NCBI GenBank assembly: GCA_902780865.1
Contig: CACZHC010000048.1
Span: 2,890-66,889 of the forward strand
Reading direction: 5' to 3'
From: an uncultured bacterium
GTDB taxonomy: Bacteria; Verrucomicrobiota; Kiritimatiellia; RFP12; UBA1067
DNA length: 64,000 nt
Below are positions 1-64,000 of the stretch, in pieces. The translations under genes were made by a program, and so were the position numbers. The notes below the pieces were generated by a model, which worked only from the letters and a program-made list of their open reading frames with translations, had not been told where the DNA came from and made no database searches. Numbering within the stretch: position 1 is the stretch's first letter; each line of letters begins with the position of its first letter.

Positions 1-3000
1 TCGAACTTGACCGATCCGGGGACGACGCTACCGGGCGAGAGGTGGATGAGCATTTCGCGCCTCGGGTTCATGCCGAAGTACTTGACGCCGGTCACTATGT
101 TGGAGTTGCCGTTCTCGGTGACCGAGACGTTGCCCTGCCCGCCAAGCGTCCAGACGGCGTCGGGAATGGTCGCGAGCTCTGGGTCGCTCCATGCCTTCAC
201 GACGACGGCCTTGTCGCCGACGGACTGGTTGCCGTTGTAGGAGAGCTTGAGCTCGATCGTCGGCACCGGGTACTCGTCCATCTGGATCGCGTCGACGCTG
301 AGAGAGCCAAGCTTCGTCGGCGCAGTGCCGGCCTGGAACTCGGAGTAGTTCGACCACCCGTCGCCGTCGGGATCGAGCATTTCGTCATAGACATACGGCG
401 AGACATCGTCCTCCTTGGCGAAGTATCCAGACTCCCAGACGTCCCAGACGCGATCGTGATCCGTGAAGATCTCGCCGACATAGAGCTCGTTGAGGCGATA
501 GAAGTAGTCGGAAACGTTCGGGTTCACGCTGAAGGCGTCGTCCGGCGAGAATTCGGCTATCGAGAACACTTCGGCGAGCAGATACTCGACGTAGTTGGAG
601 AGGCCGTCTCCGTCGAAGTCCTTGACGCCGTCGGTGCCCTTGAGATGGTACTTCCAGGCGAAGTAGTCGGTTACGCCGTCTCCGTCGCTGTCCACGTCCC
701 AGGGATCGGTCGGGTAGTTGCCGCGGTCGTACTCATGGACGTCCGCGAGCTTGTCGCCGTCGTGATCCATCGACCTGTCGTCGAAGACCCACGGGCTGAT
801 GACCTTCGGGCTCGGCTCCATCGAAAGTTCCTGAGCGCCGCCATGGCCGAACATCACGTAGAGCTCCCAGCCGTCCGCAATGCCGTCGAGATCGTTGTCG
901 CTGTCGAACGGCCTGAGCGAATACTGCGCCCACTGGCCCTTGACATTGACCTCGTCCTCGCTACAAAGCCCAAGCGCCTCGAGGTAGCGGATGACCAGAT
1001 ACTTGTCGAGCGCCGTGAACTCCTTGGTGTTGACGGCGGTTCCGTTGGCGAAGGCGACTGGGTTCGCCGTCCGAGGATTGAAGCCGAACTCGTCGTACAC
1101 CTGCCAGTGGACAAGCACGACCTTGCCAGACGAGACGTCGATGACGCGGTTCGTCGTGCCGGCCGCCGCCGTGAGCTGCACCTCGGCGCCGCGTCCGTAG
1201 CAGCTCTCGACGCCGTTGCTCGTGACGACGGGGTAGTCGTACGGAACGTAGAGCGAGTACCCGTCGATGGAGTCTCCCCTGACAGGCGGCAACTGGCCTT
1301 CCTTCAGGATGTAGTTGACGGCATCGGAGCCGTCGGTGTTCCTAACCGTCACGATCGTGCAGTCCTGCTTGACAAAGGCCATCACGTCGCCTTCTGCCGC
1401 CTCGACTGCGTCGTTGAAGTTCGGGTCGAGGTCGGCGAACTTGACTTCCCATCCGTCGGGCATGCCGTCGCCGTCGGTATCCCAGATTGTCGACTCGGTG
1501 GCGTAGCTCGGCTCTTCCTCGTCGAGAAGGCCGTCGCGGTCCGTGTCGCCGGAGGCGGCAGAGGACGAGCTAACGTCCGCGTCTTCAAGGCAGTCGGGAA
1601 TCTCGTTGCGGTTGATGTCGGTGTCCTCAATGAAGATCACGACCTTCGGCGGCTCGCCAGTCAGGTAGAGCTCGTCGGTCACCGTTACGTCACGCGGGGT
1701 GTAGATCGACAGATGGGCGGTGCCGATGTAGTTGGCATAGCCCCACGACTCGTTCACGTCACGGCGACCGTTGTTGTTCGCGTCGATATAGGCCATCAGG
1801 TAGACGGCGCCGGGCTCGATGCCCATGAACGCCGCGTTGACCGTGTCGATGTCGTCGATGTCGTCGAGCTGCGACACGTCGGCGCGCAGCTGCGCGAGCG
1901 GCTGACCGGCGAAGTCGGCCGACTTATGGACTTCGACGACGACCTGTCCCTCTGGCGCCTCGCCCGGGCCGAAGTAGCGGACAACTGCGCCGCACTTGCC
2001 GTAGCCAGTAGGCAACTGCGGATAGCGGTTTGCGTTCGCGACATCCATCTGGAACTCGGCCCATTCGCCCCAGCCCGCGTCAGGCGAGTTGTACTTGGCG
2101 TTCATCAGCGTCACGCGCCAGAAATAGTTGCTGCCGTCCACGAAGACGGGAGCGCCGTTCGTCGCGACGGAGTCGTTCACATACAGCTGCGGCGTGAACG
2201 TGCAGCCGATGGTACCGACCGCAGTCGGGACACGGCCTGGCAGAGTACGGATGCCGGAGTCGTAGACGACGTCGGCCGCGTTCGTAGACGTCGAAACCTG
2301 CAGGCGGAACGCCGTCATCGTGTCGTCGGGCGACGTGAACGTGAAAGTCGGCGCCGCGCTGTAGACAGGCGATACAAGCGTCGGCGACACGGGCGCCGGC
2401 TTGACGCGCTGCGCGTTGAACGTGTTTACGAACGTCGACAACGCGATGTTCGTCGAGCTGCCGTCGGGCAACGTGGCGGTGGTGGATATCTCGTACTCGG
2501 CCGTCTTGAGGTCAACACCCGTGATTCCGAGCTTCTCGGCGTCCTTGGCGAGCCACTTCCAGTCGAGATCGAACTTGTCGTCCGAGAGGACGTCGGCCTC
2601 CGTCAGATAGGCGCGGTCATCCAGGACGACCGTCTTCGAGACGAGCACGCGCTCAGGCACCGTCTTGTCGCCGACCCTCGGCTGGCCGTTCAGACTTACA
2701 CGACGTACGAGGACGTCGGCCGTCAGACCGGCCGCAGCGATTGAGGCTCCGCCGCCTTCGCCGCCCGCGGCAGCCTCGGCGGGCAGCACACCGCTGGAGA
2801 TGCCCTTGACCACCGCGCGGTCGCTCGAGCCGTCGGCAAGCAGATAACGCGGAATTACAGTCGAGGTGTCCTTTAGTTCAATTACCGTCTCGGCCGTCTT
2901 GTGCCAGCCAACGTTGACATTGCGCACGACACCGTATGGCTCGCCAGGCGTGTAAACTCCGTCAAGATTGAGGTCAATCCACGCCTCAATGGTGTTGAGA

Positions 3001-6000
3001 CCCTGTCTGACGCGACCGGACGAAGGATTGTTGAGCCACAGCGTTTGCGGCCACTCGGTGCTGATCGAATAAGTGTATTCGAACTTCACCAACATTCCGT
3101 CAGGTTCAAGTCCGGCCGTCTCAAGCTGCGCCGGATTCAGAGTGAACTCACCCGTTATGAAATTGATGCTGCCAAACACGCTTTGATCGGTGGTCTGAGC
3201 GCTCGAAATTATTATGTCTCCGATGCGCCCGTCGTCGCGGCTGACCGCACGTCCAACAATTTCAAAGTCAAGTGCTGGATTATCAAGGATAACATTATCC
3301 CGCCCATAGGAACGAACGTCTGCGACATAATCTGGGAAAGTTCCTCTGAAATACCAGCAATCCACAGCTGTCCCATCGGCTCTGGTCAATGTTGTCGTAG
3401 CTATATACGTGCCAGAGGAACTTGGCGCCCTTATGCCATCACGCCACTGGACATCCTCCCTATAAATCGATCTCGGAATGCCCCAATAACTGACGCCTTC
3501 TTTTGAAAGATGCAAGCCGTAAACATAGCAAGAGGTTGGAACCACATTGCCCGGTTGCAAGAAGCCTTGTATTGGCGTGCTATTATCAATAAATGCCCCT
3601 ACGGTGTATACAGCCATGCCGACCTCAGCCGCCTCTGGAGCCACAATGGTAAACGTTGCATCTGTCCTTGCACGGCCAGCGGTCATTGTCCTGACAACGA
3701 CCGACTTCCCGGAGATGTCCTGGATGTTGCCCTCAGGATAAGTGAACCTGATGCCGATCGCCGGCTGCGGGTAGTTCTTGAGCGACACGTCGTCAGAGAG
3801 ATACTTCGTGATCAGGTCGGAGAGCAGCGTGCCGTACCATGTTGCCGCGCGGTTCTCGCTCCAGTTGTCCCAGCCGTCGCCATCCACATCCCTGTCAGGA
3901 TCGTAGACGTGCGAGTTTACGTAGGCGAGCGGGAAGCTGTTCTCCCACCAGCTTTCCATGAAGTCATGGTCAGTGACGATTTCGCCGTAGTATTCATTCG
4001 CATTGATGTGGCGACCGCCATCGTCGAACGCCTTGGGCGCACGGAGATAGTAGTCCGGCACACGCTGGTCGGCCTTCGTCGAATAGGCGTTCAGCGGGCT
4101 GATGAACGCCCAGCCGTTCGTGATGCCATACGGATACGGGCCGAAGCTGATGAGGTATTCCGCGTAGTTCGGAAGTCCGTCCTTGTCGGGGTCGTCCTCG
4201 GCGCCGTATCCGGCGACGCCGAACAGGTTCTCCCACCAGTCGGGGATGTTGTCGGCGTCTGCGTCAACTGTCGAGGCGTATTCGGGATGGTACTCGCCAT
4301 CGGGCTGCATGCCGAGCGCGAGGTCGACGGTGTAGGCGATGTAGGCGGGCATCTGAGCGCCGTTCCAGTCGACCATGGAGTTCCAGTCATAGCCGCCCGC
4401 CGGGTCGAGACCGTAGAGGTCCTCCCACCAGTCAGGAAGTCCGTCGGCGTCCGTGTCGACCGATGTGTATTCCCAGGCGTCAGCGACGCCGTTGCCGTCC
4501 CACATGGCCGGGCAGGTCTTCGAGTACGCGCCGCCCATCGGGACGAGATCGGCCGTGCCGATGAAGTCGGAGCGAATCTCGTACTCGTAGCGGCAGACGA
4601 GATCTTCGAGCAGGAAGTTCTCGGGATCGGTCTGGGCGAGCAGGTTGAGCTTGAAGAGACGCTGGTAGCGCTCGAGGAAGTAATTGTGGTAAGGATACGG
4701 CATCGCCGAGTTGTTGAGCGCGTACTTGGAGAGCTCGTGCTGCGTCGCGGTTGTGGTGTAGCCGCCGAGATAGTCGGAGTAGAGGAACGAGTCGACGACG
4801 CTGCCGTCCATGACCGGGAGGTGGTGGACGGTGTTCTCGATCCACGGCATGACGGCGTAGTCGGTGTATACCGTGCTCTTCGTCGCGCAGGCGTCCCACC
4901 AGCCGATGTTCTCGCTGAAGGCGGCTGGTTTGCTGACGAGTTGCCCGCGGACAGCCGTGTCGAAGCCCATCGGATTAGTCGCGACGTCAGCGGCGTTGAC
5001 CGCGCCCGGGAGTGTCGTAAAGTCGTAGAGCTGGACGAGCTCGGCCGTGAGCCTGAGCTTGCCGTCGTTGTCGTTGCGCGACGCGTCGGCGTTCGGGCTC
5101 ATAAGGTGCGCGTAGACCTCTTCGCGATTCGCCGAGGCATCCGCCTTCGTCATCTTTTTCGCGTAGTTCGCGGAAATCTCGCTCGCTGTGCGCACACCGT
5201 CCCAAATGCGGACCTCGTCGACATAGCCCTTGAACCACTCGTCGCCGTTCATGGCGTCGTAGGTGATGGTGGCCGTGTCGAACGCCGCCGCGCCGCCGTC
5301 GCCGGCCGGGAGCGGCCTGCCGCCGATGAAGAACGCACCGGGCACCGCCTCGTAGGAGAGCTGCGTGAAGGCGTTCGTGTACGTCGGGTCCTGAATGATG
5401 ACGGTGACGCCGTTGGCCGGAATCAGCGACGTCGGCTTGCGGCCGCGCTCGATGCCGTTCACGTAGAGGAGAAGCGCCTTGCCGTCGTAGGTCATTGCGA
5501 CGTGGGTCCACTCGTTGAGGGGCACCTCGGGACCGTCGACAGTCTGGCTACTGACGGTGTCGTTGTCGCCGGAATCCCTGGCGTCGTCGTTGTCGAACAT
5601 GCCGTAGACCCTGCCGTCAGCCGTAAGCCCGAGGCGGAAGTTCGAGCGAATCGCGGCCTCGTTCTTGTTGATGGCGTCGTAGCCGTAGAGCGAGCAGCGG
5701 TCGAGTATCGTCTGGGCTGCCTTCTTCTCGGGACGGATCCACGCCTCGACGGTGAACTGCTTGAAGAAGTCTACCGTCGTCGCGCTCGGCTCCTTGCCCT
5801 CGAAGATGTCGCGCATAAACATGGCGCGCGACTGCACCCACGACCTGTTGCCGTCGAGATAGAGCGCCTGACGGCGCGCAGGGTCCGTGAAGTCGAGCGG
5901 GTCGCTTCCCGGACGAGTCGTCGTTATGATCTCGTGGCCGTCGCTCTTCCAGTCGTTGTCGGTGTCGTAGCCCTCGTTCTCCTCGAACGCATAGAGGTAG

Positions 6001-9000
6001 CTGAAGCCGCCGTAGCCGCCGTCGGGCGTCTGGGGCGAATAGGGATCGTCGAAGCCGACCAAAAGCGGCCAGAACGGCATGGCGGTGACCGGCATGGTGT
6101 TCTGGTAGTACTGGGCCGTATAGCTGGCGGGCGAACTCGTGTCGGTGAACCAGAGCGGCGTCGGGTCGGTGTGAGTCGTCATCGGGCTCGTCAGGTTCGC
6201 CGTGACGCGTTCGGAGTCGTTCCTGAGGCCGTCGCCGTCGGGATCGGCCTCGCCTGCGCCCATCGACCACGGATAGCGGAACGGATCAAGGGCCGCGGCG
6301 GCCTGGAGCGGCGTCGGATCGGCGATGCTGCCCGGCATGCCCATGAGCGCGACGATGCGGTTGAAGTCGGGATGGGTCCACTCGTTCCAGAACGCGTTGT
6401 AGAAGGCGGGCGCACCCCAGGCAAGGGCAATTATGTCCTTGGCCCCTGCCCCGGTCGAGCCAAGGAGCGGGTTGAGGCCGTGGAACATCTCGTAGTAGTC
6501 GTCCATGCCGTCGCCGTCAGTGTCGGCGAGACGAGGATCGGTCGAGACGTAGACGCCCGCAGGAGGCATCATGATGCTCGGCTGTATCACGGCGCAGGTG
6601 ATCATGCGGTCCCAGTAGTGGATGGGCGACGCCATGTAGCCGTTCTTGCGCCAGCCGGCAGCGACCCAGGGCGTCGAGTACATGTAGTTGTAGCCGTCGC
6701 CGTAGTACTTTCTCGCGATGACTGTATTGCCGGGCACTACGTTCGTGATCACTTCGTAGACGAAATTGGTCATTTCGGCACCCGTGAACTCGTTGATGGT
6801 GACCGTGCTGTCAATGGCGTTGGTGACGATCGAGACCACAGCGCCGTCGCCCCAGTTCCCGATTGCCGTGAAGACGAACTGGTCTGCATCCTGCATCATC
6901 GGCGTGAAGGCCGGTGCCTCGTTGATGACGTGGTTGCTGAGAAGCGGCCCCATGGGATTCATCAGATCGTACTCGCCCTCGTCGAGATAGCGGCCCATGA
7001 GCGGGGTCGTGATGTCGTCGTAGCGGAAGTGGCGCACCTGCTGGACGAGATACTCCTGGTAGTTCTGGAGACCGTCATGGTCGAAGTCGACGTCGCGCAC
7101 CGTGCCGAGAAGCGGGTCGGTCGAGTTGCCGCCGTCAATCGGGTCGGTCCATCCGTCGCCTCCCCATGTCGCGTCCATGCCGCCGCAGATGTAGACGACG
7201 TTGCTCGCGAGCGCGAAGCCCGCCGCATTGAGGCCGTCGGACGTGAACGTCGCCTCGGCGATATCGGGGTCGAAGTTGGGAGCCGGCCCCACGTACTTGC
7301 GCGTCAAGGCGTCGACGGCGATGCCGGCGTACTGCATCTCCCACGGGTCGGGGAGACCGTCGATATCGGTGTCAACCGTGCACGGGTTCATGCCGCCGCC
7401 GCGCACGCAGCAGGTGATGGAATCCTGCGGATTGCCGTAGATGAACGTCATGCCGGCCGCGGTAGGCGCAACAATGTAGGAGTTGCCGCCGTTGTACCAC
7501 GTTCCGCGCCACGCCATGCCCTCATAGCCGTCGAGGATTCCGTCGCCGTCGGTGTCGGGATTGTCCGGGTCGGTCGGGAAGAACTTGTTGAACCAGCCCT
7601 GCTGGAAGCCCTCTCCCGCCGGGTGGAGGCCGGGATGGTTGTTGTAGATCGACCCGTCCTTGTCCCACGGCTCGCCAAAGCCCTCTCTGTCTCTGCCGAC
7701 AGCCGTCGGCCTGGAAGGCGCCGCGTTCGGGTTGCGGCCCTTGTAGAGCTCCCAGCCGTCAGGCACGCCGTCGCCGTCGGTGTCGGCGCCATGGCCCTTG
7801 ACTGGGCTCTTCGTACTGCCGGCCTCGGCGAATGCATTTGCAAGGTATTCGGAGATGTTTGCGGTCGCCAGAAGGTTCGCCGACGTTTCCGTGTCGTACG
7901 TCGTCGCGTTTTCCGTGGCGTTGGTCTGGTTCAGGATCGCCTCGATGTCCGTCTTCGCGTACACGATGTTCGGCTTGGTCGTGAAGGCGAGGAATGTCGC
8001 CCAGATGTCGCCTGGGTCGTATTTGCCGTCGTTGTAGTACACGATGCCGAAATCGTGGCGGTAGCGCATGACGAGATATTCGTCGTAGTCCGTGTATGGA
8101 TCGGTGTTGACCGCGGCACCAGTCGAGTCGAGCGGCGAAAGGGCGAGGTTGATCTGCGGGTTCCAGCGATCGGCCACATAGCCGGCGCCGTTCTTGTACC
8201 AGCCCGTGCGCGGATCGAAGCCGAAGGCCGCTTCAACCTGGTCGTGTATGAGGATGTGGGTAGTGTTGACGAGCAGGGTTCCCTCGGGGATCGTGTACGC
8301 GCCGCGCCTAAACACCAGATTGCCTTCAGCGTCGCGGTACTTGTGGTCAAGCATCGGGTAGCTCCAGTGCCAGACGGCGGGAATCGGAATTGGCGGAGCG
8401 TCGGTTTCGAGACCGTAGAGGTATGGGGCCCCGGTGGCGTCCAGCTTCTCAGGAGCGACCAGCGCGCTCGCGAGCGGGACGTCGCGAATCGTGATAGCGC
8501 CCTGGGACGTATAGCGCATTATCGTGCTGTCGCCGGCGTCGGGATCGTTCGCATCGACCGTATAGCGCCTATTGTCATCGTCGTCGTAGTAGTAGTAGAG
8601 CGGATAGTTGTCGTCGCCGTTGGCGTCTGTTGGACTGACCGTCTGGATGTAGAAGCCATTCGAATCGTAGTACTTCTTCATGGCATACATCTCAATGTCC
8701 CTTGTCTCGTAATCGCGGTATTCGCGGAGTTCCGAGCCAAGGTCGAAGACGTATGTGGTGGGGGCGTTGGGGTCGGCGTTCGGTATCTCTGCGGCAAAGT
8801 AGCGGCTAAGCTCCGTGTACGCCATGAAGTCGCCATCGGGGTTGCCGACCTTCGAGCCGTTCAGCGGGTCGAGCGAATGCAGAACCTCCCAGCCGTCGCA
8901 CATGTGGTCGCCGTCGGTATCCCAGTGGCAGGGATTTGTGCCGATGACAAGCTCCTCCAAGTCCGTGAGGCCGTCGCCGTCGAAGTCGGGGTTGAAGTCC

Positions 9001-9450
9001 TTGACGGTCATGTCGAGCTCGACGCACGGGTCGAAGCGCTCAAGCACCTCCGCTGCGGGGATCTCGATGCCCCTGACGATGTCATTCGGGTTGAAGCGCT
9101 CGAAGACGAAGAGCTGGCCGTCCCTCGGCTTGCCGAGATCGGCTCCCTTGCCGCCATTTCTCGCCGCCGGCGCCCAGACCTTGGCCTGGTACCAGAAGAA
9201 GTATTCCCAGCCGTCGGGCATGCCGTCGGAGTCGGTGTCGTCCATCGTCGGATCCATGCGGTACTGCTCGCCCACGCCGCGCGGCTCAGGGCTCCAGAAA
9301 CCGAGGTCGAAGCCGTCGGCATCGGTCCAATCGCGATTGTTCTCTTCCTTGAAAGCCGCCTTGTACGCCGCCTGCTCGGCGTCGCTGAAGCTCGGGTCGC
9401 TCAAGGTCAGGCTCGTTTCGTTGAGGCCGTGGTGGAAGCCGCGGAACGAG
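1..9450 (-). CDS. Giant secreted/surface protein, distal part (3' end lies beyond position 1): thrombospondin-type-3-like Ca-binding repeats plus LamG/concanavalin-like domain
   Basis: My own reverse-strand translation stays open from about 9450 down to 1. It is absent from the ORF track because no stop falls inside the window. It reads ..SFRGFHHGLNETSLTLSDPSFSDAEQAAYKAAFKEENNRDWTDADGFDLGFWSPEPRGVGEQYRMDPTMDDTDSDGMPDGWEYFFWYQAK.. DxDxDGxxD motifs recur (DTDGDGVPDGWELY, DSDGDGVTDYFAW, DPDGDGWSNYSEF). A LamG-like block DFFKQFTVEAWIRPEKK...GYVDEVRIWDGVRTASEISANYAKKM lies at about 5150-5780. Plus-strand ORFs 42..2744 and 3510..9455 are R/V/D/G/H-rich antisense shadows. Confidence 0.8.
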
Positions 9451-12400
9451 GTTGAGCTTGCCCTGCGCCTGCCACACGCCGGGGATGTAGTCATCGTCCG
9501 GGTTCCCGGCGGCGAGATCGGTGAGGTCGGCTTCGGTCTTGTCGCCGCCGGTCATCGTCGTGATGAGCGAATCGATGCCGTTGCCCCACGTGGCGATTGC
9601 GAAATAGTCGGGAATGCCGTCCTGGTTGATGTCGCCGAGGTTGTCCTCGGGCTGCCATTCCTTAGCGAAGACGGCCTCCGCGTAGACGGGAATGTACGAC
9701 TCGTCCTCGGTCGTCGCGGTCGGGAGGTAGGCCGTCGCAGGCTCGGCCCTCGCGCTCGGCTGCTCGGGCGCGAGCGTGAGCGTCCACTCCGGCGGCCCGC
9801 TCTCGGTCTGCGGGTTCGAAATGAGCCAGGCGTAGAGGAAGCTGTCCTTCGTGGCGTCGGGATAGGGATAGAACCCGGCGGTCGTGTCGGCGGTAGCTGC
9901 CTTTGTCGTGCCCGAGCCGGTCTCGTCGAGCGCGAGGTCCATGCCGTTGTCGAGCCAGCCGTTGTCAAAGTCGCCCACGCGGTAGCCCCACGCAAACACG
10001 TCGACCGTCGACGCGGACGAGCAGTTCCACCTCAGGCGCCAGTAGGTGCCGTCCGAGAACGTCGCGCCGGGGACGTAGAGGTGACCTTCGCCGCGGCCGC
10101 CCTTGAGGGCCGTGCGCGAATACTTCTTGGAGAGTTCGCTGTTGCCGAAGCCCGTCGGGCCGTTAGGAATCGTCGTCAGGAACTTGGACGGCCTGATGAA
10201 GTACATGTACGTCCAGGTCTGGATGCCGCCGTCCTTGTCCTGGATCGTGAGGACTACGGTCTGCTCCTTCTGGCGCGAGCCGAAGTTCGGGACGAACGTG
10301 CCGCTCCACTCGTCGGTGTCGGTTACGTAGAATGTCGTTTCGTTCTCGCAGCCCTTGAAGGACACCTTGATGCCGGGACCTTCGCCCGAAGGCCATACGG
10401 TGGTGAAGTCGTAGTCGACGTCGTTGCGGATTTCCCAGCTGATCGGATAGGAGTCCGCCGCGCCGCCGGCGACGTTCCACGCATTCGTGTTCTCGTCCGT
10501 GACGTAGCCGAACTCCGGCGTCATGTTGTTGATGTAGATCTTGGTCTCGTGCGGCGTGTAGTACTCGGCCCAAGTCATCGTCGGGTCGGAGGATATCCCG
10601 TCTGAAACGACCTCGGCCTTGACGGTGAAGCCCTTGGAGCTCGAAAGGCGCGTGCCGTCCATCGAGTCGATGTCGACCGAGATCGTCTGCGCGGAGTCGA
10701 AGCTGATGTAGTACTCGTTGGCGGCGAGCGCCGGGTAGCCGGCGGGCACCGTCTTGAACTCGTTCGCGAGGACGAGCGCCCCAGGGTTGACGCCCTCGGG
10801 CGGGGTGACCGTCAGCTTGACGACGATGTCCTCGTCGGAGTCAAAATAGCCGAGACCGACGTCGAACTTCGCCCTCGTGCCCGGGGGCAGGAACTCGTCG
10901 TAGGAGGAGTCGGCCGTAATCGTGATCGTGGGGTTGGACAGGACGACGAAGGAGATGGAGTACGTGACGGCGGAGAACCGCGTCATGTCCTTGTCCTTCA
11001 TCTGGATCTTGACCGTCCACGTTCCGGCGCGCGGGAAGTTGTAGACGATCGGGCATTCGTTGATGTTCATGCCGTCCGGCACGACGGTCGTGAAGACGGT
11101 TCTCGCGGCGTTCGCCGTGGTCGTCGGGGTGGTCACAGTGCCCGTCGTGTCGTGCTCGACCGTTCCGTTGACAACCGCCTGCCCGTCGCGGTAGGCCGTC
11201 CACTTGTAGGTGAAGCCGTGCTTCAGGTCGTAGGAGACGTCGTCGAACTCGGGCTGGATCGTCTGGTCCTGGCCCTTCGGATACTGGTTGGAGAAGGTAT
11301 AGCCGTCGCCATCGGCCTCAAAGCCGTTGAGCGACACCGTGACGAAGTTCGGTTCCTTGTTGTAGACCGTGATGTTCAGCATCTCGGTCGTCGCGTAGCC
11401 CGGCATCCTGACGCCGGTGTACTCCTTCGTCTTGCTGAGCACGACGGAGAACGTGTAGTTCTGGCCCGCGTCGTCGGCCGAGAGGCCGTCAAGCACCGTG
11501 AAGGAGCCGTTGACGAAGCTGCCGACCTCGGAGATCGTGAGGCCAATGGAACCAGGCGCGGCCGCCGTCGCGTCCGTCAGAATCGCCTTCGCGCCCGTGC
11601 CGCCGAACATCGAGGCGTCCATGTCGCCGTTGCAGAGCAGGAACGCGTAGATCGGCTCCTCGGTGTCGTTCTGGGCGCTGAGCGAGATCCTGAAGTGCAC
11701 CGTGTCGCCCTCGATGTAGTTGTCGGGATCGGGGTCGAGGCAGGTCGCGCTCGTCGTCTTCGCGGGAGTCACGTTCACGGTGAACTGGACAATCTCGCTC
11801 TTCTTGCCGCTGATCGGCGAAATGACCTGGATCTGCGACGTCTGCGCGCCCGACGCGGAGTACTTCACCGTCGGCGGGTTGCCGCTCGTGAGCCCTATGA
11901 GCTCGCCGCCCTCGCCGCTCGCCTTGAACCTCTCGGTCAACGTCTGCCAGCTGGCCGTCGAGCCCGTCTTGATGCGCACCTGGTAGCCCGTGTCCACGTC
12001 CGTCATGTCCGCGTACGTGTCCTCGACGGCGACGTTGATCTCGAGCTCCTCGCCCGACGTCACTTCATAGACGCTCGTGACGTCAGGGGTCGTGATGACC
12101 GGCTTCGCGGCGCTGATCCACACGCCCGCAGCCGTGACGCCCTGGATGCCGGCTGCCGCCTTCTCCTCGTCGCTGACGTAGGGCGTGAACTTCAGCTGGT
12201 GCCCCGTGCCGATGGTGTGAGAGTCGCCGCGGAGGGCATAGACGTAGACCGTCTTCGGCTCGGTTGAGTATGCCGGAATCGTGAACGTGATCTCGGTGGG
12301 GTCGGGAAGCGTCTGGACCGTGTTCTCGCTCGTCGAGAAGCGAACGTAATCGCCCCAGCTGCCGGTCGCGGTCGTGTCCTCGAACGTCGTCTTGAGCGTC

Positions 12401-13611
12401 ACGTGGACGTCGTTGGTCGCCTCCTGCGACAGGTAGACCCTGAAACTGGTCTTGGCCGTCAGGTAGTCGTTGTCGGCGATGATCGTCGTGTCTGAGATCT
12501 CGGCGATGATGCTCGCGGGGAGCGCCTCGATGCACTTAACGGTCGCGGTCACGTAGTCGATGAGCCGGAGGTCCGGCGACGACGCCGAGTAGTTGAAGTG
12601 GTCGTACGCGCTGAGGATGAGCTCGGCCGTGGCGCCCTCGGAGCCCGGCTGGGCCTCGACGAGGAACGGAACGGGCGCGCTCGAGCCGCCTTCGAACTCG
12701 ATCTTGGCCACCTGGAACGTCTCGGTGTGCGAGGGGTCGTCGTCAACCCTCATGGTGACGGGCGAGACCGTCACGGAGCCGGAGGCCTTGACCTTGATCT
12801 TGCTCTCGTCGGAGGACCAGACGTAGAACGTGCGCTTCTCGACGGACGGCGCGGCGATTTCGAGACGCGGGCTCACGCCGCCGCCGGTGATCGTGGAGTT
12901 TTCGTGCACCGTGCGCCAGTAGTCAGTGCTTTCGTCGTCTGCGGAGAAGTCGACGGTCTTGACGTAGATTCCGCACTCCCCGAGGGAATAGTCCGAGACC
13001 GGGGCGCGGCCGATGTCGGTGACCGCACGGGTGATTCTCGCGTTGTCGGCCGTGAAGAGCCAGCCGCAGTCGTCGATCTTGTTGCTGTCCGCGTCGTAGC
13101 GGACCATTTTCCAGTTCGGGTTGAGCGGGTTGAACACGTACGCGCCGTTGTCGATCGAATCGCCCGCGGGGCCCGACACTGTCGCGAGGCGAATCGGCAT
13201 CGCGAAGTCGCCGGGCTTCGTGGTGTACTTGAAGACGAGCGCCGTCGTGAAGTTGCCCTCCTTCTTCACCGACACGAGACGTGCGTAGTCCTGCTGGCCA
13301 GAGACGTAGATGCCTATCTGCATCGGATAGAGCGCCTCGGCGATGTTCTCGGGAATGAGGCCGTCGTAGTCGAGCTGCCACAGGCTCACCGGGGCTCCGC
13401 CCGTGAACTCGCGCGCGACGAGTCTTATCTTGAAGTAGACGTCCACGCCCGAACCGAACGGATCGTCGGGTATGGTCCACGCGGCGCGGTCTACGCCGAG
13501 CTCGTTGCACGGAACGATGTCGTAGATGTCGCCTACGGCGGCCCTGGCGGAATAGCCCGCGAACAGTGCGAGGGCGGCTGTGACTGCGAGGGTAGCGATT
13601 TTCTTTTTCAT
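9286..13611 (-). CDS. Giant surface protein, N-terminal part (signal peptide, beta-rich Ig-like repeats); probably the same gene as 1..9450, interrupted by a +1 frame change near 9440-9455
   Basis: 1441-aa ORF starting MKKKIATLAVTAALALFAGYSARA (Sec signal peptide). The last 55 or so residues (LVPRLPPRPQRNEPDLERPELQRRRAGG...) look like out-of-frame text. The +1 frame reads protein-like sequence continuous with the downstream open frame. Confidence 0.8.
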   Translation of the reverse strand: MKKKIATLAVTAALALFAGYSARAAVGDIYDIVPCNELGVDRAAWTIPDDPFGSGVDVYFKIRLVAREFTGGAPVSLWQLDYDGLIPENIAEALYPMQIGIYVSGQQDYARLVSVKKEGNFTTALVFKYTTKPGDFAMPIRLATVSGPAGDSIDNGAYVFNPLNPNWKMVRYDADSNKIDDCGWLFTADNARITRAVTDIGRAPVSDYSLGECGIYVKTVDFSADDESTDYWRTVHENSTITGGGVSPRLEIAAPSVEKRTFYVWSSDESKIKVKASGSVTVSPVTMRVDDDPSHTETFQVAKIEFEGGSSAPVPFLVEAQPGSEGATAELILSAYDHFNYSASSPDLRLIDYVTATVKCIEALPASIIAEISDTTIIADNDYLTAKTSFRVYLSQEATNDVHVTLKTTFEDTTATGSWGDYVRFSTSENTVQTLPDPTEITFTIPAYSTEPKTVYVYALRGDSHTIGTGHQLKFTPYVSDEEKAAAGIQGVTAAGVWISAAKPVITTPDVTSVYEVTSGEELEINVAVEDTYADMTDVDTGYQVRIKTGSTASWQTLTERFKASGEGGELIGLTSGNPPTVKYSASGAQTSQIQVISPISGKKSEIVQFTVNVTPAKTTSATCLDPDPDNYIEGDTVHFRISLSAQNDTEEPIYAFLLCNGDMDASMFGGTGAKAILTDATAAAPGSIGLTISEVGSFVNGSFTVLDGLSADDAGQNYTFSVVLSKTKEYTGVRMPGYATTEMLNITVYNKEPNFVTVSLNGFEADGDGYTFSNQYPKGQDQTIQPEFDDVSYDLKHGFTYKWTAYRDGQAVVNGTVEHDTTGTVTTPTTTANAARTVFTTVVPDGMNINECPIVYNFPRAGTWTVKIQMKDKDMTRFSAVTYSISFVVLSNPTITITADSSYDEFLPPGTRAKFDVGLGYFDSDEDIVVKLTVTPPEGVNPGALVLANEFKTVPAGYPALAANEYYISFDSAQTISVDIDSMDGTRLSSSKGFTVKAEVVSDGISSDPTMTWAEYYTPHETKIYINNMTPEFGYVTDENTNAWNVAGGAADSYPISWEIRNDVDYDFTTVWPSGEGPGIKVSFKGCENETTFYVTDTDEWSGTFVPNFGSRQKEQTVVLTIQDKDGGIQTWTYMYFIRPSKFLTTIPNGPTGFGNSELSKKYSRTALKGGRGEGHLYVPGATFSDGTYWRLRWNCSSASTVDVFAWGYRVGDFDNGWLDNGMDLALDETGSGTTKAATADTTAGFYPYPDATKDSFLYAWLISNPQTESGPPEWTLTLAPEQPSARAEPATAYLPTATTEDESYIPVYAEAVFAKEWQPEDNLGDINQDGIPDYFAIATWGNGIDSLITTMTGGDKTEADLTDLAAGNPDDDYIPGVWQAQGKLNLVPRLPPRPQRNEPDLERPELQRRRAGGVQGGFQGREQSRLDRCRRLRPRFLEP

Positions 13612-13614
13612 GGT

Positions 13615-14061
13615 TTATTCACCCTTCTCTTTCGAAGCTTCCTGTTTGGCCTTTATTGCGGCGTTCTCCTGCTCTATGCGGTCGCGGACGAGCGTCTGCG
13701 CCTTTATGCGGTTCTTCTGAAATGCCTCTTTCGCGGCGGCCATCTTCGCCTGCGCCGCCTTGAACTCCTCGGAGTCCTCGCCCTTCTCCTTCGCCTGCTC
13801 GAGCGCGGCCTGGGCCTCGCCGAGCATCCTGGCGACGCTCTTCTGCTCCTTCTTGAGGGCGTCGAGCTCCTTGAGGTACGCGGGGTCGTGCATGCGCGCA
13901 TAGCGCGTGTCGTAGGGATCGGCGGGCTTCTCCGGCCCTGCGCCCCAGCGGGAGCGCAGGCACACGGCGGTCACCGCCGCGATCGCGAGAAGCGCGACTC
14001 CAATCACGACGGGCAGAAGCCATTTGGGCTTTCTCGACTCTGCTGCGTTCTCAATCGCCAT
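13615..14061 (-). CDS. Small single-pass membrane protein with long coiled-coil tail, sandwiched between the two giant genes
   Basis: 148-aa ORF. TM helix WLLPVVIGVALLAIAAVTAVCL is followed by a K/E/A-rich heptad-like sequence (LKELDALKKEQKSVARMLGEAQAALEQAKEKGEDSEEFKAAQAKMAAAKEAFQKNRIKAQ). Its start overlaps the stop of the upstream gene by 11 nt. Its stop lies 3 nt before the next ATG. Confidence 0.75.
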   Translation of the reverse strand: MAIENAAESRKPKWLLPVVIGVALLAIAAVTAVCLRSRWGAGPEKPADPYDTRYARMHDPAYLKELDALKKEQKSVARMLGEAQAALEQAKEKGEDSEEFKAAQAKMAAAKEAFQKNRIKAQTLVRDRIEQENAAIKAKQEASKEKGE

Positions 14062-17000
14062 AGTAGTTGTCCTCCTGCAGCTGCTCCACGCCGATCGGGG
14101 GCAGGCGCGTGTCTATCATCCAGAAGAATACGACGGGGCAGTAGCCGTTCTTGTCCCACCAGCGCTTCCAGCCGGCGTTGTAGCCGACCGACAGCGGCGA
14201 ATACGGGTCGTACACCTCGATCTTCGAAAGCCCTTCCGCGCTGAACGAGTTCGCGTTGAACACGAAGTGCCTCAAGGGAACCTTGTTGTCGGCGACGTAG
14301 AACGACGTGGCACTGTTCATCAGCATGCCGGTGATCTTGAACGTCACGCTCTCCCACTCGCCCGTGGAGGCGACGTACTCCTGCGAGTTCTCGCCCGGGC
14401 TGACGCCGCGCAGGACGTAGGGCGTCCAGTGCGTCGTGAAGTCGTGCGCGCCGCGCGGATGCGTCGGCGCCGCGACGGTCTCGTTCTCGTTGGAGATCAT
14501 CATGTAGACGTACAGGCGCCTGTTCGTCAAGACGAGCGAGCTTTCGCCCATTGCCTTCGTCACGATGTGCTCTATCCCGTTGGGATCGAAAGTCGTGCCG
14601 GCGAGAAGCGAGAGCTTGCCGACCGTCGGGTCCATGTCGAGCCAGTACATCTCCCTGAGCGTCAGGTTCGTCATGACCGCGCCGCTCCACCACGAACGGT
14701 GGGTCGCAAGCCTGATCTCGCCCGACGCCACGTCCTCGAACGGATTGCCATAGAGGTCCGTGCCGCCCTCGAGCCAGTCGATGATCGCGTCGCGATATGG
14801 ATCGTCCTCGGGAACGCCCCAGTCGGTGCCGAACTTCGGGTTGAGCGCGGCCGAGGCCACCACCGTCACGTTGTTCGACACGCCCTTCGCGACGCCGGAG
14901 AGCGTGTACTCGAAGGGCTGCGTGGCCTTCGTCTGCTGCACCTGGTCGACGAGCGAGACGGAGCCGGTCCTCACGTTGTCGAGGACATACCACGGGTCGA
15001 CCCTGTAGATGACGTTCGTGCCGACGGGGTTGTTCTTCGTCACGATCGCGGAGAACATGCCGTTCGTGAAGTTGCTGCCGTCAAGGGACTGCTCTATGTG
15101 GTCGCCGGTGACGGTAAAGTACACGAGCACCTCCTCGCCCGCAGGCACGGGATGGTTGGGGTCGATGACCTGCCCGATGTTGTGGTGGCCGGGCGTCATC
15201 TTGACGACGGTCTTCCAGTCGTTCGTCGGGTGGTTCCAGTCGTCCGGAGCGATCGTCATGCCGCAGCGCCCGAAGTGCTGCGTCACGCTGAGCGAGTTGG
15301 CGGGGCCGCCGAAATCGTAGCCCGCCATGACGATTTCGCTGTCGGGCATCCTCGCCGCCATCCAGTCGCGCATCTCGCCGAGATAGCCGGGGTTCTCGAT
15401 CTCAAGCGACTCGAGGTAGTTCGTGCCCTGGACGATGATCTCGTGCTCGACGATGCCGCTCGTGCGGACGAGCTGGAAGACAATTGGGTCGTAGTAGCTG
15501 ACGACGCCGTCGGAAGTGAATACCAGCGTCGGGTTGTCGACCTTCCAAACGCCGTCAAGCGTGCCGTCCGACTTCTTAAGCCGTCCGCTCGACCGCGACA
15601 GCGGGCTGCCGATCACCCGGAAGACCATGTTCACCTCGGCGTCCTCGGCCGGCAGCTGCTTGGTGCCCGAGAGACCGTCTCTGCCGAACCTCGCGAGGTC
15701 GTTCGTGATGACCCAGTTGTTCCCCATCTGGCCCTCAAGAAGGCGCACGGTCCAGCCCGAGACGTCGGCTTCCGGCGGATGGGCGATCTCGATGAACTGG
15801 CAGTCCTCGTCGGTGTTGCGCCACTTGACGAAGTCGCCGAAGAGATTGACCTCGTTGATCCACGCCCAGCCCGGGGCGATGTTGTCGAGGATGTTGTACG
15901 CCGCGAAGTCTCCGCTTCCGCCGTACTGTGCGTTGAGGTCGAGCGGACGGTACCATTCGGGGATCTTCCAGTCGGAGCTGTTGAGCCAGTTGGTCACCGG
16001 TACTGTCGGGTTCTCCTTCGTGTAGAAGACAACCTCGAGCGTGTACTGGACGTACGACGGCGCGGCGAGCGACATCGGGATGACGGCGTCGGGGCTCGTG
16101 CGCATGGTCGAGCGGTAGACGAAGCGGTCCTCGTCCGTCTCGATTGCGCGGGAGAGCCAGGCAGAATGGGCGGAGGGGCTGTCCTTCCAGTTCTCGTAGC
16201 CCCACGGCGCGATGCCGTCGAACCAGTGCAGCTTGACGCGCGGCGTATGGGTGAAGTCGATGTCCGAGGCGAGCTGGGCGCCGTAGATCTCGCACTGCAC
16301 GCCCCACGCCTCCTCGCAGATCGGCTGCTCGTCGCGGCTCGGGACGTTCGGCACCACGCCGAGGCCCGACATGTCGTGCCTGAAGCAGCCTACGTGCTTG
16401 AAGCCCATGATGGCGTTGACCGCTTCGCTCACGAACATCTCGTCGAGGAGCACGCGCGGCGGCGGGTCGTTCGCGCCCGCGGGAAGCCCGTTGCCGCCGC
16501 CGTCGGAATCCTCGACTACGCCTTCAACGCCCGCTACGGCAAGGCGGAACGACTTGTACTTCGGGTCCATCTTGGCGCGGTACGTCTCGTACCAGGCGTT
16601 CGACACCATGAACACCGCGCCGTCGATCCTCTCCCACTTGCCCTCGTCGGTCTCCGTGGCGTTGCGCGAGCCGTAGAGCGTGACCGTGGCCGTCGGGTCG
16701 GCCTCGCTGTACTTCCTCGCCTTGAACACGACCTCACCGACGATGTTGGAGGTGAACGTCGGCGTCTGGACGAACGGCTTGTGCTGGATGTACGACTCGC
16801 GGTCGGCGACGTCGATCCTGGAGATGCTGTAGTTCTCGTCGACCGAGTTGTTGATCGCCAAGGAGAGGCCCGAGCCGCCCGCCTCGGTCGAGAAGTCGTC
16901 GAGGAACATCATCTTCTCCGAGTCCTGGTCTCCGCCGACGGTGCGGATGTTCCAGCCCCACCAGCTGTGGACGTCTACCGGCGGCTCGTCGCTGCACGTT

Positions 17001-20000
17001 ATCGACGTAATCGTGACGTCGCCGAACTTCGACGTGTCGGTGATGTTTCTCACGGCGAGTATGGTGTTTGTCGGCACCATCAGGCGCATCGCGCCCTTGA
17101 CGTCGTGGAGACCGATGTAGGTGTTCAGAATGCCCTTCTTGCGCTGGGCGGGAGTCATCGCCGCGAAGTTGAAGTTGGTGATCGTCGTCCAGATTTTATC
17201 GCTGAACGACTTGTCGTAGCCGCCGATGGTGGTGTAGTCTACGCCATTCGTCGCGATCTGCAGCGCGAGGACGGCGTTCTCCTGGGCGTTCTCGTAGGCG
17301 ACGGAGATCATGCCGAGGCCGATGCCGCGAATATAGCCGGTGCCGTGCGAGCCGTCATCGGCGAAGCCGTCCATCAGCGGCGAGCGGATGGCGCTCGGAG
17401 TCTCGAAACCGGCGCGCTTGGCGCTCAGGAGGATCGTGTGGTTAGTGGTCCAGGCCGAGGTGAAGACGAAGTTGGTGTGGCCTACCGCCTTGTTGCGGTG
17501 CTGGTCGTCGGCCCATTCGGGGAGAATCGGCCACACGTCGGGGTCGTCCCAGTTTCCGCCGCGCCACGGCTTCAGCACCACCGAGTCTACGGCGATGTCG
17601 CGGCGCGTCGACGACGTCGTGCCGCCGACGCCGAAGCGGATGGAGCAGTTCTCCGTCTTGTAGATCGGCACGACAAAGCGGTCGCCGCCGAAGTTGTTGA
17701 CGGTTACGGTCTTGTCGGGCGCCTTCAAATTCCAGTCGGCCCTGCCGGGCGTGCCGAAGTATATGGAAAGCGTCTGCGGCACAGGCGCCGCGACGACACC
17801 GCACGCAAATTCGGTCACGTTCGTCGTCGCCATCCGCCCGGGGAGTATGTTCCAGTTGGTGTCATCCGTCCCGAAGCCCTGCGTCCGCAAGACAAGCCCG
17901 GCTGGGGCCGTGCGGGCCTTCTGGGTATAGTAGCCCGCTTTTCCGTCTGCGAGCTTAAGCTCGTCTGCAGCCGTGAAGACGACGTTAGGCGAGTACTGCG
18001 GCTTGCCAAAGAAGCCCTCGCAATTCGTCGCAAGAACGCCGAACGTTCCGCTCTTCAGGCGTTGGGTCGAATTGTCGTTGCAGGCGACGATGTTCCACGT
18101 GTTGCCCGAGGGGAAGGTGTTCTCCCTGAGGTTCTGATGTGTCATGCAGACGCCAGCCGCCACCCACGTGCGCGAGTTGGCGTTCGAAACGGTTATGTAG
18201 AACGGCATGAACGTCTGCGCCTCGTTAAGCGCATTCGGCGCGGCCATCGCGAACGCGGCGTTCGCGTTGTTGACACCGTTCGTCCACGCCGTGAGCAGCG
18301 TCGCATTCTTGCCTTCGCTCGTGAAGTTCCAGCGGTAGAGGCAGAGGCGCTGCCCGCCCTTCTTCTGGTTGTTCGGGTTGCTTATCCACTCCCAGCGCGC
18401 CTCGTAGCACCCCTTGTTCGGCAGATATGCCGCGATCATGGAGAGCGAGGCGTTGCCGGTGAACTTGTTTTGCTTGAAATCGTACGCGACGCGTGAGATG
18501 AACGTGTAGTTCGTCATCGACGTCTTCACGTCGCCGTCGTAGTAGTTGAAGTCCTCGAAGGTAATGAACTGCGCGAGGCGGGCGTTGAACTCGACCGACT
18601 CGACGCCGCGCGGAGCGGAGTCCTTGTCAATTAGCTGGAAGAAGCCCTTGCCCTGGCCCTCCATCTGCAAGCCAACGCCCGCGTCGGCGCCCGAGGAGAT
18701 CATGTACTTCTTCGCGACCCACATTCCAGGACCTACGTCCCAGAGGCCGTTCTGGTCGCTTACGAACGGCTCGTATGCCGTGCGGCCGTACATGTGGCTT
18801 GGCTGGATGTCTGTAAGCCCAGTCGGGAACGTCCACGACTCGTTCGTAGCCGCCATCGATCCCCAGTTGGCGAAATCCTCGCCGAACGTCTGCTTCGAAG
18901 GCGACACGCCGATCTTGTACTCGTTCGTGGTCGACGTGCCGACGAAGATCGGCCCGCGGCCCTGCGAGTCCTTGCGCGCGAGCGCGTCGCTCCAGCCGTT
19001 CGCGTTCTGGTAGTCGGCGTGCACGACCGTAAGCGCCATGGAAGACTTCTCGGTGTCGTCGATCTGGAACATCACGTACCCGGTCGTCGCGTCTAAGGTA
19101 AGCTTCGACCAGCTGCCCTCGCCGCCGGGCACAAGCGCCTCGCTGACGGGGAATCGGGGATTGTCCACGGTGCAGTACCAGAAGTTCGTCTTCTCGGCAT
19201 ATTCGGCAAACGCCGTCGTCTGCTCGTCCATGGCCTCGATGCGGTATTGTATCTCGCCCGTCTGGTTCTCCTTCGTCTGTACGAAGCCGCGCCAGACGTG
19301 GTTTTCGGCAAGCGCCATGTGGACGCGCTCTTCCGCGGCGGAACTGCCGCGCCGGAAGACGATGTCGAGCCCTGCGTAGTCGCTCTTCCCGTCGCGGATG
19401 CGGAAATACCAGTCGCTGCCGCCACTCGCGATTGACGCGTCGCCGAGGCGGTTGGTGAGAACGCCGCGCTCTTCGGTGTAGTCTATCGAGGCATTTGCGG
19501 CGCCTGAGTAGTCGACGTACTTGTAGTACGGCGCTTGGAGCTGGTATTCAAACCAGTATTCGACGTCGCCGGGGCGGCTTGGGAGCTCAAGCGGCCTTAT
19601 CGACTTGAAGTCGTCGTCCGGGTTCAGGTCAATTTCCTTCCATGCAGAAACCGGTTGGCTCAGCGTTTGGTTGAGGTAGCGCCAGCGGTAGTGCATCGTC
19701 GCAGAGGAGAAGAACTTAGTCGTGTCGGGCGTGGAGCCGTCGCCGACATTAAGGGTGAATTCCGGCTTTGCGTATGCCACTATGTTGGTGGTGTCGCCAA
19801 TAGAAGGATACGGTACGCTCGTCGCAAGCTCCCAGCCAAGAGTCTGCGTGCCTGTCTTCTCCGCGTCGTAGTGGCCCGCCGAGACAAGGTCGGCGCTCAT
19901 CGCAGGAATCGACGCGATTATATTGTCAAGAAGGATAAAAGAGGAAACATCTGGGAATCGATTAGGATCCGCCGTCGTACGGCGAATTCGGAATCGCACG

Positions 20001-23000
20001 GGGCCGGGGATATCAATCGGAACGACGACGCGGAAGAAGTTGTCCATAGTGCCGCCATTCTCAACGTCAAGCGCAAGTTCTTCTGTCTTTTCGCCCTTCT
20101 CGAAATTCGCTGTGCCATCGCGCTTAAAGGGAATCATTGAAACAGGCGTCCAGCAGCCATCAAGCCGACCATACCAGTTCGTAGAAATGATTTCCACCTC
20201 TTCGACGTAATTTGTCTCGATGGTGAAGGAGTTGTCGTCCATCGGCACAAGCCCTTCGACAGTATTTGTCGAGATTTCGACGACAATCTTGTAATTGTCG
20301 TAGTCCTCATTGCTGCGACACCAACCATTCACTGCATCGAAGTAAATTGTTCCAATACCATTGGTAAAGCAAGAAGAATAGACTGCCGCATTTTCGATAT
20401 TGCGCATTACAATCTGGCCAGCGAGATTTTGCTTAATCGAAGACGTTCGCGACAAGAAACTCTTAGATGTCGAGGAATAAGGCAAATAGTTTTGATTGGC
20501 AACAAGATTGCCGCTGGCAACCCCGGCGGGGAATGTATTGCCGTGCCGACAATCTACAATTCGCCACAACGTTCTCTCGCCGCCTTTTGTTTTCAGAACG
20601 CTCTCCGTACCAAGCTGGAGGTTGAACGGCAAAGTCTCACTATAAGGATCGCTCTCTGCATTGATATGCGTCCAGTACGTATTAAGCGTGTCGCGGTTGT
20701 CTTTATAGCCTTGGTAGTCAATTGGGCACTTTGTATTCGTATCGCGATTCATCAGGAGAACGCGCCCAGAATCACCATTAGTACCGCCAATTTTAGTATA
20801 CGGCTTCCCTTCGATGACATGCAGGTCAATAAGGTAGTCGACTGGCGTGACGTTTTCGGTCTCGGTCGCGAGGAAGTGGATTCGGTACAAACCCGTCTCG
20901 GTGATGTCGGCCGTGCTTTCGAACGTCTTCGTCGGATCGTACACAGAGTAGATGACGTTGGTGACACCGCCGTAGAGAACCGCAGGCGTATTGGTAATCG
21001 TTCCCGCCGCCTCGTTAACATCCCAGGTCGTCTTGTCCATCTTCGGCGTATCAAGCCAGATGTTCAACCTTAGCCCATCGCGCAGAACTACGGAGTTCGT
21101 AGAGAAGTCAGGATCGCTCAGTATCTCGTATTCGGCCTTGATGCGATCGTCTGTCGGGATGTTCGGGCCGATGCGGCACTCGTCATACGCGCCATTGAGC
21201 GACCATTCGTTGGGAGAGCTGCCCTGCGCACCAAACGCCAATGCACGCGCACCATTAGAAACTGCAGTTATCGAGCCGCTCCCGATCTTTCGCCCATTGG
21301 AATAGACCGTAGCTGTCGTGCCATTGTAAACAAACACCAGATACACCCAACCTTCGTACATATCGTCTACAGCGCCCGATAGCGTAAAGGAAGAGCTGCC
21401 ATTGCCGCGGACGAGAAGTACCGTAGACGAACCATTCGCGGTCTCTATGCTCCAGCCATCGTTGCTGTTGCCGTTGTTCTTTGTGCCGGCAAGCCGTGGA
21501 TAATTTCCCCTGGCGTTCATCTTGAAGAAGCCAGAAAATGTAAACACGCTGCCTGTCGAGAACGACTTGGATGTCTGAAGGCGGTTTCCGTTCTGGACGC
21601 TTGCCACAGAGCTATTCATGCGGCCATTGCCAATTACGCCGTCAACGGAAACCATCTGGTTGAGATTGGCCGATGAGGCACCGCCTTTTTGGGGCGTGGC
21701 GTAGTTTTTCTGGGCGGTGGAGTCGTTTGACCTTGCAGAAGCTGCCTGTGCCGCCGGAATCTCCTCGTCCATGTGCCAGACGCCGGTATAGTCGCTCCAG
21801 ACCTCGGTCGGCTCGTTGGCGACGGGCGGCTCGGCATCGGGGCGGATGTTCCAGTACATCGTGACCGTCATTCCGGTCGGCGGCAAAGTTGCGAGCTTAA
21901 GCCAGACAATCGACTCACCGGTCGTGTTCCAGGTAGCGGCTTCGTAAGGGAGGATCTCGCCGTTGGAGTCAACAAAGAGCATTCCGCTCCCGTCCTGGCC
22001 CGCGAGCGAGTAGTCGAAGCCGGGCATGCGCGCGGTCGATATTTTTACCGGCAGGGGGATGTTTGTCACCGTTTCCGTCGCGCCCGAACGCGCCTTGAAG
22101 TAGATCTCCACAGAGTCGTGGTAGATACGTGCGGGGTCATCCCACATGTCGAACGAAGCCGTCCGAGTAGCCGCCGCCCAGCTTGGCGTTTCGTCAATCG
22201 TGGCGCGGATAATCCATGTGCCCGCCTTGTCGATTGCCGTCACGTCGTTAGTCCATGTCTCGACCGCCGACGCAGTTTCACCGAAACCATATTCATACCT
22301 GACTGTATCAAGGCCGTAGTTCGCGGCGATAAGTATCTCGTTCGGCGTGCCGCCAACGCGCCAGCCCTTAAGCGAAAGCGCCGTAATTGCATTGGCCGCC
22401 GCTCCAATAGTCCACTCACCTGAATACGGTTCAGCAGTCACGGGGTCGACATCCCAGACATAGTTCTCGGCCTCATCATTGCCAAGAAGCGAGAACGTGA
22501 AGGAATGCGCACCGCCATCGGTGGCGTTCGTGACGCCGGCGGTTAGCGCATACCGCGCGTAGTCGAGAGCGGCGAAGCCCTGTTTTTCGGTGCCGTCGTA
22601 GACAAGATCTGTCCTGGGCTCGGGCTTCGCGACTTTAATCGGAGAAATCGTCCACGAACCGTCAAATGGCTCTATCGTGTTGTCGGACCACGCCGTATTA
22701 ACCGTATCGTCCAACGACACTGAAAATGTATACGTCCCCGCGTTCGTCGCATTCGTAACGCTCGATGTGTCGAATGTGCAGTATTCGAGGAAATCATCGC
22801 CGTATGTAACACCGACTTTGGCCGTACCATCGTAAGTGAAGTCTGCCGTTGTCGGCTTTTCTATCGTCCGCTTAACGATCGACCAGTTGACGGTCTTCTC
22901 GCCAGTACCGCCACCAACCCACTCAAGATCGGGGCCAGGCGTTACCTTGAACGAGTAATTGCCGACAGCAGTAGCGTTCGTATCGCCGCTACCATCTACA

Positions 23001-24196
23001 TACGTGTAAGCTATGCCAAAGTCAAGTGCAACCTGGTTGTTCTTGTTAAATGTAAATGGGCCAACAGACGGAAGCGCCACTTTTGTCTCAACAAGCTGAG
23101 TAATACGGACAATAACAACACCACTGCCGCCATTGCCACCAGGAGCAGTCGTACCGCTACCACCACCGCCGCCACCGAGTCCATTCGTCCCAGAGACTGC
23201 ATCAACCGACGTTGAACCACCTCTTCCACCGCCGCCGTCACCGCCAGCTATACCAGTGCTCAATTTTGTGCGGCCACCACCGCCGCCACCAGCATAATAT
23301 ATCGACTCTCCAGTAATGTCGATAGAAAGCCCCGCACCGCCTTTACTTTTTGTAGAGGACGCATCCTGACCAACAGCACCTGCACCGCCGCCGCCCCCGC
23401 CATATGCGACCGCGCCACCTCTACCACCAGCAAAACCAACTTCCGGGGCGACAGCCGTAGAGACGCCTCCATTTTGCGGAGAAGCAGCGGTTGTATAACT
23501 TGCCGAGCCACCGCCGCCACTTGCACCATCATGCCCTACGGACTGCGCACCACCGCCGCCGCCGCCATGGGCAACAATTACATCAAATGATGAGTCCAGA
23601 CCATCACCTCCGTCGGCGGCGACATCAGTTGATGCCGCCGCTTCGCCACCTGCACCAACGGCAATAGAATACACACCACCGACAAGGGTTAGATTTGTCT
23701 CAATCAGGCCACCAGCACCACCACCGCCGCCAGCGCCACCTTGCGTCGACGTACTCGTGCCGCCAGCGCCACCCCCGCCAACAACGAGAACGCGCACATT
23801 GGCCCTGGCAGAATCGTCAACGGTTAGCGAACCTGCGGCTGTAGTGTCGGTGAACTTGAGAACGAGATGATCGTAGGCATCTGCCGTTGCTGGCGTTCCG
23901 TCGGCATTGAGATAAATGACTGTCGCGTTGCTGGACCAAGTGACCTTACCAGCGTTGACGAGCTCGCGCACATCCGCGCGCGCGGCGAGAGAGAACGACA
24001 ATGCCAACAGTGCGGCAAGAGAGGCAAGCCGACGGGAGAGAGTCGTGAGAGAAGAGCCGATGCAGGTGCCGAAGAATTGCGAGATGCCGGCAAGAGTATG
24101 CGCAACGCCACGCGCGGTCACGCTTGTGTGCGTGCGCGTACGCGGCATCGCGAGCGTCCGCGAGGACGCCGCGACTCTCGTTGTGCGGTCCATCAT
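14051..24196 (-). CDS. Giant (3381 aa) secreted surface protein: glycine-rich N-terminal domain, MBG/YDGT Ig-like repeats, DUF2341-like and LamG-like domains, long beta-rich body
   Basis: Uninterrupted 10.1-kb ORF. Hydrophobic signal-like segment LASLAALLALSFSLAARA. Gly-rich block VLVVGGGGAGG...GGNGGSGVVIVRI. Repeated FTYDGTAKVG...NAGTYTFSVSL units. DUF2341-like IYFKARSG...IVWLKLATLPPTGMTVTMYWN, followed by a LamG-like segment (NDGWSIETANGSSTVLLVRGNG...WVYLVFVYNGTTATVYSNGRKIG). The exact start codon is uncertain. Confidence 0.85.
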   Translation of the reverse strand: MMDRTTRVAASSRTLAMPRTRTHTSVTARGVAHTLAGISQFFGTCIGSSLTTLSRRLASLAALLALSFSLAARADVRELVNAGKVTWSSNATVIYLNADGTPATADAYDHLVLKFTDTTAAGSLTVDDSARANVRVLVVGGGGAGGTSTSTQGGAGGGGGAGGLIETNLTLVGGVYSIAVGAGGEAAASTDVAADGGDGLDSSFDVIVAHGGGGGGAQSVGHDGASGGGGSASYTTAASPQNGGVSTAVAPEVGFAGGRGGAVAYGGGGGGAGAVGQDASSTKSKGGAGLSIDITGESIYYAGGGGGGRTKLSTGIAGGDGGGGRGGSTSVDAVSGTNGLGGGGGGSGTTAPGGNGGSGVVIVRITQLVETKVALPSVGPFTFNKNNQVALDFGIAYTYVDGSGDTNATAVGNYSFKVTPGPDLEWVGGGTGEKTVNWSIVKRTIEKPTTADFTYDGTAKVGVTYGDDFLEYCTFDTSSVTNATNAGTYTFSVSLDDTVNTAWSDNTIEPFDGSWTISPIKVAKPEPRTDLVYDGTEKQGFAALDYARYALTAGVTNATDGGAHSFTFSLLGNDEAENYVWDVDPVTAEPYSGEWTIGAAANAITALSLKGWRVGGTPNEILIAANYGLDTVRYEYGFGETASAVETWTNDVTAIDKAGTWIIRATIDETPSWAAATRTASFDMWDDPARIYHDSVEIYFKARSGATETVTNIPLPVKISTARMPGFDYSLAGQDGSGMLFVDSNGEILPYEAATWNTTGESIVWLKLATLPPTGMTVTMYWNIRPDAEPPVANEPTEVWSDYTGVWHMDEEIPAAQAASARSNDSTAQKNYATPQKGGASSANLNQMVSVDGVIGNGRMNSSVASVQNGNRLQTSKSFSTGSVFTFSGFFKMNARGNYPRLAGTKNNGNSNDGWSIETANGSSTVLLVRGNGSSSFTLSGAVDDMYEGWVYLVFVYNGTTATVYSNGRKIGSGSITAVSNGARALAFGAQGSSPNEWSLNGAYDECRIGPNIPTDDRIKAEYEILSDPDFSTNSVVLRDGLRLNIWLDTPKMDKTTWDVNEAAGTITNTPAVLYGGVTNVIYSVYDPTKTFESTADITETGLYRIHFLATETENVTPVDYLIDLHVIEGKPYTKIGGTNGDSGRVLLMNRDTNTKCPIDYQGYKDNRDTLNTYWTHINAESDPYSETLPFNLQLGTESVLKTKGGERTLWRIVDCRHGNTFPAGVASGNLVANQNYLPYSSTSKSFLSRTSSIKQNLAGQIVMRNIENAAVYSSCFTNGIGTIYFDAVNGWCRSNEDYDNYKIVVEISTNTVEGLVPMDDNSFTIETNYVEEVEIISTNWYGRLDGCWTPVSMIPFKRDGTANFEKGEKTEELALDVENGGTMDNFFRVVVPIDIPGPVRFRIRRTTADPNRFPDVSSFILLDNIIASIPAMSADLVSAGHYDAEKTGTQTLGWELATSVPYPSIGDTTNIVAYAKPEFTLNVGDGSTPDTTKFFSSATMHYRWRYLNQTLSQPVSAWKEIDLNPDDDFKSIRPLELPSRPGDVEYWFEYQLQAPYYKYVDYSGAANASIDYTEERGVLTNRLGDASIASGGSDWYFRIRDGKSDYAGLDIVFRRGSSAAEERVHMALAENHVWRGFVQTKENQTGEIQYRIEAMDEQTTAFAEYAEKTNFWYCTVDNPRFPVSEALVPGGEGSWSKLTLDATTGYVMFQIDDTEKSSMALTVVHADYQNANGWSDALARKDSQGRGPIFVGTSTTNEYKIGVSPSKQTFGEDFANWGSMAATNESWTFPTGLTDIQPSHMYGRTAYEPFVSDQNGLWDVGPGMWVAKKYMISSGADAGVGLQMEGQGKGFFQLIDKDSAPRGVESVEFNARLAQFITFEDFNYYDGDVKTSMTNYTFISRVAYDFKQNKFTGNASLSMIAAYLPNKGCYEARWEWISNPNNQKKGGQRLCLYRWNFTSEGKNATLLTAWTNGVNNANAAFAMAAPNALNEAQTFMPFYITVSNANSRTWVAAGVCMTHQNLRENTFPSGNTWNIVACNDNSTQRLKSGTFGVLATNCEGFFGKPQYSPNVVFTAADELKLADGKAGYYTQKARTAPAGLVLRTQGFGTDDTNWNILPGRMATTNVTEFACGVVAAPVPQTLSIYFGTPGRADWNLKAPDKTVTVNNFGGDRFVVPIYKTENCSIRFGVGGTTSSTRRDIAVDSVVLKPWRGGNWDDPDVWPILPEWADDQHRNKAVGHTNFVFTSAWTTNHTILLSAKRAGFETPSAIRSPLMDGFADDGSHGTGYIRGIGLGMISVAYENAQENAVLALQIATNGVDYTTIGGYDKSFSDKIWTTITNFNFAAMTPAQRKKGILNTYIGLHDVKGAMRLMVPTNTILAVRNITDTSKFGDVTITSITCSDEPPVDVHSWWGWNIRTVGGDQDSEKMMFLDDFSTEAGGSGLSLAINNSVDENYSISRIDVADRESYIQHKPFVQTPTFTSNIVGEVVFKARKYSEADPTATVTLYGSRNATETDEGKWERIDGAVFMVSNAWYETYRAKMDPKYKSFRLAVAGVEGVVEDSDGGGNGLPAGANDPPPRVLLDEMFVSEAVNAIMGFKHVGCFRHDMSGLGVVPNVPSRDEQPICEEAWGVQCEIYGAQLASDIDFTHTPRVKLHWFDGIAPWGYENWKDSPSAHSAWLSRAIETDEDRFVYRSTMRTSPDAVIPMSLAAPSYVQYTLEVVFYTKENPTVPVTNWLNSSDWKIPEWYRPLDLNAQYGGSGDFAAYNILDNIAPGWAWINEVNLFGDFVKWRNTDEDCQFIEIAHPPEADVSGWTVRLLEGQMGNNWVITNDLARFGRDGLSGTKQLPAEDAEVNMVFRVIGSPLSRSSGRLKKSDGTLDGVWKVDNPTLVFTSDGVVSYYDPIVFQLVRTSGIVEHEIIVQGTNYLESLEIENPGYLGEMRDWMAARMPDSEIVMAGYDFGGPANSLSVTQHFGRCGMTIAPDDWNHPTNDWKTVVKMTPGHHNIGQVIDPNHPVPAGEEVLVYFTVTGDHIEQSLDGSNFTNGMFSAIVTKNNPVGTNVIYRVDPWYVLDNVRTGSVSLVDQVQQTKATQPFEYTLSGVAKGVSNNVTVVASAALNPKFGTDWGVPEDDPYRDAIIDWLEGGTDLYGNPFEDVASGEIRLATHRSWWSGAVMTNLTLREMYWLDMDPTVGKLSLLAGTTFDPNGIEHIVTKAMGESSLVLTNRRLYVYMMISNENETVAAPTHPRGAHDFTTHWTPYVLRGVSPGENSQEYVASTGEWESVTFKITGMLMNSATSFYVADNKVPLRHFVFNANSFSAEGLSKIEVYDPYSPLSVGYNAGWKRWWDKNGYCPVVFFWMIDTRLPPIGVEQLQEDNYYGD

Positions 24197-24338
24197 TTTT
24201 TCTTCAGCTTCGTTTTCTCGACACCTTTTTCACACAATGTTTTCAAGCCTTTTACAGCTTATCGACAGACTAGTGCACAGACAAATATTTCACTTCGAGC
24301 ACATCGAAGAGACTATTCGCCTATGTCCAATCGTTTGC

Positions 24339-24372
24339 ATTATACCACAAAACCCATTGCGTGGGGGAAAAA
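24339..24372 (-). promoter_or_regulatory. Candidate sigma70 promoter (extended -10 TGGTATAAT) for the giant-protein operon
   Basis: The minus strand reads gggttttgTGgTATAATgcaaacg, with TATAAT at 24339-24344. It lies about 140 nt upstream of the 24196 start. The -35 is weak or unclear. Confidence 0.4.
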
Positions 24373-24479
24373 ATTTGCGCTGCCGCGCGACCACGAACAC
24401 GGGCCTAAAGCCCGACACGAAATGACACGAAAAATTCCTTTCTGTGGCGGCAACTCATTGATGCGACTGATTTTGTGAG

Positions 24480-24960
24480 CTTTCATGTACCGAGACGTAG
24501 GCGCCCCATGCTTTTTTCGTGAAGCCCGCGAAGCGGGCGTTTTCGTGCGCCACGAAGGTGGTTTTCGTGACGCTGCGGCTTGTCGTGGGCCGAAGGCCAA
24601 AAGGACGCCGCGGCGCGTGGCGAAGGTCGTTCCCTCGTAGTGACCGAGGTTACTGGATGAAGCATCCAAGCGACCTTCTGGCCAACGCGCTGCCGCGAAC
24701 TTTCACGCGGCGGAACGCCGCACGACAAGCCGGCAGCATTTCGTGGTCGCGCGTCATTCGCCCGCGCCGGCAGGCGTCGGGTTGCCTGAGCGCGAGATGC
24801 ACCTGCGGCGAAGCCGTCAGGTCCCCCGACGAGCGAAGAGGAGCTTTGCGAAGCAAAGTCGCAAGAGGGTGCGCGCGAACCCCGAAGGGTATCCACCGAC
24901 CGAAGGTCGCTGCCGAAGGCAGTCTCTAGAGTGGTGCCGCAAGGGGCCGAGCGCAAACAC
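24480..24960. repeat. GC-rich non-coding field of short hairpins with TTTCGTG / TTCGTGGTCGCG motifs; related field at 35690-35960
   Basis: The motif tttcgtggtcgcgcgt occurs at about 24741 and about 35925, and ttcgtggtcgcg at about 35693. Many GAAG-loop hairpins are present (gcccgcgaagcgggc, gaccgaaggtc, ctgccgaaggcag). The ORFs here overlap each other and are R/A/G-rich. Confidence 0.5.
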
Positions 24961-24983
24961 TGTTTCCCAACCCTCTACACGCC

Positions 24984-26309
24984 CTACATATCCGCAATAG
25001 ACAGAAGCCCGGACTTCTGCCTAAGATTGCGCTTCTCGGGATTCTTCTCAAAAAACTTCTCGATCTTCTCCCTGAGCTTCGCGTCACTGTATCGTCCTGG
25101 GTTCGTCTTGACCTCAAAGAATGCTATTTCACCGCCAAGCTCGTCTTCGCACACCAAATCAATCTCTTCGGATCCCTTACGATCCCACCAGGCACCCATC
25201 TTGGCATACGACGTTGTCTCGGTGAACTTCCAGTGGAAATAGCGCTCTAAGGCATAGCCACTGAACACGTCGAAATCCCGCAATGCAATTTCACGCAGCT
25301 GTTCGTACCGCTCAAGCTCAATATAGCCCCTGTACTTGAAGACAAAGCGAAACCAGAACCGGAAAAAGCAGTCGTCGATCTGGTAATGGCAGTTCTTCCC
25401 CGTCGGCTTATCGAAAATCGGCTGCTTCTTCGATACTAACTGATATTGCTCTTCAAGTTTGGTGAGATAGCCATTGACGTCCACGCCAATAAGGTTCTTC
25501 AACTCCGCAGTAGTCGTAGCACCAGAAGCTATGGCCGAAAGAATCGTGAAGTATACGCCGTAATCCGGGCCGAACTCCTCGGCGAGTATGGCGCGACCTT
25601 CGGGCAGATACGACGATCCCGGCGAAAAGATGGTGTCGATCATCTGCCTGCGGGTGAGCGCCTTTGCCCCCGTCATCATGTTTACGTAACGTGCGACGCC
25701 TCCAGTCACCGTCCAGAGGGCAAGGAGGTCTTCGGGCGTGTAATCTGGCTTGAACTCTGACAGTATCTGCTTCAATAGAGAGACCTTGAACGGCTTGAGC
25801 GTAAAACTTGCCGTGTTGCGCCCGTACAAAGGTTCCCCGTCGTTAAAGAATATCTTATTCATCAATCTGTTTATGCTTCCGCACACCACCAGATTGATCT
25901 TTGAAGACGAATGATATTCATCCCATATTGCGGCAACCTGGCTGAACACAGCATCGTTAATTCTGTCAAATTCCTGAAACTCGTCGAGAACCACGGTGAA
26001 TCGTCTTGTCTGCGACGCTTTCATGATGATTTTAAACAAATCTGAGAAAGTTTCGCATGTACCAAGGATTCCAAGATTAAGAATCTGTTCAACTTCCGCC
26101 TGAAGTTCCCGACAAAGCATTCGTTCGCTTTGACGGGTAATCGGCAGATGCACATAGGGTATCACCCCATCATCAAGCGCATTGCGCAAAAGCGCCGTCT
26201 TGCCCACGCGCCGGCGACCAGTAATGACGACAAACTGCGCTTCTTCGGCTGAAATATCCCTCCACCTGCGGAGCATTTCGACCTCTTCCTCCCGTCCGAA
26301 AAACTTCAT
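24984..26309 (-). CDS. AAA+ ATPase (archaeal-type ATPase domain plus DUF234-like C-terminus), copy 1
   Basis: 441-aa ORF MKFFGREEEVEMLRRW...VVITGRRRVGKTALL (Walker A), VVLDEFQEF (Walker B). About 60% similar along its full length to the ORF at 44827..46117. Confidence 0.85.
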   Translation of the reverse strand: MKFFGREEEVEMLRRWRDISAEEAQFVVITGRRRVGKTALLRNALDDGVIPYVHLPITRQSERMLCRELQAEVEQILNLGILGTCETFSDLFKIIMKASQTRRFTVVLDEFQEFDRINDAVFSQVAAIWDEYHSSSKINLVVCGSINRLMNKIFFNDGEPLYGRNTASFTLKPFKVSLLKQILSEFKPDYTPEDLLALWTVTGGVARYVNMMTGAKALTRRQMIDTIFSPGSSYLPEGRAILAEEFGPDYGVYFTILSAIASGATTTAELKNLIGVDVNGYLTKLEEQYQLVSKKQPIFDKPTGKNCHYQIDDCFFRFWFRFVFKYRGYIELERYEQLREIALRDFDVFSGYALERYFHWKFTETTSYAKMGAWWDRKGSEEIDLVCEDELGGEIAFFEVKTNPGRYSDAKLREKIEKFFEKNPEKRNLRQKSGLLSIADM

Positions 26310-26365
26310 TGTCGCCCCCTTTTGAAAATGGTTGTTTTGAAAACGGCTGTTTTTAATCCGCGGAT

Positions 26366-26394
26366 ATTATGGCATTATTTAGCATCCTTGTCAA
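26366..26394 (-). promoter_or_regulatory. Sigma70 promoter TTGACA-17-CATAAT for ATPase copy 1 (shared promoter module)
   Basis: The minus strand reads ggattgacaaggatgctaaataatgccataatat. A 36-bp stretch is identical apart from 3 mismatches to 30441-30476, upstream of vapB. Confidence 0.55.
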
Positions 26395-26410
26395 TCCCCC
26401 GCAGGGTTTT

Positions 26411-26555
26411 ATTGGAAACAACTTTTTCATGGTGTGCGGGCTAACATGCCCGCACTTTCTTTTCTCGCCGCGAAACCTCGCGGCGCCCTCAAATCGCCGC
26501 GCTTGTTGCGCGGCGTAAAGAAGTTGTTTTTACAAGTTGTTTCAGTTGTTTCCCC
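26411..26555. repeat. Inverted-repeat-bounded hairpin cluster (ggaaacaac ... gttgtttcc) with GTTGTTT iterations
   Basis: ttggaaacaac at 26411-26421 faces gttgtttttacaagttgtttcagttgtttcc at about 26524-26555. Three GC hairpins lie between them (gtgcgggc..gcccgcac, gccgcga..tcgcggc, gccgcgc..gcgcggc). The GTTGTTT module recurs at 29521-29560 and 30491-30530. Confidence 0.45.
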
Positions 26556-26590
26556 TACACGTTCTGCATGTTCTACACGGCTAAAATCAC

Positions 26591-26617
26591 AAAAACCCGC
26601 GGCATTTCTGCCGCGGG
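26591..26617 (-). terminator. Intrinsic terminator hairpin (conserved module CCCGCGGC-loop-GCCGCGGG plus U-tract) after the hicB-like gene
   Basis: The minus strand reads cccgcggcagaaatgccgcgggttttt, an 8-bp GC stem followed by a T-run. The same module occurs at 28603, 28740, 29731 and 30936. Confidence 0.65.
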
Positions 26618-26644
26618 CGTTGATCCATTCTGATCTAATGGAAG

Positions 26645-26848
26645 TCATCCAGCTATTGCGGTGCGCCGCCCACGCATTGATAACTGCCACGCACTCGCAA
26701 GCCAAGCAGCAACGGCATCCTGAATCAGGGCGCGAACTTCCTCCAGCGTCTCGCCCTGCGTGACGCATCCGGGAAGCGACGGTACTTCCGCCCAATACCC
26801 AGTCTTAGGTGCGTTGCACTTGTGAATAATTGCTTTCAGACCATCCAT
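26645..26848 (-). CDS. hicB: HicB-like antitoxin-fold protein (short, possibly C-terminally truncated); no hicA partner seen
   Basis: 67-aa ORF. The segment GYWAEVPSLPGCVTQGETLEEVRALIQDAV matches the typical HicB/UPF0150 N-terminal motif. The tail AWQLSMRGRRTAIAG looks atypical. Confidence 0.6.
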   Translation of the reverse strand: MDGLKAIIHKCNAPKTGYWAEVPSLPGCVTQGETLEEVRALIQDAVAAWLASAWQLSMRGRRTAIAG

Positions 26849-26873
26849 ATATGCTCGCTTTCTTTGTGTGCGT

Positions 26874-26903
26874 AGTATAGCACATGCGCCGCCATCGCGT
26901 CAA
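26874..26903 (-). promoter_or_regulatory. Sigma70 promoter TTGACG-17-TATACT for the hicB-like gene
   Basis: The minus strand reads gttgacgcgatggcggcgcatgtgctatactacg, about 25 nt upstream of the ATG. Confidence 0.5.
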
Positions 26904-26975
26904 CGGTCGGCAAGATAAACCCCACTCTACTCGACCCCGAAACAAAAACCCGCGGCGGAAGTGCCACTGTTTTTG

Positions 26976-27250
26976 TTTAGGGTCACTTAGGGTCTATTAG
27001 CGTCATTTAGGGTCAATGTAGAGTCTTGAGCCCCTACCAGCCCCTACCAGCCCATAACCGACCCTAACCGACCCAACCAGACCCTAACTGACCCTAACCG
27101 ACTCTAACCGACCCAACCAGACCCTAACTGACCCTAACCGACCCTAACCGACCCAACCAGACTCTAACTTGACCCTAACCGACTCTAACCGACCCTAACC
27201 GACTCTAACCGACTCTAACCGACCCTAACTGACCCTAACCGACCCTAATA
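26976..27250. repeat. 10-bp phased tandem array: about 5 units TTAGGGTCNN, then about 22 units of the inverse GACYCTAACY, abutting the stop codon of the four-helix-bundle gene
   Basis: The sequence stays in register with the 10-base print blocks: accctaaccg acccaaccag accctaactg accctaaccg actctaaccg ... The orientation flips at about 27029. Confidence 0.9.
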
Positions 27251-28012
27251 CCCATAAATCCTCTTGACCTCCATGATCTTCCTCGCCCGCTCCCTATTGA
27301 CCTCCAGCATCGAGAGCCCATCCGTCTTGACATCCACCTTGCAATCAAAGCAGCGCCACTTATACTCCAAAACTCCATTACTACTCGTCGTCCCATCACT
27401 CATCAGTTTGCCGCATTTAGGGCACTTCACGCCATAGCTCTTCGCCTCTTTCATCGCCGCATCGCGATTCTTTGCCGCCGCCGCCTTGGCCACCGGCTTC
27501 ATCCGCCCACGCAAGTCACCAGACTCCTTAAACTGCTTCTCTAACGCCTCAAGCTGGCGATGGAGAATGTAATCTTCTTGTTTTAGCAGCACAATCGCCA
27601 TATTTGCGACCACTTCACCATCCCTCTGCTCGGCAATTGCGAGATAGGGGGCGGAGTCGAGATGCTCCTTTGCGAAGTTGCGGAGCCATGCGATTTCTTT
27701 TCCGTCCTTATCCCACTGTCTAAGTCGCCGAGTGCGGAGGTAGTCCTCGAAGTCAGTTAGGAGTTCCTTTAGGGAGGCCTTGGCGACATTGACGAGCTTG
27801 ATTTCGGTTTCGGCGTTGGTGGAGGAAGCGGCGACGCCTTCGGCGATATTTTGTTTGCCGCTGCGGGCGGCCTGGATCATTTGGTCGATGGTGCGGTCGC
27901 CTTTAGAGAGATATTTTTGGCAGAAGTGGTAGGTTAGGTCGAAGATGACTGTTGCTTTTTTAAAGGTCAGGAGTTCCTTATAGTTGCCTCGATTTTTCAA
28001 GATGATGTTCAT
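27245..28012 (-). CDS. Four-helix-bundle protein (23S rRNA IVS protein / Avd-like family) with extended C-terminus and CxxC...CxxC zinc ribbon
   Basis: MNIILKNRGNYKELLTFKKATVIFDLTYHFCQKYLSKGDRTIDQMIQAARSGKQNIAEG is the characteristic N-terminus of this family. The C-terminus carries KCPKCGKLM...WRCFDCKV. I prefer the ATG at 28012 (RBS aaaggaa) over the track start at 28039. Confidence 0.8.
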   Translation of the reverse strand: MNIILKNRGNYKELLTFKKATVIFDLTYHFCQKYLSKGDRTIDQMIQAARSGKQNIAEGVAASSTNAETEIKLVNVAKASLKELLTDFEDYLRTRRLRQWDKDGKEIAWLRNFAKEHLDSAPYLAIAEQRDGEVVANMAIVLLKQEDYILHRQLEALEKQFKESGDLRGRMKPVAKAAAAKNRDAAMKEAKSYGVKCPKCGKLMSDGTTSSNGVLEYKWRCFDCKVDVKTDGLSMLEVNRERARKIMEVKRIYGY

Positions 28013-28036
28013 TAGGGCCGTTCCTTTTTTTAGGGT

Positions 28037-28095
28037 CAATTAGGGTCGGTTAGAGTCGATTAGAGTCGATTAGGGTTTTAGAGTCTGATGGTTCA
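28037..28095. repeat. TTAGRGTC 10-bp units (about 6) immediately upstream of the four-helix-bundle gene
   Basis: ttagggtcaa ttagggtcgg ttagagtcga ttagagtcga ttagggtttt agagtctgat. Confidence 0.85.
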
Positions 28096-28195
28096 ATTGC
28101 GCTTATATGATACCATAGGAAGGCAGAGAGAAATGGGTCATGAATAGGTTTTTGGTGGGTCTTTTTTGACCCACAGCAATATCCCCCGACCGTCT

Positions 28196-28393
28196 CTAAA
28201 AGCGCCAAACTCGACCCTAAACCGACCCTACCAGACTCTAACCGACTCTAACTGACCCTACCAGACTCTAACCGACCCTAACTGACCCTACCAGACTCTA
28301 ACCGACTCTAACTGACCCTACCAGACTCTAACCGACTCTAACTGACCCTACCAGACTCTAACCGACCCTAACTGACCCTACCAGACTCTACCA
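28196..28393. repeat. Tandem array with 30-bp higher-order unit (3 x 10 bp: GACCCTACCA GACTCTAACC GACYCTAACT), about 6 copies
   Basis: gaccctaccagactctaaccgac[tc]ctaact repeats head to tail. It has the same 10-bp phase and word family as 26976-27250. Confidence 0.9.
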
Positions 28394-28602
28394 GCCCTTC
28401 CCGCTCCCCGCGAGAAGCCATGCCCTCCATTCGGAGAGGCCGTTCTTCACGAGAAACTTTGCGACTGCAAACCTTCGCTCCCGACTTCCTTCGCCCGCAC
28501 CCTCGCGGGTGCAAACTTGTCTTCTACTCTCGAGTTCTTCCTAACAGGTCTCTTGGAGATTTCCACTCCAGACCTTGTATCATGTCCTGCGTACAACAAA
28601 AA

Positions 28603-28624
28603 CCCGCGGCGTTTCTGCCGCGGG
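28603..28624 (-). terminator. Orphan copy of the conserved terminator hairpin module
   Basis: cccgcggcgtttctgccgcggg, preceded by caacaaaaa. No intact gene lies directly upstream on the minus strand. Confidence 0.45.
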
Positions 28625-28632
28625 CATGCCCG

Positions 28633-28669
28633 CTACCCTCAGGGTAGTTCCCTGCTACCCTCAGGGTAG
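28633..28669. promoter_or_regulatory. Two copies of a perfect 15-bp palindrome CTACCCTCAGGGTAG, 22 bp centre to centre (candidate operator)
   Basis: gCTACCCTCAGGGTAGttccctgCTACCCTCAGGGTAGt, read directly from the sequence. Confidence 0.5.
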
Positions 28670-28739
28670 TCGCCCTCGACCTCCGAGCTCATAACCCTAC
28701 CCGACTCTAACCAGACCCTAATCGACCCTAAAACAAAAA

Positions 28740-28761
28740 CCCGCGGCGTTTCTGCCGCGGG
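28740..28761 (-). terminator. Intrinsic terminator (conserved module) after the RelE/XRE pair
   Basis: The minus strand reads cccgcggcagaaacgccgcgggtttttgtttt. Confidence 0.6.
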
Positions 28762-28852
28762 CGTTGTTTATCTTATGCCATTGCGAGCGACGCCCTGCGT
28801 TTACGCCTCAAATTTGCGCCGCGATGAGCTTCGCGGGATTTATTCTTCTCTT

Positions 28853-29098
28853 TTACGCATTTGAAAACTGCAGCGGGTAGTCTTTGCCGCCTATTTCAAT
28901 CTGAAGCTTTAGAATACCGCCAAGTGCGCTGGAAATATGAAGGCGATCAGCAACCTCCACCTGCGTGACACCAAGCTCGCGGCGAATCTGCGACAAGACA
29001 TATTCGCGGTTCATATCTGAAGCCGCAGTTTCATTTGCCGCCCTGCGCTCTGGCGACATCTTATCACGCAAACGATTAAAGGAACGATGTCCGCTCAT
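28853..29098 (-). CDS. XRE-family HTH antitoxin (HigA-like), short variant
   Basis: 81-aa ORF MSGHRSFNRLRDKMSPERRAANE...LSQIRRELGVTQVEVADRLHIS. It overlaps the upstream toxin stop by 4 nt. It appears to lack about 25 aa relative to usual family members. Confidence 0.75.
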   Translation of the reverse strand: MSGHRSFNRLRDKMSPERRAANETAASDMNREYVLSQIRRELGVTQVEVADRLHISSALGGILKLQIEIGGKDYPLQFSNA

Positions 29099-29463
29099 GA
29101 TTTGTCCTCCTGTTTTATTTCTTTTAGATGTTCCTCAAATATACGCTCCGCTTTGGGCACATTTTCGATATACCACCGGTCATTTCCTGTCTTATCACCT
29201 CCAATAAGCAACAAAGCAGATCGAGCAGGATCAAAAGCATACAGAATTCTTATGGGATGCCCGTCGCTCTGGATGCGAAGCTCTCGCATTGCAAACCTTG
29301 CGCCATTGATTGCAGAGGAATACGGGAAGCCGAGCGTCGGGCCATGTTCTTCAAGAAGCATGACGACACGGTCGATATCGTCTTGCATCCCTTCCGCAAG
29401 TTCTACCCACCATGTCTCAAACTCATCAGTGTATTCAACTGTCCAATTTTTGTTCACGCACAT
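29095..29463 (-). CDS. RelE/ParE-superfamily toxin (phage Gp49-like, HigB-type)
   Basis: 122-aa ORF. WTVEYTDEFETWW...LLEEHGPTLGFPYSSAINGARFAMRELRIQSDGHPIRILYAFDPARSALLLIGGDKTGNDRWY is a textbook Gp49/RelE family sequence. Confidence 0.9.
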   Translation of the reverse strand: MCVNKNWTVEYTDEFETWWVELAEGMQDDIDRVVMLLEEHGPTLGFPYSSAINGARFAMRELRIQSDGHPIRILYAFDPARSALLLIGGDKTGNDRWYIENVPKAERIFEEHLKEIKQEDKS

Positions 29464-29493
29464 AGTATAGCATATTTCCTATATCGCGGTCAA
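29464..29493 (-). promoter_or_regulatory. Sigma70 promoter TTGACC-18-TATACT for the RelE/XRE operon
   Basis: The minus strand reads gattgaccgcgatataggaaatatgctatactatg. The transcript would be essentially leaderless. Confidence 0.45.
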
Positions 29494-29520
29494 TCGCCGT
29501 TCGCTGTGCCCTTGCGCTCT

Positions 29521-29689
29521 ATTGGAAACAACATAAACAACTTTTGAAAACAACTTTTTCTGTCTGGTAGGGGCGGCTCGGCACTCGCTTCGCTCGGCTT
29601 GGCTCGCTACAAATCGCGAGCCCCGCTTACGCGGCGGTTACCTCCGTGCCGTCCGCATACAACGGACGCCTCGGAGAGGCGTCCCTACC
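29521..29689. repeat. Intergenic repeat module: GTTGTTT-iteration block plus extended (124-nt) GGTAGGGGCG...CGTCCCTACC multi-hairpin element
   Basis: ttggaaacaacataaacaacttttgaaaacaactttttctgtct, then ggtaggggcggctcggcactcgc...cggacgcctcggagaggcgtccctacc. It is near-identical at both ends to 30491-30894. Confidence 0.8.
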
Positions 29690-29730
29690 AACACCATGCC
29701 CGGCTCGCTTTCACGCTCCATAAACAAAAA

Positions 29731-29752
29731 CCCGCGGCGTTTCTGCCGCGCG
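29731..29752 (-). terminator. Terminator module (slightly degenerate) 6 nt after the vapC stop
   Basis: cccgcggcgtttctgccgcgcgg, preceded by aaacaaaaa on the plus strand. Confidence 0.5.
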
Positions 29753-29757
29753 GCAAG

Positions 29758-30159
29758 TTAGCCAACAACTCTCTCCAACAATGGCACATTGCCAAAGTGA
29801 GCATCTAACGAATGCACCACCGCCCCTTTCGTGATTGCGCATGCCGCAATCCATAAGTCATTTTGCGGAATTGGCGTTCCGTTTGCCTTCAGAACTCTAA
29901 AAATCCTGGCATACGCATTTGCGACATCTTCAGTAACTCCCACAATCTTTACTGCCGTGGAATCAAGAAACATCTCAAGCGCCGAAAGCTGTTGGTGACC
30001 TACAGCCGTTTCGACAGCGACTCCAGCCTTGTATTCACCGATCACAACAGTGGGAACAAGAATTTGCTCATAAGTCGACACTACTTTCGCGATTTTCTCG
30101 TTCCCGCGAAGGAACTTTATCAAAACATTTGTATCGAGCAATAGCGGCATCATTTCCAC
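29758..30159 (-). CDS. vapC: PIN-domain ribonuclease toxin VapC (copy 1)
   Basis: 133-aa ORF. LLLDTNVLIKFL and NDLWIAACAI are PIN motifs. The GTG/ATG start overlaps the antitoxin stop. Confidence 0.85.
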   Translation of the reverse strand: MEMMPLLLDTNVLIKFLRGNEKIAKVVSTYEQILVPTVVIGEYKAGVAVETAVGHQQLSALEMFLDSTAVKIVGVTEDVANAYARIFRVLKANGTPIPQNDLWIAACAITKGAVVHSLDAHFGNVPLLERVVG

Positions 30160-30410
30160 ATCTCCTCGTCAATCGTGCCAAATGCTGACTGCGTCGCCTC
30201 AAGCTCGCTACAATCTGTATCTTTTAGAATGCCGCAGAATTTCCCAAGATCATTCCGCGGCTCCGTGGCACGACAGCGCGCAAATCCGATAATGGGGGCG
30301 ATAATTTCCTTTAGCGCAGCATTGACGCTTACTCCCTTTTTGTCGGAATACGCTCGAATTGCATATATGAAATCACTCTCAGCCCTAAAAGTTAATGCGG
30401 CAATAGCCAT
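30150..30410 (-). CDS. vapB: VapB-type antitoxin (copy 1)
   Basis: 86-aa ORF directly upstream of, and overlapping, vapC. It shares the C-terminal IDEEMWK and the RAY.D..G.S.N core with the ORF at 36371..36616. Confidence 0.65.
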   Translation of the reverse strand: MAIAALTFRAESDFIYAIRAYSDKKGVSVNAALKEIIAPIIGFARCRATEPRNDLGKFCGILKDTDCSELEATQSAFGTIDEEMWK

Positions 30411-30442
30411 GACATCCTCCTTGCATCATTTTTATGCATCAT

Positions 30443-30471
30443 ATTATGGCATTATTTTGCATCACTGTCAA
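30443..30471 (-). promoter_or_regulatory. Sigma70 promoter TTGACA-17-CATAAT for vapBC-1 (shared promoter module)
   Basis: The minus strand reads ggattgacagtgatgcaaaataatgccataatatg. It is near-identical to 26366-26400. Confidence 0.55.
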
Positions 30472-30490
30472 TCCCCTTCAGTGTTATATT

Positions 30491-30894
30491 GGAAAACAAC
30501 ATAAACAACATTTGAAAACAACTTTTTCTGTCTGGTAGGGGCGGCTCGGCACTCGCGTTGCTCGGCTTGGCTCGCTACAAACCGCGAGCCCCGCTTACGC
30601 GGCGGTTACCTCCGTGCCGACCGCGCACACCGGACGCCCTGGTAGGGGCGGCACTCCGTGCCGACCGCGCACCCACAAATATGGGCGTGGCGCAATTGTC
30701 TTCTCATGCGCCCCTCTACCCCAACTCTCGCATGCGCCCGATTTTTTCATTTCCTGCGGCGCCTGCCGCAGCGGTCACGCCGGAGGCGTGCCCCTACCAG
30801 CGAACCCATCGGTAGGGGCGGCAACACCGCTTCGGTAGGGGCGGCACCCCGTGCCGTCCGCGTACAACGGACGCCTCGGAGAGGCGTCCCTACC
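30491..30894. repeat. Expanded intergenic repeat cluster: GTTGTTT block plus several nested GGTAGGGGCG / CCCCTACC half-elements
   Basis: ggtaggggcgg occurs at about 30534, 30640, 30813 and 30829. cccctacc occurs at about 30790 and 30887. The ends match 29521-29689. Confidence 0.8.
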
Positions 30895-30935
30895 AACACC
30901 ATGCCCAGCTGGCTTTCACGCTCCATAAACAAAAA

Positions 30936-30957
30936 CCCGCGGCGTTTCTGCCGCGGG
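30936..30957 (-). terminator. Intrinsic terminator (conserved module) after the 843-aa gene
   Basis: The minus strand reads aaagcccgcggcagaaacgccgcgggtttttgttt. Confidence 0.65.
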
Positions 30958-30984
30958 CTTTGTTTTGTGTTCTTCAGTGATCTC

Positions 30985-33516
30985 TTACTGGAGGAACGCC
31001 TTGAAGAACGTACCGGTCGAGCTCTCGGTCTTGCAACCGACGTCAGAGTACTGCTTCACAACAACCTCGCCGTTGTAGCCGCGCTCGTTATAGCTCGTCG
31101 TCGTCGCCGTGACCCACTTCGACTGCGTGGTATCGTAGCTAATCGACGTGAACTTGAACGCCGCCTTCGCATCTGCAACCTCGCTCGGCTTGCAGTTCAG
31201 GAGGTAAGCTTCCTCGTTCGAGCCAGACGCATCCGGGAAGTCAGCAGCACTGATTTCAGCATACGCCGCCCAAGTGTCATACTTGGTCTTTTCCGTATCG
31301 TCGATGTAGCTCGGATAGGTCTTACCACCCTTCTCCGTCGGACCAGGAATCGCGACAGTGCCAGCCTCAGAGACCTCGATGGTGATCTCACCATCCTGGC
31401 CAGCCGTCCAGCCGGTCGGCGGCGTGGCATACTCATAGTTCGCGGCGGGCGTCGCGGTGATAACGATCGTCTGACCGACCGTGACCGTAAGGACGTCATT
31501 ATCGGGCGTAATCGCCGATCCACCAACCTTGTAGGCCGCGGCATACGTCGTGTTGTTGGTCGGAATCACGGTGACCGTGTAGGTGCCAAGCGTCTGCACC
31601 GTCGGACCAGGAATCGCGACCGTGCCAGCCTCAGAGACCTCGATGGTGATCACACCCTCGGAGAGCGTCCAGCCGGTCGGCTCCTCAGCATACTCGTAGC
31701 CCGAGTTCGGCGTCGCGGTGATTACGATCGTCTGACCGACCGTGACCGTAAGGACGTCGTTATCAGGCGTAATTGCCGTGTTATCCGACTTGTATGCCGC
31801 AGTGTAGGTCGCATTCGCAGTCGGCGTCACCGTGACCTGGTAGGTTCCAATCGGCTGCGCACCGCCGCCAACCTGGAAGTAGTTGTTTTCAATTGCCGTT
31901 GCTGTTACACTACCGTCAACAAAGCTGTTGAGGTAGAAGTTCGTATCGCCAATTTCCTCTGGGCAGTTGAGGAACTTGCCACCAAAGAGCGTGAGACCAA
32001 AAGACTCGGAATCAATGACAATTGCGGCATCAAAAGAACCTCCATAGATGGTTGTAGTTCCGCCGCCAATGATGACCGCGCCTGATCCGCCAGTAACATG
32101 GCCAATCTCGGCCGTGCTATTGGTGATAATAAGGTTGGCAGCACCATTGTTGATGCCATATTCGGTACCCGTTATCGTCTTGCCTGCAAGGTCAATGATG
32201 ATATTCCCTCCGTCACTCAGCTCAATGTCACTATGCATAGCGTCAGCTGTATAATTCGCAACAAGCTTAAGGGTACCATAGGTATCGCCCGACTTTAGTG
32301 CCGCAGCTACGGCATCCGAAATCTTGTCATACTTTACTCCATTGACCTCAAAGTACGGGAACATCGACACGATGTTGCATATCTCACCAGAAGCAAGATC
32401 AACAAAGCTGCTGGTTGCAGAATCCCACGAACCATTCTTGTCAGTTGTGAATGTGCCAGCTTCCCAACCAGACGCAAACGTTACGTCAACGAGGACTGCA
32501 CCTTTGTCGGGATTAATATCTACGCTTCCCGCAGTGCCAGCAGAAAAGCCAGCGACCGACTCACCATTGAGCGTGAGAGTCGCAACATGCTCATCCCATG
32601 TGACGGTAACCACCGAAGACTCCTGAATGAAGCTCGGCTTTGTCGCCGTGAACGAAACATCGTCAATGAAGCCATTGCCGGAGAAGGCAACAGAGGAAAT
32701 AGTGCTGCCGCCAATATCTTCCGCCGCAACTGCGCTCGGGAAGAGCGCGTGCTTGCCGGAGTTGTAGAACGTCTGGGCAAGAGCATTTAGGGTGCCGAAG
32801 CCAGCATCAACATCCGTGGAATATTCAAGCGTCTTCGTCATATTGCCATCAAGGTAAATGACGAAACCGACATTGCCGTCACCAACATCGGCAATCGTGC
32901 GAACCGTAAGACGATGCCACTCATCTTTGTTGAAGCCAGCGGGAACCGCTGCAACGTAGTTCGTCTGGACGATTTCCTGCCCGCCAACAAAGCCAGCGCG
33001 GATGACGAAGTTGGTGTAGCCCTCGTCGCCTTCCTCGGCCTCGTGCTCGACATACTCAATCGCAATCTTGTCGCCACCAGTCAGATCCTCAGCAAAGGCC
33101 TCATCGGCTGCCGTGAACTTCACGAGCGTGTCGAGGTAGATGCCATCGCTGCCAATGTCAACACCAGTAACGGACGAAGCCCCAGCGTTGGGAAGCGCAG
33201 TACGAACAAGCGGAGCCGTCGTATCAATTTGAAGGGACTTCGTGTTTGCCTGGTTCTGGTTGGCAAACAGATCAGGCCGACTCACGCTTTGACCCGCGAC
33301 ATCATTGGTAATCGCACCGAGCTCGTCGGTCGCAGGGGCCGTGGAGTACCAATAGAATTCGCTTCCGCTAGGGTCGCCCGAATCATCTTTGTTGACAACA
33401 CCGCCAACATCTACGGGGCCTTCGGTCAAGGCCTCAAAACTTGTGCCAGTTGGAAGGTCACCGAACGAGAACATCGTCGTCGCGGCGGCTGCCAATGCAA
33501 TCATTAGTTTTTTCAT
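30985..33516 (-). CDS. Secreted 843-aa protein: LamG-like N-domain, beta-helix-like middle, two 88-aa Ig-like tandem repeats
   Basis: Signal peptide MKKLMIALAAAATTMFSFG. WHRLTVRTIADVGDGNVGFVIYLDGN is a LamG-like strand pattern. The repeat GTYxVTVxPT.N.TY.AAYK....AITPDNDVLTVTVGQTIVITATP occurs twice. Confidence 0.85.
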   Translation of the reverse strand: MKKLMIALAAAATTMFSFGDLPTGTSFEALTEGPVDVGGVVNKDDSGDPSGSEFYWYSTAPATDELGAITNDVAGQSVSRPDLFANQNQANTKSLQIDTTAPLVRTALPNAGASSVTGVDIGSDGIYLDTLVKFTAADEAFAEDLTGGDKIAIEYVEHEAEEGDEGYTNFVIRAGFVGGQEIVQTNYVAAVPAGFNKDEWHRLTVRTIADVGDGNVGFVIYLDGNMTKTLEYSTDVDAGFGTLNALAQTFYNSGKHALFPSAVAAEDIGGSTISSVAFSGNGFIDDVSFTATKPSFIQESSVVTVTWDEHVATLTLNGESVAGFSAGTAGSVDINPDKGAVLVDVTFASGWEAGTFTTDKNGSWDSATSSFVDLASGEICNIVSMFPYFEVNGVKYDKISDAVAAALKSGDTYGTLKLVANYTADAMHSDIELSDGGNIIIDLAGKTITGTEYGINNGAANLIITNSTAEIGHVTGGSGAVIIGGGTTTIYGGSFDAAIVIDSESFGLTLFGGKFLNCPEEIGDTNFYLNSFVDGSVTATAIENNYFQVGGGAQPIGTYQVTVTPTANATYTAAYKSDNTAITPDNDVLTVTVGQTIVITATPNSGYEYAEEPTGWTLSEGVITIEVSEAGTVAIPGPTVQTLGTYTVTVIPTNNTTYAAAYKVGGSAITPDNDVLTVTVGQTIVITATPAANYEYATPPTGWTAGQDGEITIEVSEAGTVAIPGPTEKGGKTYPSYIDDTEKTKYDTWAAYAEISAADFPDASGSNEEAYLLNCKPSEVADAKAAFKFTSISYDTTQSKWVTATTTSYNERGYNGEVVVKQYSDVGCKTESSTGTFFKAFLQ
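31339..31866. repeat. Intragenic tandem duplication, 2 x 264 bp
   Basis: cggaccaggaatcgcgac[ac]gtgccagcctcagagacctcgatggtgatc starts both units, at 31339 and 31603. Differences between the units are of all base types. Confidence 0.85.
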
Positions 33517-33611
33517 TTTGTTACTCCTGATTTGTCTTTGAAATTTGTGTGCACACTTTTTCTAGACACGCACATCATACCAAATTTCTTTCTCCCCCGC
33601 AAGGGGGAAAA

Positions 33612-33646
33612 TTAAAAAATTTTCACCCGCCTGGGGGAAGCGGGTG
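33612..33646 (-). terminator. Intrinsic terminator after abiEii
   Basis: The minus strand reads cacccgcttcccccaggcgggtgaaaatttttt. Confidence 0.55.
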
Positions 33647-33677
33647 GAGGATGGGGAGAACTGTGGGAGAGGGCGAG

Positions 33678-34721
33678 TTAAGAGTGGGAAAGCATTCGAT
33701 CCAATAGCACAAGGTAGGAGAATGCCTCCCGGCTACGATCCCGAAAGTTTTTCAGCCTTAGGAGATCTGGACTTGTCAACTTTTCATCAAAATACTTATC
33801 AGGATCAGAAACAGACTCGAAAGAACGGTTCTTGATTAGACATTGAGCCGCGTACATGACCTTGACAGCCTGAAGGGCGGCCGCCTCCGCAGAATAGCTT
33901 TCAGAGAAAATATGTCCACTCATGCCCCTGCACCCTTTCACATACGCCCGATAGTCGCTTGGCGATATTCTGCCTCTTGTCGCTATGCATAGCGCCGATT
34001 CGTATGTGTCCAACAGCGTCTCTTCGGGCGAGACTGACAGCCCCCGGTAGGCAATCTCACGCAACGCCACGGCATAATATGTCTTCCTGACCGCTTCAAA
34101 ATCTTCGACAGCGTCAAAGAGCGTTGCAACATCATAAAACTGCTTCATGATCTCCATATCCTTGTCAACGCCGAGCGGAATGCCAATCGTATGCGGGGCA
34201 AAAGCTGTAAGTTTGTCGCCAAGAATGCTGTCGACATCCGGGATGTGGACATTTAATGGCTCACCCTCGGTCAGCAACAATCCATTCTCTATCGGTCGTT
34301 CGACTATGTTTGTGTACTGGGCCTCCTCAAACAATATATCAAGCAGAATATAAGACGGCCGTCCCGCCACTGGCGAATCATATGAAAACTTGAAGTGGCG
34401 TTTCTCGATTGCACCGTGCTTCTTGCGAATCTGCTCGGTGCTCGTCACGAATGGGAAGATTACCTGTGCCTTTTCTATGAATGCCTCTACATCTATCTCA
34501 GGAGCCACAACAATGTCTATGTCCGTCGACAGCCGTCTGGGGCTTTTGACGAGGAACATGAGACATGTCCCGCCCTTGAAGACGAATGGTAAACCGACTC
34601 GTGCAAGCGCCTCCAGCAAACCGCAGGCATATACTGTCCGCTCCAACAAAAGCGGATCGCGATGATACTGCCCGCGCAGGGAATTTACATGATCAAGCGT
34701 GAAATTTTCTTTTTTTAACAT
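33678..34721 (-). CDS. abiEii: AbiEii/AbiGii-family nucleotidyltransferase toxin (type IV TA / abortive infection)
   Basis: 347-aa ORF. LPFVFKGGTCLMFL...RLSTDIDIVV is the NTase signature of DUF1814/AbiEii. It sits in a low-GC segment. Confidence 0.85.
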   Translation of the reverse strand: MLKKENFTLDHVNSLRGQYHRDPLLLERTVYACGLLEALARVGLPFVFKGGTCLMFLVKSPRRLSTDIDIVVAPEIDVEAFIEKAQVIFPFVTSTEQIRKKHGAIEKRHFKFSYDSPVAGRPSYILLDILFEEAQYTNIVERPIENGLLLTEGEPLNVHIPDVDSILGDKLTAFAPHTIGIPLGVDKDMEIMKQFYDVATLFDAVEDFEAVRKTYYAVALREIAYRGLSVSPEETLLDTYESALCIATRGRISPSDYRAYVKGCRGMSGHIFSESYSAEAAALQAVKVMYAAQCLIKNRSFESVSDPDKYFDEKLTSPDLLRLKNFRDRSREAFSYLVLLDRMLSHS

Positions 34722-34724
34722 AAG

Positions 34725-35534
34725 TCACCTCGTCAAAAGATTGACGCCAGCATGTTCGGTCAGGAGTATCTTCAATCGACCTTCTGCATTTCTTCGACGG
34801 GCATAGCGGAACAACCTGCTTTCATCGATTGCGTAGCGCGCAAATATCTCCGCACAGGCACCTGGCAAATCTGCTCCATTGAAGTTTTGCCGGATAAGCG
34901 GTTCCTCAAACAAGTCAACCAGCCACTTTTCCACCGGAGCCATTCCATTTGACTCCATGTTTCGTGGTTCTTCACTCAGCCCATCGAGAAGAACAACCAT
35001 GTTTTCAACTCTATATCGGAAGTACTCTTCCTCTGTCGGCTTCAACAGGACTCGCCCAGAGAACCGCTTATGCAGTACTTGGAACAGGAAATCGGACATC
35101 CCATTCCCAACATAGACAAAGATTGTGTTAATAGCAACCAAATGATTGACAAACTCATTCATCTGGCGGGTTTCAAACACTGAGATTCGCATATCTGGAC
35201 ATTTTGACTGGATGTAGTCAACAATTTCCCTGCAACTCTCAGATGGTTGTGCCACATAACGAGTCCTACCATTTCTAGTCAGCATATACTGATTACGCCC
35301 TACACGAACAACCAATCCAGATCTTATAGCAGCCCTCAGACGACGATCTAATGTTGATTTAGACACAGTAGACCCTCGCTCAGAAAACAAGATAAATAGG
35401 TCTTTATGCGAGAAAATGCCTTTTCCCGCAATATTAGTTAATATATTATCAAATCCATCCATCTGACAGTTACGGCAAATCTGATGCTTATTTGCCGAAG
35501 ATGTCACATAGTATAGCAGTTTTATCCTTGCCAT
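34725..35534 (-). CDS. abiEi: AbiEi-like transcriptional antitoxin (wHTH N-domain); the start is possibly the internal ATG at about 35462
   Basis: It lies immediately upstream (3-nt gap) of abiEii, the classical operon order. The N-terminal SKSTLDRRLRAAIRSGLVVRVGRNQYML is wHTH-like. Confidence 0.6.
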   Translation of the reverse strand: MARIKLLYYVTSSANKHQICRNCQMDGFDNILTNIAGKGIFSHKDLFILFSERGSTVSKSTLDRRLRAAIRSGLVVRVGRNQYMLTRNGRTRYVAQPSESCREIVDYIQSKCPDMRISVFETRQMNEFVNHLVAINTIFVYVGNGMSDFLFQVLHKRFSGRVLLKPTEEEYFRYRVENMVVLLDGLSEEPRNMESNGMAPVEKWLVDLFEEPLIRQNFNGADLPGACAEIFARYAIDESRLFRYARRRNAEGRLKILLTEHAGVNLLTR

Positions 35535-35689
35535 GTCAACCCACCTGGGGGGAAGAGTTTTTAGGTGCCCGCCTAATCTTTAATATTCCCATCGCTTGTC
35601 CATAGTGGGTAATTCTGGATTTCCCATGGGGACCCAATGGTGGTCATCCATTTGGCAGTTGCGGCAATTCTAACGCGTGTTCGTGGTCG

Positions 35690-35960
35690 CGAGCAACATA
35701 ATGCCAACTGAATAACGCGGAGCATTTCCTGTTGCTTTCGTGTAGCCTTCGCGCGGACGCATCGCGCGAAGGCTGTTCGTGTACCGTGAAGACGGTTTTC
35801 GTGTCCGGCGGGCATGGCGAGCCCGACAGGGCGCGTCGTATGCGCCGCGGCGGACGAGACAACGTCTCAAGTCCGGACGCGGTGCAGACGGCGCAAATCG
35901 CCGCAGGCGATTCGACATGCCCGGCCGGCTTTCGTGGTCGCGCGTACGCGCCAAACTAGC
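35690..35960. repeat. GC-rich hairpin field with TTCGTGGTCGCG motifs (relative of 24480-24960)
   Basis: gtgttcgtggtcgcgagc, ggctttcgtggtcgcgcgtacgcgcc, and an 11-bp stem agccttcgcgc..gcgcgaaggct. Confidence 0.5.
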
Positions 35961-35969
35961 GACTAGCGA

Positions 35970-36380
35970 CTAACCGCAATAGCGCCAATCGAGAAAGGGG
36001 ATTGCTTCAAAATGACGATCGGATGAATACAAAATCCCTCTTGCCGACATAGCCTCTGCCGCGATCCAAATGTCATTGGTCGGGATCATCGTTCCCTGCT
36101 TTCGCAGCGCGTCGAAAATCTTGGCGTAGAACCGTCCCGTCTCTTCGTCTGGGTGGTGGACCGAAGTTCCCGGCGTGGCGAGAAGGTCTTCGAGCAGCGC
36201 CCGCTCTTTGTTCGCCGCCTCTCCGCGCCGCGCAATCCCTGCGAGCAGTTCCGCGTATGTTGCCAATGGGATTACCAGCCGAGAAGAGTTCATTACCGCT
36301 CGGCGCACCTCGCGGCTCGTCCCCTTGAAGAGATGAATGACGGCGCTTGTATCGAGAATTGCCGTTGGATTCACTTCCAC
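35970..36380 (-). CDS. vapC: PIN-domain toxin VapC (copy 2)
   Basis: 136-aa ORF. ILDTSAVIHLF and NDIWIAAEAM are PIN motifs. It is a paralog of 29758..30159. Confidence 0.85.
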   Translation of the reverse strand: MEVNPTAILDTSAVIHLFKGTSREVRRAVMNSSRLVIPLATYAELLAGIARRGEAANKERALLEDLLATPGTSVHHPDEETGRFYAKIFDALRKQGTMIPTNDIWIAAEAMSARGILYSSDRHFEAIPFLDWRYCG

Positions 36381-36616
36381 ATCTCCTCGTCAATTTTCCG
36401 CATTTCACTGATTTCGCGGGTCCAGGCGCTTGAGTCAATTTCCGGCATCGCCCCATAGAACTTGCTCCAGGGCGTCGCATTGTCTTTCTTGGAAAGGCCG
36501 AGAATAGGCGTTAGAATGTCTTTGACCGTCTGGTTGATGCTTTTCCCCAACCCATCGGCGTATGCACGCAGCGCCTCGGCAAACGGCTCGTCGGCATGTA
36601 TCGTCATCGTTACCAT
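36371..36616 (-). CDS. vapB: VapB-type antitoxin (copy 2)
   Basis: 81-aa ORF overlapping vapC-2. It ends KIDEEMWK, like copy 1. Confidence 0.65.
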   Translation of the reverse strand: MVTMTIHADEPFAEALRAYADGLGKSINQTVKDILTPILGLSKKDNATPWSKFYGAMPEIDSSAWTREISEMRKIDEEMWK

Positions 36617-36656
36617 GATTTACTCCGCGATTCACTGATTTGTTTTATGATTCACT

Positions 36657-36685
36657 ATTATCTCATAATCCCCCGCCGAAGTCAA
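36657..36685 (-). promoter_or_regulatory. Sigma70 promoter TTGACT-17-GATAAT for vapBC-2
   Basis: The minus strand reads ctattgacttcggcgggggattatgagataatag. Confidence 0.45.
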
Positions 36686-36840
36686 TAGGGGGCAGGGGGC
36701 GGGGGGGCAGGAGTTAGGGGTTAGGGGGCGGCGGAGGTGGAGCGAAGGTCCGAGCGAGGGGATACGGCGTATTCGCCGAGGGATCCCCGAGGAGGAGCCT
36801 TCGGCCACCGCAGACGCCTACCACATTAAAGCGGTATTTT

Positions 36841-36895
36841 GGGGACAGACCCTCCGATAGCCAATAAAATCAAGGGTTCAAGAGGGTCTGTCCCC
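36841..36895. repeat. Hairpin repeat GGGGACAGACCC-(28-nt loop with CCAATAAAATCAAGGGTTC)-GGGTCTGTCCCC, copy 1
   Basis: It is almost identical to 46249-46303. Both sit just after the stop of the upstream minus-strand gene. Confidence 0.8.
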
Positions 36896-36920
36896 GAGTT
36901 TTTGCGCACCCAACCATCCT

Positions 36921-37526
36921 CTATCTCCCTGGTGCGTTGGTGGACGCGTTGAGTATCGCGGAGTCAATAGCAAATGCCAAGTTTGAAGCAACGCAATTGT
37001 CGGACGCCTCAACGCTTACATACACATTGTTGCGAACAAAATCGAAGCAATTGGAGCATCCCTGTGGAAATGCCGTAAAACAAACATCGCCAATCGAAGC
37101 GTAGACACCTTGTGCACGCGGAAAAGGCTGGACCGCCGCGCATTGGGAGAATCTCTGCACCATGACCTCGACAGCCGATGAAAATGAGTTGGTTTCCACA
37201 ACAAGGAGACTTCCATCACCAGTTGGATTGCCTGTTTCCCAGATCAGGTCCACCACAACCGAGGAGTCCGATGCGGCATTTGTAGCCACATTAGCCCCAC
37301 CAAGGCAACCAACCAGCGTGGGTGCCCACCAATTTGTTGCGGCCGCTTGATATGTCATCCTCGGAGACCACTCTTCAAATCCATATATGGACGACATCTT
37401 CTGCCTGCCCATTCCAGCACAACAGCGAAGCTGGACAGACATGGACAGCAATGCCGTCACAGCAATGGCGCTCGCAAGCACTGCCACAAGTCTACCCATT
37501 CTCCTTTGCGCAACAACACACATCAT
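36921..37526 (-). CDS. Small exported protein, paralog A (hypothetical)
   Basis: 201-aa ORF with a hydrophobic N-terminus. Its C-terminal FVRNNVYVSVEA...AFAIDSAILNASTNAPGR parallels the C-terminus of the neighbouring ORF. Confidence 0.65.
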   Translation of the reverse strand: MMCVVAQRRMGRLVAVLASAIAVTALLSMSVQLRCCAGMGRQKMSSIYGFEEWSPRMTYQAAATNWWAPTLVGCLGGANVATNAASDSSVVVDLIWETGNPTGDGSLLVVETNSFSSAVEVMVQRFSQCAAVQPFPRAQGVYASIGDVCFTAFPQGCSNCFDFVRNNVYVSVEASDNCVASNLAFAIDSAILNASTNAPGR

Positions 37527-38108
37527 CTACATCCCCGGCGCGTTGGTGGAAACATTGAGTATCGCGGCGTCAAGCTGAACGGCGATGTCGAATGCGGAAA
37601 GAGAATTGGTGTAGGTGGCAATATCGACAAATACATTGTTCCGCGTGAACTCAACACAACTAAACCCGTTCGACAGAGTCAAGCAATAACATCTGTCACC
37701 AGCAAGCCCATTCGTGACCGAATGCTGGCGAACCGATGTAAGATCAGCAAAATACTGCATAAGCTCTGTCTGCGCGGATAACACATTCGTCGCAAAATTC
37801 ATTTTGATTTCCATCAACTGGATTCTGTTGGATGGAGAAAAAATCAGAAGTCTCTTTTCCTGATATTCAGGATCGGACGTAATCTTTGCGAAGGTGCTCA
37901 TCCCATTTGTCGGCAAGGAAATTGTCGGTACATCCATCATAGGCACAGTCGAAACATAGATTGCGTTCGTCGTCCCCGCCCACGACGCAAAGTCATATCG
38001 CTCCATTGCGTCATCAAGGAACTCGTCACCGCTGCAGCACAGCGGAATAACGATAGGCAGCAGCGCAGCCGCGCCTACCCCAATCAACACTGGTAAACGA
38101 ATCTTCAT
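37527..38108 (-). CDS. Small exported/lipoprotein-like protein, paralog B (hypothetical)
   Basis: 193-aa ORF. Signal/lipobox-like MKIRLPVLIGVGAAALLPIVIPLCCSG. C-terminal FTRNNVFVDIAT...DIAVQLDAAILNVSTNAPGM. Confidence 0.7.
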   Translation of the reverse strand: MKIRLPVLIGVGAAALLPIVIPLCCSGDEFLDDAMERYDFASWAGTTNAIYVSTVPMMDVPTISLPTNGMSTFAKITSDPEYQEKRLLIFSPSNRIQLMEIKMNFATNVLSAQTELMQYFADLTSVRQHSVTNGLAGDRCYCLTLSNGFSCVEFTRNNVFVDIATYTNSLSAFDIAVQLDAAILNVSTNAPGM

Positions 38109-38172
38109 CTTAAGATCATCACCGTTCCTCTACATAACATTCCGCCAAGATTATGTTAACATGCATTTCATT

Positions 38173-39243
38173 TTATGGTGCCATGTCTCGACCAAACGAC
38201 TCGCATGCCCGCCAATCTTTCGAACGCGGGTAAAAAGGGTCATCACAAAGATTCTGTTTGTTCCATTCAAGATTGCGGTCAAGATTCTTGGGGTTGAGGT
38301 AATAAGTGAACCTGACAGATGCGACAGGCACATGCGGTGAGACAGTGGCCAAAAGTCGAATATCGCCATATATCTTTCCATAATAGGCCTCAACAACTTT
38401 CCCCTCCTCATCCCGTTGTGTGCGAATGCGAAAGCAGAAACAACGGTTCTTGTCATAACTCTCTCCCCATTTTAATGCCTTGCCAGGCCCATTCCAGCAT
38501 AGATATTCGCTTGTGTAGCCCTCTAAAGGAGCGCTCCTTATCTTCAATTTCGAGCTCGCGCTCGTCGCCACTTCCACCAAACCATTATCCGCACCGATAA
38601 ACCTAACCAGCATGGAATCTTTATAACTTCGCCCTTTTACTCCTGCCCCATTGAAATCCTCACCAAAATCCTCACGCGGCAGACGCTTAAACTCGACATC
38701 AGCAACTTCGCCCTTGCCAATGGGAGGCAGCCATTCACCCTTCATAAGATCGAAGTGCAGCACACCCTCCGACTTGGTAAAAAGATCTTCCGAACTCTCA
38801 TCATGCCCATACTGGCCAACTTTCTTTACGAACAAAGGGATCGGATGCACGATGCGCTGGACGCGAAGCGTGACTACGAGATTGTCCGGCTGCCAGACGC
38901 CGAAAATGTCCTTGTGCTTGAAGGTATAGCCACCACCGCATGAATTATCATAGTATCCATCTGGTGCATTTCGCACATAACACCCAGCCTCTCCGCGGTT
39001 GGTTTCGTTTGACAACCTACATCTTCCCGACTTGTCCGTTCGGTTAGAAGAAACATTAGGCCCAGAATAGCCCTTCCATGCTCGCCATCCATGATTAACC
39101 GAAAAACTGCCTATGACTTCGACATCATGCAGCGGCTCGCCTGTAATCTCGTCAAGGACAAGCGCCTCTATCTTCGCCGTGTCGGAGAATGCACATCCCG
39201 ACACTATGAATCCAACAATGCATACCATTACATTTAGTCTCAT
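38173..39243 (-). CDS. Lipoprotein (356 aa), hypothetical
   Basis: Lipobox MVCIVGFIVSGC. The stop/start is contiguous with the upstream 1282-aa gene. Confidence 0.7.
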   Translation of the reverse strand: MRLNVMVCIVGFIVSGCAFSDTAKIEALVLDEITGEPLHDVEVIGSFSVNHGWRAWKGYSGPNVSSNRTDKSGRCRLSNETNRGEAGCYVRNAPDGYYDNSCGGGYTFKHKDIFGVWQPDNLVVTLRVQRIVHPIPLFVKKVGQYGHDESSEDLFTKSEGVLHFDLMKGEWLPPIGKGEVADVEFKRLPREDFGEDFNGAGVKGRSYKDSMLVRFIGADNGLVEVATSASSKLKIRSAPLEGYTSEYLCWNGPGKALKWGESYDKNRCFCFRIRTQRDEEGKVVEAYYGKIYGDIRLLATVSPHVPVASVRFTYYLNPKNLDRNLEWNKQNLCDDPFYPRSKDWRACESFGRDMAP

Positions 39244-42200
39244 CAGCCACCTCCATTGTTTTCCTTGATCTTGTCAAACAGTCGGTATACAAATGGGTAT
39301 GCTAAATTCTTCCAGTCCGAGTGGTGCCAAAGCAACACATTATTGTCATTTTCATCTCGCCTGTCGACTGGCCACTTATCAGTGTTAGCCATACAATCGT
39401 CCATCAACGAAATCCCTGTTATTCCACTTCGAGACTTTAATCTATTCGCCCCTGCCGCAAAGCCCTCCGCCGGGATGGCATCGCCGAGGAATCGCGCTCG
39501 CAGCGTATAGCGATAGTCGGCATCGGCTACTGCGAATCGGTTTGTCGAGTACATTGCGTCCGACTCCGCCCTGAACGGAGTGAAGAGCGGATGGGTAATC
39601 ACGTCTTCGCGTACAAGTGAATTCACGTTAGTCTTAAAGCCGTCAAGGTAATAAGTTGGGTTAAGAGCATAGTACGAGTTGACACCCCATCCGCCCTCGC
39701 ATTCCACATCAAACCACGGCCATGCGTTTAGGCCATGCAAAAGCGAAGACCCTTTCAGCAACTCCTGGATCACCCAGACCGTCTGTCCCACGAGAGACTG
39801 GTTTGTATCGATGTTGCCTACCACATTTTCAGTATCCGAATAGCAGTTGACGGCATTTGTAATTCCCGAGAATCGGCCTTTCCAGGAGAGCGAACTGCGG
39901 AAGTCATCCGCCCCAAACAGTCCGTGCCAGTTTGCGGCGCGATATGCGTTTGTGACGTTGGCCCAGTCAGAGTCCACCATGGTCTCCGCGTATTCCAGCG
40001 CATCATATGCCTCCATCGATACAGCCGCGTTGAGCATATAGTACCTGGAATAGTCAAGAGCATGATCCTTTATCGCGGCGGACGTCAGAATGTTTCCGAG
40101 GGAATGTGCTATGAATACCCTGTTCGTTCCCGGAAGCTGCGCCGTCTCGGAGGCAAGAGCTCCCGCTGTCTGGAATGCGTGCAGCACGTTGGCATAGTAG
40201 TCCGGCGATGCGGTTCCGTCGAATATCCAGTTTGATAGAAGACCGTCCATCTGCTCCTCGTCGCCGTACCAGTCCACGACGGTGAACATAGAATCCAGCC
40301 CCGACTGCCACAGCCGCTTGAACATCTCAACGCCGGTGGACACCGCCTCGTCTGGATTGACGTTGAACCCGTGTACGAAGAAATAATGCCTGTCATCGCA
40401 TTCAGAATCTGGCCTGTTCTGCGGAATTCCCAAGGAATTTCCCCTCGTCCGAGCATCGCCGGCAACCGATCTGAGGCACAGCCACCTGAACATGTCCATC
40501 ACAGACGAGATACTCAGGTTGGCACTCGTCTGCAAAGCAGGGCTTCCAAAAGGACCACCCTGCGCCCTGAGGGTCATCCCGGAAATAGTGCCGCGACCCT
40601 CTATCAGAAAAACCCCCTTGTCCGGCGACGAAGCCATCAAGTCAAGGAATGGGCTTGGAAGCACGACTCCGTCCACGAGATCGACGACGTTGGCTTCGTA
40701 CGCATAGTCAGAAAAATAATATCCGCATTTTCTGCGATCCAACTTATGGAAAGATCCGGCCTCGTCGCGAGAATACGATGTCCAGACGGCGTTTACACAA
40801 TTGGCCTGAAGTTCCCAGCGAACAGCATTACGTACTGTCTGCGGAGCCCCAGGCGGAAACACTCCGCGCATGTCGATCCACACTGGCGTGAAGTCTTCCA
40901 AATCACGACGGCCGTTCACAACACTGTCAAGACAATTGCGCCCGAGCGCAAACGGCGAGTCGCTGTTGTAGTCCGCTCCAGTGCAGATGTCGCCAGAATC
41001 GAGATCGTCATTCACCCAGAACCGGAAGGTCTTCGTGCCCGCCCGTGCGATTGCAGCCTCGGCGTCGGTAATCGACCCGTCACGATCGTAGTCGAAGACG
41101 AGGACCGGATCACCGAGCACATAGAGCGTCGCAGAAAGACCGCCAGCGACATTGCCCGGCCTGGGATTGCCGTAGTAGTCGTAAGTACTCTCATGGACAT
41201 GCTCAGTCAATAGCCCGGCGGCGTTCTCCGCTATCCAACCATTGCCAACGACAACTTCGTTGCCGGAGCGCCGAGTGGCCGAGTAGTCCTGATAGCTTTG
41301 AGTCTGCGGCAACCCGTCGATCTTCGCCTGCCAGCAGTACCAAGGCGCATACTTGTCATTGTGCCCGTCGCAGTTGAGCCACCGCATCGTGAGGCGATAA
41401 GCATTGCCCTTTCGCATCTTTAGGGTTGTAGCATTAGCAGCGCTGGGCACCCCCATGCTGATTTTCCGGACGCGCATGTCGTCAGGGCCAAGACCTTCGA
41501 TCTTCATTTCCCATGCCGCGTAGTCGCCGTAGATGTTGAACTCGAGTTCCCTGAACTGCAGAGTTTCGGGCGGAAGGCCGCCGTCTGCTCCGTCGTTTGG
41601 ATCGGATTCCTGGCCAACCTCCGCCGCATCCGACACGCCGTCGTTGTCTGTGTCACCATCGGTGTCCGAAGGGTCCGTTCCGTTTAGGTATTCGCCAAGG
41701 TTCGAGAGCCCGTCTTCGTCAAAGTCGCCGGTAGCCCCGTTCGTACCGTCAGCAGAACGCGGATCAAGACCATTAGAATGCTCCCAGTCGTCCGGCAGTC
41801 CGTCTCGGTCGGTGTCGATGTAATGTGGCGACGTTCCAATTGACATTTCCGCGCCGTCCGGAAGCCCGTCGCCGTCGGTGTCGGAGCTGGCGGGATCCGT
41901 GTCGGTGCCAAGCCGCACAATGACCGTCTTGCCGCCCTCCACGAAGCCGGGGACCTTGTACGCGATGCGGTAAAGCCGACGCCCAAGCATCGACTGGACT
42001 CCAATTCCCGCGTTCCGCCCGTCGACCGCATCGCCGACGTTGTACCGGTACAGCATGAGCAGCTCGTCTGGGCGATGAGTGCGCACGACCACTTGGAACG
42101 AAACGGTATTCGTCTCGGCGCCGTCGCCTTCTCGCCCCATATTCTCATAGCTAATGCACACCGCCTGGCTGCCAGCGAACGCAACCATGCCGACTTTCAC

Positions 42201-43091
42201 CGACGACACGGGAGCATTAGTCCTGAAGAAGAGCCCGTCATCCGACATCGGTGCGGCCACGACCGCCTGAGGCTCGATCAGGGACGAGAAGTCTAACGCC
42301 CCCACATCCATCCCTGGGTTGTCGTACCCGGCGCGGTTGAAGAACACGGCGCCTTTTGACGAAACCGTCACATTGGACACCGTTGTGCCCTGCATGGTGA
42401 GCGGCATCGGAAGCTCCCAGCACGCGCATCCGCAGTGGCTGGTCGACAACGCATAAGCGATGTCGTCAAAGTCGCCATAGGCCGTATCTATCCACAACGG
42501 ACCGACCACGACAGTCGTCCGGCCCAGCTCCTCTCCATCGCCGAGTCCGTCGCCGTCCGTGTCGGCGGCGATGGGAGACGAGCCCATTGCAATCTCCTCA
42601 CCGTCCGGAAGCCCGTCGCCGTCCGTGTCGGAGCTGGTTGGATCCGTCCTGTATGCGAAGCGCTCGTCTGTGTCGGGAAGTCCGTCGCCGTCTGTGTCGG
42701 TAGCGTCGCCGACGGAGACGAACGCCTGCGCGTTTCCGTTCGTGCCAGAGACACATTCGTCGGCTATCGCGACAAATGCATTGCTGACGCACTGCGACAC
42801 GTCAAGCGTGAAGACCTTCGCAAGTCCAAGGAGATTTGTCCCGGCATAGACGTATACCAAGTCGTCGACGGGACGACGGCCGAATGGCCACGCGACGACG
42901 ACCGAAGTCTCGTTGCTTCCGCGCAAAACCGCCGCGGCCATTAGGTTCGTGGCAATGGGCATCGCGCCGAAGCCCTCGCTCTCGCCGACGTCGCAGGCGT
43001 CGGGAAGCCGCGTCGATGCGCCAGTCGCCCGGAGACTGGCTGTCCTGGCTGTCCGCCTCGCAAAGAACCGCCGCGGGAGAGTGGGGGTCAC
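39243..43091 (-). CDS. Large protein: TSP3-type Ca-binding repeats, central beta domains, C-terminal alpha/beta-hydrolase (lipase/esterase-like, GxSxG = AHSLG)
   Basis: DTDGDGLPDTDE, DTDGDGLGDGEE and DTDRDGLPDDWE repeats. C-terminal HYFFVHGFNVNPDEAV...NRVFIAHSLGNILTSAAI is a serine-hydrolase nucleophile-elbow pattern. The N-terminus is uncertain, as no signal peptide is present in this frame (see 42802..43299). Confidence 0.8.
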   Translation of the reverse strand: MTPTLPRRFFARRTARTASLRATGASTRLPDACDVGESEGFGAMPIATNLMAAAVLRGSNETSVVVAWPFGRRPVDDLVYVYAGTNLLGLAKVFTLDVSQCVSNAFVAIADECVSGTNGNAQAFVSVGDATDTDGDGLPDTDERFAYRTDPTSSDTDGDGLPDGEEIAMGSSPIAADTDGDGLGDGEELGRTTVVVGPLWIDTAYGDFDDIAYALSTSHCGCACWELPMPLTMQGTTVSNVTVSSKGAVFFNRAGYDNPGMDVGALDFSSLIEPQAVVAAPMSDDGLFFRTNAPVSSVKVGMVAFAGSQAVCISYENMGREGDGAETNTVSFQVVVRTHRPDELLMLYRYNVGDAVDGRNAGIGVQSMLGRRLYRIAYKVPGFVEGGKTVIVRLGTDTDPASSDTDGDGLPDGAEMSIGTSPHYIDTDRDGLPDDWEHSNGLDPRSADGTNGATGDFDEDGLSNLGEYLNGTDPSDTDGDTDNDGVSDAAEVGQESDPNDGADGGLPPETLQFRELEFNIYGDYAAWEMKIEGLGPDDMRVRKISMGVPSAANATTLKMRKGNAYRLTMRWLNCDGHNDKYAPWYCWQAKIDGLPQTQSYQDYSATRRSGNEVVVGNGWIAENAAGLLTEHVHESTYDYYGNPRPGNVAGGLSATLYVLGDPVLVFDYDRDGSITDAEAAIARAGTKTFRFWVNDDLDSGDICTGADYNSDSPFALGRNCLDSVVNGRRDLEDFTPVWIDMRGVFPPGAPQTVRNAVRWELQANCVNAVWTSYSRDEAGSFHKLDRRKCGYYFSDYAYEANVVDLVDGVVLPSPFLDLMASSPDKGVFLIEGRGTISGMTLRAQGGPFGSPALQTSANLSISSVMDMFRWLCLRSVAGDARTRGNSLGIPQNRPDSECDDRHYFFVHGFNVNPDEAVSTGVEMFKRLWQSGLDSMFTVVDWYGDEEQMDGLLSNWIFDGTASPDYYANVLHAFQTAGALASETAQLPGTNRVFIAHSLGNILTSAAIKDHALDYSRYYMLNAAVSMEAYDALEYAETMVDSDWANVTNAYRAANWHGLFGADDFRSSLSWKGRFSGITNAVNCYSDTENVVGNIDTNQSLVGQTVWVIQELLKGSSLLHGLNAWPWFDVECEGGWGVNSYYALNPTYYLDGFKTNVNSLVREDVITHPLFTPFRAESDAMYSTNRFAVADADYRYTLRARFLGDAIPAEGFAAGANRLKSRSGITGISLMDDCMANTDKWPVDRRDENDNNVLLWHHSDWKNLAYPFVYRLFDKIKENNGGG

Positions 43092-43299
43092 CGCCGCTTC
43101 TTGCCGGCTTGTCGGCGGCTATGTAGCACATCCACATGCACACGACGGTGAAAGTGAGAACCTTCGCAAGTCCATGCCTCGCCGTCTCGCACGAGACAAG
43201 CTTTATCGTGCCGATTACTGCAAGCGCAAGCAAAAGGATTCCGGCAATCGTCAGAATCCAACACGCCTCAGACATGCCGAATAGCGTCTCGGCAATCAT
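42802..43299 (-). CDS. Possible two-TM leader ORF, or the true membrane-anchored N-terminus of the 1282-aa protein separated by a frameshift
   Basis: The first 65 or so residues, MIAETLFGMSEACWILTIAGILLLALAVIGTIKLVS...VLTFTVVCMWMCYIAA, are hydrophobic and protein-like. The rest is R-rich text out of frame with 39243..43091. Confidence 0.3.
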   Translation of the reverse strand: MIAETLFGMSEACWILTIAGILLLALAVIGTIKLVSCETARHGLAKVLTFTVVCMWMCYIAADKPARSGGDPHSPAAVLCEADSQDSQSPGDWRIDAASRRLRRRRERGLRRDAHCHEPNGRGGFARKQRDFGRRRVAIRPSSRRRLGIRLCRDKSPWTCEGLHA

Positions 43300-43352
43300 G
43301 ATGCTGGTGTTTCGCTCCTGCTCACACAGGTATTATATCACAATCCCGCCGA

Positions 43353-44789
43353 CTAAAGCGGGAGCGCGATCCTGACCGTCGTTCCACGGCCAATCTCGCT
43401 CGAAATCGCAATCTTCCCGCCTAGCTCCGCCGTGCGGCGCTCCATGCCAGAAAGCCCGTAGTGCCCTTCCTTTCGCGCCGCGGCCGTGTCAAACCCAGAG
43501 CCGTCGTCCGCGACCGTCATCGCAAGCCCCTTCTCGCCGAACACGATCCTTACCTTGACATGCTTTGAATGACCACGGTCTATCGCATTGCCAACCGCCT
43601 CCTGCAGAATAAGGAGTATCGTGCCGGCGAAATTGTGCGCGATCTTGCGCTCTTCTCCCTCGCTCGATATGTCGACAATCCCCTCCCACTGGGGGAGGCG
43701 CCGCGCGACGAACTGGATAAGCTCGATAAGCGACTCCGGGCCCTCGCTTTCCTCGTTCATCGCCCAGAGCGTCGACCGAAGGCCCGACTGCGTGTGCTTC
43801 AGGGCGTCGTTCACCTTCTCGAGCTGCGCCCTCGATTCGTCGGCGCCCTCGGGCAGGTAGTTCATCGCCGCCTTGAGCCGGAACGTCGCTCCGGCGAGAT
43901 ACTGCTGGAAACCGTCGTGGAGATCAGCGGCGAGCCGCAGTCTTTCGCGCCGCGCGGCGTCGGCTTCAATCTTCACGCGCTCGCGCTGGCGCACCGACTC
44001 GGCGAGCTCCTGCGTGCGCCGCGCAACCATCCGCCGCAGCGTCAGCGTCCAGACGGAAAGCGCCGCGGCGAGGAAGCACACCCACATCAAGATGAAGAGA
44101 AGCCGCCCCACCGTCCAGAAAGGCGCGCGGCGAATGACCTCGACCGAGTCAGGCGTCGGAGGAATCAGCTCGACGTTCTCTATGCGGCCGAAGATCCCCT
44201 CTTCGTAGTTCTCGATGGAAGTCCAGGTAAGAACGCCCTTAACGCGCACGGTCGCGCCTTGCACGAGATCCGCGGGAAGCGCCTCTTCGAGCGCCCATGG
44301 AATCTCAACCTGGAGATTCGCGTCGCCTTCGCCAACCAAAAGCTGTGTCGTCGTCTGGCGGCGGTTTATGTCGCGAAGCAACCCCTCGGTCACGATCATT
44401 CCGCCATAGAGGTCTGTGTTGCCAAATGGCATGAGCCGCGAGAAGAGATCTGCGATGCCCGTTTCAAGCGGTGGCGGAATGGCGGCCATGGCATGGCCTT
44501 CGATGGTAATCGTCGCGTCGGCAACGCGGCGCTTCGTCGTCATTTCGCGCTCGCCGTCGACATGGACGATGTCGCCGATCTTCACCGTCGACGCGCCCTT
44601 CGCGCCTTGCACGCGCCAATGCGAACCCGCCGCGTCGTCGATAAAGAAGAACGACAGGTCGTCGCGCTGGAACGTCACCACGCCCGTAAGGTTGGTCGTC
44701 GCGGCATACGAGGCCCCCGCGACAAAAGCGGTAAAAGCAACAAGAACTATTCTCTTCATATTTTTCATAGGGTCAGACCCTTCTGACAC
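43353..44789 (-). CDS. Sensor histidine kinase, HisKA_3 (NarX/LiaS/DesK-type) plus HATPase_c; no adjacent response regulator
   Basis: Signal peptide, an extracytoplasmic domain, and a TM segment (LLFILMWVCFLAAALSVWTL). H-box LAADLHDGFQQYL. C-terminal GLSGMERRTAELGGKIAISSEIGRGTTV. Confidence 0.85.
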   Translation of the reverse strand: MSEGSDPMKNMKRIVLVAFTAFVAGASYAATTNLTGVVTFQRDDLSFFFIDDAAGSHWRVQGAKGASTVKIGDIVHVDGEREMTTKRRVADATITIEGHAMAAIPPPLETGIADLFSRLMPFGNTDLYGGMIVTEGLLRDINRRQTTTQLLVGEGDANLQVEIPWALEEALPADLVQGATVRVKGVLTWTSIENYEEGIFGRIENVELIPPTPDSVEVIRRAPFWTVGRLLFILMWVCFLAAALSVWTLTLRRMVARRTQELAESVRQRERVKIEADAARRERLRLAADLHDGFQQYLAGATFRLKAAMNYLPEGADESRAQLEKVNDALKHTQSGLRSTLWAMNEESEGPESLIELIQFVARRLPQWEGIVDISSEGEERKIAHNFAGTILLILQEAVGNAIDRGHSKHVKVRIVFGEKGLAMTVADDGSGFDTAAARKEGHYGLSGMERRTAELGGKIAISSEIGRGTTVRIALPL

Positions 44790-44826
44790 AGTACGAGTGA
44801 CACAGTAACGGTGGCAGGGGGGGGCA

Positions 44827-46117
44827 TCACATGTCTCCTATTGACAGAAGGCCTGTTTTGTAACGGAGATTGCGCTTGTCGGGGTTCTTGGCAAAGAATG
44901 CCTCGACTTTTTCGGCAAGACGGGTAGAACGCAAGCGTTTCGGCAATCTCGTCTTCGCTAACGATATCAATCTCGTTTTCGCCTTTCCTGTCCCACCACG
45001 AGCCGATTCGCGTGCAGCCCTTGTCCTCGACAATCTTCGCCGCGAAATAGCGTTCCAGCGCATAGCCGCTGAAAACGTCAAAGTCCCTTTCGGCAATGTC
45101 CCGCATCCGATCTCGACGGCCAAGCTCGTTTAGATAGTTCAACTTGTGCACGAATCGAAACCAGAATCGGAAGAAACAGTCGTCGATCTGGAAGTGGGCG
45201 TTCTTTGACGTCTGCTTCGCGAAGATTGGCTGTTTCTTTTCGACAATGGAATACTGGTCTTCCAACTTCGCGAGAAAGCCTCCGACTTCGGTGCCAAGAA
45301 GGTTTTTCAACTCCGCAGAAGTCGTCTGCCCCGAGGAAATCGCCGCAAGCAGCGTAAAATACGTCCCATAGTCAGAACCGAATTCGTCGGCAAGAATCGT
45401 CCTGCCCTCTGGAATGTATGCAGACAACGGCGAGAAGATCTCCTCAAGCATCTCCGCCTTAGTGAATGCGTGCGCCGACATCATCATGTCGACATACCGC
45501 GCAACGCCGCCGCTAACAGCCCAAAGCACAAGCAAATCGCTGTTCGTGTAGTCTGGTTTGTAAAAGCGGAATATCTCCTTTAGAAGCGAGGGACCAAAGG
45601 GCTTAAGCATCAAAGTTCCGGTATTGCGTCCGTACAGCGGTTGCGAATCGTCGAAGAATATCTTGTTCATGAGGCGATTTACGCTGCCGTTGACGACAAG
45701 ATTTAACTTCGTTTTGTTGTGGTATTCGTCCCAGATGTGCTGTATGTCGCCATAAACCCCTGGGTTCGTGCGGTCAAACTCCTGGAATTCATCGATGACA
45801 AGAGTGTAGGGGCGCCGCTCGGCCTCTTTCATCAATTCTTGGAAGAGTTCGCCAAATCTTGTGCATGTTCCGTGTATTTCAAGATGCAGGACCCTCTCTG
45901 CTTCTTCTTGAAGCTGGGCGCAAAGCGTGACTTCTGGTTGCCGTGTGATGGGCAAATTCAAGTATGGTGTCTTGCCATCGTCAAATGCCTCGCGGGAAAG
46001 TTCAGTCTTTCCAACTCGCCTCCGGCCAGTCAAGACCGTAAAACGCGATCTCTCTTGAGAAAGTTCGCGCACCTTTCTAAGTTCTTTCAATTCGACTTCA
46101 CGCCCAAAAAATCTCAT
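44827..46117 (-). pseudogene. AAA+/DUF234 ATPase copy 2, with frame-disrupting deletion near 44925-44945 (or assembly indel)
   Basis: MRFFGREVELKELRKV...VLTGRRRVGKTEL parallels copy 1 up to ..EDEIAETLAF. The conserved C-terminal AEKVEAFFAKNPDKRNLRYKTGLLSIGDM then continues in another frame (ORF 44827..45123). Confidence 0.65.
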
Positions 46118-46248
46118 AAAGCAACTCCTTCGGCACCCCCGTTACGAAATGTCTGTTTCGTTAACGGTCGTTTCGGTTGCAAATGGTATCATATTATTCA
46201 CCTACCCGTCAATAGGGATTTTAGACCCCCGCCCTTGCACCCACCTTT

Positions 46249-46303
46249 GGGGACAGACCCCACGATAGCCAATAAAATCAAGGGTTCGAAGGGGTCTATC
46301 CCC
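46249..46303. repeat. Hairpin repeat GGGGACAGACCC...GGGGTCTATCCCC, copy 2
   Basis: See 36841-36895. Confidence 0.8.
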
Positions 46304-46307
46304 AGAT

Positions 46308-47273
46308 TCACTTCCCCAGATACGCCTCTTCGAGCGAGCGGCCAGGGGTGACGGCGATGACGCCGAAGGGAACGAGGCGCGGCAGAAGCGCCGCGTTCAC
46401 AGTCTCCACCGCAAGCCCCTCTCCAAACTCGGCGACAAGCATCTTCTCACTTGGTAGGGGCGCGCTTGGTAGGGGCGGCACTCCGTGCCGTCCACGGGCG
46501 TCTTGGAAAGACGCCCCTACCGAGAACCTCACTCCCGGGCATTCTTGCTCAATCGCTGCGAGGTCGCTCGGCAACTCCTTTAGCGCGTAGACGATCCGTC
46601 CGCTGTCGGACGTAATCGCGCGCAGCGTCTCCATTCGCTCCACTTTTCCGTCTGCGACGAACGCGACGTGCGTGCAAAGCTTTTCGATGTCGTCGAGCTG
46701 GTGCGAAGAGACGACAAGCGTCGTTTTGCCCCTGAGCGAAAGAAGGAACGAGCGAAGACGCTCGGCCTCGACCGGATCGAGCCCGCTCAGCGGCTCGTCG
46801 AGCATCACGACTTCCGGGTGGCCGAGAAACGCCTGCGCTACCATGACGCGCTTTCGCATTCCGTGCGAGAGCGAGCGAATGGACGCGTTTGCCTTGTCCG
46901 CCAGGTTCATGACTTCGATGAGTTCGTCGGCCGACTTCGCGGCATCCTTCTTTGTCATCCCCTGAAGACGCGCGTAGCCGATGAGGAGCGACCGGACGCG
47001 TCCCTCGTTCGGGAGATCGGAGTCCTGCGGAAGAATCGTGAACCGCCCGCCGTGGCGACGAGCGTCAAACGGACCGCTGCCGAGGATGCTCACTTCGCCT
47101 GCGTCGGGAATAACGAAGCCGGCGACCGTCATCATCCATGTCGTCTTGCCCGCGCCGTTTCGCCCGACGAGTCCCGTGATTGACCCCGAGGGAACGGCGA
47201 GCGTGAAGCCGTTGAGCGCCGCGTGGCGGCCGTACTTCTTTACGAGAGCGCGGGTGATTATCGCTTCGTTCAT
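46308..47273 (-). CDS. ABC transporter ATP-binding protein (ABC-2 type) carrying a 69-nt repeat insertion near the C-terminus
   Basis: True start MNEAIITRALVKKYG, with the ATG at 47273 overlapping the permease stop as ATGA. Walker A GRNGAGKTT, signature LSHGMRKRV, Walker B VVMLDEP. Confidence 0.9.
   Translation of the reverse strand: MNEAIITRALVKKYGRHAALNGFTLAVPSGSITGLVGRNGAGKTTWMMTVAGFVIPDAGEVSILGSGPFDARRHGGRFTILPQDSDLPNEGRVRSLLIGYARLQGMTKKDAAKSADELIEVMNLADKANASIRSLSHGMRKRVMVAQAFLGHPEVVMLDEPLSGLDPVEAERLRSFLLSLRGKTTLVVSSHQLDDIEKLCTHVAFVADGKVERMETLRAITSDSGRIVYALKELPSDLAAIEQECPGVRFSVGASFQDARGRHGVPPLPSAPLPSEKMLVAEFGEGLAVETVNAALLPRLVPFGVIAVTPGRSLEEAYLGK
46453..46521. repeat. GGTAGGGGCG...CGCCCCTACC element (69 nt, 23 codons) inside the ABC ATPase CDS
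   Basis: ggtaggggcgcgcttggtaggggcggcactccgtgccgtccacgggcgtcttggaaagacgcccctacc. It is translated as VGASFQDARGRHGVPPLPSAPLP. Confidence 0.85.
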
Positions 47274-48166
47274 CGGACATCCCTCCTCGCAAAGACGGCA
47301 TGACCGACTGAAAGATAGAGAAGCCCGAGCATCACAAGCCAGGTTGCGCTCGCCGCAACGGGCATGAACGACGAGCGCCAAAGCGCGGCGTCCACCGACG
47401 ACGGGAAGAGGCGAACAAACACAAGAAGCTTCCCGCCGAGCCAGGCGGAGCCAAAGCCCTTCAGGATCGCCGGCACGACGGAAAAGGCGATCATGAGGAG
47501 TATCGCCACGGCGTCGGCCTTCGCGCCCGACTTGAATAGATGCGAGACTCCAAGCGCGAGCCCAAGCCACGCAAGCGAGAGGAACCACGCCTTCACGGAC
47601 CAGACGATCATCGCGGGAAGGAGCGCCGGAATGTCCGCGCCCGAGAGCCGGAACGCCGCTACTATCCACGCCGCTACCGCTCCTACGAGAAGCCCGGCGA
47701 GCATCATCAGCGCAATCCCAAAATACTTGCCAAGCGTCCATTCAAGCCGCGTCACGCGAAGCAGCATGTACTTCGCCGCGCCCGACTTCACTTCCTCCGC
47801 GACGCGCCTCGTCGCGACAAGCACCGTCAAGAGCGGCACCGCAAGAAAGACGATCCACGCGTAGATGAGCTCGGCGGGGTGCTTCCCGACAATGTCGTCG
47901 TAGATTAGAGAATCGCCGACCGCGCTGCGGACGAGATGTTGGAACGGCTTCGACTTCCAGAGCGCCGCGGAAACGACGCCGCTCTTGCCCTCGACCTTCT
48001 CGACCTGGAGAATTTCCGCGAGTCGGTCTTCCATCTTGCCGAGCGCCGTTATCGCGCCGCTCATCCCGAGAAGGGACGCGGCGAGATAGAGCGCGACGAG
48101 CACGATGGCGCGGCGCGTACGCACCGCGGCGGCGAGCTCGAAAAGCGCAACGCGGATGGTTCTCAT
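47270..48166 (-). CDS. ABC-2 type transporter permease
   Basis: Start MRTIRVALFELAAAV, with the ATG at 48166 overlapping the upstream stop. Six hydrophobic segments or so. Confidence 0.8.
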   Translation of the reverse strand: MRTIRVALFELAAAVRTRRAIVLVALYLAASLLGMSGAITALGKMEDRLAEILQVEKVEGKSGVVSAALWKSKPFQHLVRSAVGDSLIYDDIVGKHPAELIYAWIVFLAVPLLTVLVATRRVAEEVKSGAAKYMLLRVTRLEWTLGKYFGIALMMLAGLLVGAVAAWIVAAFRLSGADIPALLPAMIVWSVKAWFLSLAWLGLALGVSHLFKSGAKADAVAILLMIAFSVVPAILKGFGSAWLGGKLLVFVRLFPSSVDAALWRSSFMPVAASATWLVMLGLLYLSVGHAVFARRDVR

Positions 48167-48906
48167 TTCCCCGGCCTTTCCCCGAAGTCCTCGAGCTTGT
48201 CCTGCACGGCGATAAGCGGTTCGCCTACGGAAGGGTCGATGAAGTCGGTGAGCTGAAGCTTTGAGACTTCGCCGCGATGGTCTTCGTCGACACAAGTGCC
48301 GATCGCGTCATACGCCTCGGCGAGCGACGTCGAGATGTCGCCCATGAGACGGACGCCGAGCTCTGGCGTCATCGCCTCTGCGGACGCGACGCGGTCGGCC
48401 ACTATCTGAATCGACTCGCGCAGCTTCGCGTTCATATCCTCAAGCGCATCGTTGAACGACTCGGCGCTCTTGTCGTCGAGGCCAAGCTTCTCGATCGCCG
48501 AAGCGCGCGCGACCTCGATGCGCGTGCGCCAAAGCTCGGCCGCTTCGTCGATGCGCGCGCGCAAATCCTCTGGCGCGACGCGCTTGCGTTTTTGTGGTAG
48601 GGGCGCTTCTCCGCCGCGACCGTCGGCTGATTCGCCTGGTAGGGGCGCCTCTCCGAGGCGACCGGCGACGGCGGTTGCGTTCGTTGAAGGTTTCGTATCT
48701 TTCACACGGCGCGGGCGTTTGGCGACTTCGGGAATGTTGACGAGTTCGGTGAAGGAGCCAAAGGCGTTCTTTGGCTTCGCCTTCGTCTTTTCCTCCTGTT
48801 CGCGCACGTCGCGCGAACGCAGTTCCTCGGCCGGGCCGTAGTAACCGACAAGCCCGCCCGCGATGAACACAAGCGGCAGCCAAACTATCACAGGTATCTT
48901 TTTCAT
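48163..48906 (-). CDS. Membrane-anchored hypothetical protein, first gene of the ABC operon, with repeat-derived insertion
   Basis: MKKIPVIVWLPLVFIAGGLVGYY is a TM anchor. The internal segment AGRLGEAPLPGESADGRGGEAPLPQ is encoded by two repeat half-elements. Confidence 0.7.
   Translation of the reverse strand: MKKIPVIVWLPLVFIAGGLVGYYGPAEELRSRDVREQEEKTKAKPKNAFGSFTELVNIPEVAKRPRRVKDTKPSTNATAVAGRLGEAPLPGESADGRGGEAPLPQKRKRVAPEDLRARIDEAAELWRTRIEVARASAIEKLGLDDKSAESFNDALEDMNAKLRESIQIVADRVASAEAMTPELGVRLMGDISTSLAEAYDAIGTCVDEDHRGEVSKLQLTDFIDPSVGEPLIAVQDKLEDFGERPGK
48595..48664. repeat. Two tandem half-copies of the GGTAGGGGCG element inside a CDS
   Basis: ggtaggggcgcttctccgccgcgaccg ... ggtaggggcgcctctccgaggcgaccg. 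Confidence 0.8.
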
Positions 48907-48917
48907 GTTTTGTATTC

Positions 48918-48957
48918 CTCTCTGCGTACTCTGCGCCTCTGCGCCTCTGCGTTAAAA
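48918..48957. repeat. CTCTGCG-iteration / CTCTGCGTTAAA repeat (family B), intergenic
   Basis: ctctctgcgtactctgcgcctctgcgcctctgcgttaaaa. Related copies occur at 50711-50818, 60415-60570 and 61886-61988. Confidence 0.75.
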
Positions 48958-48961
48958 AACT

Positions 48962-50683
48962 TCACCCAATTCTTTCCAAGAATCTTCCGGCTCTGTTCTC
49001 CGAGAACTTTCCGTCAGCATACGACACCACGCCGTTCACCACGACGGCCTTCACTCCGCTCGAGAACTGATGCGGCTCGACGTACGTCGCCTTCGACGCG
49101 AACTCGTCTTCCTTCCAGATCGCGAGATCGGCGAACGCGCCTTTCTCGATTACGCCGCGATGCGCTATGCCGAAGCGACGCGCGGGAACGGATGTCATGC
49201 GAGCGATCGCCTCTTCGCGCGAAACGCCGAGCGCCCTGACGCGGCGGTAGAACTCGGGCATCGTGCCGTATGCGCGAGGGTGCGGGTGGTCCGCGCCGAG
49301 GGGACCCCACGGTGCGCGAAGGGAAGCGTCGCTTCCGGGGACGATCCACGGACGCAAGAGAATCTTGTCTAAGTTCTCTTCGCTCATCCCGAAGAAGAAC
49401 GCGCCGGTCTTGCAGCCGTCGAGTTCGAGGATGCGGCAGATTAGTTCTCCTGGTAGGGACGCGTCTCCGACGCGTCCGCGGTCGCCTCGGAGAGGCGCCC
49501 CTACCAAAAGCGGCCCCACCATGTCGCCCATCGCGCATTGTGAACCCAAAATTTCAGCAACTGTCTTGCCGCTGAGCGGCTTGGTGGATTCGTGCCACGT
49601 GCCGCCTATCATCACCGTCGACCAATCGCGGTCTGACGCGTTGATCTCGGCGACGATCTTCGCGCGCGTCGCGGGATCTGCGAGACGCGCCATCTCCGCG
49701 GGCGCGGCGCCTTCTTGCGCCCAGTCGGGAAGAACAATGTCGAGGTCTGTCCCCGCCGCGCAGAACGGATAGCGGTCACTTCCGAGAAGAAGTCCTTCGC
49801 CAATCGCGTTCTCAATTTTTTCAAGCACTGCATCGATCTTGTGCCAGTTTCTTTTCCCACTCGTTTTGAGGTGAGAAACTTCCGCGCGGATTCCTGTCGC
49901 CTTCACGAGGTCGATCACTTCGTCAATCGCCTCGAGAATCCTGTCGCCCTCCGATCGCATGTGCGTCGCGTAGAATCCGCCGCGCTCCGCGGCGACTTTA
50001 GCGAGCGCTATGACTTCTTCGGGCGTCGAGTATTTTCCCGGCTGGTAGATGAGCCCCGTCGTGAGGCCCCAGCCGCCGGCGTCGAGGGACTCGGAGAGAA
50101 GTCGCTGCATCTCCTTTAGCTCGTCGCTCGTCGCCGCGCGTCCGGCATAGCCGACGACGGATGAGCGGAGAGTGTTGTGGCCGATGAACTGGATTGTGTT
50201 TATCGCTGGCTTCGCCGCTTCGAGGACTGTGCGATACTCTGCGAGCGAGCGCCAGGTGAGGCGAGAGCCGAGCAGTGTCGCCCAATCGCCCGAGAGACGC
50301 GCCTCGCCATAGCGCGGCGCGATAGAGCCGCCACACTGGCCGTTGATTTCAGTAGTGATTCCTTGGGAGATTTTCGACGGCGCGTCTGGCTCGAGAACGA
50401 GATATGCATCGGAGTGCGCGTGGGCGTCGATGAAGCCGGGGCTCACGATGCAGCCGGTGGCATCGATGGTAGCAGCTTTGCTATTTTGTTTTTGCCACAA
50501 AGAACGCAAAGGGTCGCAAAGTGTTTTGGGGTCTGGGGCGGAGCCCCAGTTTCCTTGTGAACTTTGCGTTCTTTGCGGCTTAATAATATCGACAATCTTG
50601 TCGCCTTCGACTACGACATCGCCATGGAACCCGGGCTTCCCCGAGCCATCAACAATCAAACCATTCTGTATTATCAGCGTCAT
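48962..50683 (-). CDS. N-acyl-D-amino-acid deacylase (D-aminoacylase) family amidohydrolase with two repeat-derived in-frame insertions
   Basis: MTLIIQNGLIVDGSGKPGFHGDVVVEGDKIVDI...SPGFIDAHAHSD (metal-binding HxH), ...GSDRYPF...PGSDAS. The insertions lie at 49452-49505 and 50494-50578. Confidence 0.85.
   Translation of the reverse strand: MTLIIQNGLIVDGSGKPGFHGDVVVEGDKIVDIIKPQRTQSSQGNWGSAPDPKTLCDPLRSLWQKQNSKAATIDATGCIVSPGFIDAHAHSDAYLVLEPDAPSKISQGITTEINGQCGGSIAPRYGEARLSGDWATLLGSRLTWRSLAEYRTVLEAAKPAINTIQFIGHNTLRSSVVGYAGRAATSDELKEMQRLLSESLDAGGWGLTTGLIYQPGKYSTPEEVIALAKVAAERGGFYATHMRSEGDRILEAIDEVIDLVKATGIRAEVSHLKTSGKRNWHKIDAVLEKIENAIGEGLLLGSDRYPFCAAGTDLDIVLPDWAQEGAAPAEMARLADPATRAKIVAEINASDRDWSTVMIGGTWHESTKPLSGKTVAEILGSQCAMGDMVGPLLVGAPLRGDRGRVGDASLPGELICRILELDGCKTGAFFFGMSEENLDKILLRPWIVPGSDASLRAPWGPLGADHPHPRAYGTMPEFYRRVRALGVSREEAIARMTSVPARRFGIAHRGVIEKGAFADLAIWKEDEFASKATYVEPHQFSSGVKAVVVNGVVSYADGKFSENRAGRFLERIG
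49452..49505. repeat. 54-nt GGTAGGGACG...CGCCCCTACC element inside the D-aminoacylase CDS
   Basis: ggtagggacgcgtctccgacgcgtccgcggtcgcctcggagaggcgcccctacc (counted as 54 nt). It is translated as VGAPLRGDRGRVGDASLP. Confidence 0.9.
50494..50578. repeat. Second palindromic element (CCACAAAGAACGCAAAG...CTTTGCGTTCTTTGCGG) inside the D-aminoacylase CDS
   Basis: The inverted arms flank the hairpin ctggggcggagccccag. It encodes PQRTQSSQGNWGSAPDPKTLCDPLRSLWQKQ, lying between the conserved GDKIVDI and IDATG...PGFID motifs. Confidence 0.8.
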
Positions 50684-50710
50684 TATAATTCATTCGTCTG
50701 GTGTATTGTT

Positions 50711-50818
50711 TTTTAACGCAGAGTCGCAGAGACGCAGAGTAGTATTGTAGCTCTTTGAAGTTTTCTCCGTATCTATCTTTCTCTGCGCACTTCGCGTCTT
50801 CGCGTCTCTGCGTTAAAA
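50711..50818. repeat. Family B palindrome (TTTTAACGCAGAG...CTCTGCGTTAAAA), intergenic
   Basis: ttttaacgcagagtcgcagagacgcagag ... ctctgcgcacttcgcgtcttcgcgtctctgcgttaaaa. Confidence 0.85.
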
Positions 50819-50864
50819 TCTAAACTGCCGCCTTTAGGTTTGTTGTCTTCCCAATCTTGTTTTT

Positions 50865-51960
50865 TTATTTTAGGAACTTGAAGCACAGCGGGCGCCAGCA
50901 GGGAATTGGTTCGCCAACGGCTTTAAGCTCGCACTTCTCGCGGTTGAACGCATAGACCTGAATCTCGTTCGACATCTTGTGCCCGACGACCATGAACTTC
51001 TCGCCCGGCATCAGCTCGAAGTCGCGCGGGAACTTGCCGGTCAGCTTCGAAACATTCTTCAGCATGAGCGTGCCGTCGTCGTTCACGGCGAAGAATGCGA
51101 TCGAGTCGTGCCCGCGGTTCGACGCCATCAGGATCTTGCCGTCGGCTGTCAGCTTGATCGCCGCGGCCTTTGTCTCTGTCTCCTTAAGTGTGCAACCCTC
51201 GGGCAGCATCGACCACTTGCCGATGCGCTTAAATGGTAGGGACGGCTCTCCGAGCCGTCCGCGGGCGTCTTGGAAAGACGCCCCTACCCGTCGACGACAA
51301 CTCGTTCACTACAAAGAGGAACTTGCCGTCGTTTGAGAAGATCGCGTGACGCGGACCGTCGCCAGGATCGGCCTTTAGCGTGACAACTGGCTTTTCAAGT
51401 CCACCCGACTTCTTGTACTCGTAGAAGTTCACCCTATCACAGCCGAGATCGCACACGCCCATGAGCTTCCCGTCGGGCGTGTAGAACGTCTGGTGCGCGA
51501 ACGCCTTTTGCTGGCGGTCCTTGCGCGGACCAACCGCATCGTTAGGCAATGCGGCGCTCGTCAGCTGGCATGAGTCCAACGCCATCACTCCGTAAATTCC
51601 CGACCAGTAAACCGCAACCGACATGATGCTCTCGTCTGGCGAAAGCACGACATGGCACGGCGTCTCGCACGAAAGCTCGGCAAGCTTCGTCATCTTGCCG
51701 ATGCGGTGATTCTCGACGTCGAACTTGACGAGCGCGCCATGAGACTTGTTGTCGCCCTTCTCCGCGACGACGGAATAGAGCGTCTTCCCGTCCTTGGATA
51801 TCTGGTAGTACGTCGTTCCCTCGCAGCCGTTCACCGACTGGACGATCTTCGCGGCGCCGGTTTCGGTGTCGCACTCGAGAACCTTGAGCGCGTCCTTGTC
51901 GGGCGAGCCCGTGTTGCATCCGACAATGCAGTAGACGGTGGCGGCAATCATGGTGTTCAT
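50865..51960 (-). pseudogene. Lactonase (7-bladed beta-propeller, 6-phosphogluconolactonase-like) split into two ORFs at the edge of a 54-nt repeat element
   Basis: ORF 51229..51960 (..GPRHAIFSNDGKFLFVVNELSST) and ORF 50865..51209 (..ADGKILMASNRGHDSIAFFAVNDDG..) are consecutive parts of one propeller protein. They are in different frames. Confidence 0.65.
51235..51288. repeat. 54-nt GGTAGGGACG...CGCCCCTACC element at the lactonase break point
   Basis: ggtagggacggctctccgagccgtccgcgggcgtcttggaaagacgcccctacc. Its canonical phase (VGASFQDARGRLGEPSLP) is continuous with the downstream lactonase frame. Confidence 0.9.
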
Positions 51961-52019
51961 TTTCCGCAGATTTCCTTGTGACCTTTGTGGCTAAACTTCA
52001 TAGCTCTTTATCCTTTTCC

Positions 52020-52073
52020 GGTAGGGGCGTGTCTCCGACGCGCCCGCGGGCGTCTCGGAGAGACGCCCCTACC
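52020..52073. repeat. 54-nt GGTAGGGGCG...CGCCCCTACC element, intergenic copy
   Basis: ggtaggggcgtgtctccgacgcgcccgcgggcgtctcggagagacgcccctacc, between the lactonase start and the UPF0210 stop. Confidence 0.9.
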
Positions 52074-52076
52074 AAT

Positions 52077-53444
52077 TTAATTCTTGAACGAATGAATAGG
52101 AGCCGGTATTCTTCCCTTGCGAGCAATCATCTTCTCGCACGAGAACTTCGACACCTTCATCACAGGCGCATGGCCGAGAAGCCCGCCGAACTCCACCGAG
52201 TCACCGACCTTCTTCCCCGCGACGGGAATGATCCTCACTGCGGTCGTCTTCTGGTTGACCATTCCGATCGCCGCTTCGTCGGCGATTATGCCGGAGATCG
52301 TCGCCGCAGAAGTCGAGCCGGGAACGGCGATCATGTCGAGACCGACGGAACATACGCACGTCATCGCCTCGAGCTTCTCGATGGTGAGAGCGCCTGCGTT
52401 CACCGCGTCGATCATTCCCTGGTCTTCGGAAACGGGAATGAACGCGCCCGAAAGCCCGCCGACGTAGGAGCTCGCCATCACGCCGCCCTTCTTAACCTGG
52501 TCGTTGAGAAGCGCGAGCGCGGCCGTCGTTCCTGGAGCGCCAGGCTCTTCAAGGCCGATCTCGCGCAGGATGTCCGCGACCGAGTCGCCGATCGCCGGCG
52601 TCGGCGCGAGCGAGAGGTCGATGATTCCGAAGGGAACGCCGAGACGCTTCGACGCCTCCTGCGCGACGAGCTGACCGACGCGCGTGATCTTGAACGCCGT
52701 CTTCTTGATTGTCTCGCAAAGAGTCTCGAAGCCGACTCCGCGGCAAGTGTGCCGCAGCACGTGGTTGACGACGCCAGGTCCCGAGACGCCGACGTTGATC
52801 ACGGCATCCGCTTCGCTCACGCCGTGGAATGCGCCGGCCATGAAGGGATTGTCGTCGGGAGCGTTGCAGAGGACGACGAGTTTCGCGCAGCCGATCGAGC
52901 CACGGCTCTTCGTCTTCGCCGCCGTCTCCTTCACGATCTCGCCCATGAGCCGCACGGCGTCCATGTCGATGCCGGTTTTCGTCGAGCCGACGTTGACGGA
53001 CGAGCAGACTCGCTCGGTCGCAGCCATCGCGGCGGGAATCGAGCGAATGAGAAGTTCGTCTGCGGGCGTCATTCCCTTCGATACGATTGCGGAGTAGCCG
53101 CCGATGAAGTTGATGCCGAGCTTCTTCGCCGCGCGGTCGAGCGTCTTCGCTATCTTCACGAAGTCGGACGGCTTCTTGCAGCAGGACGAGCCGACGATCG
53201 CGGCGGGCGTGATGGAGACGCGCTTGTTGACGACTGGCACGCCGAACTCGCGGCCAATGTCGTCGCCGGTCTTCACGAGGTCTTTCGCGAGACGCGTTAT
53301 CTTAGCGTAGATTTTGTCGCAAGTCTTCTTGACGGACGAGTCCGCGCAGTCAAGCAGCGAGATGCCCATTGTAATCGTCCGGACGTCGAGGTTCTCCTCG
53401 AGAATCATCCGGTTCGTTTCAAGAACTTCAGAGATATTGATCAT
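52077..53444 (-). CDS. UPF0210 (PFL4/DUF711) family protein
   Basis: [33 protein letters not shown] is the typical UPF0210 N-terminus. 455 aa, paired with an ACT protein as usual for the family. Confidence 0.85.
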
Positions 53445-53470
53445 TTCATTTGCCCGTTGATTTACTGTTT

Positions 53471-53545
53471 CGGGTTGGAGTTGGAGTCTTGAGTTGGAGA
53501 ATGGAATTCTAAATTCCTCTCTCGAACTCGAACTTTGAACTCCAA
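53471..53545. repeat. Imperfect palindrome of GGAGTTGGAGT / AACTCCAACT words centred on GAATTC
   Basis: gggttggagttggagtcttgagttggagaatggaattctaaattcctctctcgaactcgaactttgaactccaac. The same word family occurs at 62021-62107. Confidence 0.7.
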
Positions 53546-53549
53546 CTTC

Positions 53550-53822
53550 TTACACTCGGTGCATCTTCTCGAATATCTCGCTCTTCTGGCAGCGGATGCG
53601 CATGCCCATGCCGCTTCCGAGCTTCGCGAGCTCCGCGCCGAGCTTGTCGAAGGTCTTCTTGTATTTCGCCGCGTCGACGATCATCATCATGTTGAAGAAA
53701 CCGCCGGTGACGGTCTGGCTGATGTCGAGGATGTTGATGTTGTTCTTGGCGAGGTACGTGCAGGTTTTCGCGAGAATGCCGACAGCATCCTTACCGACGA
53801 CGGTAATGATAATCTTTTTCAT
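53550..53822 (-). CDS. ACT domain protein (UPF0237 family)
   Basis: MKKIIITVVGKDAVGILAKTCTYLAKNNINILDISQTVTGGFFNMMMIVD. Confidence 0.85.
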   Translation of the reverse strand: MKKIIITVVGKDAVGILAKTCTYLAKNNINILDISQTVTGGFFNMMMIVDAAKYKKTFDKLGAELAKLGSGMGMRIRCQKSEIFEKMHRV

Positions 53823-53854
53823 AAGTTGGTATTATATCAAAAATGGACCGTCGT

Positions 53855-54334
53855 CTACAGCGCCGAGATGTAGGGCTGGCCGCATAGGGAGCAGATCGCT
53901 CCGGCGTGGACAGGCGCGCCGCAATTCGGGCACGACCTCTCCAAGAGCTCTCCGCACATCGCGCAATACTTCCCACCGACGGGATCAGCCGCCTCGCGGT
54001 CGGGAAGGAAAAGCCGAATCTCCTCGACAAAATACTCCTTGTTCGTCGGGCAGTGTGGATTCGGGCAAAAGCCGCGGTGAAGAGGTTGAGGGATTGAGGG
54101 ATTAAGGGATTGAGGGGTTGTGGGCTGGGGGGTTGAGGGACTGAGCGAAAGATTGAACTTCTTCGCAAGCTTCTCGATAACCTCGTCGTTCAGCTTCGTT
54201 CCATCGCCCTGCTCGAACATAGAAAGCGCCGACTGCTTGCAGCCAACTTCGGTCGCAAGCTGCCCCTGGGTCAGCCCCGCCTCGCGGCGAGCCGATTTGA
54301 CGCTTTTGCAGAACTCTGGATTCAGGTTTTTCAA
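53855..54334 (-). CDS. XRE-family HTH protein with C-terminal double zinc ribbon and P/Q/S-rich repeat linker
   Basis: ARREAGLTQGQLATEVGCKQSALSMFEQG is the HTH. CPNPHCP..., CAMCGE...CPNCGA...CSLCG. TTG start. The linker is encoded by octamer repeats at 54084-54146. Confidence 0.75.
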   Translation of the reverse strand: MKNLNPEFCKSVKSARREAGLTQGQLATEVGCKQSALSMFEQGDGTKLNDEVIEKLAKKFNLSLSPSTPQPTTPQSLNPSIPQPLHRGFCPNPHCPTNKEYFVEEIRLFLPDREAADPVGGKYCAMCGELLERSCPNCGAPVHAGAICSLCGQPYISAL

Positions 54335-54358
54335 GGCGGCGATATTATGGACTTTATT

Positions 54359-54441
54359 TTATCAACTATCAAGGGGTCTAATATCAACATTATCAACAAT
54401 AATATAAACAATGTTCACAATACTGTTGATATTGTTGATTA
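54359..54441. promoter_or_regulatory. Cluster of six DnaA-box-like 9-mers (WWATCAACA / TTGTGAACA)
   Basis: TTATCAACT 54359-67, ATATCAACA 54381-89, TTATCAACA 54390-98, TGTTCACAA 54412-20, TGTTGATAT 54424-32, TGTTGATTA 54433-41. Confidence 0.5.
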
Positions 54442-54457
54442 AATATCACCTTGTCTG

Positions 54458-55126
54458 TTAATAGTTGCGCTTGACTATCTCGTCAGGAAGCAGATAGTCT
54501 TCCCCATTCTTGTGGGAAATGCCCATCTTCTCGAGTTCTGCAATGACCGGGCCGGAAACTATGTTGCCGTTGTCGGCAAAGAGCTTTTCGAGATTTGCGC
54601 GCTTCTTCGCAAGTGTTCCCTCCGGCTCGTTCGCGGCAAGAACTCCCTCAAGAACCTGGGCGCGCCTAAGACGACCTTCCGCCTCGGCTTTGTCGCGCGC
54701 CTCGCGAACGACTTCAATCACGTGATCGCGCGTCTCGCCGGTGAAGCGGTCGGGAACGTCGATGTCGCGGTCGAGAAGCGCCACCTTGTTGGAAAGCCCG
54801 TTGTCGGCGTTCGTCGCAAGAACGTCGCCCACCTTCTCAAGCGCCGCTTTCTGGTCGAGCATTTGCTTCTTTGCGAGTTCTGCCCGATCGGTTAGCTCAG
54901 AGATGCTCTTCTTCAATTCGTCAATGCTCTTCTTCAGCTCCGCGTTTTCGGCGCGGAGCGCGGAGATCGTCTCCGCCTGCTCGGCCTTGTCGGCGGCAAG
55001 AGCTTCGACGACCGCCTTCTGCACGTCGATGCTGTCGATCGCGGCTTCTTCTTCGACCTCTTCGACGGGATGTTCGACGGGCTGCGCCTTTGGCGCACCG
55101 TCATCAAGGAATTCTTCGAAGTTCAT
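54458..55126 (-). CDS. Acidic coiled-coil protein, hypothetical
   Basis: 222-aa ORF with a long heptad-like stretch (ISALRAENAELKKSIDELKKSISELTDRAELAKKQMLDQKAALEK). Its start overlaps the upstream gene's stop by 4 nt. Confidence 0.7.
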   Translation of the reverse strand: MNFEEFLDDGAPKAQPVEHPVEEVEEEAAIDSIDVQKAVVEALAADKAEQAETISALRAENAELKKSIDELKKSISELTDRAELAKKQMLDQKAALEKVGDVLATNADNGLSNKVALLDRDIDVPDRFTGETRDHVIEVVREARDKAEAEGRLRRAQVLEGVLAANEPEGTLAKKRANLEKLFADNGNIVSGPVIAELEKMGISHKNGEDYLLPDEIVKRNY

Positions 55127-56367
55127 TTGACGTTCTGTCCTTTGAGTTCACAGCCGGGATACACGAACAGCCGGCAGTCGATAGGTCCGTTGAAGAACGG
55201 AATCCTTGTCCTGTAGTATAGATTGACGAGACGCGCGAGGTCGGGATTGCCGGTGATGAGGCCGCCGGTGTACCCGCCGCACTTCTCGTTCATGAAAGTT
55301 CCTATGCGCTCGTAGACGGGCGCAAGCTCCTCAAACGTGCCGAGGCGGATTCCGTATTCTGGGTTGAAGAACACGACGCCGCGCGGAGACGCGTCAGATT
55401 CGGGAACGGGAGTATCGGCGAAGTCGCACGCCTTGAAAGTTATGCACTGCGAAACGCCGGCGGCAATCGCGTTGGAATGCGCATTGTCGACGGCTTCGGG
55501 CGAGATGTCGGTCGCGATTATCGGAGGAAGTCCTTCCTTCTTCTCTTCCGCGACCGCGTCCATCAAGATTTCCTTCCAAATCTGCTCGGGGCTCGCGCCT
55601 ACATGCTGGCGCGGCGCGACGCGAGGTGCGCTTTCTCCTGGAATGATGCTGCCGTATCCCTTCACCGACTGGAACGCAAAGTGACCCTTGAGCGAGCCGG
55701 GGGCCCTGTTCATCGCGATCATCGCCGCCTCGATGGCAGGCGTTCCGGAGCCGCACATCGGAGATACGAAAGGCGTCTTGCCGTCCCACTTGAGCGCCAT
55801 TATGCATGCCGCCGCAAGAGTCTCCTGCATGGGCGCGGAACCGGGGATTTTCCTGTAGCCGCGCTTCGAAAGCGGCTCGCCGGAAGTGTCGAGGTATATT
55901 ATCGCCTCGTCGCGTTCCCAATAGACGAACACGGCCGCGCCCTTGTTCTCGCCGCCCGAGTCAGGACGGCGCTGGCACTTTTCGCGCATGCGGTCGGCTA
56001 TGGCGTCCTTCGTGTAGAGCGAGGGAATGCGCGTGTCGCGTATCGTGTAGTTGTGGACGATTGAAGAAACGGAGAAGTAGCCGTCGGCCTCGATGAGGTT
56101 CTCCCAGTCTATCGAACGCGCGGCCTCATAGAGGTCCTTTATGTTGTAGCACGTCGTCCTTAGAAGCGGCACGAGCACGCGATGAGCCGTTCGAAGGCGG
56201 AGGTTAAGCTTCATCACGTCTCTCATCGACCCGCGCACGACGACGGTGTTCTCTGTAACTTCGATCGGGTGATATCCCATGTCTATCACCTCTATCTCGG
56301 TCCAGCGCGAAAGTTCCTTCGCACACGAGATGATTATCGGATAGTTACTGTCAGTCCACAGCTTCAT
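55123..56367 (-). CDS. THUMP-domain class I SAM-dependent RNA methyltransferase (RlmL/UPF0020-like)
   Basis: 414-aa ORF. N-terminal THUMP-like region, LAAACIMAL...SPMCGSGTPAIEA (SAM motif I), and VFFNPEYG (NPPY-like motif IV). Confidence 0.75.
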   Translation of the reverse strand: MKLWTDSNYPIIISCAKELSRWTEIEVIDMGYHPIEVTENTVVVRGSMRDVMKLNLRLRTAHRVLVPLLRTTCYNIKDLYEAARSIDWENLIEADGYFSVSSIVHNYTIRDTRIPSLYTKDAIADRMREKCQRRPDSGGENKGAAVFVYWERDEAIIYLDTSGEPLSKRGYRKIPGSAPMQETLAAACIMALKWDGKTPFVSPMCGSGTPAIEAAMIAMNRAPGSLKGHFAFQSVKGYGSIIPGESAPRVAPRQHVGASPEQIWKEILMDAVAEEKKEGLPPIIATDISPEAVDNAHSNAIAAGVSQCITFKACDFADTPVPESDASPRGVVFFNPEYGIRLGTFEELAPVYERIGTFMNEKCGGYTGGLITGNPDLARLVNLYYRTRIPFFNGPIDCRLFVYPGCELKGQNVK

Positions 56368-56422
56368 AGTCCACCCTTTAGACTTTCAACTACTCTGAAC
56401 TCTTACTTCTGCAATTTGAACT

Positions 56423-57517
56423 TCAGTTTATCCGAAGCGGCATGAGAACATACAGGAACGGAATGCTGCACTTAAGCACGGCCGGGCTGTGCCCGTTGTT
56501 CAGGCCGATGGTAACCTCGTCGTCGTCAATCGCCTTCAGAGGATCCATTACATAGGTGGGATTGAACATTATCTCTATCTTCTCGCCGGCGTACTTGATC
56601 GGCACTTCGTCCTTCGCCTCGCCGATATCCGACGCAGCCGAAGTTACGGTGAGGCAGTTCGGCTCGAAAATAAGCTTTGTCGAATGAGCCTCGTCCATCG
56701 TCATGACGCTTGCGCGGTCGAGGGCGTTGAGGAGAAGCTGACGGTCGATGACGATTTGCTCGGCGCACTCCTTGGGAATGACCTGGCGGTAGTTCGGATA
56801 GGTGTCGTCCATCAGCTTCGAGTATATCTGGACGCTTCCGAGGGTGAAGCAAATCTGGCTCTTCTTGACCATGATCGTAACCTCTCCCTCGGACGCAAGA
56901 GACCTCTGCAGCTCGGCGACCGCCTTCGAAGGAAGCACTATGTCCTTCTCTGCGGACTTTGGAAACTCGATTTCGTTCTCGACGAGCGCGAGGCGTCGTC
57001 CGTCGGTGGCGACCATCGTGAGCTTTTCGTCCTTGAAGCTCATTAGCACGCCCTTGAGCGTGCGGCGGGTATCGTCCTGCGACGCTGCATACGCAGTCTT
57101 CCTGAGCATTTCCCTTATTGTCACCTGCGGAACGGTGTACATGTACGCCTCTCCGTCTTCAGGTATGGAGGGAAACTCCGAACCTGGCATTCCCTGAAGC
57201 TTGAAGCGTGCGCTGCCTGCCTTAATGGTCGCCCTCTCCTGGGCATCGCACTCGACTACTATCTCTCCTTCGGCCGCCTTTGTCACTGAAGTGAAAAGCA
57301 ACTTTACGGGGAGCGTGGTTATTCCCTCTTCGATTATCTCGCAATCGACCTCGGACTTGATCGATATGTCAAGGTCGGTTGTAGTGAGCTTGATCGAATT
57401 TCCCTTTCCTTCGATCATCACGTTCTGCAAGATGGGAAGAGAACCCTTTCCTGCGACGATGTTCTGAACGCTCTTGAGCCCTTCAATGAACTTTGACCTG
57501 AGAACCTTGAATTTCAT
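56423..57517 (-). CDS. dnaN: DNA polymerase III beta sliding clamp
   Basis: MKFKVLRSKFIEGLKSVQNIVAGKGSLPILQNVMIEG..., 364 aa, directly downstream of dnaA. Confidence 0.95.
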   Translation of the reverse strand: MKFKVLRSKFIEGLKSVQNIVAGKGSLPILQNVMIEGKGNSIKLTTTDLDISIKSEVDCEIIEEGITTLPVKLLFTSVTKAAEGEIVVECDAQERATIKAGSARFKLQGMPGSEFPSIPEDGEAYMYTVPQVTIREMLRKTAYAASQDDTRRTLKGVLMSFKDEKLTMVATDGRRLALVENEIEFPKSAEKDIVLPSKAVAELQRSLASEGEVTIMVKKSQICFTLGSVQIYSKLMDDTYPNYRQVIPKECAEQIVIDRQLLLNALDRASVMTMDEAHSTKLIFEPNCLTVTSAASDIGEAKDEVPIKYAGEKIEIMFNPTYVMDPLKAIDDDEVTIGLNNGHSPAVLKCSIPFLYVLMPLRIN

Positions 57518-57773
57518 TTTTTTTCCTTTCTGTGCTAAGGACCTGTTGCCTTCACACCGGAGATTTTATCATATTACTGTTGTTTTTTAAATAGAGGAAA
57601 TAATACTTATTAGGTTTGTTGACAATGTAGACAAGGCGCGAAGACCCTTGAAAAGCAATGGTTTCCATTGCTCCTTGGATGTTGACATTCTATTGACTGA
57701 TATTTCATTTTCTTTGATATCTCTTTTTTCTGTAGATAGGATTGTCTGTTGTCTACACTGTTTCTACCCTTTT
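57518..57773. promoter_or_regulatory. dnaA-dnaN intergenic region, AT-rich, with DnaA-box-like TGTAGACAA / TGTAGATAG / TTGTCTACA words
   Basis: gacaatgtagacaagg and tctgtagataggattgtctgttgtctacactg, read directly. Confidence 0.4.
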
Positions 57774-59189
57774 TCAACCAACCATGTCCTTCATTGAGCA
57801 GCCAAGGTCAGAGAGTATTTCGTCGAGAGAAGTCCTGAGTTCTGGTTCTACGTCGAGTCGCTTCGCTATGTTCTTTACTCCATGTATTATTGTGGCGTGG
57901 CTCTTCTCGAACTTCTTCGCTATCTCCGGAAGGCTTCTTGTGGTGAACTTGCGAGAGATGTACATTGCGAGCTGGCGAGGAGTCACGATCGACTGCGTGC
58001 GCTCCGGAGAAAGTATCTGCTGTATGCTGACTGCATACTTCTTGCAAACGCAGTTCTGCACTTCTTCGACTGTGAGTTTCTTCCTGCTCTTTTCCTTCTC
58101 GATGAAGTCCTTCAGGATGTAGGAAAGAACTTCGTCCGTGAGTATCATCGAGGAATCGCGATTGGCGAAGATGTTGACCTTGCCGAGCGCGCCTTCCATT
58201 GCGCGCACGTGGCTCTTTATGTTCGACGCGATGAACTTCAGGGTGGAATCTGAAACTTCCGGGACCATTCCCTCGGACTTCTTCTTAAGAATAGCGAGAC
58301 GCGTTTCGTAGCCGGGAGACTCTATTTCCTGAAGCATGCCTCCTTCGAAGCGGGATATAAGGCGCTCCTCAATGCCTGGAAGGTCCTTTGGAGCGACATC
58401 GGAAGTGATGACTATCTGCTTGTCGGCATTTGTCAGTGCGTTGAACGTGTTGAAGAACTCCTCCTGGAAGTTCTGCATGTTCTTCGCGATGAACTGGATG
58501 TCGTCTATCAAGAGTACGTCGATCTTCCTGTAGCGCTCGCGAAAAGTCTGCAGGCTGTTCTGAGTCATCGCATTGACGTATTCGTTGAGGAACGCCTCGG
58601 CAGTGAGGTAGCATACCGCTGCCATCGGGTTCTTTCTTTTTACCTCGTTGCCGATCGCCTGCATGATGTGAGTCTTGCCGAGACCCGTGCCGCCGTGGAT
58701 AAAGAGAGGGTTCAGTGCCTTCTGGCCTGGGTTCTTCGCGACGCCCTTCGCGGCCGCGAGGACGTAGCTGTTCGACGGTCCTTCCACGAATTCGTCGAAG
58801 GTGTAGTACTCCTTCAGCGGCATCGTCGATATGAAAGTCTGTATTCGTCCGGTCTTCGTTTTTTCAACGACTGTGTTTGGCTTGGGGACTATTATCGCGG
58901 GCTTGGCGTTTTCGTCGAAGGAAAATTCGATCGTGACATTTGGCTCGGCGCCGGCGAGAAGAAAACTTTTCTTTAGATCTTCAGCATACTCGCGTTCAAG
59001 GATGTCGGCAGCCATCTTGTTGAGTGCGAGAATCTTAAAGGTGTCCCCTTCGCGTACGACGGACTGAATCATCGAGAAATTTCTTTCGGCCCTGGTGCGC
59101 TTCGTGTCGCCCTGCATCATCGTGATGCATATCGTCCGCGCCCGGTCCCATAGCCCTTTCGAGACCATGTCTATAGTTTCGTTGCTCAT
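57774..59189 (-). CDS. dnaA: Chromosomal replication initiator DnaA
   Basis: Walker A GGTGLGKTHIMQAIGNE, LLIDDIQF, and C-terminal DNA-binding RQLAMYISRKFTTRSLPEIAKKFEKSHATIIHGVKNI. I prefer the ATG at 59189 (MSNETIDMV) over the TTG at 59222. Confidence 0.95.
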   Translation of the reverse strand: MSNETIDMVSKGLWDRARTICITMMQGDTKRTRAERNFSMIQSVVREGDTFKILALNKMAADILEREYAEDLKKSFLLAGAEPNVTIEFSFDENAKPAIIVPKPNTVVEKTKTGRIQTFISTMPLKEYYTFDEFVEGPSNSYVLAAAKGVAKNPGQKALNPLFIHGGTGLGKTHIMQAIGNEVKRKNPMAAVCYLTAEAFLNEYVNAMTQNSLQTFRERYRKIDVLLIDDIQFIAKNMQNFQEEFFNTFNALTNADKQIVITSDVAPKDLPGIEERLISRFEGGMLQEIESPGYETRLAILKKKSEGMVPEVSDSTLKFIASNIKSHVRAMEGALGKVNIFANRDSSMILTDEVLSYILKDFIEKEKSRKKLTVEEVQNCVCKKYAVSIQQILSPERTQSIVTPRQLAMYISRKFTTRSLPEIAKKFEKSHATIIHGVKNIAKRLDVEPELRTSLDEILSDLGCSMKDMVG

Positions 59190-59222
59190 CTTAAACCTAT
59201 TTCTCCAAAGTGATGTGAGCAA

Positions 59223-59335
59223 TATAGCAAAAACACCGCCGAACCGTCATTCGAAAAAAATCTTCTTATGTCTACCACTTATCTACAACGAATGTTGATA
59301 ACTTTTTTGATGGCATTGTGCCACGGGCTGAGAAT
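59223..59335. promoter_or_regulatory. dnaA upstream region with DnaA-box-like TTATCTACA and TGTTGATAA
   Basis: ccacttatctacaacgaatgttgataac. Confidence 0.45.
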
Positions 59336-61309
59336 TTAATGTTTGCCGCGCTTGATGATCACCGCGAGGATTGCAATGTCTGCGGGATTGACTCCGGAAA
59401 TGCGAGCTGCCTGGGCTAGTGTTTCTGGGCGCCATTTCTTCAGCTTCTCTCGACTCTCGTACCTAACCGACGCGCACTTGTCATAATCCAGCCACTTCGG
59501 AATCTCGATAGCTTCATCAATCTTCGCCTTTTCTGCCGCTTTCCTCTCCTGTTCTATGTACGGCGCATAGTGTCGCATAATATTTAATTCGTTCTCAATC
59601 TCCTCTTCGGTGAACCAACGAGAGATTGGTGCTTTTGTGCCTGCGGCTTTTGAGCTAACGGCATTGGCGAGATAGTCTTTTACTTTTGAGACGGCCTCCA
59701 AGTAATCCGGTGGTTGTATTTTTATCTTCTTTGCTGCGTCCAGCAACCTAAACCTCGCATTGTCCTGTCGCAGAATCAATCGACGCTCTGCCCTGCTTGT
59801 GAACATCCTATATGGCTCGTCAGTACCTTTCGTCACAAGGTCGTCTATCAGCACCCCGATGTAGGCATCTTGCCGGCTAAGAATAAGAGGTGTTTCGCCT
59901 TTGACCTTCAGAGCGGCATTTATCCCTGCCATTATTCCCTGGGCTGCGGCTTCTTCATATCCCGTAGTGCCGTTGATCTGCCCTGCAAAGAATAGCCCAT
60001 CGATTCGCTTTGATTCAAGAGAATGTTTCAGTTCGCGGGAATCAATACCGTCATATTCGATTGCATACGCATAAGCAAGGAATTCGGCGTGCTCAAGACC
60101 AGGTACCGATCTAACCATCTTCTCTTGGATATCGCGAGGCAAACTACAGGATAGCCCATTAGGATAAATAACTTCGCCCTTGGAATCCTCTGGCTCAAGC
60201 ATCACATGGTGCTGCTTAGCACCTACAAATCTGACAATTTTATCCTCAATTGACGGGCAATAACGCACTCCCGCACCCTCAATTGCGCCGCCGTAGAGTG
60301 CAGAAGCATCGAGATTCTCCCTTATAATTCTATGTGTTTCTTCCGTAGTATGGGTCATCCAGCAAGGCAGTTCACCAAGCGATTGTTCCACGTGGAACAT
60401 TTCGTTCGGTTCAGATTTTAACGCAGAGACGCTAAGACGCGGAGTACGCAGAGATTGCTTTGAGCCGTGTTCCACGTGGAACAATTTATCTTCTCCAACT
60501 TTCCCAACATAACTTCTGAAAACCTTTGCGTACTCTGCGTCTTCGCGCCTCTGCGTTAAAGATTGAACATCAGAATGTTCCACGTGGAACAATGGCCGAG
60601 GATTCTCGCCGTCCTGACGCTGGCAGGCGTCGAAGTTGCAGCTTGAAGCCTTTAGCCGGGGCGGGGTGCCTGTTTTTAGCCGAATAAGCGAAAAACCGAG
60701 CTTTGTGAGGCAGTCTGACAGCAAATTTACTGCTGGACGGCCGTCTCCGCCTGATTCCTGGCACTCTTTTCCGATCCAGACTCTGCCCCTTAGGGTGGTT
60801 CCGGCTGTCAAAACGACTGCCTTTGAGGCGATTAAGCCGTTGTGCTCGGTAACTACACCAGAGAGTTTATAGGAATTATTATCATCGCCGCCGACTGAGT
60901 TGCCGCTGGCTGATGGTTCGGTAACAAGTCCAATAACGGCATCTTCGATAACGCTTAGGTTAGGCTGTGTGGCGATTACCTGCTGCATCCTCAAGGTGTA
61001 TTCTGCCTTGGCGCATTGAGTTCTTGTTGCTTGTACAGCCGGACCACGACTTGAATTGAGCGTTTTGGCCTGAAGGGCGGTGGCGTCGGCGTTTTTTCCC
61101 ATTTCGCCACCAAGTGCATCGAGTTCATAGACGAGATGACTCTTGGCGAGACCACCGATTGAGGGGTTGCATGGCATCTTTGCGATACTGTCTACTTTGG
61201 CGGTGATGAGGAGGGTATTGAGCCCCATCCGCGCCGCTGCGAGAGCTGCTTCAGCCCCTGCATGGCCACCGCCAACCACAATAATATCAGTATCTATCAA
61301 CACGCTCAT
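59336..61309 (-). CDS. mnmG: tRNA uridine 5-carboxymethylaminomethyl modification enzyme MnmG (GidA) with a repeat-derived insertion of about 70 aa
   Basis: [19 protein letters not shown] (FAD site) and [15 protein letters not shown]. 657 aa, versus the roughly 620-630 usual for the family. Confidence 0.95.
60381..60592. repeat. Composite palindromic insertion inside mnmG: three TGTTCCACGTGGAACA palindromes interleaved with an inverted pair of family B (TTTAACGCAGAG / CTCTGCGTTAAA) arms
   Basis: tgttccacgtggaaca occurs at about 60384, 60467 and 60573. tttaacgcagagacgctaagacgcggagtacgcagag at about 60417 faces ctttgcgtactctgcgtcttcgcgcctctgcgttaaa at about 60525. Confidence 0.9.
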
Positions 61310-61545
61310 AGGCGATAAAGATTATATCAATTATCAACTATATTGTGAACAGTTTTTTTGATTAAATTATGCGACATATTAAAAGGGGATAAATGACTGT
61401 TTTTTGCAGATATTTAAATAAAAAGTCAAATAGAATGTTTATAACTCAGTTGTCAAGTGAAATATATTAACAGTTATCAAAAACTTATTAACATGAAATT
61501 TTAAAAATTTAGCTTTAGTTATCTTGAGGGGTCAGGGGTCTGTGA
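61310..61545. other. Candidate oriC: AT-rich tract with DnaA-box-like 9-mers at the gene-orientation switch, upstream of mnmG
   Basis: TTATCAACT 61331-39, TTGTGAACA 61343-51, TTATCAAAA 61474-82, TTATCTTGA 61519-27. Long A/T runs span 61380-61520. All genes to the left are on the minus strand and all to the right on the plus strand. Confidence 0.6.
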
Positions 61546-61580
61546 TCAGTAGTCAGAGTTGGAGGGTGGTGGGGTGTCCC

Positions 61581-61835
61581 ACAAAATTTTTAGAAACTCC
61601 GATGGCTGGCAAAGTGGCTTCACTAACGTTCCGCCTCGTGTTTCACGCAATACAGCCATGCTCAAGGTTCTCTTCATAGCTTAGTTTAGGAGCTGCCTTC
61701 GGCAGAGGAGGTCTGGAGGACACGTCCTCCAGCTCAAAACTACTAAGTCTCTAAATGTTAATGGGTTGAAATGCGCGAAGCAAAGGCGAAGCGGTAGCGG
61801 AGCCTCTTTTGCCAACCATCGGAGTTAAATTTTTG
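61581..61835. repeat. Element bounded by inverted repeats of about 30 bp (..AACTCCGATGGYTGGCAAA..) enclosing nested hairpins (MITE-like or small structured RNA)
   Basis: The left arm is acaaaatttttagaaactccgatggctggcaaag. The right arm is cttttgccaaccatcggagttaaatttttgg. The interior carries ctgccttcggcag and ctggaggacacgtcctccag, bracketed by cttagt/actaag. Confidence 0.6.
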
Positions 61836-62020
61836 GTACAACCCCTAACCCTAAAACTCCTACTTCCCAAAACTCGCTGCCCCTCTGCTACTCTGCGCCT
61901 CTCGGCTCTCGCTCCGCTCGGCTCGGTCGCTTCCCCACGGGTCGCGCCCACCCTCAAGGGGCGGTTACGCGTCTCTGCGTTAAAAAAATTCATAAAAGAT
62001 CTCCACCACCACTCTCCAAC

Positions 62021-62107
62021 TCCAACTCTGAACTCCAACTCCTGTCTCCTGTGTACTGACTCCTGCCTCCCAACTCCAACTCCAACTCTGAACTCCAACT
62101 ATACTCC
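62021..62107. repeat. Direct repeat CCAACTCCAACTCTGAACTCCAACT x2 (word family of 53471-53545)
   Basis: Read directly. The two copies are about 55 bp apart. Confidence 0.75.
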
Positions 62108-62181
62108 TGTTCTTTGTGGCTGATATTGATTTAGCGAGGTTGCATTAATCGGTTAAAATTTGATAAAATACACACATTCAA

Positions 62182-63036
62182 ATGAAAGTGCTTTTCCTGT
62201 TCATCGACGGCGTGGGCTTGCGCGCCGCGGCTACGGACAACCCTGTCAATCCAGAGGTCTGTCCCGCCCTGTGCCGTCTTATAACAAAGCACGGAAAGCC
62301 AATTGACGCTCGCCTTGGAATTGACGGCCCGCCCCAAAGCGCCACCGGCCAGGCGACAATGTTCACCGGCGTTAACTGCGCCGCTGCGATGGGAAAGCAC
62401 TGCGAAGGGTTCCCTGGTCCCAATCTCCGCAAGATCATCGAAACGGACAATTTGTTCAAGCAGCTGCGTAGCAAGGGAAAGGAAGTGTGTTTCTCCGACG
62501 CATACCTCGTCGACTCCGCAGAAGAGCTCGCTGCACGTCGCTTCAAGTCGGTGACTACGGTGATGGCGCTTACCACTCCCGAGACTATAAGGACCGTCGA
62601 CGATCTCCAGAACGGCCAGGCCGTCATGCAGGACTTGACGCGCGAGACGATACAGGACCGCTGGCCAGACATCGCGGTGATTCCGCCGCAGCGCGCGGCC
62701 GAACATCTTGCGTCCATTGTTCGCCAGTTTGACTTCACGCTTTTTGAGTTTTTCCAGTCGGATGTCGCCGGGCACTCTATGGACTACGCGCGCGCGTGCG
62801 CGGCGCTCAGGACGTACGACAGGTTCCTCGCCTCGATCGTCAGGTTTACCGAGGCGATGGGCGTGACGCTTGTAATGACTTCTGACCACGGCAACATAGA
62901 GAACATTTCGGAGAGGGGACACACGCTGAACCCGGTTCCGTTCGTCGCCTTCGGACCGAAGGAGGAATTTCTGCGGGAGCGCGTATCGTCGCTCGTCGAC
63001 GTGACGCCGGCGCTGCTCGTTGCTTTCGACACATAA
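62182..63036 (+). CDS. Alkaline-phosphatase-superfamily metalloenzyme (cofactor-independent phosphoglycerate mutase / phosphopentomutase-like)
   Basis: MKVLFLFIDGVGL (metal-binding Asp), SATGQATMFTG (nucleophile Ser/Thr region), FFQSDVAGH, and MTSDHGN, all typical for the Metalloenzyme fold. Confidence 0.65.
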   Translation: MKVLFLFIDGVGLRAAATDNPVNPEVCPALCRLITKHGKPIDARLGIDGPPQSATGQATMFTGVNCAAAMGKHCEGFPGPNLRKIIETDNLFKQLRSKGKEVCFSDAYLVDSAEELAARRFKSVTTVMALTTPETIRTVDDLQNGQAVMQDLTRETIQDRWPDIAVIPPQRAAEHLASIVRQFDFTLFEFFQSDVAGHSMDYARACAALRTYDRFLASIVRFTEAMGVTLVMTSDHGNIENISERGHTLNPVPFVAFGPKEEFLRERVSSLVDVTPALLVAFDT

Positions 63037-63069
63037 AAAACAAAACCAAAAAAGCAAAGGAGAAAAACC

Positions 63070-64000
63070 ATGGCATGTTCATGCGGCAAGGCAAAGTGCA
63101 AGTGCGGATCGGAATTTTGCGCACCGATTATGGCGCTCGCCGAAATCGAAAGCGGGCTCGGCGTGAAGAACGACGTCGTTGCAGTTGCGTGGGAGCGCGA
63201 GGACGGGAAAGTCTACCGCTACGACCTTGAGATCCCGAAGCGCCTGAGCCCCGAGGCGACCAAGTTTGTCTCGTATGTCGTCGACCGCATCGCGAAGTTC
63301 ATCGTGTGGGCCGCGGGCGGCTGGAAGCTCTATCTCGCCGGCCCCGACGCAGTCGTCCAGCCAGTTGCGAAGGCATATACGAAGAAGGGCTCCAGGAAGT
63401 TCGACTACGAGTTCTTCTCCGACCTCTACGGACGTCCCGTCGAGACGGTCGTCCTTCCCCTCAAGAAGATGCCCGTGCAGAAAGAGACGCTCACGAAGGT
63501 GAAGACCGTCGCCGACGGCTGCCGCATCGGCTTCGACCTCGGCGCGAGCGACTTCAAGATCTCCGCGCTCAACAAGGGCAAGGTCGTGTTCTCCAAGGAG
63601 TTCCCGTGGGATCCGCGGAACAACGCCGACCCAGAGTACCACTACTCGAAGCTCACCGAAGGTCTCAAGGCCGCCGCGGCGACTCTGCCGCGCGTCGATG
63701 CGATCGGCGGTTCCACGGCCGGCACGCTCGTCGGCAAGAAGATGGGCGTCGCCTCGCTCTTCCGCGCCATCAAGGAGAAGAATCCGTCCAAGTACCCGAT
63801 TGCGCAGGACATGTTCTTCCGCGTCGAGAAGGACTGGGGCGTTCCCTTTGAGATCTACAACGACGGCGACGTCTCGGCTCTCGCGGGAATGATCACGATG
63901 GGCAAGAAGGGCATCCTCGGCGTCGCGATGGGCTCCTCCGAAGCCGTCGGCTTCATCGACAAGTCGGGCGCGCTCACGGGCCGCATCACCGAGCTCGCGT
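63070..64000 (+). CDS. ROK-family (polyphosphate/ATP sugar-kinase-like) protein with Cys-rich N-terminal extension; 3' end beyond the window
   Basis: My own translation from the ATG at 63070 (RBS aaaggaga): MACSCGKAKCKCGSEFCAP...CRIGFDLGASDFKISAL...IYNDGDVSALAGMITMGKKGILGVAMGSSEAVGFID. It is absent from the ORF track because it runs off the end. Confidence 0.7.
   Translation, partial: MACSCGKAKCKCGSEFCAPIMALAEIESGLGVKNDVVAVAWEREDGKVYRYDLEIPKRLSPEATKFVSYVVDRIAKFIVWAAGGWKLYLAGPDAVVQPVAKAYTKKGSRKFDYEFFSDLYGRPVETVVLPLKKMPVQKETLTKVKTVADGCRIGFDLGASDFKISALNKGKVVFSKEFPWDPRNNADPEYHYSKLTEGLKAAAATLPRVDAIGGSTAGTLVGKKMGVASLFRAIKEKNPSKYPIAQDMFFRVEKDWGVPFEIYNDGDVSALAGMITMGKKGILGVAMGSSEAVGFIDKSGALTGRITELA

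Follow-up and report, generated by a model that had tools for sequence, protein, structure and literature searches.

A defence and toxin-antitoxin island of rumen Kiritimatiellae is integron-like in behaviour, with genes re-assorted at a common terminator

The window, as the whole 64-kb stretch of DNA analysed is called here, comes from an uncultured rumen bacterium (Kiritimatiellae) and carries small, self-contained defence and toxin-antitoxin (TA) genes in one run. The variable part of this cassette island occupies 24.9–36.7 kb, ~20–30 kb from dnaA and upstream of a giant surface-protein gene, which bounds the array downstream, a position conserved in many related loci (Table 1). Its units are two VapBC pairs, RelE/XRE, AbiEi/AbiEii, a DUF234 ATPase, an orphan HicB-like gene with no HicA partner beside it, a four-helix-bundle gene and a gene for an 843-aa protein. 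The original prediction had placed all of them on the minus strand and named these families; the ORF coordinates confirmed the former, and the latter was borne out by domain matches, with a PADLOC hit for the ATPase. The 843-aa protein is putatively secreted, and no match or known domain was found for it in Pfam, NCBIfam or PDB. Six units have their own strong, near-consensus, extended −10 promoter of the sigma-70 type: the six best promoter matches in the 13.5 kb scanned are minus-strand sites, each immediately in front of one of the genes AbiEi, vapB-1, the ATPase, vapB-2, RelE and HicB.

Table 1. Features of the cassette island and its boundary, in window coordinates. L numbers denote related loci.
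Feature	Coordinates	Strand	Details	Copies in related loci
Giant gene, 3381 aa, Gly-rich/Laminin_G_3	14051..24196	minus	Pfam Gly_rich_2 and Laminin_G_3	homologues after arrays in L006, L010, L014, L020, L021, L030, L037, L047, L053
Giant-gene promoter and leader	24218..24398	minus	TGTGGTATAAT, extended −10; conserved between species	80–96% identical in L006, L008, L014, L021, L030, L047
TTTCGTG-repeat region of conserved non-coding spacer	24481-24889 (module 24481..24988)			module 93–97% identical in L008, L014, L021, L035, at differing array positions
C block, CTACACG	24933-24990		overlaps ATPase stop codon	serves as junction in L014
ATPase_2 and DUF234 ATPase	24984..26309	minus	PADLOC PDC-S27, 8e-47; candidate defence gene; without T	98% identical, N-terminally truncated, in L014, L021
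Promoter module P, copy 1 (ATPase)	26364..26400	minus	TTGACA-N17-CATAAT, extended −10	
MITE-like structured spacer	26412..26585 (26412-26622 at widest)		three GC hairpins inside inverted GTTGTTT arms	86–93% identical in L006, L015, L021, L036
T1, loop variant A	26596..26617	minus	downstream of HicB-like gene	
HicB-like/UPF0150 cassette	26645..26903 (gene 26645-26848)	minus	promoter TTGACG-N18-TATACT, 26874-26903	98% identical at other array positions in L030, L031
Chimeric half-terminator	26942..26975	minus	right arm and T-tract are perfect T	
Four-helix-bundle gene (23S_rRNA_IVP)	27245-28012/28039 (whole element 26977..28394)	minus		same architecture in L006, L026, L030, L047, L053
Group II intron remnant	28386..28602	minus	inserted directly after T2; Rfam group-II-D1D4-3, 27 bits, below threshold	
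T2	28603..28624	minus		
T3	28740..28761	minus	downstream of XRE; then short array fragment, 28694-28731	
RelE(Gp49-like)/XRE cassette	28853..29493	minus	Gp49/RelE 29095-29463; XRE 28853-29098, with 66-nt in-frame deletion versus all relatives; promoter TTGACC-N18-TATACT, 29464-29493	
GTTGTTT block and REP hairpin	29521..29700		block 29521-29560; GGTAGGGGCGG at 29566	
T4	29731..29752	minus	downstream of VapC-1; one arm mutated, 6-bp stem remaining	
VapBC-1 cassette	29758..30476	minus	PIN VapC toxin 29758-30159; VapB antitoxin 30150-30410	81–83% identical in L008, L035; protein homologues (62–77% aa) in L009
Promoter module P, copy 2 (vapB-1)	30441-30476	minus	TTGACA-N17-CATAAT, extended −10	
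GTTGTTT block and REP hairpin cluster	30491..30900		block 30491-30530	
T5	30936..30957	minus	downstream of 843-aa gene	
843-aa gene ('sec843' family)	30985..33649 (ORF 30985-33516)	minus	N-terminal hydrophobic, signal-peptide-like stretch (by eye)	promoter/leader module 33461-33649 conserved, 79–88% identical in many loci
AbiEi/AbiEii cassette (type IV TA/abortive infection)	33678..35539	minus	AbiEii 33678-34721; AbiEi 34725-35534; promoter TTGACA-N18-TATACT, 35510-35539; own, different terminator, 33624-33646	
VapBC-2 cassette	35970..36685	minus	PIN VapC 35970-36380; VapB 36371-36616; promoter TTGACT-N17-GATAAT, 36657-36685; without T	90–92% identical in L012, L050
H module	36837..36901; second copy 46246-46303		12–13-bp stem, conserved 28-nt loop	usually upstream of DUF234/DUF4143 ATPase genes

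Most units terminate in one identical sequence, termed T, which is missing from the ATPase, VapBC-2 and AbiE units. T consists of an A-tract, the 22-base hairpin CCCGCGGC-AGAAAC-GCCGCGGG (in the opposite reading, CCCGCGGC-GTTTCT-GCCGCGGG) and TTTTTGTTTT. Its GC stem is 8–9 bp long, and each strand carries a T-run, the gene strand as well as the opposite one. T is accordingly a canonical bidirectional intrinsic terminator (GC hairpin and U-tract), and this function accounts for the stem as well as the tracts on either side. T lies 5–116 nt 3' of the stop codon (median 28). All five copies foreseen by the original prediction are present with 0–1 mismatch, and they occur only between 26.6 and 31 kb; no further copy was found in the rest of the 64 kb even when 3 mismatches were allowed, and shuffling of the window gives an expectation of 0 copies against the 5 found. 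A degenerate terminator, predicted near 26950, also exists, as a chimera. By hand count it differs from T at 8 of the left 14 nt and nowhere in the right arm and T-tract, and homologues of its left arm and loop lie behind the four-helix-bundle arrays of L006 and L030. The crossover, located by comparing the sequences by eye, falls at a 6-nt GCCGCG microhomology. The intron remnant beside T2 is internally deleted (5' ~150 nt and 3' ~94 nt are left) and homologous to both ends of an intact intron in L049 (125.8 bits), which encodes RVT_1 and GIIM.

The exact 23-mer of T was found in only 12 stretches among 185,579 species-representative genomes, and 9 of these, from seven genomes, are labelled Kiritimatiellae or belong to window-related rumen MAGs. 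Another 36 stretches came from metagenome contigs, whose gene content, together with homology to the window, marks them as relatives of its lineage; none of the stretches lies on a viral contig. Species-representative Kiritimatiellae-type genomes hold 1–4 copies each, on one or two contigs. T is not a genome-wide element. Its commonest context is the sec843 family, which 28 of 81 copies follow. Behind 24 sec843 genes T averages 97% identity, a conservation that is inflated, as is the dominance of T among the junctions below, because the loci were collected by requiring exact T; the C-termini of these genes are a median 38% identical or unalignable. In T, loop and stem show the same degree of conservation. 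Terminator function needs no conserved loop, and this conservation could mean that a sequence-specific protein binds it. The invariant part of T spans about 30–46 nt, close to the shortest length at which RecA recombines efficiently in E. coli, a limit that may differ in this phylum. Both features speak against the general recombination proposed below.

T is one of several modules, together with the CTACACG block, the GTTGTTT block, the H hairpin, the promoter module and the REPs, that provide ~30–200 nt of portable identity between otherwise unrelated cassettes. The 36-bp promoter module reported for both the ATPase and vapB-1 was confirmed, with 3 of 36 positions differing between 26364-26399 and 30441-30476 and 87% identity over 55 nt. 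The three predicted GTTGTTT blocks (26518-26555, 29521-29560 and 30491-30530) were recovered, but the copy at 26.5 kb is inverted relative to the other two. It forms one arm of the MITE-like spacer, whose other arm lies at 26412-26428; a C-like block (26552-26570) follows, and the spacer folds at −104 kcal/mol (z = −7.6 versus shuffles). The spacer at 30491..30900 is an expanded version of that at 29521-29750, with direct repeats that are 94% and 97% identical. The GGTAGGGGCG hairpins had been placed correctly, and those of the form GGTAGGGGCG(G) at 29566-30844 recur at 46.4–52.1 kb between housekeeping genes. These elements are a generic REP family; the case that the original prediction had named as refuting it, repeated modules that are generic sequences, thus applies to this one module.

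Re-assortment was assessed in 46 sequences (257 kb), namely the window segment and 45 related Kiritimatiellae loci, mostly short metagenome contigs that may contain chimeric assembly joins at some repeats. All 153 named genes are co-oriented with T. The 80 T junctions bring together 36 gene-side and 32 downstream classes in 65 combinations, where one gene end meets up to 6 downstream contexts and one downstream context up to 9 gene ends. Further junctions coincide with modules C, H, G and P; the ATPase 3' end, for example, meets different neighbours via the common CCCTACA of the C block. Moreover, cassettes that are 97–99% identical are found within backgrounds that are only 40–85% identical. 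In L031 the HicB cassette reaches 97.7% identity, against 68–69% for the p1282 and p193 genes; L036, a locus unrelated in all else, has the p356 gene at 99.8% identity; and L014 and L021 carry fragments of the ATPase and RelE at 98% identity, against ~40% amino acid identity for the giant protein. In L030 the giant gene is 96% identical, but HicB precedes the four-helix-bundle element instead of following it, and there is no ATPase cassette. Taken together, the many combinations at T, the mosaic identity and the change of order in a near relative indicate that cassettes are exchanged, with T as the main junction. The synteny comparison that had been proposed thus revealed gains, losses and re-orderings of cassettes with junctions at common spacers, above all T. 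Identical content and order across strains had been named as evidence against such shuffling. Four assemblies of the same strain (99.4–100% identical) do agree in both, and the related loci differ, which suggests that shuffling is slower than strain-level divergence.

The island resembles sedentary chromosomal integrons and CALINs in its co-oriented cassettes, the conserved hairpin repeat 3' of each, the many TA cassettes, and a content and order that differ between relatives. It differs from them in that no recombinase family was matched by any non-nested ORF of at least 150 aa in the 64 kb, in agreement with the predicted lack of a visible integrase, in that the attC core signature RYYYAAC/GTTRRRY (R''/R') is absent, and in that six units are self-promoted. 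The locus is therefore integron-like in behaviour, as its genes are re-assorted at T in related genomes, yet it has neither integrase nor attC. The observation behind the original prediction is confirmed and its interpretation is partly supported: the modularity is real and exchange at common spacers is seen in relatives, but an integron-type mechanism is not supported, given these differences and the ordinary terminator nature of T.

The mechanism is most probably one of homologous or short-homology recombination, acting at the portable intergenic modules, with the TA pairs stabilising the array. Junctions at other modules and the 6-nt microhomology fit general recombination better than one dedicated site. 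We infer that DNA would come from co-resident relatives or a sister copy and recombine at the modules, in a RecA-type homologous process or else through short-homology or template-switch events at the hairpin, so that whole units would be inserted, deleted, replaced or re-ordered. The same process may keep the T copies homogeneous, and deletions between direct T repeats would be counter-selected by the addictive TA pairs. Taken as a whole, this reading, a lineage-specific chromosomal island of rumen and gut Kiritimatiellae whose units are exchanged by general recombination at such modules, is the best explanation and is somewhat favoured.

Alternatively, T may be where a dedicated site-specific recombinase acts, one whose gene lies in another part of the genome or whose family is unrecognised, in which case excised circles would carry one T and re-insert at another. 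This true integron analogue is unlikely, even though the array is laid out like sedentary chromosomal integrons and CALINs, the T core shows an inverted 11-6-11 arrangement (AAACCCGCGGC-GTTTCT-GCCGCGGGCTT) of the tyrosine-recombinase kind, loop and stem are near-invariant behind genes that are <40% identical, and the copy at 26942-26975 resembles a half-site hybrid. In addition, a group II intron of the terminator/attC-targeting kind (PMC1702495, PMC3001079) homes to T. Besides the missing recombinase and attC signature in the window, the ORF clusters of the related loci (~230 kb), whose representatives were read by eye and in ten cases scanned against Pfam, contained no recognisable recombinase; the exceptions are a single RAYT-like gene, a single fragment of an ISNCY/IS481-like transposase and a single intron reverse transcriptase. 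The textbook terminator structure already accounts for stem and tracts, junctions also lie elsewhere than at T, and the strong promoters of six units and the three units without T do not suit a dedicated site either. It is also improbable that the spacers rather than the cassettes are mobile, T being the end of small non-autonomous MITE- or REP-like composites (e.g. T-C-GTTGTTT-hairpins) behind many genes. The MITE-like spacer, with its inverted arms, three hairpins and marked fold, does recur at 86–93% identity behind different genes, the arrays contain REP clusters and the RAYT-like gene (NF047646, 74 bits), and the C, G and H modules occur in several combinations. However, T alone meets 32 downstream contexts, including directly abutting promoters, so the common unit is a ~40-nt terminator and not a longer element; T stays at low copy number and within its locus, as MITEs or REPs do not; inspection by eye revealed no target-site duplications; and the near-identical coding cassettes in divergent backgrounds require gene transfer.

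Vertical descent from a large ancestral array whose units were each followed by T, and which each lineage pruned in its own way by T-T deletions without horizontal exchange, has a small chance of being correct. Direct T repeats 0.1–1.7 kb apart are an obvious deletion substrate, cassettes are truncated in L014 (RelE residues 68–122, ATPase residues 232–441), and arrays are deleted in L047; differential loss nevertheless leaves unexplained both the inverted order of HicB and the four-helix-bundle element and the cassettes that are 98–99.8% identical in 40–85% backgrounds. That much of the re-assortment stems from chimeric contigs joined across common repeats is very improbable. The comparison loci are mostly short-read metagenome or MAG contigs, several of which end 60–220 nt from a T, so assemblers struggle at T sites. 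Against this, four assemblies, made independently from different samples, agree on the window arrangement, several further arrangements were likewise found in more than one independent sample (L009/L034/L039, L014/L019/L021, L042/L044 and L017/L020/L051), and the final k-mer, to judge from the 'k141_' contig names, exceeds the ~40-nt invariant T in length.

The four-helix-bundle gene has an architecture of its own within the island. It is enclosed by tandem arrays of the 10-bp unit TTAGGGTCNN (26977-27017, 27032-27248, 28030-28076 and 28212-28394). The copies at 28030-28076 abut the start codon, in the apparent 5'-UTR, and form with the 3' copies a 47-nt, 94% inverted repeat around the ORF. 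Similar flanking repeats are also carried by distant homologues of this gene.

The region from 24.9 to 36.7 kb was originally predicted to be an array of co-oriented defence and toxin-antitoxin (TA) units, with an integron-like organization and spacers assembled from reused parts. Profile searches matched every gene family named in that prediction, and all of the ORFs concerned lie on the minus strand, as had been proposed. Type II/IV TA and Abi modules are represented by two PIN genes, one Gp49/RelE gene, and AbiEii with AbiEi, each type with small ORFs adjacent or overlapping. Position, size and homologues (HTH_3) were the basis for assigning the VapB and XRE partners. The G+C content of the array region is about 50%, compared with about 62% in its flanks.

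Positions of the features in the 64-kb window (empty cells: no value available)
Feature	Position	Strand	Remark
Giant Gly-rich/Laminin_G_3 gene	14051-24196	minus	
TTTCGTG/CACGAAA stretches	24360-24900; 35640-35960		GC-rich, non-coding
Segment shared with four related loci	24481-24889		
ATPase_2+DUF234 gene		minus	PADLOC PDC-S27
Promoter module, two copies	26364-26399; 30441-30476		
Arm of MITE-like spacer	26412-26428		second arm: 26.5-kb GTTGTTT block
Terminator hairpin T (T1-T5)	26596; 28603; 28740; 29731; 30936		
Degenerate T	26942-26975		sixth copy
HicB-like/UPF0150 gene		minus	orphan, without toxin partner
Four-helix-bundle unit	26977-28394	minus	10-bp TTAGGGTCNN tandem arrays on both sides, in both orientations
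Four-helix-bundle gene	27245-28012/28039	minus	23S_rRNA_IVP type
Putative group II intron remnant	28386-28602		directly after T2
XRE antitoxin gene	28853-29098	minus	partner of Gp49/RelE
Gp49/RelE gene		minus	partner of XRE
Two PIN VapC genes		minus	with small VapB partners
843-aa protein gene	30985-33516	minus	signal-peptide-like N-terminus (by eye); no known domain
Tandem duplication in 843-aa gene	31330-31858		
AbiEii and AbiEi genes		minus	
G-rich tract	36690-36740		upstream of vapB-2 promoter
H module, two copies	36837-36901; 46246-46303		
Second ATPase_2/DUF234 gene	44765-46117		
GGTAGGGGCG hairpins outside the array	46.4-52.1 kb		among housekeeping genes
dnaN, dnaA, gidA/mnmG	56423-61309		

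The six best matches to a sigma-70-type promoter in 13.5 kb all have an extended -10 element, all lie on the minus strand, and stand directly before AbiEi, vapB-1, the ATPase gene, vapB-2, RelE and HicB. Since each has its own strong promoter directly upstream, these six units can be regarded as autonomous transcription units. The predicted 36-nt promoter module was recovered; its two copies differ at three of the 36 positions.

The repeated terminator CCCGCGGC-GTTTCT-GCCGCGGG, called T here, was confirmed at all five proposed positions, with zero chance matches in shuffled sequences, and the proposed degenerate copy was confirmed as the sixth. No further copy was found in the 64-kb window, even with three mismatches allowed. 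On the gene strand, T consists of a GC stem of 8–9 bp (up to 12 bp) and a loop of 4–6 nt followed by TTTTTGTTTT, and it lies 5–116 nt after stop codons. It is predicted to be a textbook intrinsic (rho-independent) terminator. The A-tract on its other side suggests a bidirectional terminator with an extended stem, and, with the exception of the conserved loop, T would be wholly accounted for in this way. The sequence that is independent of context comprises the stem-loop and its flanking tracts, approximately 30–46 nt.

The exact 23-mer of T occurs in only 12 stretches in 185,579 species-representative genomes. Nine of these are labelled Kiritimatiellae or are window-related rumen MAG stretches; they come from seven genomes, in each of which T is present one to four times, with the copies grouped on one or two contigs. 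A metagenome scan with T gave 36 further stretches, and zero matches were found in the IMG/VR viral contigs. As T is rare, low in copy number and clustered, it is a marker of this kind of locus and not a genome-wide repeat. The 23-mer is a specific probe, by which 48 related cassette loci were retrieved from public data. Other roles of T were also considered. A DNA-uptake sequence was ruled out, since T is low-copy and restricted to this locus, as was a CRISPR-like repeat, given the irregular spacing (137–1654 nt) and the genes inside the intervals. Action of a RAYT on T was considered unlikely, because the GTAG head of the REP hairpins is absent from T.

The proposed shuffling of cassettes at the shared spacers is supported by comparison with related loci. 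Several metagenome contigs from ENA and Logan, 99.4–100% identical to the window, encode the exact ATPase protein. These contigs have the same gene content and order; the sole differences are the number of repeats in a 10-bp array and one in-frame indel of 66 nt within the XRE gene, which shows that the locus is stable at the strain level. Gene order is thus identical in same-strain assemblies, but it differs in more distant relatives. For this comparison, 45 related loci and the window segment (46 sequences, 257 kb) were oriented and mapped. All 153 recognised genes are co-oriented with T, whose orientation is uniform inside every locus. A typical array begins in some cases with the H hairpin, followed by a DUF234 ATPase gene, a gene of the family of the 843-aa protein (sec843) and T, then a variable number of TA cassettes each followed by T, sometimes the four-helix-bundle unit, and finally the giant Gly-rich gene. 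T lies downstream of 28 sec843 genes and of at least 27 TA genes. The cassettes of the related loci include VapBC, RelE(Gp49)/XRE, HI1420-type antidote with Gp49 killer, Phd/ParE, a second RelE/XRE type, HicB, AAA_14/DUF4143 ATPases and AbiEi.

When the sequences flanking 80 copies of T were clustered, 36 gene-side classes and 32 downstream classes were found in 65 combinations. One gene end (the class of the HicB 3' end) joins six downstream contexts, and one downstream context joins nine gene ends. The degree of identity also changes from cassette to cassette. In locus L031 the HicB cassette is 97.7% identical to that of the window, and the neighbouring p1282 and p193 genes are 68–69% identical; L036, otherwise an unrelated locus, has a p356 gene with 99.8% identity. 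For fragments of the ATPase and RelE genes the value is 98% in L014 and L021, two loci in which amino acid identity of the giant protein is about 40%, and in L050 identity varies gene by gene from 70% to 97%. The closest structurally different relative is L030, with a giant gene that is 96% identical; it has no ATPase cassette, and its HicB-T cassette precedes the four-helix-bundle unit instead of following it. Behind 24 sec843 genes whose C-termini are a median of 38% identical or unalignable, T averages 97% identity, a figure that is biased upward because loci were found by requiring exact T.

Besides T, four other modules, namely the CTACACG block (C), H, the GTTGTTT block (G) and the promoter module, are junctions too, on a smaller scale. 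For example, the ATPase 3' end is joined to different neighbours via CCCTACA of the C block. The degenerate T is itself a chimera: its right arm and T-tract are perfect, and its left arm and loop are homologous to the post-array sequence of L006 and L030. When these sequences were compared by eye, the apparent switch point was a shared GCCGCG microhomology. The A/G variant of the loop and the 4A/5A tract were compared with either flank, and the informative sites were too few to place a crossover by co-variation. The GTTGTTT blocks were found at the predicted positions, but the copy at 26.5 kb is inverted with respect to the other two. Together with a second arm, this inverted copy delimits a MITE-like spacer with a strong predicted fold (z = -7.6).

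Directly after T2, the window contains what appears to be an internally deleted group II intron, of which both ends are retained and the RT ORF is gone. The fragment scores 27.1 bits in Rfam (gathering score 32) and aligns at 86–96% with either end of an intact L049 intron, which scores 125.8 bits, with D1-D4 ribozyme matches and an RT/maturase ORF (RVT_1 and GIIM). The L049 intron starts 8 nt past the T stem, and behind T2 the remnant has a matching position. In all, T is followed by the intron 5' end in four gene contexts (the window, L026, L031 and L049). Insertion just downstream of a terminator hairpin is the habit of class IIC introns (PMC1702495), and the intron appears to belong to this subclass, judged by its insertion site rather than by phylogeny. 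The L049 copy resembles the group IIC introns of bacteria, whose insertion sites lie behind intrinsic terminators or attC sites, in site habit, ribozyme and RT/maturase, whereas the window copy lacks the ORF and the greater part of the ribozyme.

The integron analogy holds for the layout of the locus and fails for the mechanism. Like sedentary chromosomal integrons and CALINs, e.g., the Vibrio cholerae superintegron with its VCR, the locus is a co-oriented array of small cassettes with a conserved hairpin repeat on their 3' side. Relatives differ in cassette order and content, the junctions lying at the repeat, there are many TA cassettes that carry promoters of their own, and the repeat is targeted by a group II intron of the terminator/attC-seeking type. 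However, integron cassettes are mostly promoterless and read from Pc, whereas six units here have a strong promoter of their own, the TA pairs not being the only ones. An attC site is 50–150 nt long and imperfect, with R''/L''/L'/R' boxes, whereas T, at 22 nt, forms a perfect GC hairpin and has a U-tract. No attC core pair (RYYYAAC...GTTRRRY) was found on either strand of 24197-36900, with 6/7 complementary positions allowed and a span of 52–157 nt, and Rfam, whose models do not include the attC covariance model of IntegronFinder, gave no relevant match. An attI or Pc platform is not identifiable, and IntI, which CALINs by definition do not have, is absent within the 64 kb of the window. In agreement with the prediction that no integrase would be visible, a Pfam scan of all non-nested window ORFs with 150 aa or more revealed no Phage_integrase, resolvase or transposase match. 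None was recognised in the ORF clusters of the related loci either (representatives read by eye; ten scanned). A literature search found nothing relevant on integrons in Kiritimatiellae or on such arrays in this uncultured rumen phylum.

Several explanations of the array can be weighed. As the junctions are spread over T and other modules, homologous or short-homology recombination fits better than a single dedicated site. Cassettes would be exchanged via such recombination at portable modules, and on balance this is probably how the array arose. Gene exchange by homologous recombination at flanks or repeats is known from the minimal mobile elements of Neisseria, from DUS/Correia-type intergenic repeats and from defence-island hotspots. 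The locus shares with these systems the alternation of cassettes in one chromosomal slot among related strains, and short conserved intergenic terminators or promoters supply the homology, so that an element-encoded recombinase is not needed. In contrast to these systems, the homology here lies between the cassettes (approximately 30–200 nt behind most units) and not only in flanking core genes, which makes internal re-ordering possible, and the repeat is confined to this locus instead of being genome-wide. If general recombination suffices, shared terminators and promoters would be a simple and overlooked route to modular defence islands. The action of a dedicated recombinase at T is the alternative suggested by the integron-like layout; it is unlikely, and it is likewise doubtful that T is the recombination site of an unrecognised Kiritimatiellae cassette-capture system (a "terminator integron") with a recombinase that is unlinked or of a new family. 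Were this true, cassette arrays based on terminator hairpins instead of attC sites would have a living example in this locus, and the enzyme would define a new type of cassette system. There would also be consequences for the older view that terminators, aided by group IIC introns, gave rise to attC sites and cassettes.

The pdif (Xer) modules of Acinetobacter plasmids are discrete units, often TA, between short palindromic XerC/XerD sites with a 6-nt centre that alternate in orientation. The locus resembles them in having TA-rich modules between short palindromes with a 6-nt centre and in re-assortment between replicons. However, unlike the alternating pdif sites, all T copies point the same way, the locus belongs to the chromosome and is close to the origin, and the GC-rich arms of T are presumably unlike dif consensus sequences. 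Mobile spacer elements are an improbable source of the array. That differential loss alone produced the array is improbable too. An assembly artefact is the least credible reading, weakened by the fact that the window arrangement and several others recur in independent samples. The locus is classed as a variable cassette/defence island delimited by a common terminator. It has integron-like modularity, with autonomous defence/TA units re-assorted at one short repeat, and integron machinery is absent. In L008, an ORF at the upstream margin of the array (1-696, gene-forward) encodes part of an ISNCY/IS481-like DDE transposase; besides a RAYT-like gene of L015 and the intron RT of L049, no other transposase-like gene was recognised in approximately 230 kb of related loci.

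The GGTAGGGGCG multi-hairpin elements of the original prediction are real (18 matches in the window versus 0.9 expected), but they are not specific to the array. They are short, dispersed extragenic palindromes with a 5' GTAG, found in tandem or inverted groups, with long clusters in L017 and L020. In L015, a 166-aa RAYT-like ORF (NF047646 74 bits, cut-off 80; Pfam Y1_Tnp 22.2 bits, cut-off 23) has such REPs on its flanks; a RAYT gene is absent from the window. The GTAG start, palindromy and extragenic clustering are shared with REP/BIME systems, which the RAYT-like neighbour, with scores just under the cut-offs, may fit as well; the likeness is limited to the GGTAGGGGCG module and does not cover T.

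The four-helix-bundle gene matches TIGR04258 (45.2 bits, cut-off 40), TIGR02436 (32.6, cut-off 24) and PF05635 (31.2, cut-off 33.8); a sequence search of the PDB with the protein gave no match. There are approximately 18 upstream copies of TTAGGGTCNN, five inverted copies directly at the start codon in the apparent 5'-UTR, and about 21 copies that extend from the stop codon, followed by four inverted ones. The copies at the start codon and on the 3' side form a 47-nt, 94% inverted repeat around the ORF. This architecture is kept in L006, L026, L030 and L047, and in a 72%-identical homologue in L053; L059, L065 and L066 are also listed among the loci with a four-helix-bundle unit and flanking repeats. 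The TTAGGGTCNN copy number differs among near-identical strains, and contigs with close homologues tend to be about 1 kb in length, with ends that fall within the arrays. Three distant homologues (approximately 55–60% identical over about 70% of the query), one labelled Muribaculaceae and one Prevotellaceae, have two to eight periodic 9–10-nt TTAAGGTC-like repeats beside the ORF. The only IMG/VR match to the 10-bp array pattern, three copies on a viral contig that lacks a four-helix-bundle gene, was judged uninformative. The unit shares with 23S rRNA intervening sequences (IVS) that encode PF05635 (S23p/four-helix-bundle) proteins the ORF family and terminal inverted repeats able to form a long stem. 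In contrast to the IVS, it sits between protein-coding cassettes and not within an rRNA gene, its arms are 10-bp tandem arrays of variable copy number, and its protein has the TIGR04258 suffix domain and an additional CxxC...CxxC tail. By analogy, the four-helix-bundle-suffix gene with its 9–10-bp arrays may be an IVS-like selfish element outside rRNA; alternatively, the repeats may form an autoregulatory or RNase III structure. A description of such a unit was not found in a literature search on repeats around 23S-IVS-protein genes.

The position of dnaN, dnaA and gidA/mnmG, approximately 20–30 kb from the array, places the cassette island and the giant-protein genes near the origin. No tRNA or tmRNA genes were found in a scan of the window, so a tRNA-type integration site is not evident. 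In Rfam searches at gathering and E-value thresholds, the sub-threshold intron fragment was the only match in the window, and rRNA is absent. A recent plasmid or phage origin is not supported, since a query of 26.3–31 kb gave only weak RelE gene similarity to two plasmids and no match in phage collections. At 28930/28931, the gene of the XRE antitoxin lacks 66 nt (22 codons, in frame) that are present in all other assemblies and species copies, and the product is 81 aa long instead of 103 aa. The deletion sits between two stretches that are conserved with 103-aa HTH_3 homologues, and it reflects either a genuine variant of the antitoxin or a fault in the assembly.

The sec843 family is highly divergent (31–51% identity), and the 843-aa protein has no match in Pfam, NCBIfam or the PDB. 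The internal tandem duplication of its gene is approximately 264 nt, and the copies are 78–92% identical, giving two repeated domains. The recurrent trio of DUF234 ATPase, sec843 and T, preceded by H, may be one functional unit. The H module has a 12–13-bp stem (GGGGACAGACCC...GGGTCTGTCCCC) and a 28-nt loop with a tRNA T-loop-like GGGTTCGAA. It occurs twice in the window and also in L009, L012, L015, L034 and others, usually upstream of DUF234/DUF4143 ATPase genes, and a 41-nt stretch is 100% identical between species. It has no Rfam match and does not show canonical terminator features.

Several smaller observations concern the repeats and the arrangement of the genes. The two TTTCGTG/CACGAAA stretches are dense in these repeats and in small hairpins, and may be ncRNA or another REP-like family. 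The segment 93–97% identical in L008, L014, L021 and L035 has a different array position there, and the neighbour genes are far more diverged. The G-rich tract GGGGGCAGGGGGCGGGGGGGCAGGAGTTAGGGGTTAGGGGGCGG echoes the TTAGGG motif of the arrays, and in L023 and L025 short tandem repeats of the GGAGTY type abut T. The second ATPase_2/DUF234 paralogue of the window is preceded by an H module and REPs. A sec843-T unit lies approximately 8 kb downstream of the dnaA-dnaN pair in L017, and in L012 and L016 two DUF234-type ATPases stand in tandem upstream of sec843.

Follow-up and report, generated by a model that had tools for sequence, protein, structure and literature searches.

Clade-specific short tandem arrays flank genes of a four-helix-bundle suffix family in bacteria

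Why should a bacterial gene be enclosed at both ends by tandem repeats of a 10-bp motif? Such a gene lies in the DNA analysed here (the window, a stretch of 64,000 nucleotides from an uncultured bacterium), and the original prediction, made from the letters alone, held that the repeats bracket an Avd-like four-helix-bundle gene and resemble iteron- or centromere-like protein-binding arrays. Here we bring together repeat finding, structure modelling, RNA folding and comparison of homologous loci, and find that the arrays and the gene are one conserved module.

Tandem Repeats Finder (TRF) places four 10-bp tandem arrays at 26977-27017, 27032-27248, 28030-28085 and 28212-28390, and these bracket the gene as predicted, abutting both its stop and its start codon. 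The locus comprises, in order along the window:

26952..26967, minus strand: terminator-like weak hairpin and T-run, the end of the cassette (terminator scan; stable 3'-terminal hairpin in the RNA fold)
26977..27017, minus strand: distal short array (TRF period 10, 4.1 copies)
27032..27248, minus strand: long downstream array (TRF period 10, 21.5 copies; core spacing; unit logo)
27245..28012, minus strand: gene for a 255-aa basic protein (TIGR04258, TIGR02436, AlphaFold2, Foldseek)
28013..28029, minus strand: ribosome-binding stretch with AAAGGAA, which separates the last repeat unit from the ATG (read from sequence)
28030..28085, minus strand: proximal short array, about 5-7 units, in the putative 5' UTR (TRF 28030-28076, period 10, 4.7 copies)
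28086..28211, minus strand: spacer with a putative extended -10 promoter and a hairpin (sequence, orthologue comparison)
28212..28390, minus strand: long upstream array (TRF 30-bp higher-order unit, 5.9 copies, equal to 17.5 ten-mers)
28603..28761, minus strand: upstream border with two dispersed terminator-like hairpins (28603-28624 and 28740-28761)

Each unit consists of a conserved core, TTAGRGTC, and a free 2-bp spacer; in the unit logo TAG.GTC is almost invariant and the spacer nearly free, so that 7-8 bp are conserved. Read on the gene's strand, the two long arrays are runs of TTAGRGTCNN (about 21 units at 27032-27248, which read GACCCTAA on the plus strand), and the two short arrays carry the motif the other way round: TTAGGGTC on the plus strand in both, corresponding on the gene's strand to GACCCTAA four times at 26977-27017 and to GACYCTAA at 28030-28076. 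The distal short array is inverted relative to the long downstream array, with the flip at 27018-27031; the original reading had about 27 downstream units and a flip at about 27029. The short array directly upstream of the gene, the 30-bp higher-order array placed at 28196-28393 and a remnant placed at 28684-28733 (TRF 28694-28731, 3.7 copies) were likewise recovered; a second supposed remnant at 61840-61860 is merely two CCCTAA words 7 bp apart and is unconvincing. Beyond these clusters the 64-kb window holds no other array, only scattered single near-matches. Inside the long downstream array TRF also finds a 40-bp higher-order unit (5.4 copies), and the higher-order units are recent (95% identity).

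The periodicity survives software counting. Core spacing, measured independently of TRF, is 10 bp throughout with few exceptions (two 11-bp steps and one 8-bp step at a ragged array end), and apparent 20-bp steps mark places where a degenerate unit was missed. That every motif lies on one face of the helix is true only approximately: with 10.5 bp per turn of B-DNA, units spaced by 10 bp fall a whole turn out of step after about 21 of them. Since short-read unitigs break inside the arrays, their exact copy numbers in the window may depend on the assembly. The genome has further short-period intergenic arrays, whose motifs are different.

The repeats run into the gene itself. The stop codon TAG (27245-27247) sits in the first downstream unit, so that the long downstream array begins within it, and the ATG (28010-28012) falls inside a CCCTAATG unit; the unit at the start codon, GGCCCUAAUG, and the one at the stop codon, UAUUAGGGUC, complement each other. 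Aligned orthologues have AAAGGAA, or a similar GGA-containing stretch, before the ATG. Further upstream, the spacer holds a hairpin (GTGGGTC-A6-GACCCAC, at about 28155-28174) and a putative extended -10 box, TGGTATCAT, at 28115-28107 on the minus strand. A TGnTATCAT or TGaTATAAT box stands at the equivalent site in the diverged orthologues L011, L015, L101, L106, L128 and L146, and this conservation suggests both the promoter position and the status of what follows: situated between the box and the ATG, the proximal short array is probably 5' UTR, and the long upstream array would lie upstream of the promoter.

The encoded protein (pI 9.4) consists of a four-helix bundle, 'suffix' helices, a basic linker, a zinc ribbon and a C-terminal helix. 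The ribbon, an addition at the C-terminal side that had been noticed in the original reading, is evident as CPKC...CFDC in the sequence and is also modelled as such by AlphaFold2. Residues 133-172 match TIGR04258 ('four helix bundle suffix') at 45.2 bits (NCBIfam cut-off 40), and JGI, NCBI and RefSeq give this same name to close homologues, of which a short Bacteroidales relative has 181 aa; TIGR02436 is matched at 32.6 bits (NCBIfam cut-off 24), and Pfam PF05635 at 31.3 bits, just under its gathering score of 33.8. A sequence search against solved structures gave no significant match. The AlphaFold2 model (mean pLDDT 86.6) matches 2RLD (BT_0352, S23 ribosomal protein family) in Foldseek with a probability of 0.99 and a target TM-score of 0.73; as modelled, the protein thus has a four-helix-bundle fold like that of the solved TIGR02436/PF05635 members. 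A short Bacteroidales homologue has 181 aa. The S..xNIAEG signature is present, in the form RSGKQNIAEG, which is invariant, and resembles the GxxRxxxSxxxNxxE consensus reported in PMC3936711.

Orthologues at 64-100% protein identity keep the layout of the window and vary its copy numbers. In this Kiritimatiellae clade, a long TTAGRGTC array is followed by the promoter spacer, a short GACYCTAA array that runs into the start codon, the ORF, a long TTAGRGTC array from the stop codon, a short GACCCTAA array and the terminator, so that array polarity is conserved relative to transcription; synteny of the locus holds between species whose proteins are 72% identical. The long downstream array has 5-32 units in orthologues, and a distal array of 4-6 units stands at the matching position in most of the orthologous loci that reach that far. 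The proximal short array is present in every orthologous locus with 2-19 units, a range for which we dropped the idea of a fixed, pentamer-sized array. Array lengths differ between strains too, as the proposed strain comparison brought out: the long upstream array has 5-17 copies among strains with an identical protein, a variant of it shorter by 131 bp occurs in a DNA metagenome, and the higher-order units are not conserved from strain to strain.

Some strains lack the whole cassette, with a downstream joint at about 26937-26949 and an upstream joint at 28600 (DNA metagenome X3) or 28740 (run X26, a library labelled GENOMIC RNA-Seq). These deletions end in dispersed hairpin repeats, not in the arrays: the hairpin at 26952-26967 lies in one copy of a dispersed AAAACAAAAACCCGCGGCG element, and the terminator-like hairpin neighbouring the cassette is, unlike the arrays, a high-copy dispersed repeat. 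Between the two border hairpins lie the 28694-28731 remnant and a duplicated palindrome, GCTACCCTCAGGGTAG, that holds the core in inverted form.

The association extends well beyond this clade. Among homologous loci from many phyla, 39 of 80 have a period-9 or period-10 array within 150 bp of the ORF, compared with 3 of 118 control ORFs (odds ratio 36, p = 1.5e-15), and the arrays are thus not scattered at random with respect to this gene family; about half of the homologous loci have no clear array at these stringent thresholds. Arrays begin within 50 bp past the stop codon in 40 of 45 loci (overlapping it in a few) and end 0-70 bp ahead of the ATG in 27 of 39. They are found in one long-read contig and in the complete genome of cultured Prevotella nigrescens FDAARGOS_1486 beside the gene K8O81_RS09930, where 6 of the 10 CCTAG/CTAGG words in 100 kb sit in a single array beside the gene. 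Most close homologues lie on contigs some 1 kb long with arrays at their ends, and since the arrays break short-read assemblies, such loci are hidden in metagenome-assembled genomes. The linkage of arrays to the gene is therefore strong across the family, but it is not exclusive: of 52 loci with the identical 10-mer arrays in other organisms, 42 lack the gene. A full-text search of a limited body of literature returned no paper tying the four-helix-bundle family to flanking tandem repeats, and we found no prior description of the pairing.

Most relatives have a period of 9 bp, and exact phasing with the helix is therefore not what these arrays have in common. The motif tracks the clade of the protein, even across host phyla. 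Proteins of Victivallales, Pirellula and Verrucomicrobiia form one cluster with the common motif CCCATRCYT, those of Blastocatellia and Schlesneria have CCATCASTC in common, and a Kiritimatiellae protein that nests among Bacteroidales proteins carries a 9-mer of the Bacteroidales type. Because the family-invariant residues are identical in clades with different motifs, any specificity would have to come from those regions of the protein that vary. A constant family-wide rule of orientation was looked for and not found: outside the window clade, the orientation of arrays relative to the gene and the arrangement of upstream versus downstream arrays are mixed.

The context of the gene narrows what the module could be. 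It is chromosomal, with dnaA and gidA in the same window about 30 kb away, and sits in an island of toxin-antitoxin and abortive-infection genes. No homologue was found among 2.9 million viral contigs, which rules out a phage origin, and PADLOC has no match for the protein, which sets aside a known defence protein. CRISPR repeats measure about 23-50 bp and alternate with unique spacers of similar length; the 10-bp units here (8-bp core and 2-bp spacer), with no cas genes seen nearby, are not a CRISPR array, and their conserved core and free spacer give the look of a recognition array rather than of a microsatellite, on both counts as predicted. A genome-wide REP-like repeat family is ruled out for the window genome and for P. 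nigrescens, where the arrays are local: the searches covered the 64-kb window and 100 kb, respectively, and in the window genome array read depth is only 2-3.5 times the single-copy level. A G-quadruplex would fit the window clade, with GGG every 10 nt; it was dropped as a general reading, as the units of most relatives (TTAAAGTCC, CCTATAAGT and others) have no G-runs.

What, then, might the arrays do? Our preferred answer, plausible though a little short of an even bet, is that the encoded protein recognises the arrays as its own sites, chiefly on its transcript, where they would also fold into long hairpins. We infer the binding and all of its consequences. The repeated cores would offer many equivalent sites on the transcript to a probably oligomeric protein; the inverted short and long arrays could pair as long imperfect hairpins or form a 5'-3' panhandle, inside which the start and stop codons would be hidden; and the outcome might be control of the gene's own expression or of the fate of its mRNA, or else a ribonucleoprotein might be assembled. 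In some genomes, sites at other places would be possible further targets.

That the units look like binding sites follows from their almost invariant core and nearly free spacer. In the window clade, an orientation that follows transcription and a short array in the probable 5' UTR suggest RNA at least as much as duplex DNA. Array-bearing flanks are predicted to fold better than shuffled sequences (median z of -2.8 downstream and -1.7 upstream, compared with -0.37 in controls), with z of -8.4 and -8.7 for the window modules, and the distal short array pairs with part of the long downstream array in the RNA fold. In seven Bacteroidota loci a TAnnTTTG box stands 23-36 nt upstream of the array. 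Arrays of the CCTTAAAG type are abundant in mouse-gut metatranscriptome contigs, and the window gene is partly covered by rumen metatranscriptome contigs that are few and of low depth.

Known RNA binders offer two parallels. Avd, from diversity-generating retroelements, is to our knowledge the only member of the family with a known role. It forms a pentameric, highly basic barrel and binds a specific stretch of about 27 nt in an RNA encoded next to its gene (PMC6182149). The window protein is basic as well and belongs to the same fold family (PF05635/TIGR02436), but it adds the TIGR04258 suffix and the zinc ribbon, and its neighbouring non-coding DNA consists of tandem 10-mers, not of a unique spacer RNA. 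A retroelement was set aside on its context, as no reverse transcriptase (RVT_1) was seen in the scanned ORFs or in the genes called up to 10 kb to each side. The second parallel is one of mechanism: TRAP on the trp leader, HutP, and CsrA with CsrB are ring-shaped or multimeric proteins that read many evenly spaced short motifs on one RNA, which is what we would expect here by analogy. These proteins are unrelated to ours, their cores are of 3 nt, and the gene of the regulator itself does not lie between two such target arrays.

Several observations sit less well with recognition on the transcript. One long array lies upstream of the putative promoter, the same 10-mer arrays occur elsewhere without the gene, and about half of the loci have no clear array. 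Mixed orientation outside the window clade fits poorly with recognition of a single strand, unless quasi-palindromic units matter, and the co-variation of motif and protein may reflect linkage alone. The wider generalization, that TIGR04258 proteins and their flanking 9-10-nt arrays are an unrecognised, horizontally moving recognition module in which an Avd-like oligomer would recognise the tandem motifs of its clade, be it on its own transcript or on single-stranded nucleic acid, is one we hold as possible and doubtful at once, and the same doubt covers the span of that module over Bacteroidota, the PVC phyla and others.

Unlikely, yet with real points in its favour, is that the arrays work in duplex DNA as operators, iterons or a centromere, on which the protein or a host factor polymerises along promoter-flanking repeats, as ParR does on parC, and represses the gene or organises the local DNA. 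The geometry does resemble that of R1 parC, where repeats on both sides of a promoter adjoin the gene of the binding protein, and plasmid iterons too are short direct repeats of roughly a helical turn beside the gene of a presumed binder. Conserved cores with free spacers, a basic protein with a zinc ribbon and a long array that, being upstream of the promoter, cannot act in the gene's own transcript all agree with duplex sites, which would also easily accommodate the mixed orientation of other clades. Against this, the locus is chromosomal, and neither Rep, ParA/ParM or ParR-type genes among the called genes within 10 kb nor a partition NTPase, an actin-like protein or a ribbon-helix-helix adaptor near the gene were found; the fold of the protein is not ribbon-helix-helix. 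Among 72,556 plasmid records a homologue turned up in just one, which holds housekeeping genes such as ileS, nuo and nqr, and the viral contigs had none. The 9-bp period of most relatives is out of helical phase, most of the array mass is 3' of the ORF, and Avd, the known relative, binds RNA. Of the iteron- or centromere-like character originally proposed, the arrangement around a promoter-like spacer therefore stands, whereas plasmid iterons and a parC-type centromere proper are ruled out on context.

We judge it similarly unlikely that the arrays are selected only for RNA hairpins or panhandles, which as terminators, stabilisers or RNase III sites would separate the ORF from the transcripts around it, and that the protein does not bind them at all. 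The strong predicted folding and the complementary start- and stop-codon units speak for structure, as does L110, in which an orphan 'long plus short inverted' array follows an ordinary gene. There is also a parallel with the 23S rRNA intervening sequences, which are excised at a stem and to which this family is linked, down to the Pfam family name: their ORFs, which encode members of the same family, lie between complementary flanks able to form that stem. The window locus is itself no intervening sequence, for across the whole window no Rfam family scores above its threshold, those of rRNA included, and its flanks are tandem arrays, not a simple inverted repeat, around a gene with its own promoter-like element and ribosome-binding site. 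Structure alone would leave unexplained why loci of one protein clade retain a specific core in different phyla and why the spacer alone is free; moreover, where upstream and downstream arrays can be paired, half of the pairs are direct rather than inverted, and the self-complementarity of the units is barely above that of shuffles.

Improbable, in our assessment, is that the arrays are functionless by-products, prone to slippage and recombination, which are carried along by a horizontally moving cassette or were left as scars when it inserted. Their copy number changes rapidly, their higher-order units are recent, the whole cassette is missing in some strains, and the genome has those other short-period arrays. 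Neutral arrays, on the other hand, would not stay at both ends of the ORF, with core and polarity conserved, at 50-60% protein identity across phyla, and the cassette deletions do not end in them. Repeats of comparable behaviour are known: cyanobacterial STRR heptamers and Drosophila foldback elements are inverted blocks of short tandem repeats of variable length, intergenic and with higher-order units, but they belong to other organisms, and we know of no gene family linked to STRR, whereas the present arrays are linked to one in a syntenic locus. REPtrons are a further parallel, in that REP/BIME repeats are clade-specific, flank the RAYT gene and have more intergenic copies in some genomes. 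However, RAYT is an HUH transposase and REP units are palindromes of 20-40 bp, whereas here the protein is a four-helix bundle and the repeats are tandem 9-10-mers, confined to the gene in the two genomes sampled; a REPtron is thus ruled out.

Least likely is a locus like the type III toxin-antitoxin systems, in which a repetitive RNA made from the array would bind and neutralise the protein, in the manner of ToxI and ToxN: the surrounding island, the frequent three-unit higher-order repeats of 27-30 nt and the order of repeats, hairpin and gene upstream in the window recall it, but known antitoxin repeats measure about 34-45 nt against 9-10 nt here, the protein has no PADLOC match (ToxIN, CptIN and TenpIN included) and no match to a nuclease-like fold, arrays stand on both sides of the gene in both orientations, and the higher-order units are not kept between strains.

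We therefore return to the arrays as candidate recognition sites, and to what this would mean. The PF05635/TIGR02436 family is large, with members in rRNA intervening sequences, in defence islands and in cas loci (PMC3936711), and a query with the N-terminal 175 residues of the window protein (bundle plus suffix) retrieves 2,903 cluster representatives at E ≤ 0.001. With a conserved partner sequence next to the gene, 'function unknown' becomes a question of binding that can be put directly, and the pairing is a testable lead to the ligand of the family; the co-varying pairs of motif and protein from different clades bring their own specificity controls. The arrays also serve as length-polymorphic markers between strains. 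If the wider generalization holds, the module would be a first handle on the function of the large part of the 23S-IVS/Avd family that lies outside diversity-generating retroelements, and would provide a natural set of matched protein-motif pairs.

The enclosed protein proved to be, at the level of fold and family, the Avd-like four-helix bundle with zinc ribbon of the original prediction. It exceeds the NCBIfam cut-offs of TIGR04258 (four helix bundle suffix domain, 45.2 against 40) and TIGR02436 (32.6 against 24) and scores just under the Pfam gathering score of PF05635, the 23S rRNA intervening sequence protein (31.3 against 33.8). Its AlphaFold2 model (mean pLDDT of 86.6) predicts a helical bundle, two more long helices, a small beta zinc ribbon (CPKC...CFDC) and a C-terminal helix. 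Structure comparison yields just two kinds of specific match, 2RLD (BT_0352, ‘S23 ribosomal protein family’, probability 0.99) and, to the ribbon part, zinc ribbons of the RPB9 type. Like Avd, the accessory protein of diversity-generating retroelements (DGRs), it is basic (pI 9.4) and of the same fold family, but none of the called genes within 10 kb encodes a reverse transcriptase and it is therefore not a DGR Avd. Location in an rRNA intervening sequence was rejected, as the gene is not in an rRNA gene.

The predicted 10-bp periodicity around this gene was borne out by Tandem Repeats Finder (TRF) and by an independent scan of the 64-kb window for the 8-bp core (at most one mismatch). Cores are spaced exactly 10 bp apart, save two 11-bp steps and one of 8 bp (a ragged array end), with 20-bp steps where a degenerate unit was skipped. 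The core is nearly invariant (T2 A3 G4. G6 T7 C8), whereas positions 9-10 vary almost freely; the contrast is real, although the anchoring of the units somewhat inflates core conservation.

The cassette in gene orientation (TRF results in brackets)
28390-28212: long TTAGRGTC array (28212-28390, 30-bp unit, 5.9 copies)
126-bp spacer: holds TGGTATCAT, an extended -10 motif
28085-28030: short GACYCTAA array (28030-28076, period 10, 4.7 copies)
AAAGGAA, then ATG within a CCCTAATG unit
27245-28012, minus strand: four-helix-bundle gene, 255 aa; its TAG stop falls within unit one of the next array
27248-27032: long TTAGRGTC array (27032-27248 in + strand coordinates, period 10, 21.5 copies; 40-bp higher-order unit, 5.4 copies)
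14-bp turn between the long downstream array and the next, short one
27017-26977: short GACCCTAA array (26977-27017 in + strand coordinates, period 10, 4.1 copies)
Weak terminator, closing the layout

As single strands, both long-plus-short modules form long imperfect hairpins (-129.6 and -166.2 kcal/mol, z-scores of -8.4 and -8.7), and the start-codon and stop-codon units are mutually complementary. The extended -10 motif recurs at the equivalent place in diverged orthologues, as TGnTATCAT or TGaTATAAT. TRF also finds an array remnant at 28694-28731 (3.7 copies); a further remnant proposed at 61840-61860 is just two CCCTAA words 7 bp apart and was not counted, and the core scan found no further clusters elsewhere in the window. 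Between two upstream hairpins, a duplicated near-palindrome, GCTACCCTCAGGGTAG (28632-28669), includes an inverted pair of array cores (TAGGGT / ACCCTA). Intergenic arrays of short period but another motif (GTTGGAG / CTCCAAC, periods of 6-13 bp) lie at 53474-53548 and 62014-62100; they are partly inverted, so in this genome inverted short-tandem-repeat blocks are not unique to the four-helix-bundle locus. The 7.6 copies of TTGAGGGA at 54086-54145 are coding rather than intergenic, being part of an ORF (53858-54334, minus strand) that encodes HTH_3 and double zinc ribbon domains.

Across the wider family, sampled as one genome per species (80 loci, relatives at 46-96% identity, from Bacteroidales, Kiritimatiellae, Planctomycetota, Verrucomicrobiota, Lentisphaerota, Chlorobiaceae and others), loose thresholds give 59-62 loci with short-period arrays beside the gene. 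Counting only arrays of period 9 or 10 that have three or more copies, a TRF score of 40 or higher and a distance of no more than 150 bp from one end of the ORF leaves 39 of the 80; by these criteria 3 of 118 control ORFs from those loci have one (odds ratio 36, p = 1.5e-15). This ties the arrays to the gene family and, with the periodicity upheld by software, neither outcome that would have refuted the original observation came about. They start at most 50 bp past the stop in 40/45 loci and end 0-70 bp ahead of the ATG in 27/39. Most lineages have a period of 9, 10 being a feature of the zinc-ribbon clade and one small Bacteroidales subclade, and the relatives thus do not support an emphasis on helical phase; nor do they, or the genomic context, support an iteron or centromere. 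Motifs are related yet clade-specific (CCYTAAAGN in Bacteroidales; CCTATAAGT or CCCTATAGG in Gemmataceae and Opitutaceae; CCCATRCYT, CCATCASTC and CCCTAGTAG in others) and track the protein tree across host phyla, as with Victivallales alongside Pirellula and Verrucomicrobiia, or one Kiritimatiellae protein that nests within Bacteroidales and bears the Bacteroidales 9-mer. Arrays are also present on a long-read contig and in the complete genome of cultured Prevotella nigrescens (RefSeq name of the gene product, ‘four helix bundle suffix domain-containing protein’), where 6 of the 10 CCTAG/CTAGG words in the 100 kb around the gene fall in a single adjoining array. The full-text literature search found no description of this gene-array association, which is weak evidence of novelty.

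An identical protein occurs on 23 contigs from ruminant gut metagenomes, and a goat Kiritimatiellae MAG carries a 96% relative. Array order and polarity are kept in all loci at 64% to 100% identity while copy numbers vary (downstream long array 5-32 units, upstream long array 5-17, proximal short array 2-19). Most of the relatives' contigs, at about 1 kb, terminate within an array, indicating that arrays break assemblies. One DNA metagenome (run X3) holds a variant with a shorter upstream array, and an allele that lacks the whole cassette (26937 joined to 28600) coexists there with the cassette-bearing one; a second run has a comparable joint (26949 to 28740). Both joints map to a terminator-like hairpin, CCCGCGGCGTTTCTGCCGCGGG, in which strains that differ in cassette content have their breakpoints, and whose five copies between 26.6 and 31 kb close each small cassette of the surrounding island. 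Its 20-60x read depth in metagenomes and many different continuations mark it as a dispersed REP-like repeat; depth over the arrays is only 2-3.5x, so that these are essentially confined to this locus in the window genome.

Neighbourhood of the cassette
26596-26617, 28603-28624, 28740-28761, 29731-29752, 30936-30957, minus strand: CCCGCGGCGTTTCTGCCGCGGG hairpin and T-run
14051-24196, minus strand: glycine-rich protein, 3381 aa
24984-35534: island of toxin-antitoxin and defence cassettes, comprising
DUF234 ATPase (PADLOC candidate PDC-S27)
HicB-like gene
Gp49/HigB-like gene and adjacent small ORF (called HTH_3 in related loci L001/L002)
PIN gene and small upstream ORF, VapBC-like layout
AbiEi/AbiEii
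57774-59222: dnaA (within 57746-61309)
59336-61309: gidA/mnmG

Island content differs among strains, with a PDDEXK_3 gene in place of the ATPase in L003, L005 and L006. The zinc-ribbon gene lies upstream of the giant glycine-rich gene (Gly_rich_2 match in related loci) wherever the downstream flank is readable (L001-L003, L011, L128, L130), with one or two small genes between them in several loci; L151 has arrays and giant gene only. The dnaA/gidA region (57746-61309), about 30 kb away, may be an origin region; three copies of an 11-bp repeat, CTGTTTCTACC (57746-57779), overlap the dnaA 3' end (stop at 57774), and L011 has similar TGTAGAAA-type repeats near dnaA.

Searching metagenomes in reverse, for three consecutive GACCCTAANN units, gave 52 loci with the gene in only 10; the motif is thus not exclusive to it. 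No other neighbouring family recurs among the 52. Among the gene-less loci, some appear to be eukaryotic, with VHS, SH3 and UIM neighbours; others are truncated by the contig end, and several belong to GC-rich rumen bacteria, where they occupy ordinary intergenic DNA. Polarity agrees with the window wherever neighbours are readable: three to five GACCCTAA units lie a few bases ahead of start codons in L100, L117, L123, L136 and L120, and TTAGGGTC lies past stop codons in L110 and L111. In L120, from another rumen bacterium (~1170-1330), four GACCCTAA units end 7 nt before the ATG of a gene with a translated N-terminus, MATKEATKKAGGTALDAVMSQIRKEFGEMAIMRLGDQQ, that in our reading resembles RecA. 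These orphan arrays may be additional targets, remnants or the product of convergence.

Several observations point to action on RNA: array polarity relative to transcription is conserved within the window clade, the short array lies between -10 box and ATG, seven Bacteroidota loci have a TAnnTTTG box 23-36 nt before the array begins (five others have it between array and ATG), array-bearing flanks fold better than shuffles, rumen metatranscriptome contigs cover the gene, and Avd itself is a basic pentamer that binds a specific RNA adjoining its own gene (PMC6182149). Arrays of CCTTAAAG type abound in mouse-gut metatranscriptome contigs, also at the ends of 5-8-kb RNA contigs, possibly through DNA carry-over; at L059 (2885-2995; runs X46-X48), summed contig depth is ~100 to 1,800 over such an array, with many array-only contigs of 39-79 nt, and 0 over the adjacent four-helix-bundle gene. 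Operator-like sites in duplex DNA, which the long array upstream of the putative promoter and the mixed array orientation in other clades would favour, seem unlikely, and we give about the same low credence to RNA elements with a structural role alone, comparable to the stems of intervening sequences. That the arrays are functionless by-products is improbable, and a type III toxin-antitoxin-like RNA more improbable still. The best-supported account, which we favour tentatively and at somewhat less than even odds, is a conserved gene-plus-array module in which the arrays are the protein's own putative recognition sites, probably acting on the transcript.

Follow-up and report, generated by a model that had tools for sequence, protein, structure and literature searches.

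What kind of element is the short palindrome that recurs, partly inside protein-coding genes, in the 64-kb stretch of Kiritimatiellia DNA analysed here (the window), and how does it come to be read as protein? We consider it very probable that the 54-mer is a REPIN-like doublet of two inverted GTAG-type REPs, presumably mobilised by a REP-associated tyrosine transposase (RAYT) in a gut or rumen Kiritimatiellae bacterium and tolerated in proteins. A pattern search of the window for GGTAGGGRCG-N(20-50)-CGYCCCTACC gave matches at 46453/46468-46521, 49452-49505, 51235-51288, 52020-52073 and 30834-30894, against an expectation of zero from 100 dinucleotide-preserving shuffles of the window. All the copies listed in the initial annotation are in place. 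The second, third and fourth matches are exactly 54 nt long, and the first, 69 nt in total, is a 54-mer (46468-46521) with a duplicated 15-nt head in front of it (46453-46467). The locus at 48595-48664 was correctly located, although what were taken for half-copies are single hairpin units whose heads lie at 48596 and 48638. The longer relatives (29566-29689 and 30534-30894) were also confirmed. The window has a total of 19 GTAG heads, all reading GGTAGGG, spread over seven loci and arranged as inverted doublets (five sites), tandem single units (48596, 48638) and a cluster (30534-30894). The seven loci in 64 kb are clustered, and four of them are intragenic, a share atypical for elements defined as extragenic. 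The doublet at 29566-29689 is also part of a direct repeat of about 225 nt that flanks a VapC/antitoxin pair. The G+C content of the window is 48-64%, so that it is GC-rich only to a moderate degree and the earlier description as a high-GC genome does not hold. The features are collected in Table 1.

Table 1. Host genes and REP elements in the 64-kb window.
Feature	Position	Strand	Remarks
REP doublet, left hairpin with nested ~63-nt insert, intergenic	29566-29689	.	
Intergenic REP cluster	30534-30894	.	several units
Cluster part: nested-insert head	30534		
Cluster part: inverted pair	30639-30668/30771-30800		
Cluster part: partial head	30811		
Cluster part: 61-nt doublet	30834-30894		
ABC transporter ATPase, host gene	46308-47273	-	
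15-nt duplicated REP head GGTAGGGGCGCGCTT	46453-46467	+	translates as SAPLP on gene strand
54-nt inverted GTAG-type REP doublet (REPIN-like)	46468-46521	.	in frame, ABC ATPase C-terminal domain
15-nt unit and doublet together	46453-46467, 46468-46521		about residues 251-274 of 321, ABC ATPase
247-aa protein, N-terminal hydrophobic segment, no family match, host gene	48163-48906	-	
Two single REP units, direct orientation	48596-48663	+	in frame, N-terminally anchored 247-aa protein, residues ~82-104: GRLGEAPLPGESADGRGGEAPLP
Amidohydrolase, N-acyl-D-amino-acid deacylase-like, 573 aa, host gene	48962-50683	-	
54-nt REP doublet	49452-49505	.	in frame, amidohydrolase residues 393-411, hypervariable loop
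7-bladed lactonase, host gene	50865-51960	-	frameshifted in window; intact (377 aa) in L005
54-nt REP doublet	51235-51288	.	inside lactonase gene; in-frame read-through in sister assemblies
54-nt REP doublet, intergenic	52020-52073	.	3 nt 3' of DUF711 stop, 59 nt 5' of lactonase start

One REP is composed of a (T)GGTAGGGRCG head, a stem of 9 bp with a TCC loop, and a CGYCC tail, and the 54-mer joins two such GTAG-headed hairpins in inverted, tail-to-tail orientation. The GTAG tetranucleotide lies directly 5' of the palindrome, as in GTAG-type REPs. Behind most of the 19 heads comes a stem of 9 bp capped by a loop of 3 nt (-12 to -18 kcal/mol), and the folding energies of the complete 54-mers are -19 to -26 kcal/mol, with z-scores of -3.9 to -6.9, the predicted structures being either two hairpins closed by GGTAG/CTACC or a single long hairpin. 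The two-hairpin fold proposed initially is supported by covariation among 16 distinct 54-mers from the window and from other genomes. In this set 94.6% of the cells are paired, compared with 80% in shuffled controls and 40-48% when the pairing partners were slid, and 10 pairs have changed on both sides. None of 500 shuffles matched the observed percentage paired, the number of double-change cells or the covariation score. Compensatory changes keep both hairpins of the doublet.

Comparison with orthologues shows that the segments in the ABC ATPase, the amidohydrolase, the lactonase and the 247-aa protein are real in-frame insertions in variable regions, which supports the proposal that palindromic units are tolerated here as inserted peptides, as Rickettsia palindromic elements (RPEs) are. 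Some orthologues of the ABC ATPase and of the amidohydrolase lack the segment, about 22 residues at the lactonase element are additional to those of a solved homologue (PDB 3hfq), and near-identical strains lack the insert or carry a different one. No homologous residues were seen at the insert positions in alignments with distant orthologues. For the ABC ATPase, alleles that are 96% identical have no insert; the filled DNA has 74 nt in place of 8 nt, a net gain of 22 codons, and no target-site duplication was found between filled and empty alleles. None of the strain comparisons gave an empty site that was clean and had a simple junction. In the sister strain P0122 the 15-nt head unit is expanded to several copies. 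The REP-derived tandem units in the 247-aa protein likewise vary from two to four by strain. The shortest amidohydrolase orthologues lack the segment, and sister strains have other repeats at the same two loops. A second, different palindromic element lies in frame in the amidohydrolase at 50486-50582. With a mean pLDDT of 51, the quality of a structure model did not suffice to place the inserts on the surface. In other genomes, in-frame inserts of the same GTAG superfamily occur in UvrA, LigA, PheT, an HrpA-like helicase and an outer-membrane barrel, and in the last four Pfam domain matches flank or span the insert. Overall, 18 of 122 doublets (15%) in the cross-genome sample are in frame within coding-like ORFs.

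The lactonase element is translated through in frame in four assemblies. Relative to these, the window has a 38-nt deletion immediately upstream of the element, and because of it the two halves of the gene are out of frame; the initial placing of four of five loci within CDSs is therefore right as to location, but the lactonase CDS is not intact. The 52020 copy occupies a classic REP position just behind a stop codon and is missing in strains L006, L008 and L011. This copy also falls within a spurious 504-aa ORF on the + strand and, as the window lactonase is broken at its element, one could suppose that the elements are in fact intergenic and that the read-through comes from mechanical ORF calling in GC-rich DNA. 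Such an annotation or assembly artefact is extremely improbable, since same-frame matches to protein families and solved structures flank the insert in the amidohydrolase and in the intact L005 lactonase, ABC ATPase orthologues align on both sides of theirs, and many independent assemblies agree; it is refuted for three of the four genes.

Regarding the reading phase, every intragenic copy in the window uses GTA-GGG...CCC-CTA-CC, and the peptides quoted in the initial annotation (VGASFQDARGRHGVPPLP, VGAPLRGDRGRVGDASLP and GRLGEAPLP) are correct. A fixed phase is nevertheless not a property of the element. Whichever strand is read, the GGTAGGG head closes one frame with a TAG stop; the two other frames stay open, and both are used in sister strains and in other genomes. 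The other phase (GRDAFPTRPRT...VPT) is present in the same amidohydrolase of sister strains, and the 18 in-frame intragenic doublets from other genomes divide into 11 in one phase and seven in the other. Their lengths modulo 3 are distributed 3/10/5, and therefore multiples of three are not favoured. A lack of length or phase bias among intragenic copies had been named at the outset as evidence against the proposal, and this lack is what the counts give.

A genome scan revealed at least 119 loci built in the same way (GGTAGGGRCG, hairpin, CGTCC, spacer, GGACG, hairpin, CGYCCCTACC), and doublets that share this head and architecture are present in several phyla, among them Verrucomicrobiota, Lentisphaerota, Kiritimatiellota, Acidobacteriota and Chloroflexota. 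In the metagenome collection, an exact 27-mer taken from two copies matched only the two orthologous loci; its subtype is therefore not a high-copy master sequence. In Verrucomicrobia, an ORF at 5515-5970 of L060 matches NCBIfam NF047646 'REP-associated tyrosine transposase' with 104.6 bits, above the cut-off of 80, and is found by tblastn with E. coli RayT at 3.75e-11. It has 52-nt doublets on either side, and the TAG of a REP head serves as its stop codon. Three more RAYT homologues all have the same head overlapping the stop codon, a doublet 3' of the gene and conserved synteny, and two of the three have a REP unit directly upstream. RAYT genes flanked by same-head doublets were thus found on four Verrucomicrobia contigs. 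No RAYT gene was found in the 64-kb window, and none could be tied to a Kiritimatiellae genome; we therefore infer, by analogy with the relatives, that a RAYT mobilises this REP family in this host. By the same analogy, the units would be non-autonomous and copied or moved by a single-copy RAYT, an HUH/Y1 enzyme that would recognise the hairpin and its GTAG head in single-stranded DNA. Insertions into genes would mostly be lost, the survivors being those in frame, outside the TAG frame and in surface loops or variable linkers, where translation of the GC-rich palindrome would yield a peptide of 18-23 residues rich in Gly, Pro, Arg and Ala.

Bacterial MITEs can also lie in frame, for example cyanobacterial Nezha and small dispersed repeats and the small mobile sequences of enterobacteria; their terminal inverted repeats derive from those of DDE insertion sequences, and they duplicate the target site on insertion. 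They have in common with the present elements that they are small, non-autonomous, palindromic and translatable within a host protein. The compact unit with perfect 10-bp inverted ends and the presence/absence polymorphism would suit a conventional MITE moved by the DDE transposase of a parent IS. However, the filled and empty ABC ATPase alleles differ without the duplication that such a MITE would leave, the termini are the heads of two independent, autonomous hairpins that also occur singly, in tandem and at variable spacing, and the same heads flank Y1/HUH RAYT genes and not DDE transposases. We regard a MITE as very unlikely, and return to the REP doublet.

Whether the intragenic copies serve their hosts is a separate matter. 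A selected Gly/Pro/Arg-rich loop (for surface diversification, for instance), or an mRNA hairpin that tunes translation or stability in an operon, would account for the retention of the lactonase and ABC ATPase inserts across strains 8-12% apart in DNA, for the different repeat families found, according to strain, at the same two amidohydrolase loops, and for the stability of the folds; a stabilising effect of REPs on the 3' ends of mRNAs is known (Di Nocera et al. 2013, PMC3733652). Against a function, near-identical strains lack the inserts or have different ones, the host proteins are mutually unrelated, the peptide is set by the palindrome, covariation keeps the nucleic-acid hairpin and not the peptide, and a tolerance filter would by itself give repeated use of the same loops. 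Function is thus unlikely, and the peptides of these REP doublets are probably neutral passengers. Close strains differ in the repeat families, nested inserts and copy numbers that they have at the same two loops of the amidohydrolase, at the loop of the lactonase and at the turn of the ABC ATPase, and REP stems are swapped between strains at orthologous sites. Insertion that is targeted to, or recurrent at, particular protein loops, instead of random insertion followed by a tolerance filter, is a doubtful reading of this pattern.

Di Nocera et al. (2013, PMC3733652) defined the superfamily of GTAG REPs, together with its link to RAYTs and its dimers within genes. In that survey the intragenic dimers encode 20-30 residues and are commonest in the verrucomicrobium Opitutus terrae, which has about 70 intragenic GTAG REPs and dimer hosts that include uvrA, DNA ligase and HrpA. 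In-frame tolerance of palindromes outside Rickettsia was therefore already known, and the 54-mers are a new family, in a new host phylum, of an already described kind. With known GTAG REPs, REPINs and BIMEs (E. coli REP/RayT, Pseudomonas REPINs, O. terrae GTAG-17 to GTAG-20) they share the GTAG head beside a palindrome of about 25 nt, single, tandem and inverted-doublet units, compensatory stem variation and repeats flanking RAYT genes, here in relatives. With O. terrae they also share intragenic dimers of about 15-30 residues and, in other genomes, the same kinds of host gene. In contrast to the O. terrae families (peptides VAGVADPG, VGPALAAG and GTGVPPV), this family combines the GGTAGGGRCG head with a TCC loop; its doublet is very compact at 54 nt in all, the spacer being constant at 2 nt, its local intragenic share is unusually high, a cognate host RAYT was not found, and its phylum, Kiritimatiellota, lies outside the coverage of the survey. 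The likeness to RPEs drawn initially is one of behaviour and not of kinship. RPE-1 to RPE-8 are also palindromes kept in frame at variable positions of otherwise conserved proteins, but RPE-4 and RPE-6 are members of the REP superfamily with a CGTC tag and RPE-1 has a length of 100-150 bp (PMC3733652), whereas the present elements have a GTAG head and 54 nt. Membership in an RPE family was rejected on head and length, judged by that published classification of RPEs. The host here is free-living or gut-associated, unlike the obligate intracellular Rickettsia.

In-frame REP doublets open no new class of mechanism. They add Kiritimatiellota, and metagenomes of gut and rumen, to the known range of the GTAG REP/REPIN superfamily and of its in-frame peptides encoded by palindromes. 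In genome annotation, such segments lengthen proteins and create spurious 'hypothetical' ORFs, and they can seed assembly errors or deletions, as in the frameshifted lactonase of the window. Among the strains there are natural alleles, some with inserts and some lacking them, in enzymes that have solved homologues; these alleles could be used to gauge how far protein folds tolerate loop insertions. If insertion were targeted or recurrent after all, the RAYT-REP system would be a generator of in-frame loop hypervariability, and the GGTAGGGRCG head, present in at least eight phyla, would mark one ancient RAYT-REP lineage that possibly spreads horizontally.

The organism belongs to the Kiritimatiellae, judging by the source names on homologues; contigs nearly identical to the region, and others with 88-98% identity, were found in metagenomes of gut and rumen, and dnaA, dnaN and gidA adjoin the region. 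A pattern search of the window recovered GGTAGGGRCG-N-CGYCCCTACC everywhere that the initial annotation had placed it, and found a further copy at 30834-30894 (0 expected, 100 shuffles). The head GGTAGGGRCG, with one mismatch at most, occurs 28 times in the window versus 6.8 expected. In the 69-nt copy, the 54-mer is preceded by 15 nt that duplicate its head. Longer relatives do exist at 29566-29689 and 30534-30894, and the supposed half-copies at 48596 and 48638 are present but are single hairpin units. Each half of the 54-mer is composed of (T)GGTAGGGRCG, a variable stem segment of 4-5 nt, a TCC loop, the complementary stem segment and CGYCC. This combination of GTAG and an imperfect palindrome defines a GTAG-type repetitive extragenic palindrome (REP), and two such units tail to tail form a REPIN/BIME-like doublet. 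As single strands, the 54-mers have predicted energies of -19 to -26 kcal/mol (z-scores -3.9 to -6.9), folding either as a Y with two hairpins or as one long hairpin. The stems covary: among 16 distinct 54-mers, 94.6% of cells are paired, compared with 40-48% in slid controls, and 10 pairs are changed on both sides. The observed percentage paired, the number of double-change cells and the covariation score were each reached by 0/500 shuffles.

Features of the window associated with the repeats, with the predicted insert peptides
Feature	Coordinates	Strand	Remark
ABC ATPase	46308-47273	-	host gene
ABC-2 permease	47270-48166	-	
247-aa protein	48163-48906	-	host gene
D-aminoacylase-like amidohydrolase	48962-50683	-	host gene
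7-bladed lactonase	50865-51960	-	host gene
DUF711 protein	52077-53444	-	
Direct repeats around VapC pair	29526-29750 and 30494-30955		each with REP doublet and terminator-like hairpin
Stem-exchange comparison	46468-46521		versus contigs L135, L136, L142, L143
Stem-exchange comparison	51235-51288		versus contig L137
Peptides from element inserts			VGASFQDARGRHGVPPLP; VGAPLRGDRGRVGDASLP (predicted translation)

The inserts are in frame and polymorphic among strains. In the amidohydrolase, solved D-aminoacylases align on either side of the element within the same ORF. The element corresponds to residues 393-411, a hypervariable loop between KPLSGKTVAEIL and SPGELICRILE in 76 aligned orthologues, the shortest of which have only 2-10 residues there. 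In sister strains this loop holds the window element, the window element plus a nested 15-residue insert, or another palindromic element (KPQRTQSPQRNWGSAPDPKTLCDPLRSLWQ). A second hypervariable loop (residues 35-66) behaves in the same way, and in some strains contains REP-derived peptides in another reading phase (GRDAFPTRPRT...VPT). An AlphaFold2 model of the amidohydrolase, based on the 76-sequence alignment, was dropped as evidence (mean pLDDT 51, pTM 0.49); it renders both insert regions, like much of the protein, as coil at pLDDT values under 50. Two other palindromic families occur in the neighbourhood. One, at 50486-50582, lies in frame in the N-terminal loop of the amidohydrolase (KPQRTQSSQGNWGSAPDPKTLCDPLRSLWQ), and in sister strains the same palindrome also fills the loop that holds the REP doublet in the window; the other, at 50700-50825, is intergenic (CGCAGAGACGCGAAG...CTCTGCGTCTCTGCG).

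Orthologues of the ABC ATPase read CPGVRLSAEG-DGVVAEFG at a turn where the window protein has 23 residues more. The alleles P0127 and P0130 (96% identical) are without the insert, and the orthologue P0122 has two doublets and several SAPLP units. The filled DNA has 74 nt in place of 8 nt of the empty DNA and is 66 nt (22 codons) longer overall. Comparison of filled and empty allele DNA revealed no target-site duplication at this insert, and a reading of the repeats as MITEs was rejected for lack of such a duplication. The lactonase is encoded in a single frame in four other assemblies (NELSSTVTSYAVAKGT.NL-VGASFQDARGRLGEPSLP-F.RIGKW), and the intact protein has around 22 residues more than PDB 3hfq at the insert point. 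In the window this gene is split between two frames because 38 nt (GTTACGAGCTATGCGGTAGCCAAGGGGACGCCAAATTT) are missing at 51288-51330, directly upstream of the element and next to the REP head; the segment is kept in contigs L005 (12157-12194), L006, L008 and L011 of other assemblies. Either the deletion beside the REP is genuine or the assembly is wrong here. The 247-aa protein has 2-4 tandem units of GR[VL]G[DE]APLPGESA, depending on the strain. The copy at 52020 is intergenic, 3 nt past the DUF711 stop codon, and at this site strain L006 has 62 nt missing and a residual GGTAGGG. No clean empty site was found for this copy (L006) or for the second lactonase site, where the flanks have diverged. 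The T often found before the head and the A often found after the tail are the sole hint of an exact junction or a target preference. Nothing suggests excision of the inserts at the RNA or protein level.

The initial annotation had proposed a fixed reading phase and a length that is a multiple of three. GGTAGGG has a TAG in one frame on either strand, and the open phases are GGT-AGG ('GR..') and GTA-GGG ('VG..'). All four intragenic sites of the window are in the VG...PLP phase, about a 1-in-8 to 1-in-16 coincidence when two phases are allowed. Among 122 doublets in other genomes, 18 (15%) are in frame within ORFs whose codon-position G+C resembles that of coding sequence on either side: 11 in the VG phase and seven in the GR phase, with length remainders modulo 3 of 0 (three), 1 (ten) and 2 (five). 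Because of these lengths, and because both phases are used, the GR phase also by sister strains in the same amidohydrolase, neither property belongs to the family; both are what selection leaves behind. Eight of the 18 ORFs, among them UvrA, LigA, PheT, an HrpA-like helicase and an outer-membrane barrel, were compared with Pfam; in the last four of those named, domain hits span the insert or flank it on both sides.

In relatives, the repeats are associated with a REP-associated tyrosine transposase (RAYT). The ORF at 5515-5970 of contig L060 (Verrucomicrobia MAG AV51) scores 104.6 bits against the NCBIfam model 'REP-associated tyrosine transposase' (cut-off 80) and is matched by E. coli RayT in tblastn (3.75e-11). 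It has 52-nt doublets of the same architecture on both sides (region 5443-6017), and it terminates at the TAG of a GGTAGGG head. In three of its 1,286 homologues, on long contigs (L148, L149, L150, ~9970-10620), the stop codon overlaps the same REP head and a doublet follows the gene; two of the three also have a REP unit directly upstream. These three and L060, in Udaeobacter-like Verrucomicrobia, have the conserved synteny DoxX, dienelactone hydrolase (DLH), RAYT, as would be expected for single-copy, vertically inherited RAYTs. The best 120 of the 1,286 homologues all share 65-85% identity with the query from Verrucomicrobia; one organism is named, Candidatus Udaeobacter, and no Kiritimatiellae RAYT is among them. 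No RAYT was detected in the 64-kb window when E. coli RayT, the L060 protein or the L131 protein served as query. Weak tblastn matches in L021 and L069 proved to be unrelated ORFs. The Y1 transposase of contig L131, which at 72 bits falls under the cut-off of 80, was left out of the count; its downstream flank has no GGTAGGG REP, and its upstream flank is truncated at the locus end. At L131 7200-7400 another palindrome (GGAGTGCGG...CCGCACTCC) comes after the Y1 transposase-like gene, a hint that this genome has a separate REP family and a dedicated enzyme for it.

A scan of one genome per species identified the same two-hairpin architecture, with variable spacers, at no fewer than 119 loci, where about 70 random matches are estimated for a pattern of that size in the same collection. 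The phyla include Verrucomicrobiota, Lentisphaerota, Kiritimatiellota (Pontiellaceae), Acidobacteriota, Chloroflexota, Planctomycetota and Armatimonadota; the internal two-hairpin design is common to almost all hits, and several genomes give many loci. A metagenome scan with an exact 27-mer common to two copies found 10 contigs, all orthologous lactonase or ABC ATPase loci, and yielded no RAYT and no genome-wide sample.

The lactonase and ABC ATPase inserts are kept across strains 8-12% apart in DNA. Local changes include head duplications (SAPLP units), tandem expansion of single units, nested inserts within hairpin loops, the deletion abutting the element in the window lactonase, if real, and stem-type replacement at orthologous sites (GGCAC versus CGCGTC). 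Between strains around 90% identical, one hairpin stem is wholly exchanged, GGCAC/GTGCC or GGCTC/GAGCC versus CGCGTC/GACGCG, suggesting replacement or gene conversion between copies and not point mutation. A second small element nested in the REP hairpin loop has approximately 63 nt in the window (29578-29640, 30546-30608) and 45 nt, read as TPLATADAARFARGI, in the sister-strain amidohydrolases P0002, P0046 and P0048. Direct repeats of ~225 nt, 94-97% identical, lie on both sides of a VapC (PIN) toxin and antitoxin pair (29758-30410, minus strand). Decamer tandem arrays (CCCTAACCGA / CCCTACCAGA) of up to 21 copies occupy 26977-27248 and 28030-28394, each with a shorter array of the reverse-complement decamer just upstream.

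The GTAG and CGTC REP superfamilies were defined by Di Nocera, De Gregorio and Rocco (BMC Genomics 2013; PMC3733652), who also connected the GTAG REPs with RAYTs and described REPs within genes. Intragenic GTAG repeats were most numerous in Opitutus terrae, a verrucomicrobium; dimers or groups that encode 20-30 residues made up over half of the inserts, and uvrA, DNA ligase and helicase genes held many of them. In-frame occurrence of such repeats in bacteria of the PVC superphylum is already documented, and the same work placed RPE-4 and RPE-6 of Rickettsia in the CGTC superfamily (PMC3733652). The O. terrae peptides listed there differ from those of the window, so the window repeats represent another family; our literature search found no paper linking GTAG-type REP repeats to Kiritimatiellae. 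The early comparison with Rickettsia palindromic elements (RPEs) describes the behaviour of the element, but its kind is that of the GTAG REPs and REPINs. We infer that a host RAYT, acting in trans on single-stranded hairpins, would mobilise the repeats, that a purifying filter would keep frame-preserving, stop-free insertions in tolerant loops, and that secondary local dynamics (duplication, expansion, nesting, stem replacement, deletion) would then reshape the inserts. The element represents no new kind of system; it adds a new family, from a new host phylum, to the GTAG REPs and REPINs, and the strain-level polymorphism of its inserts is informative.
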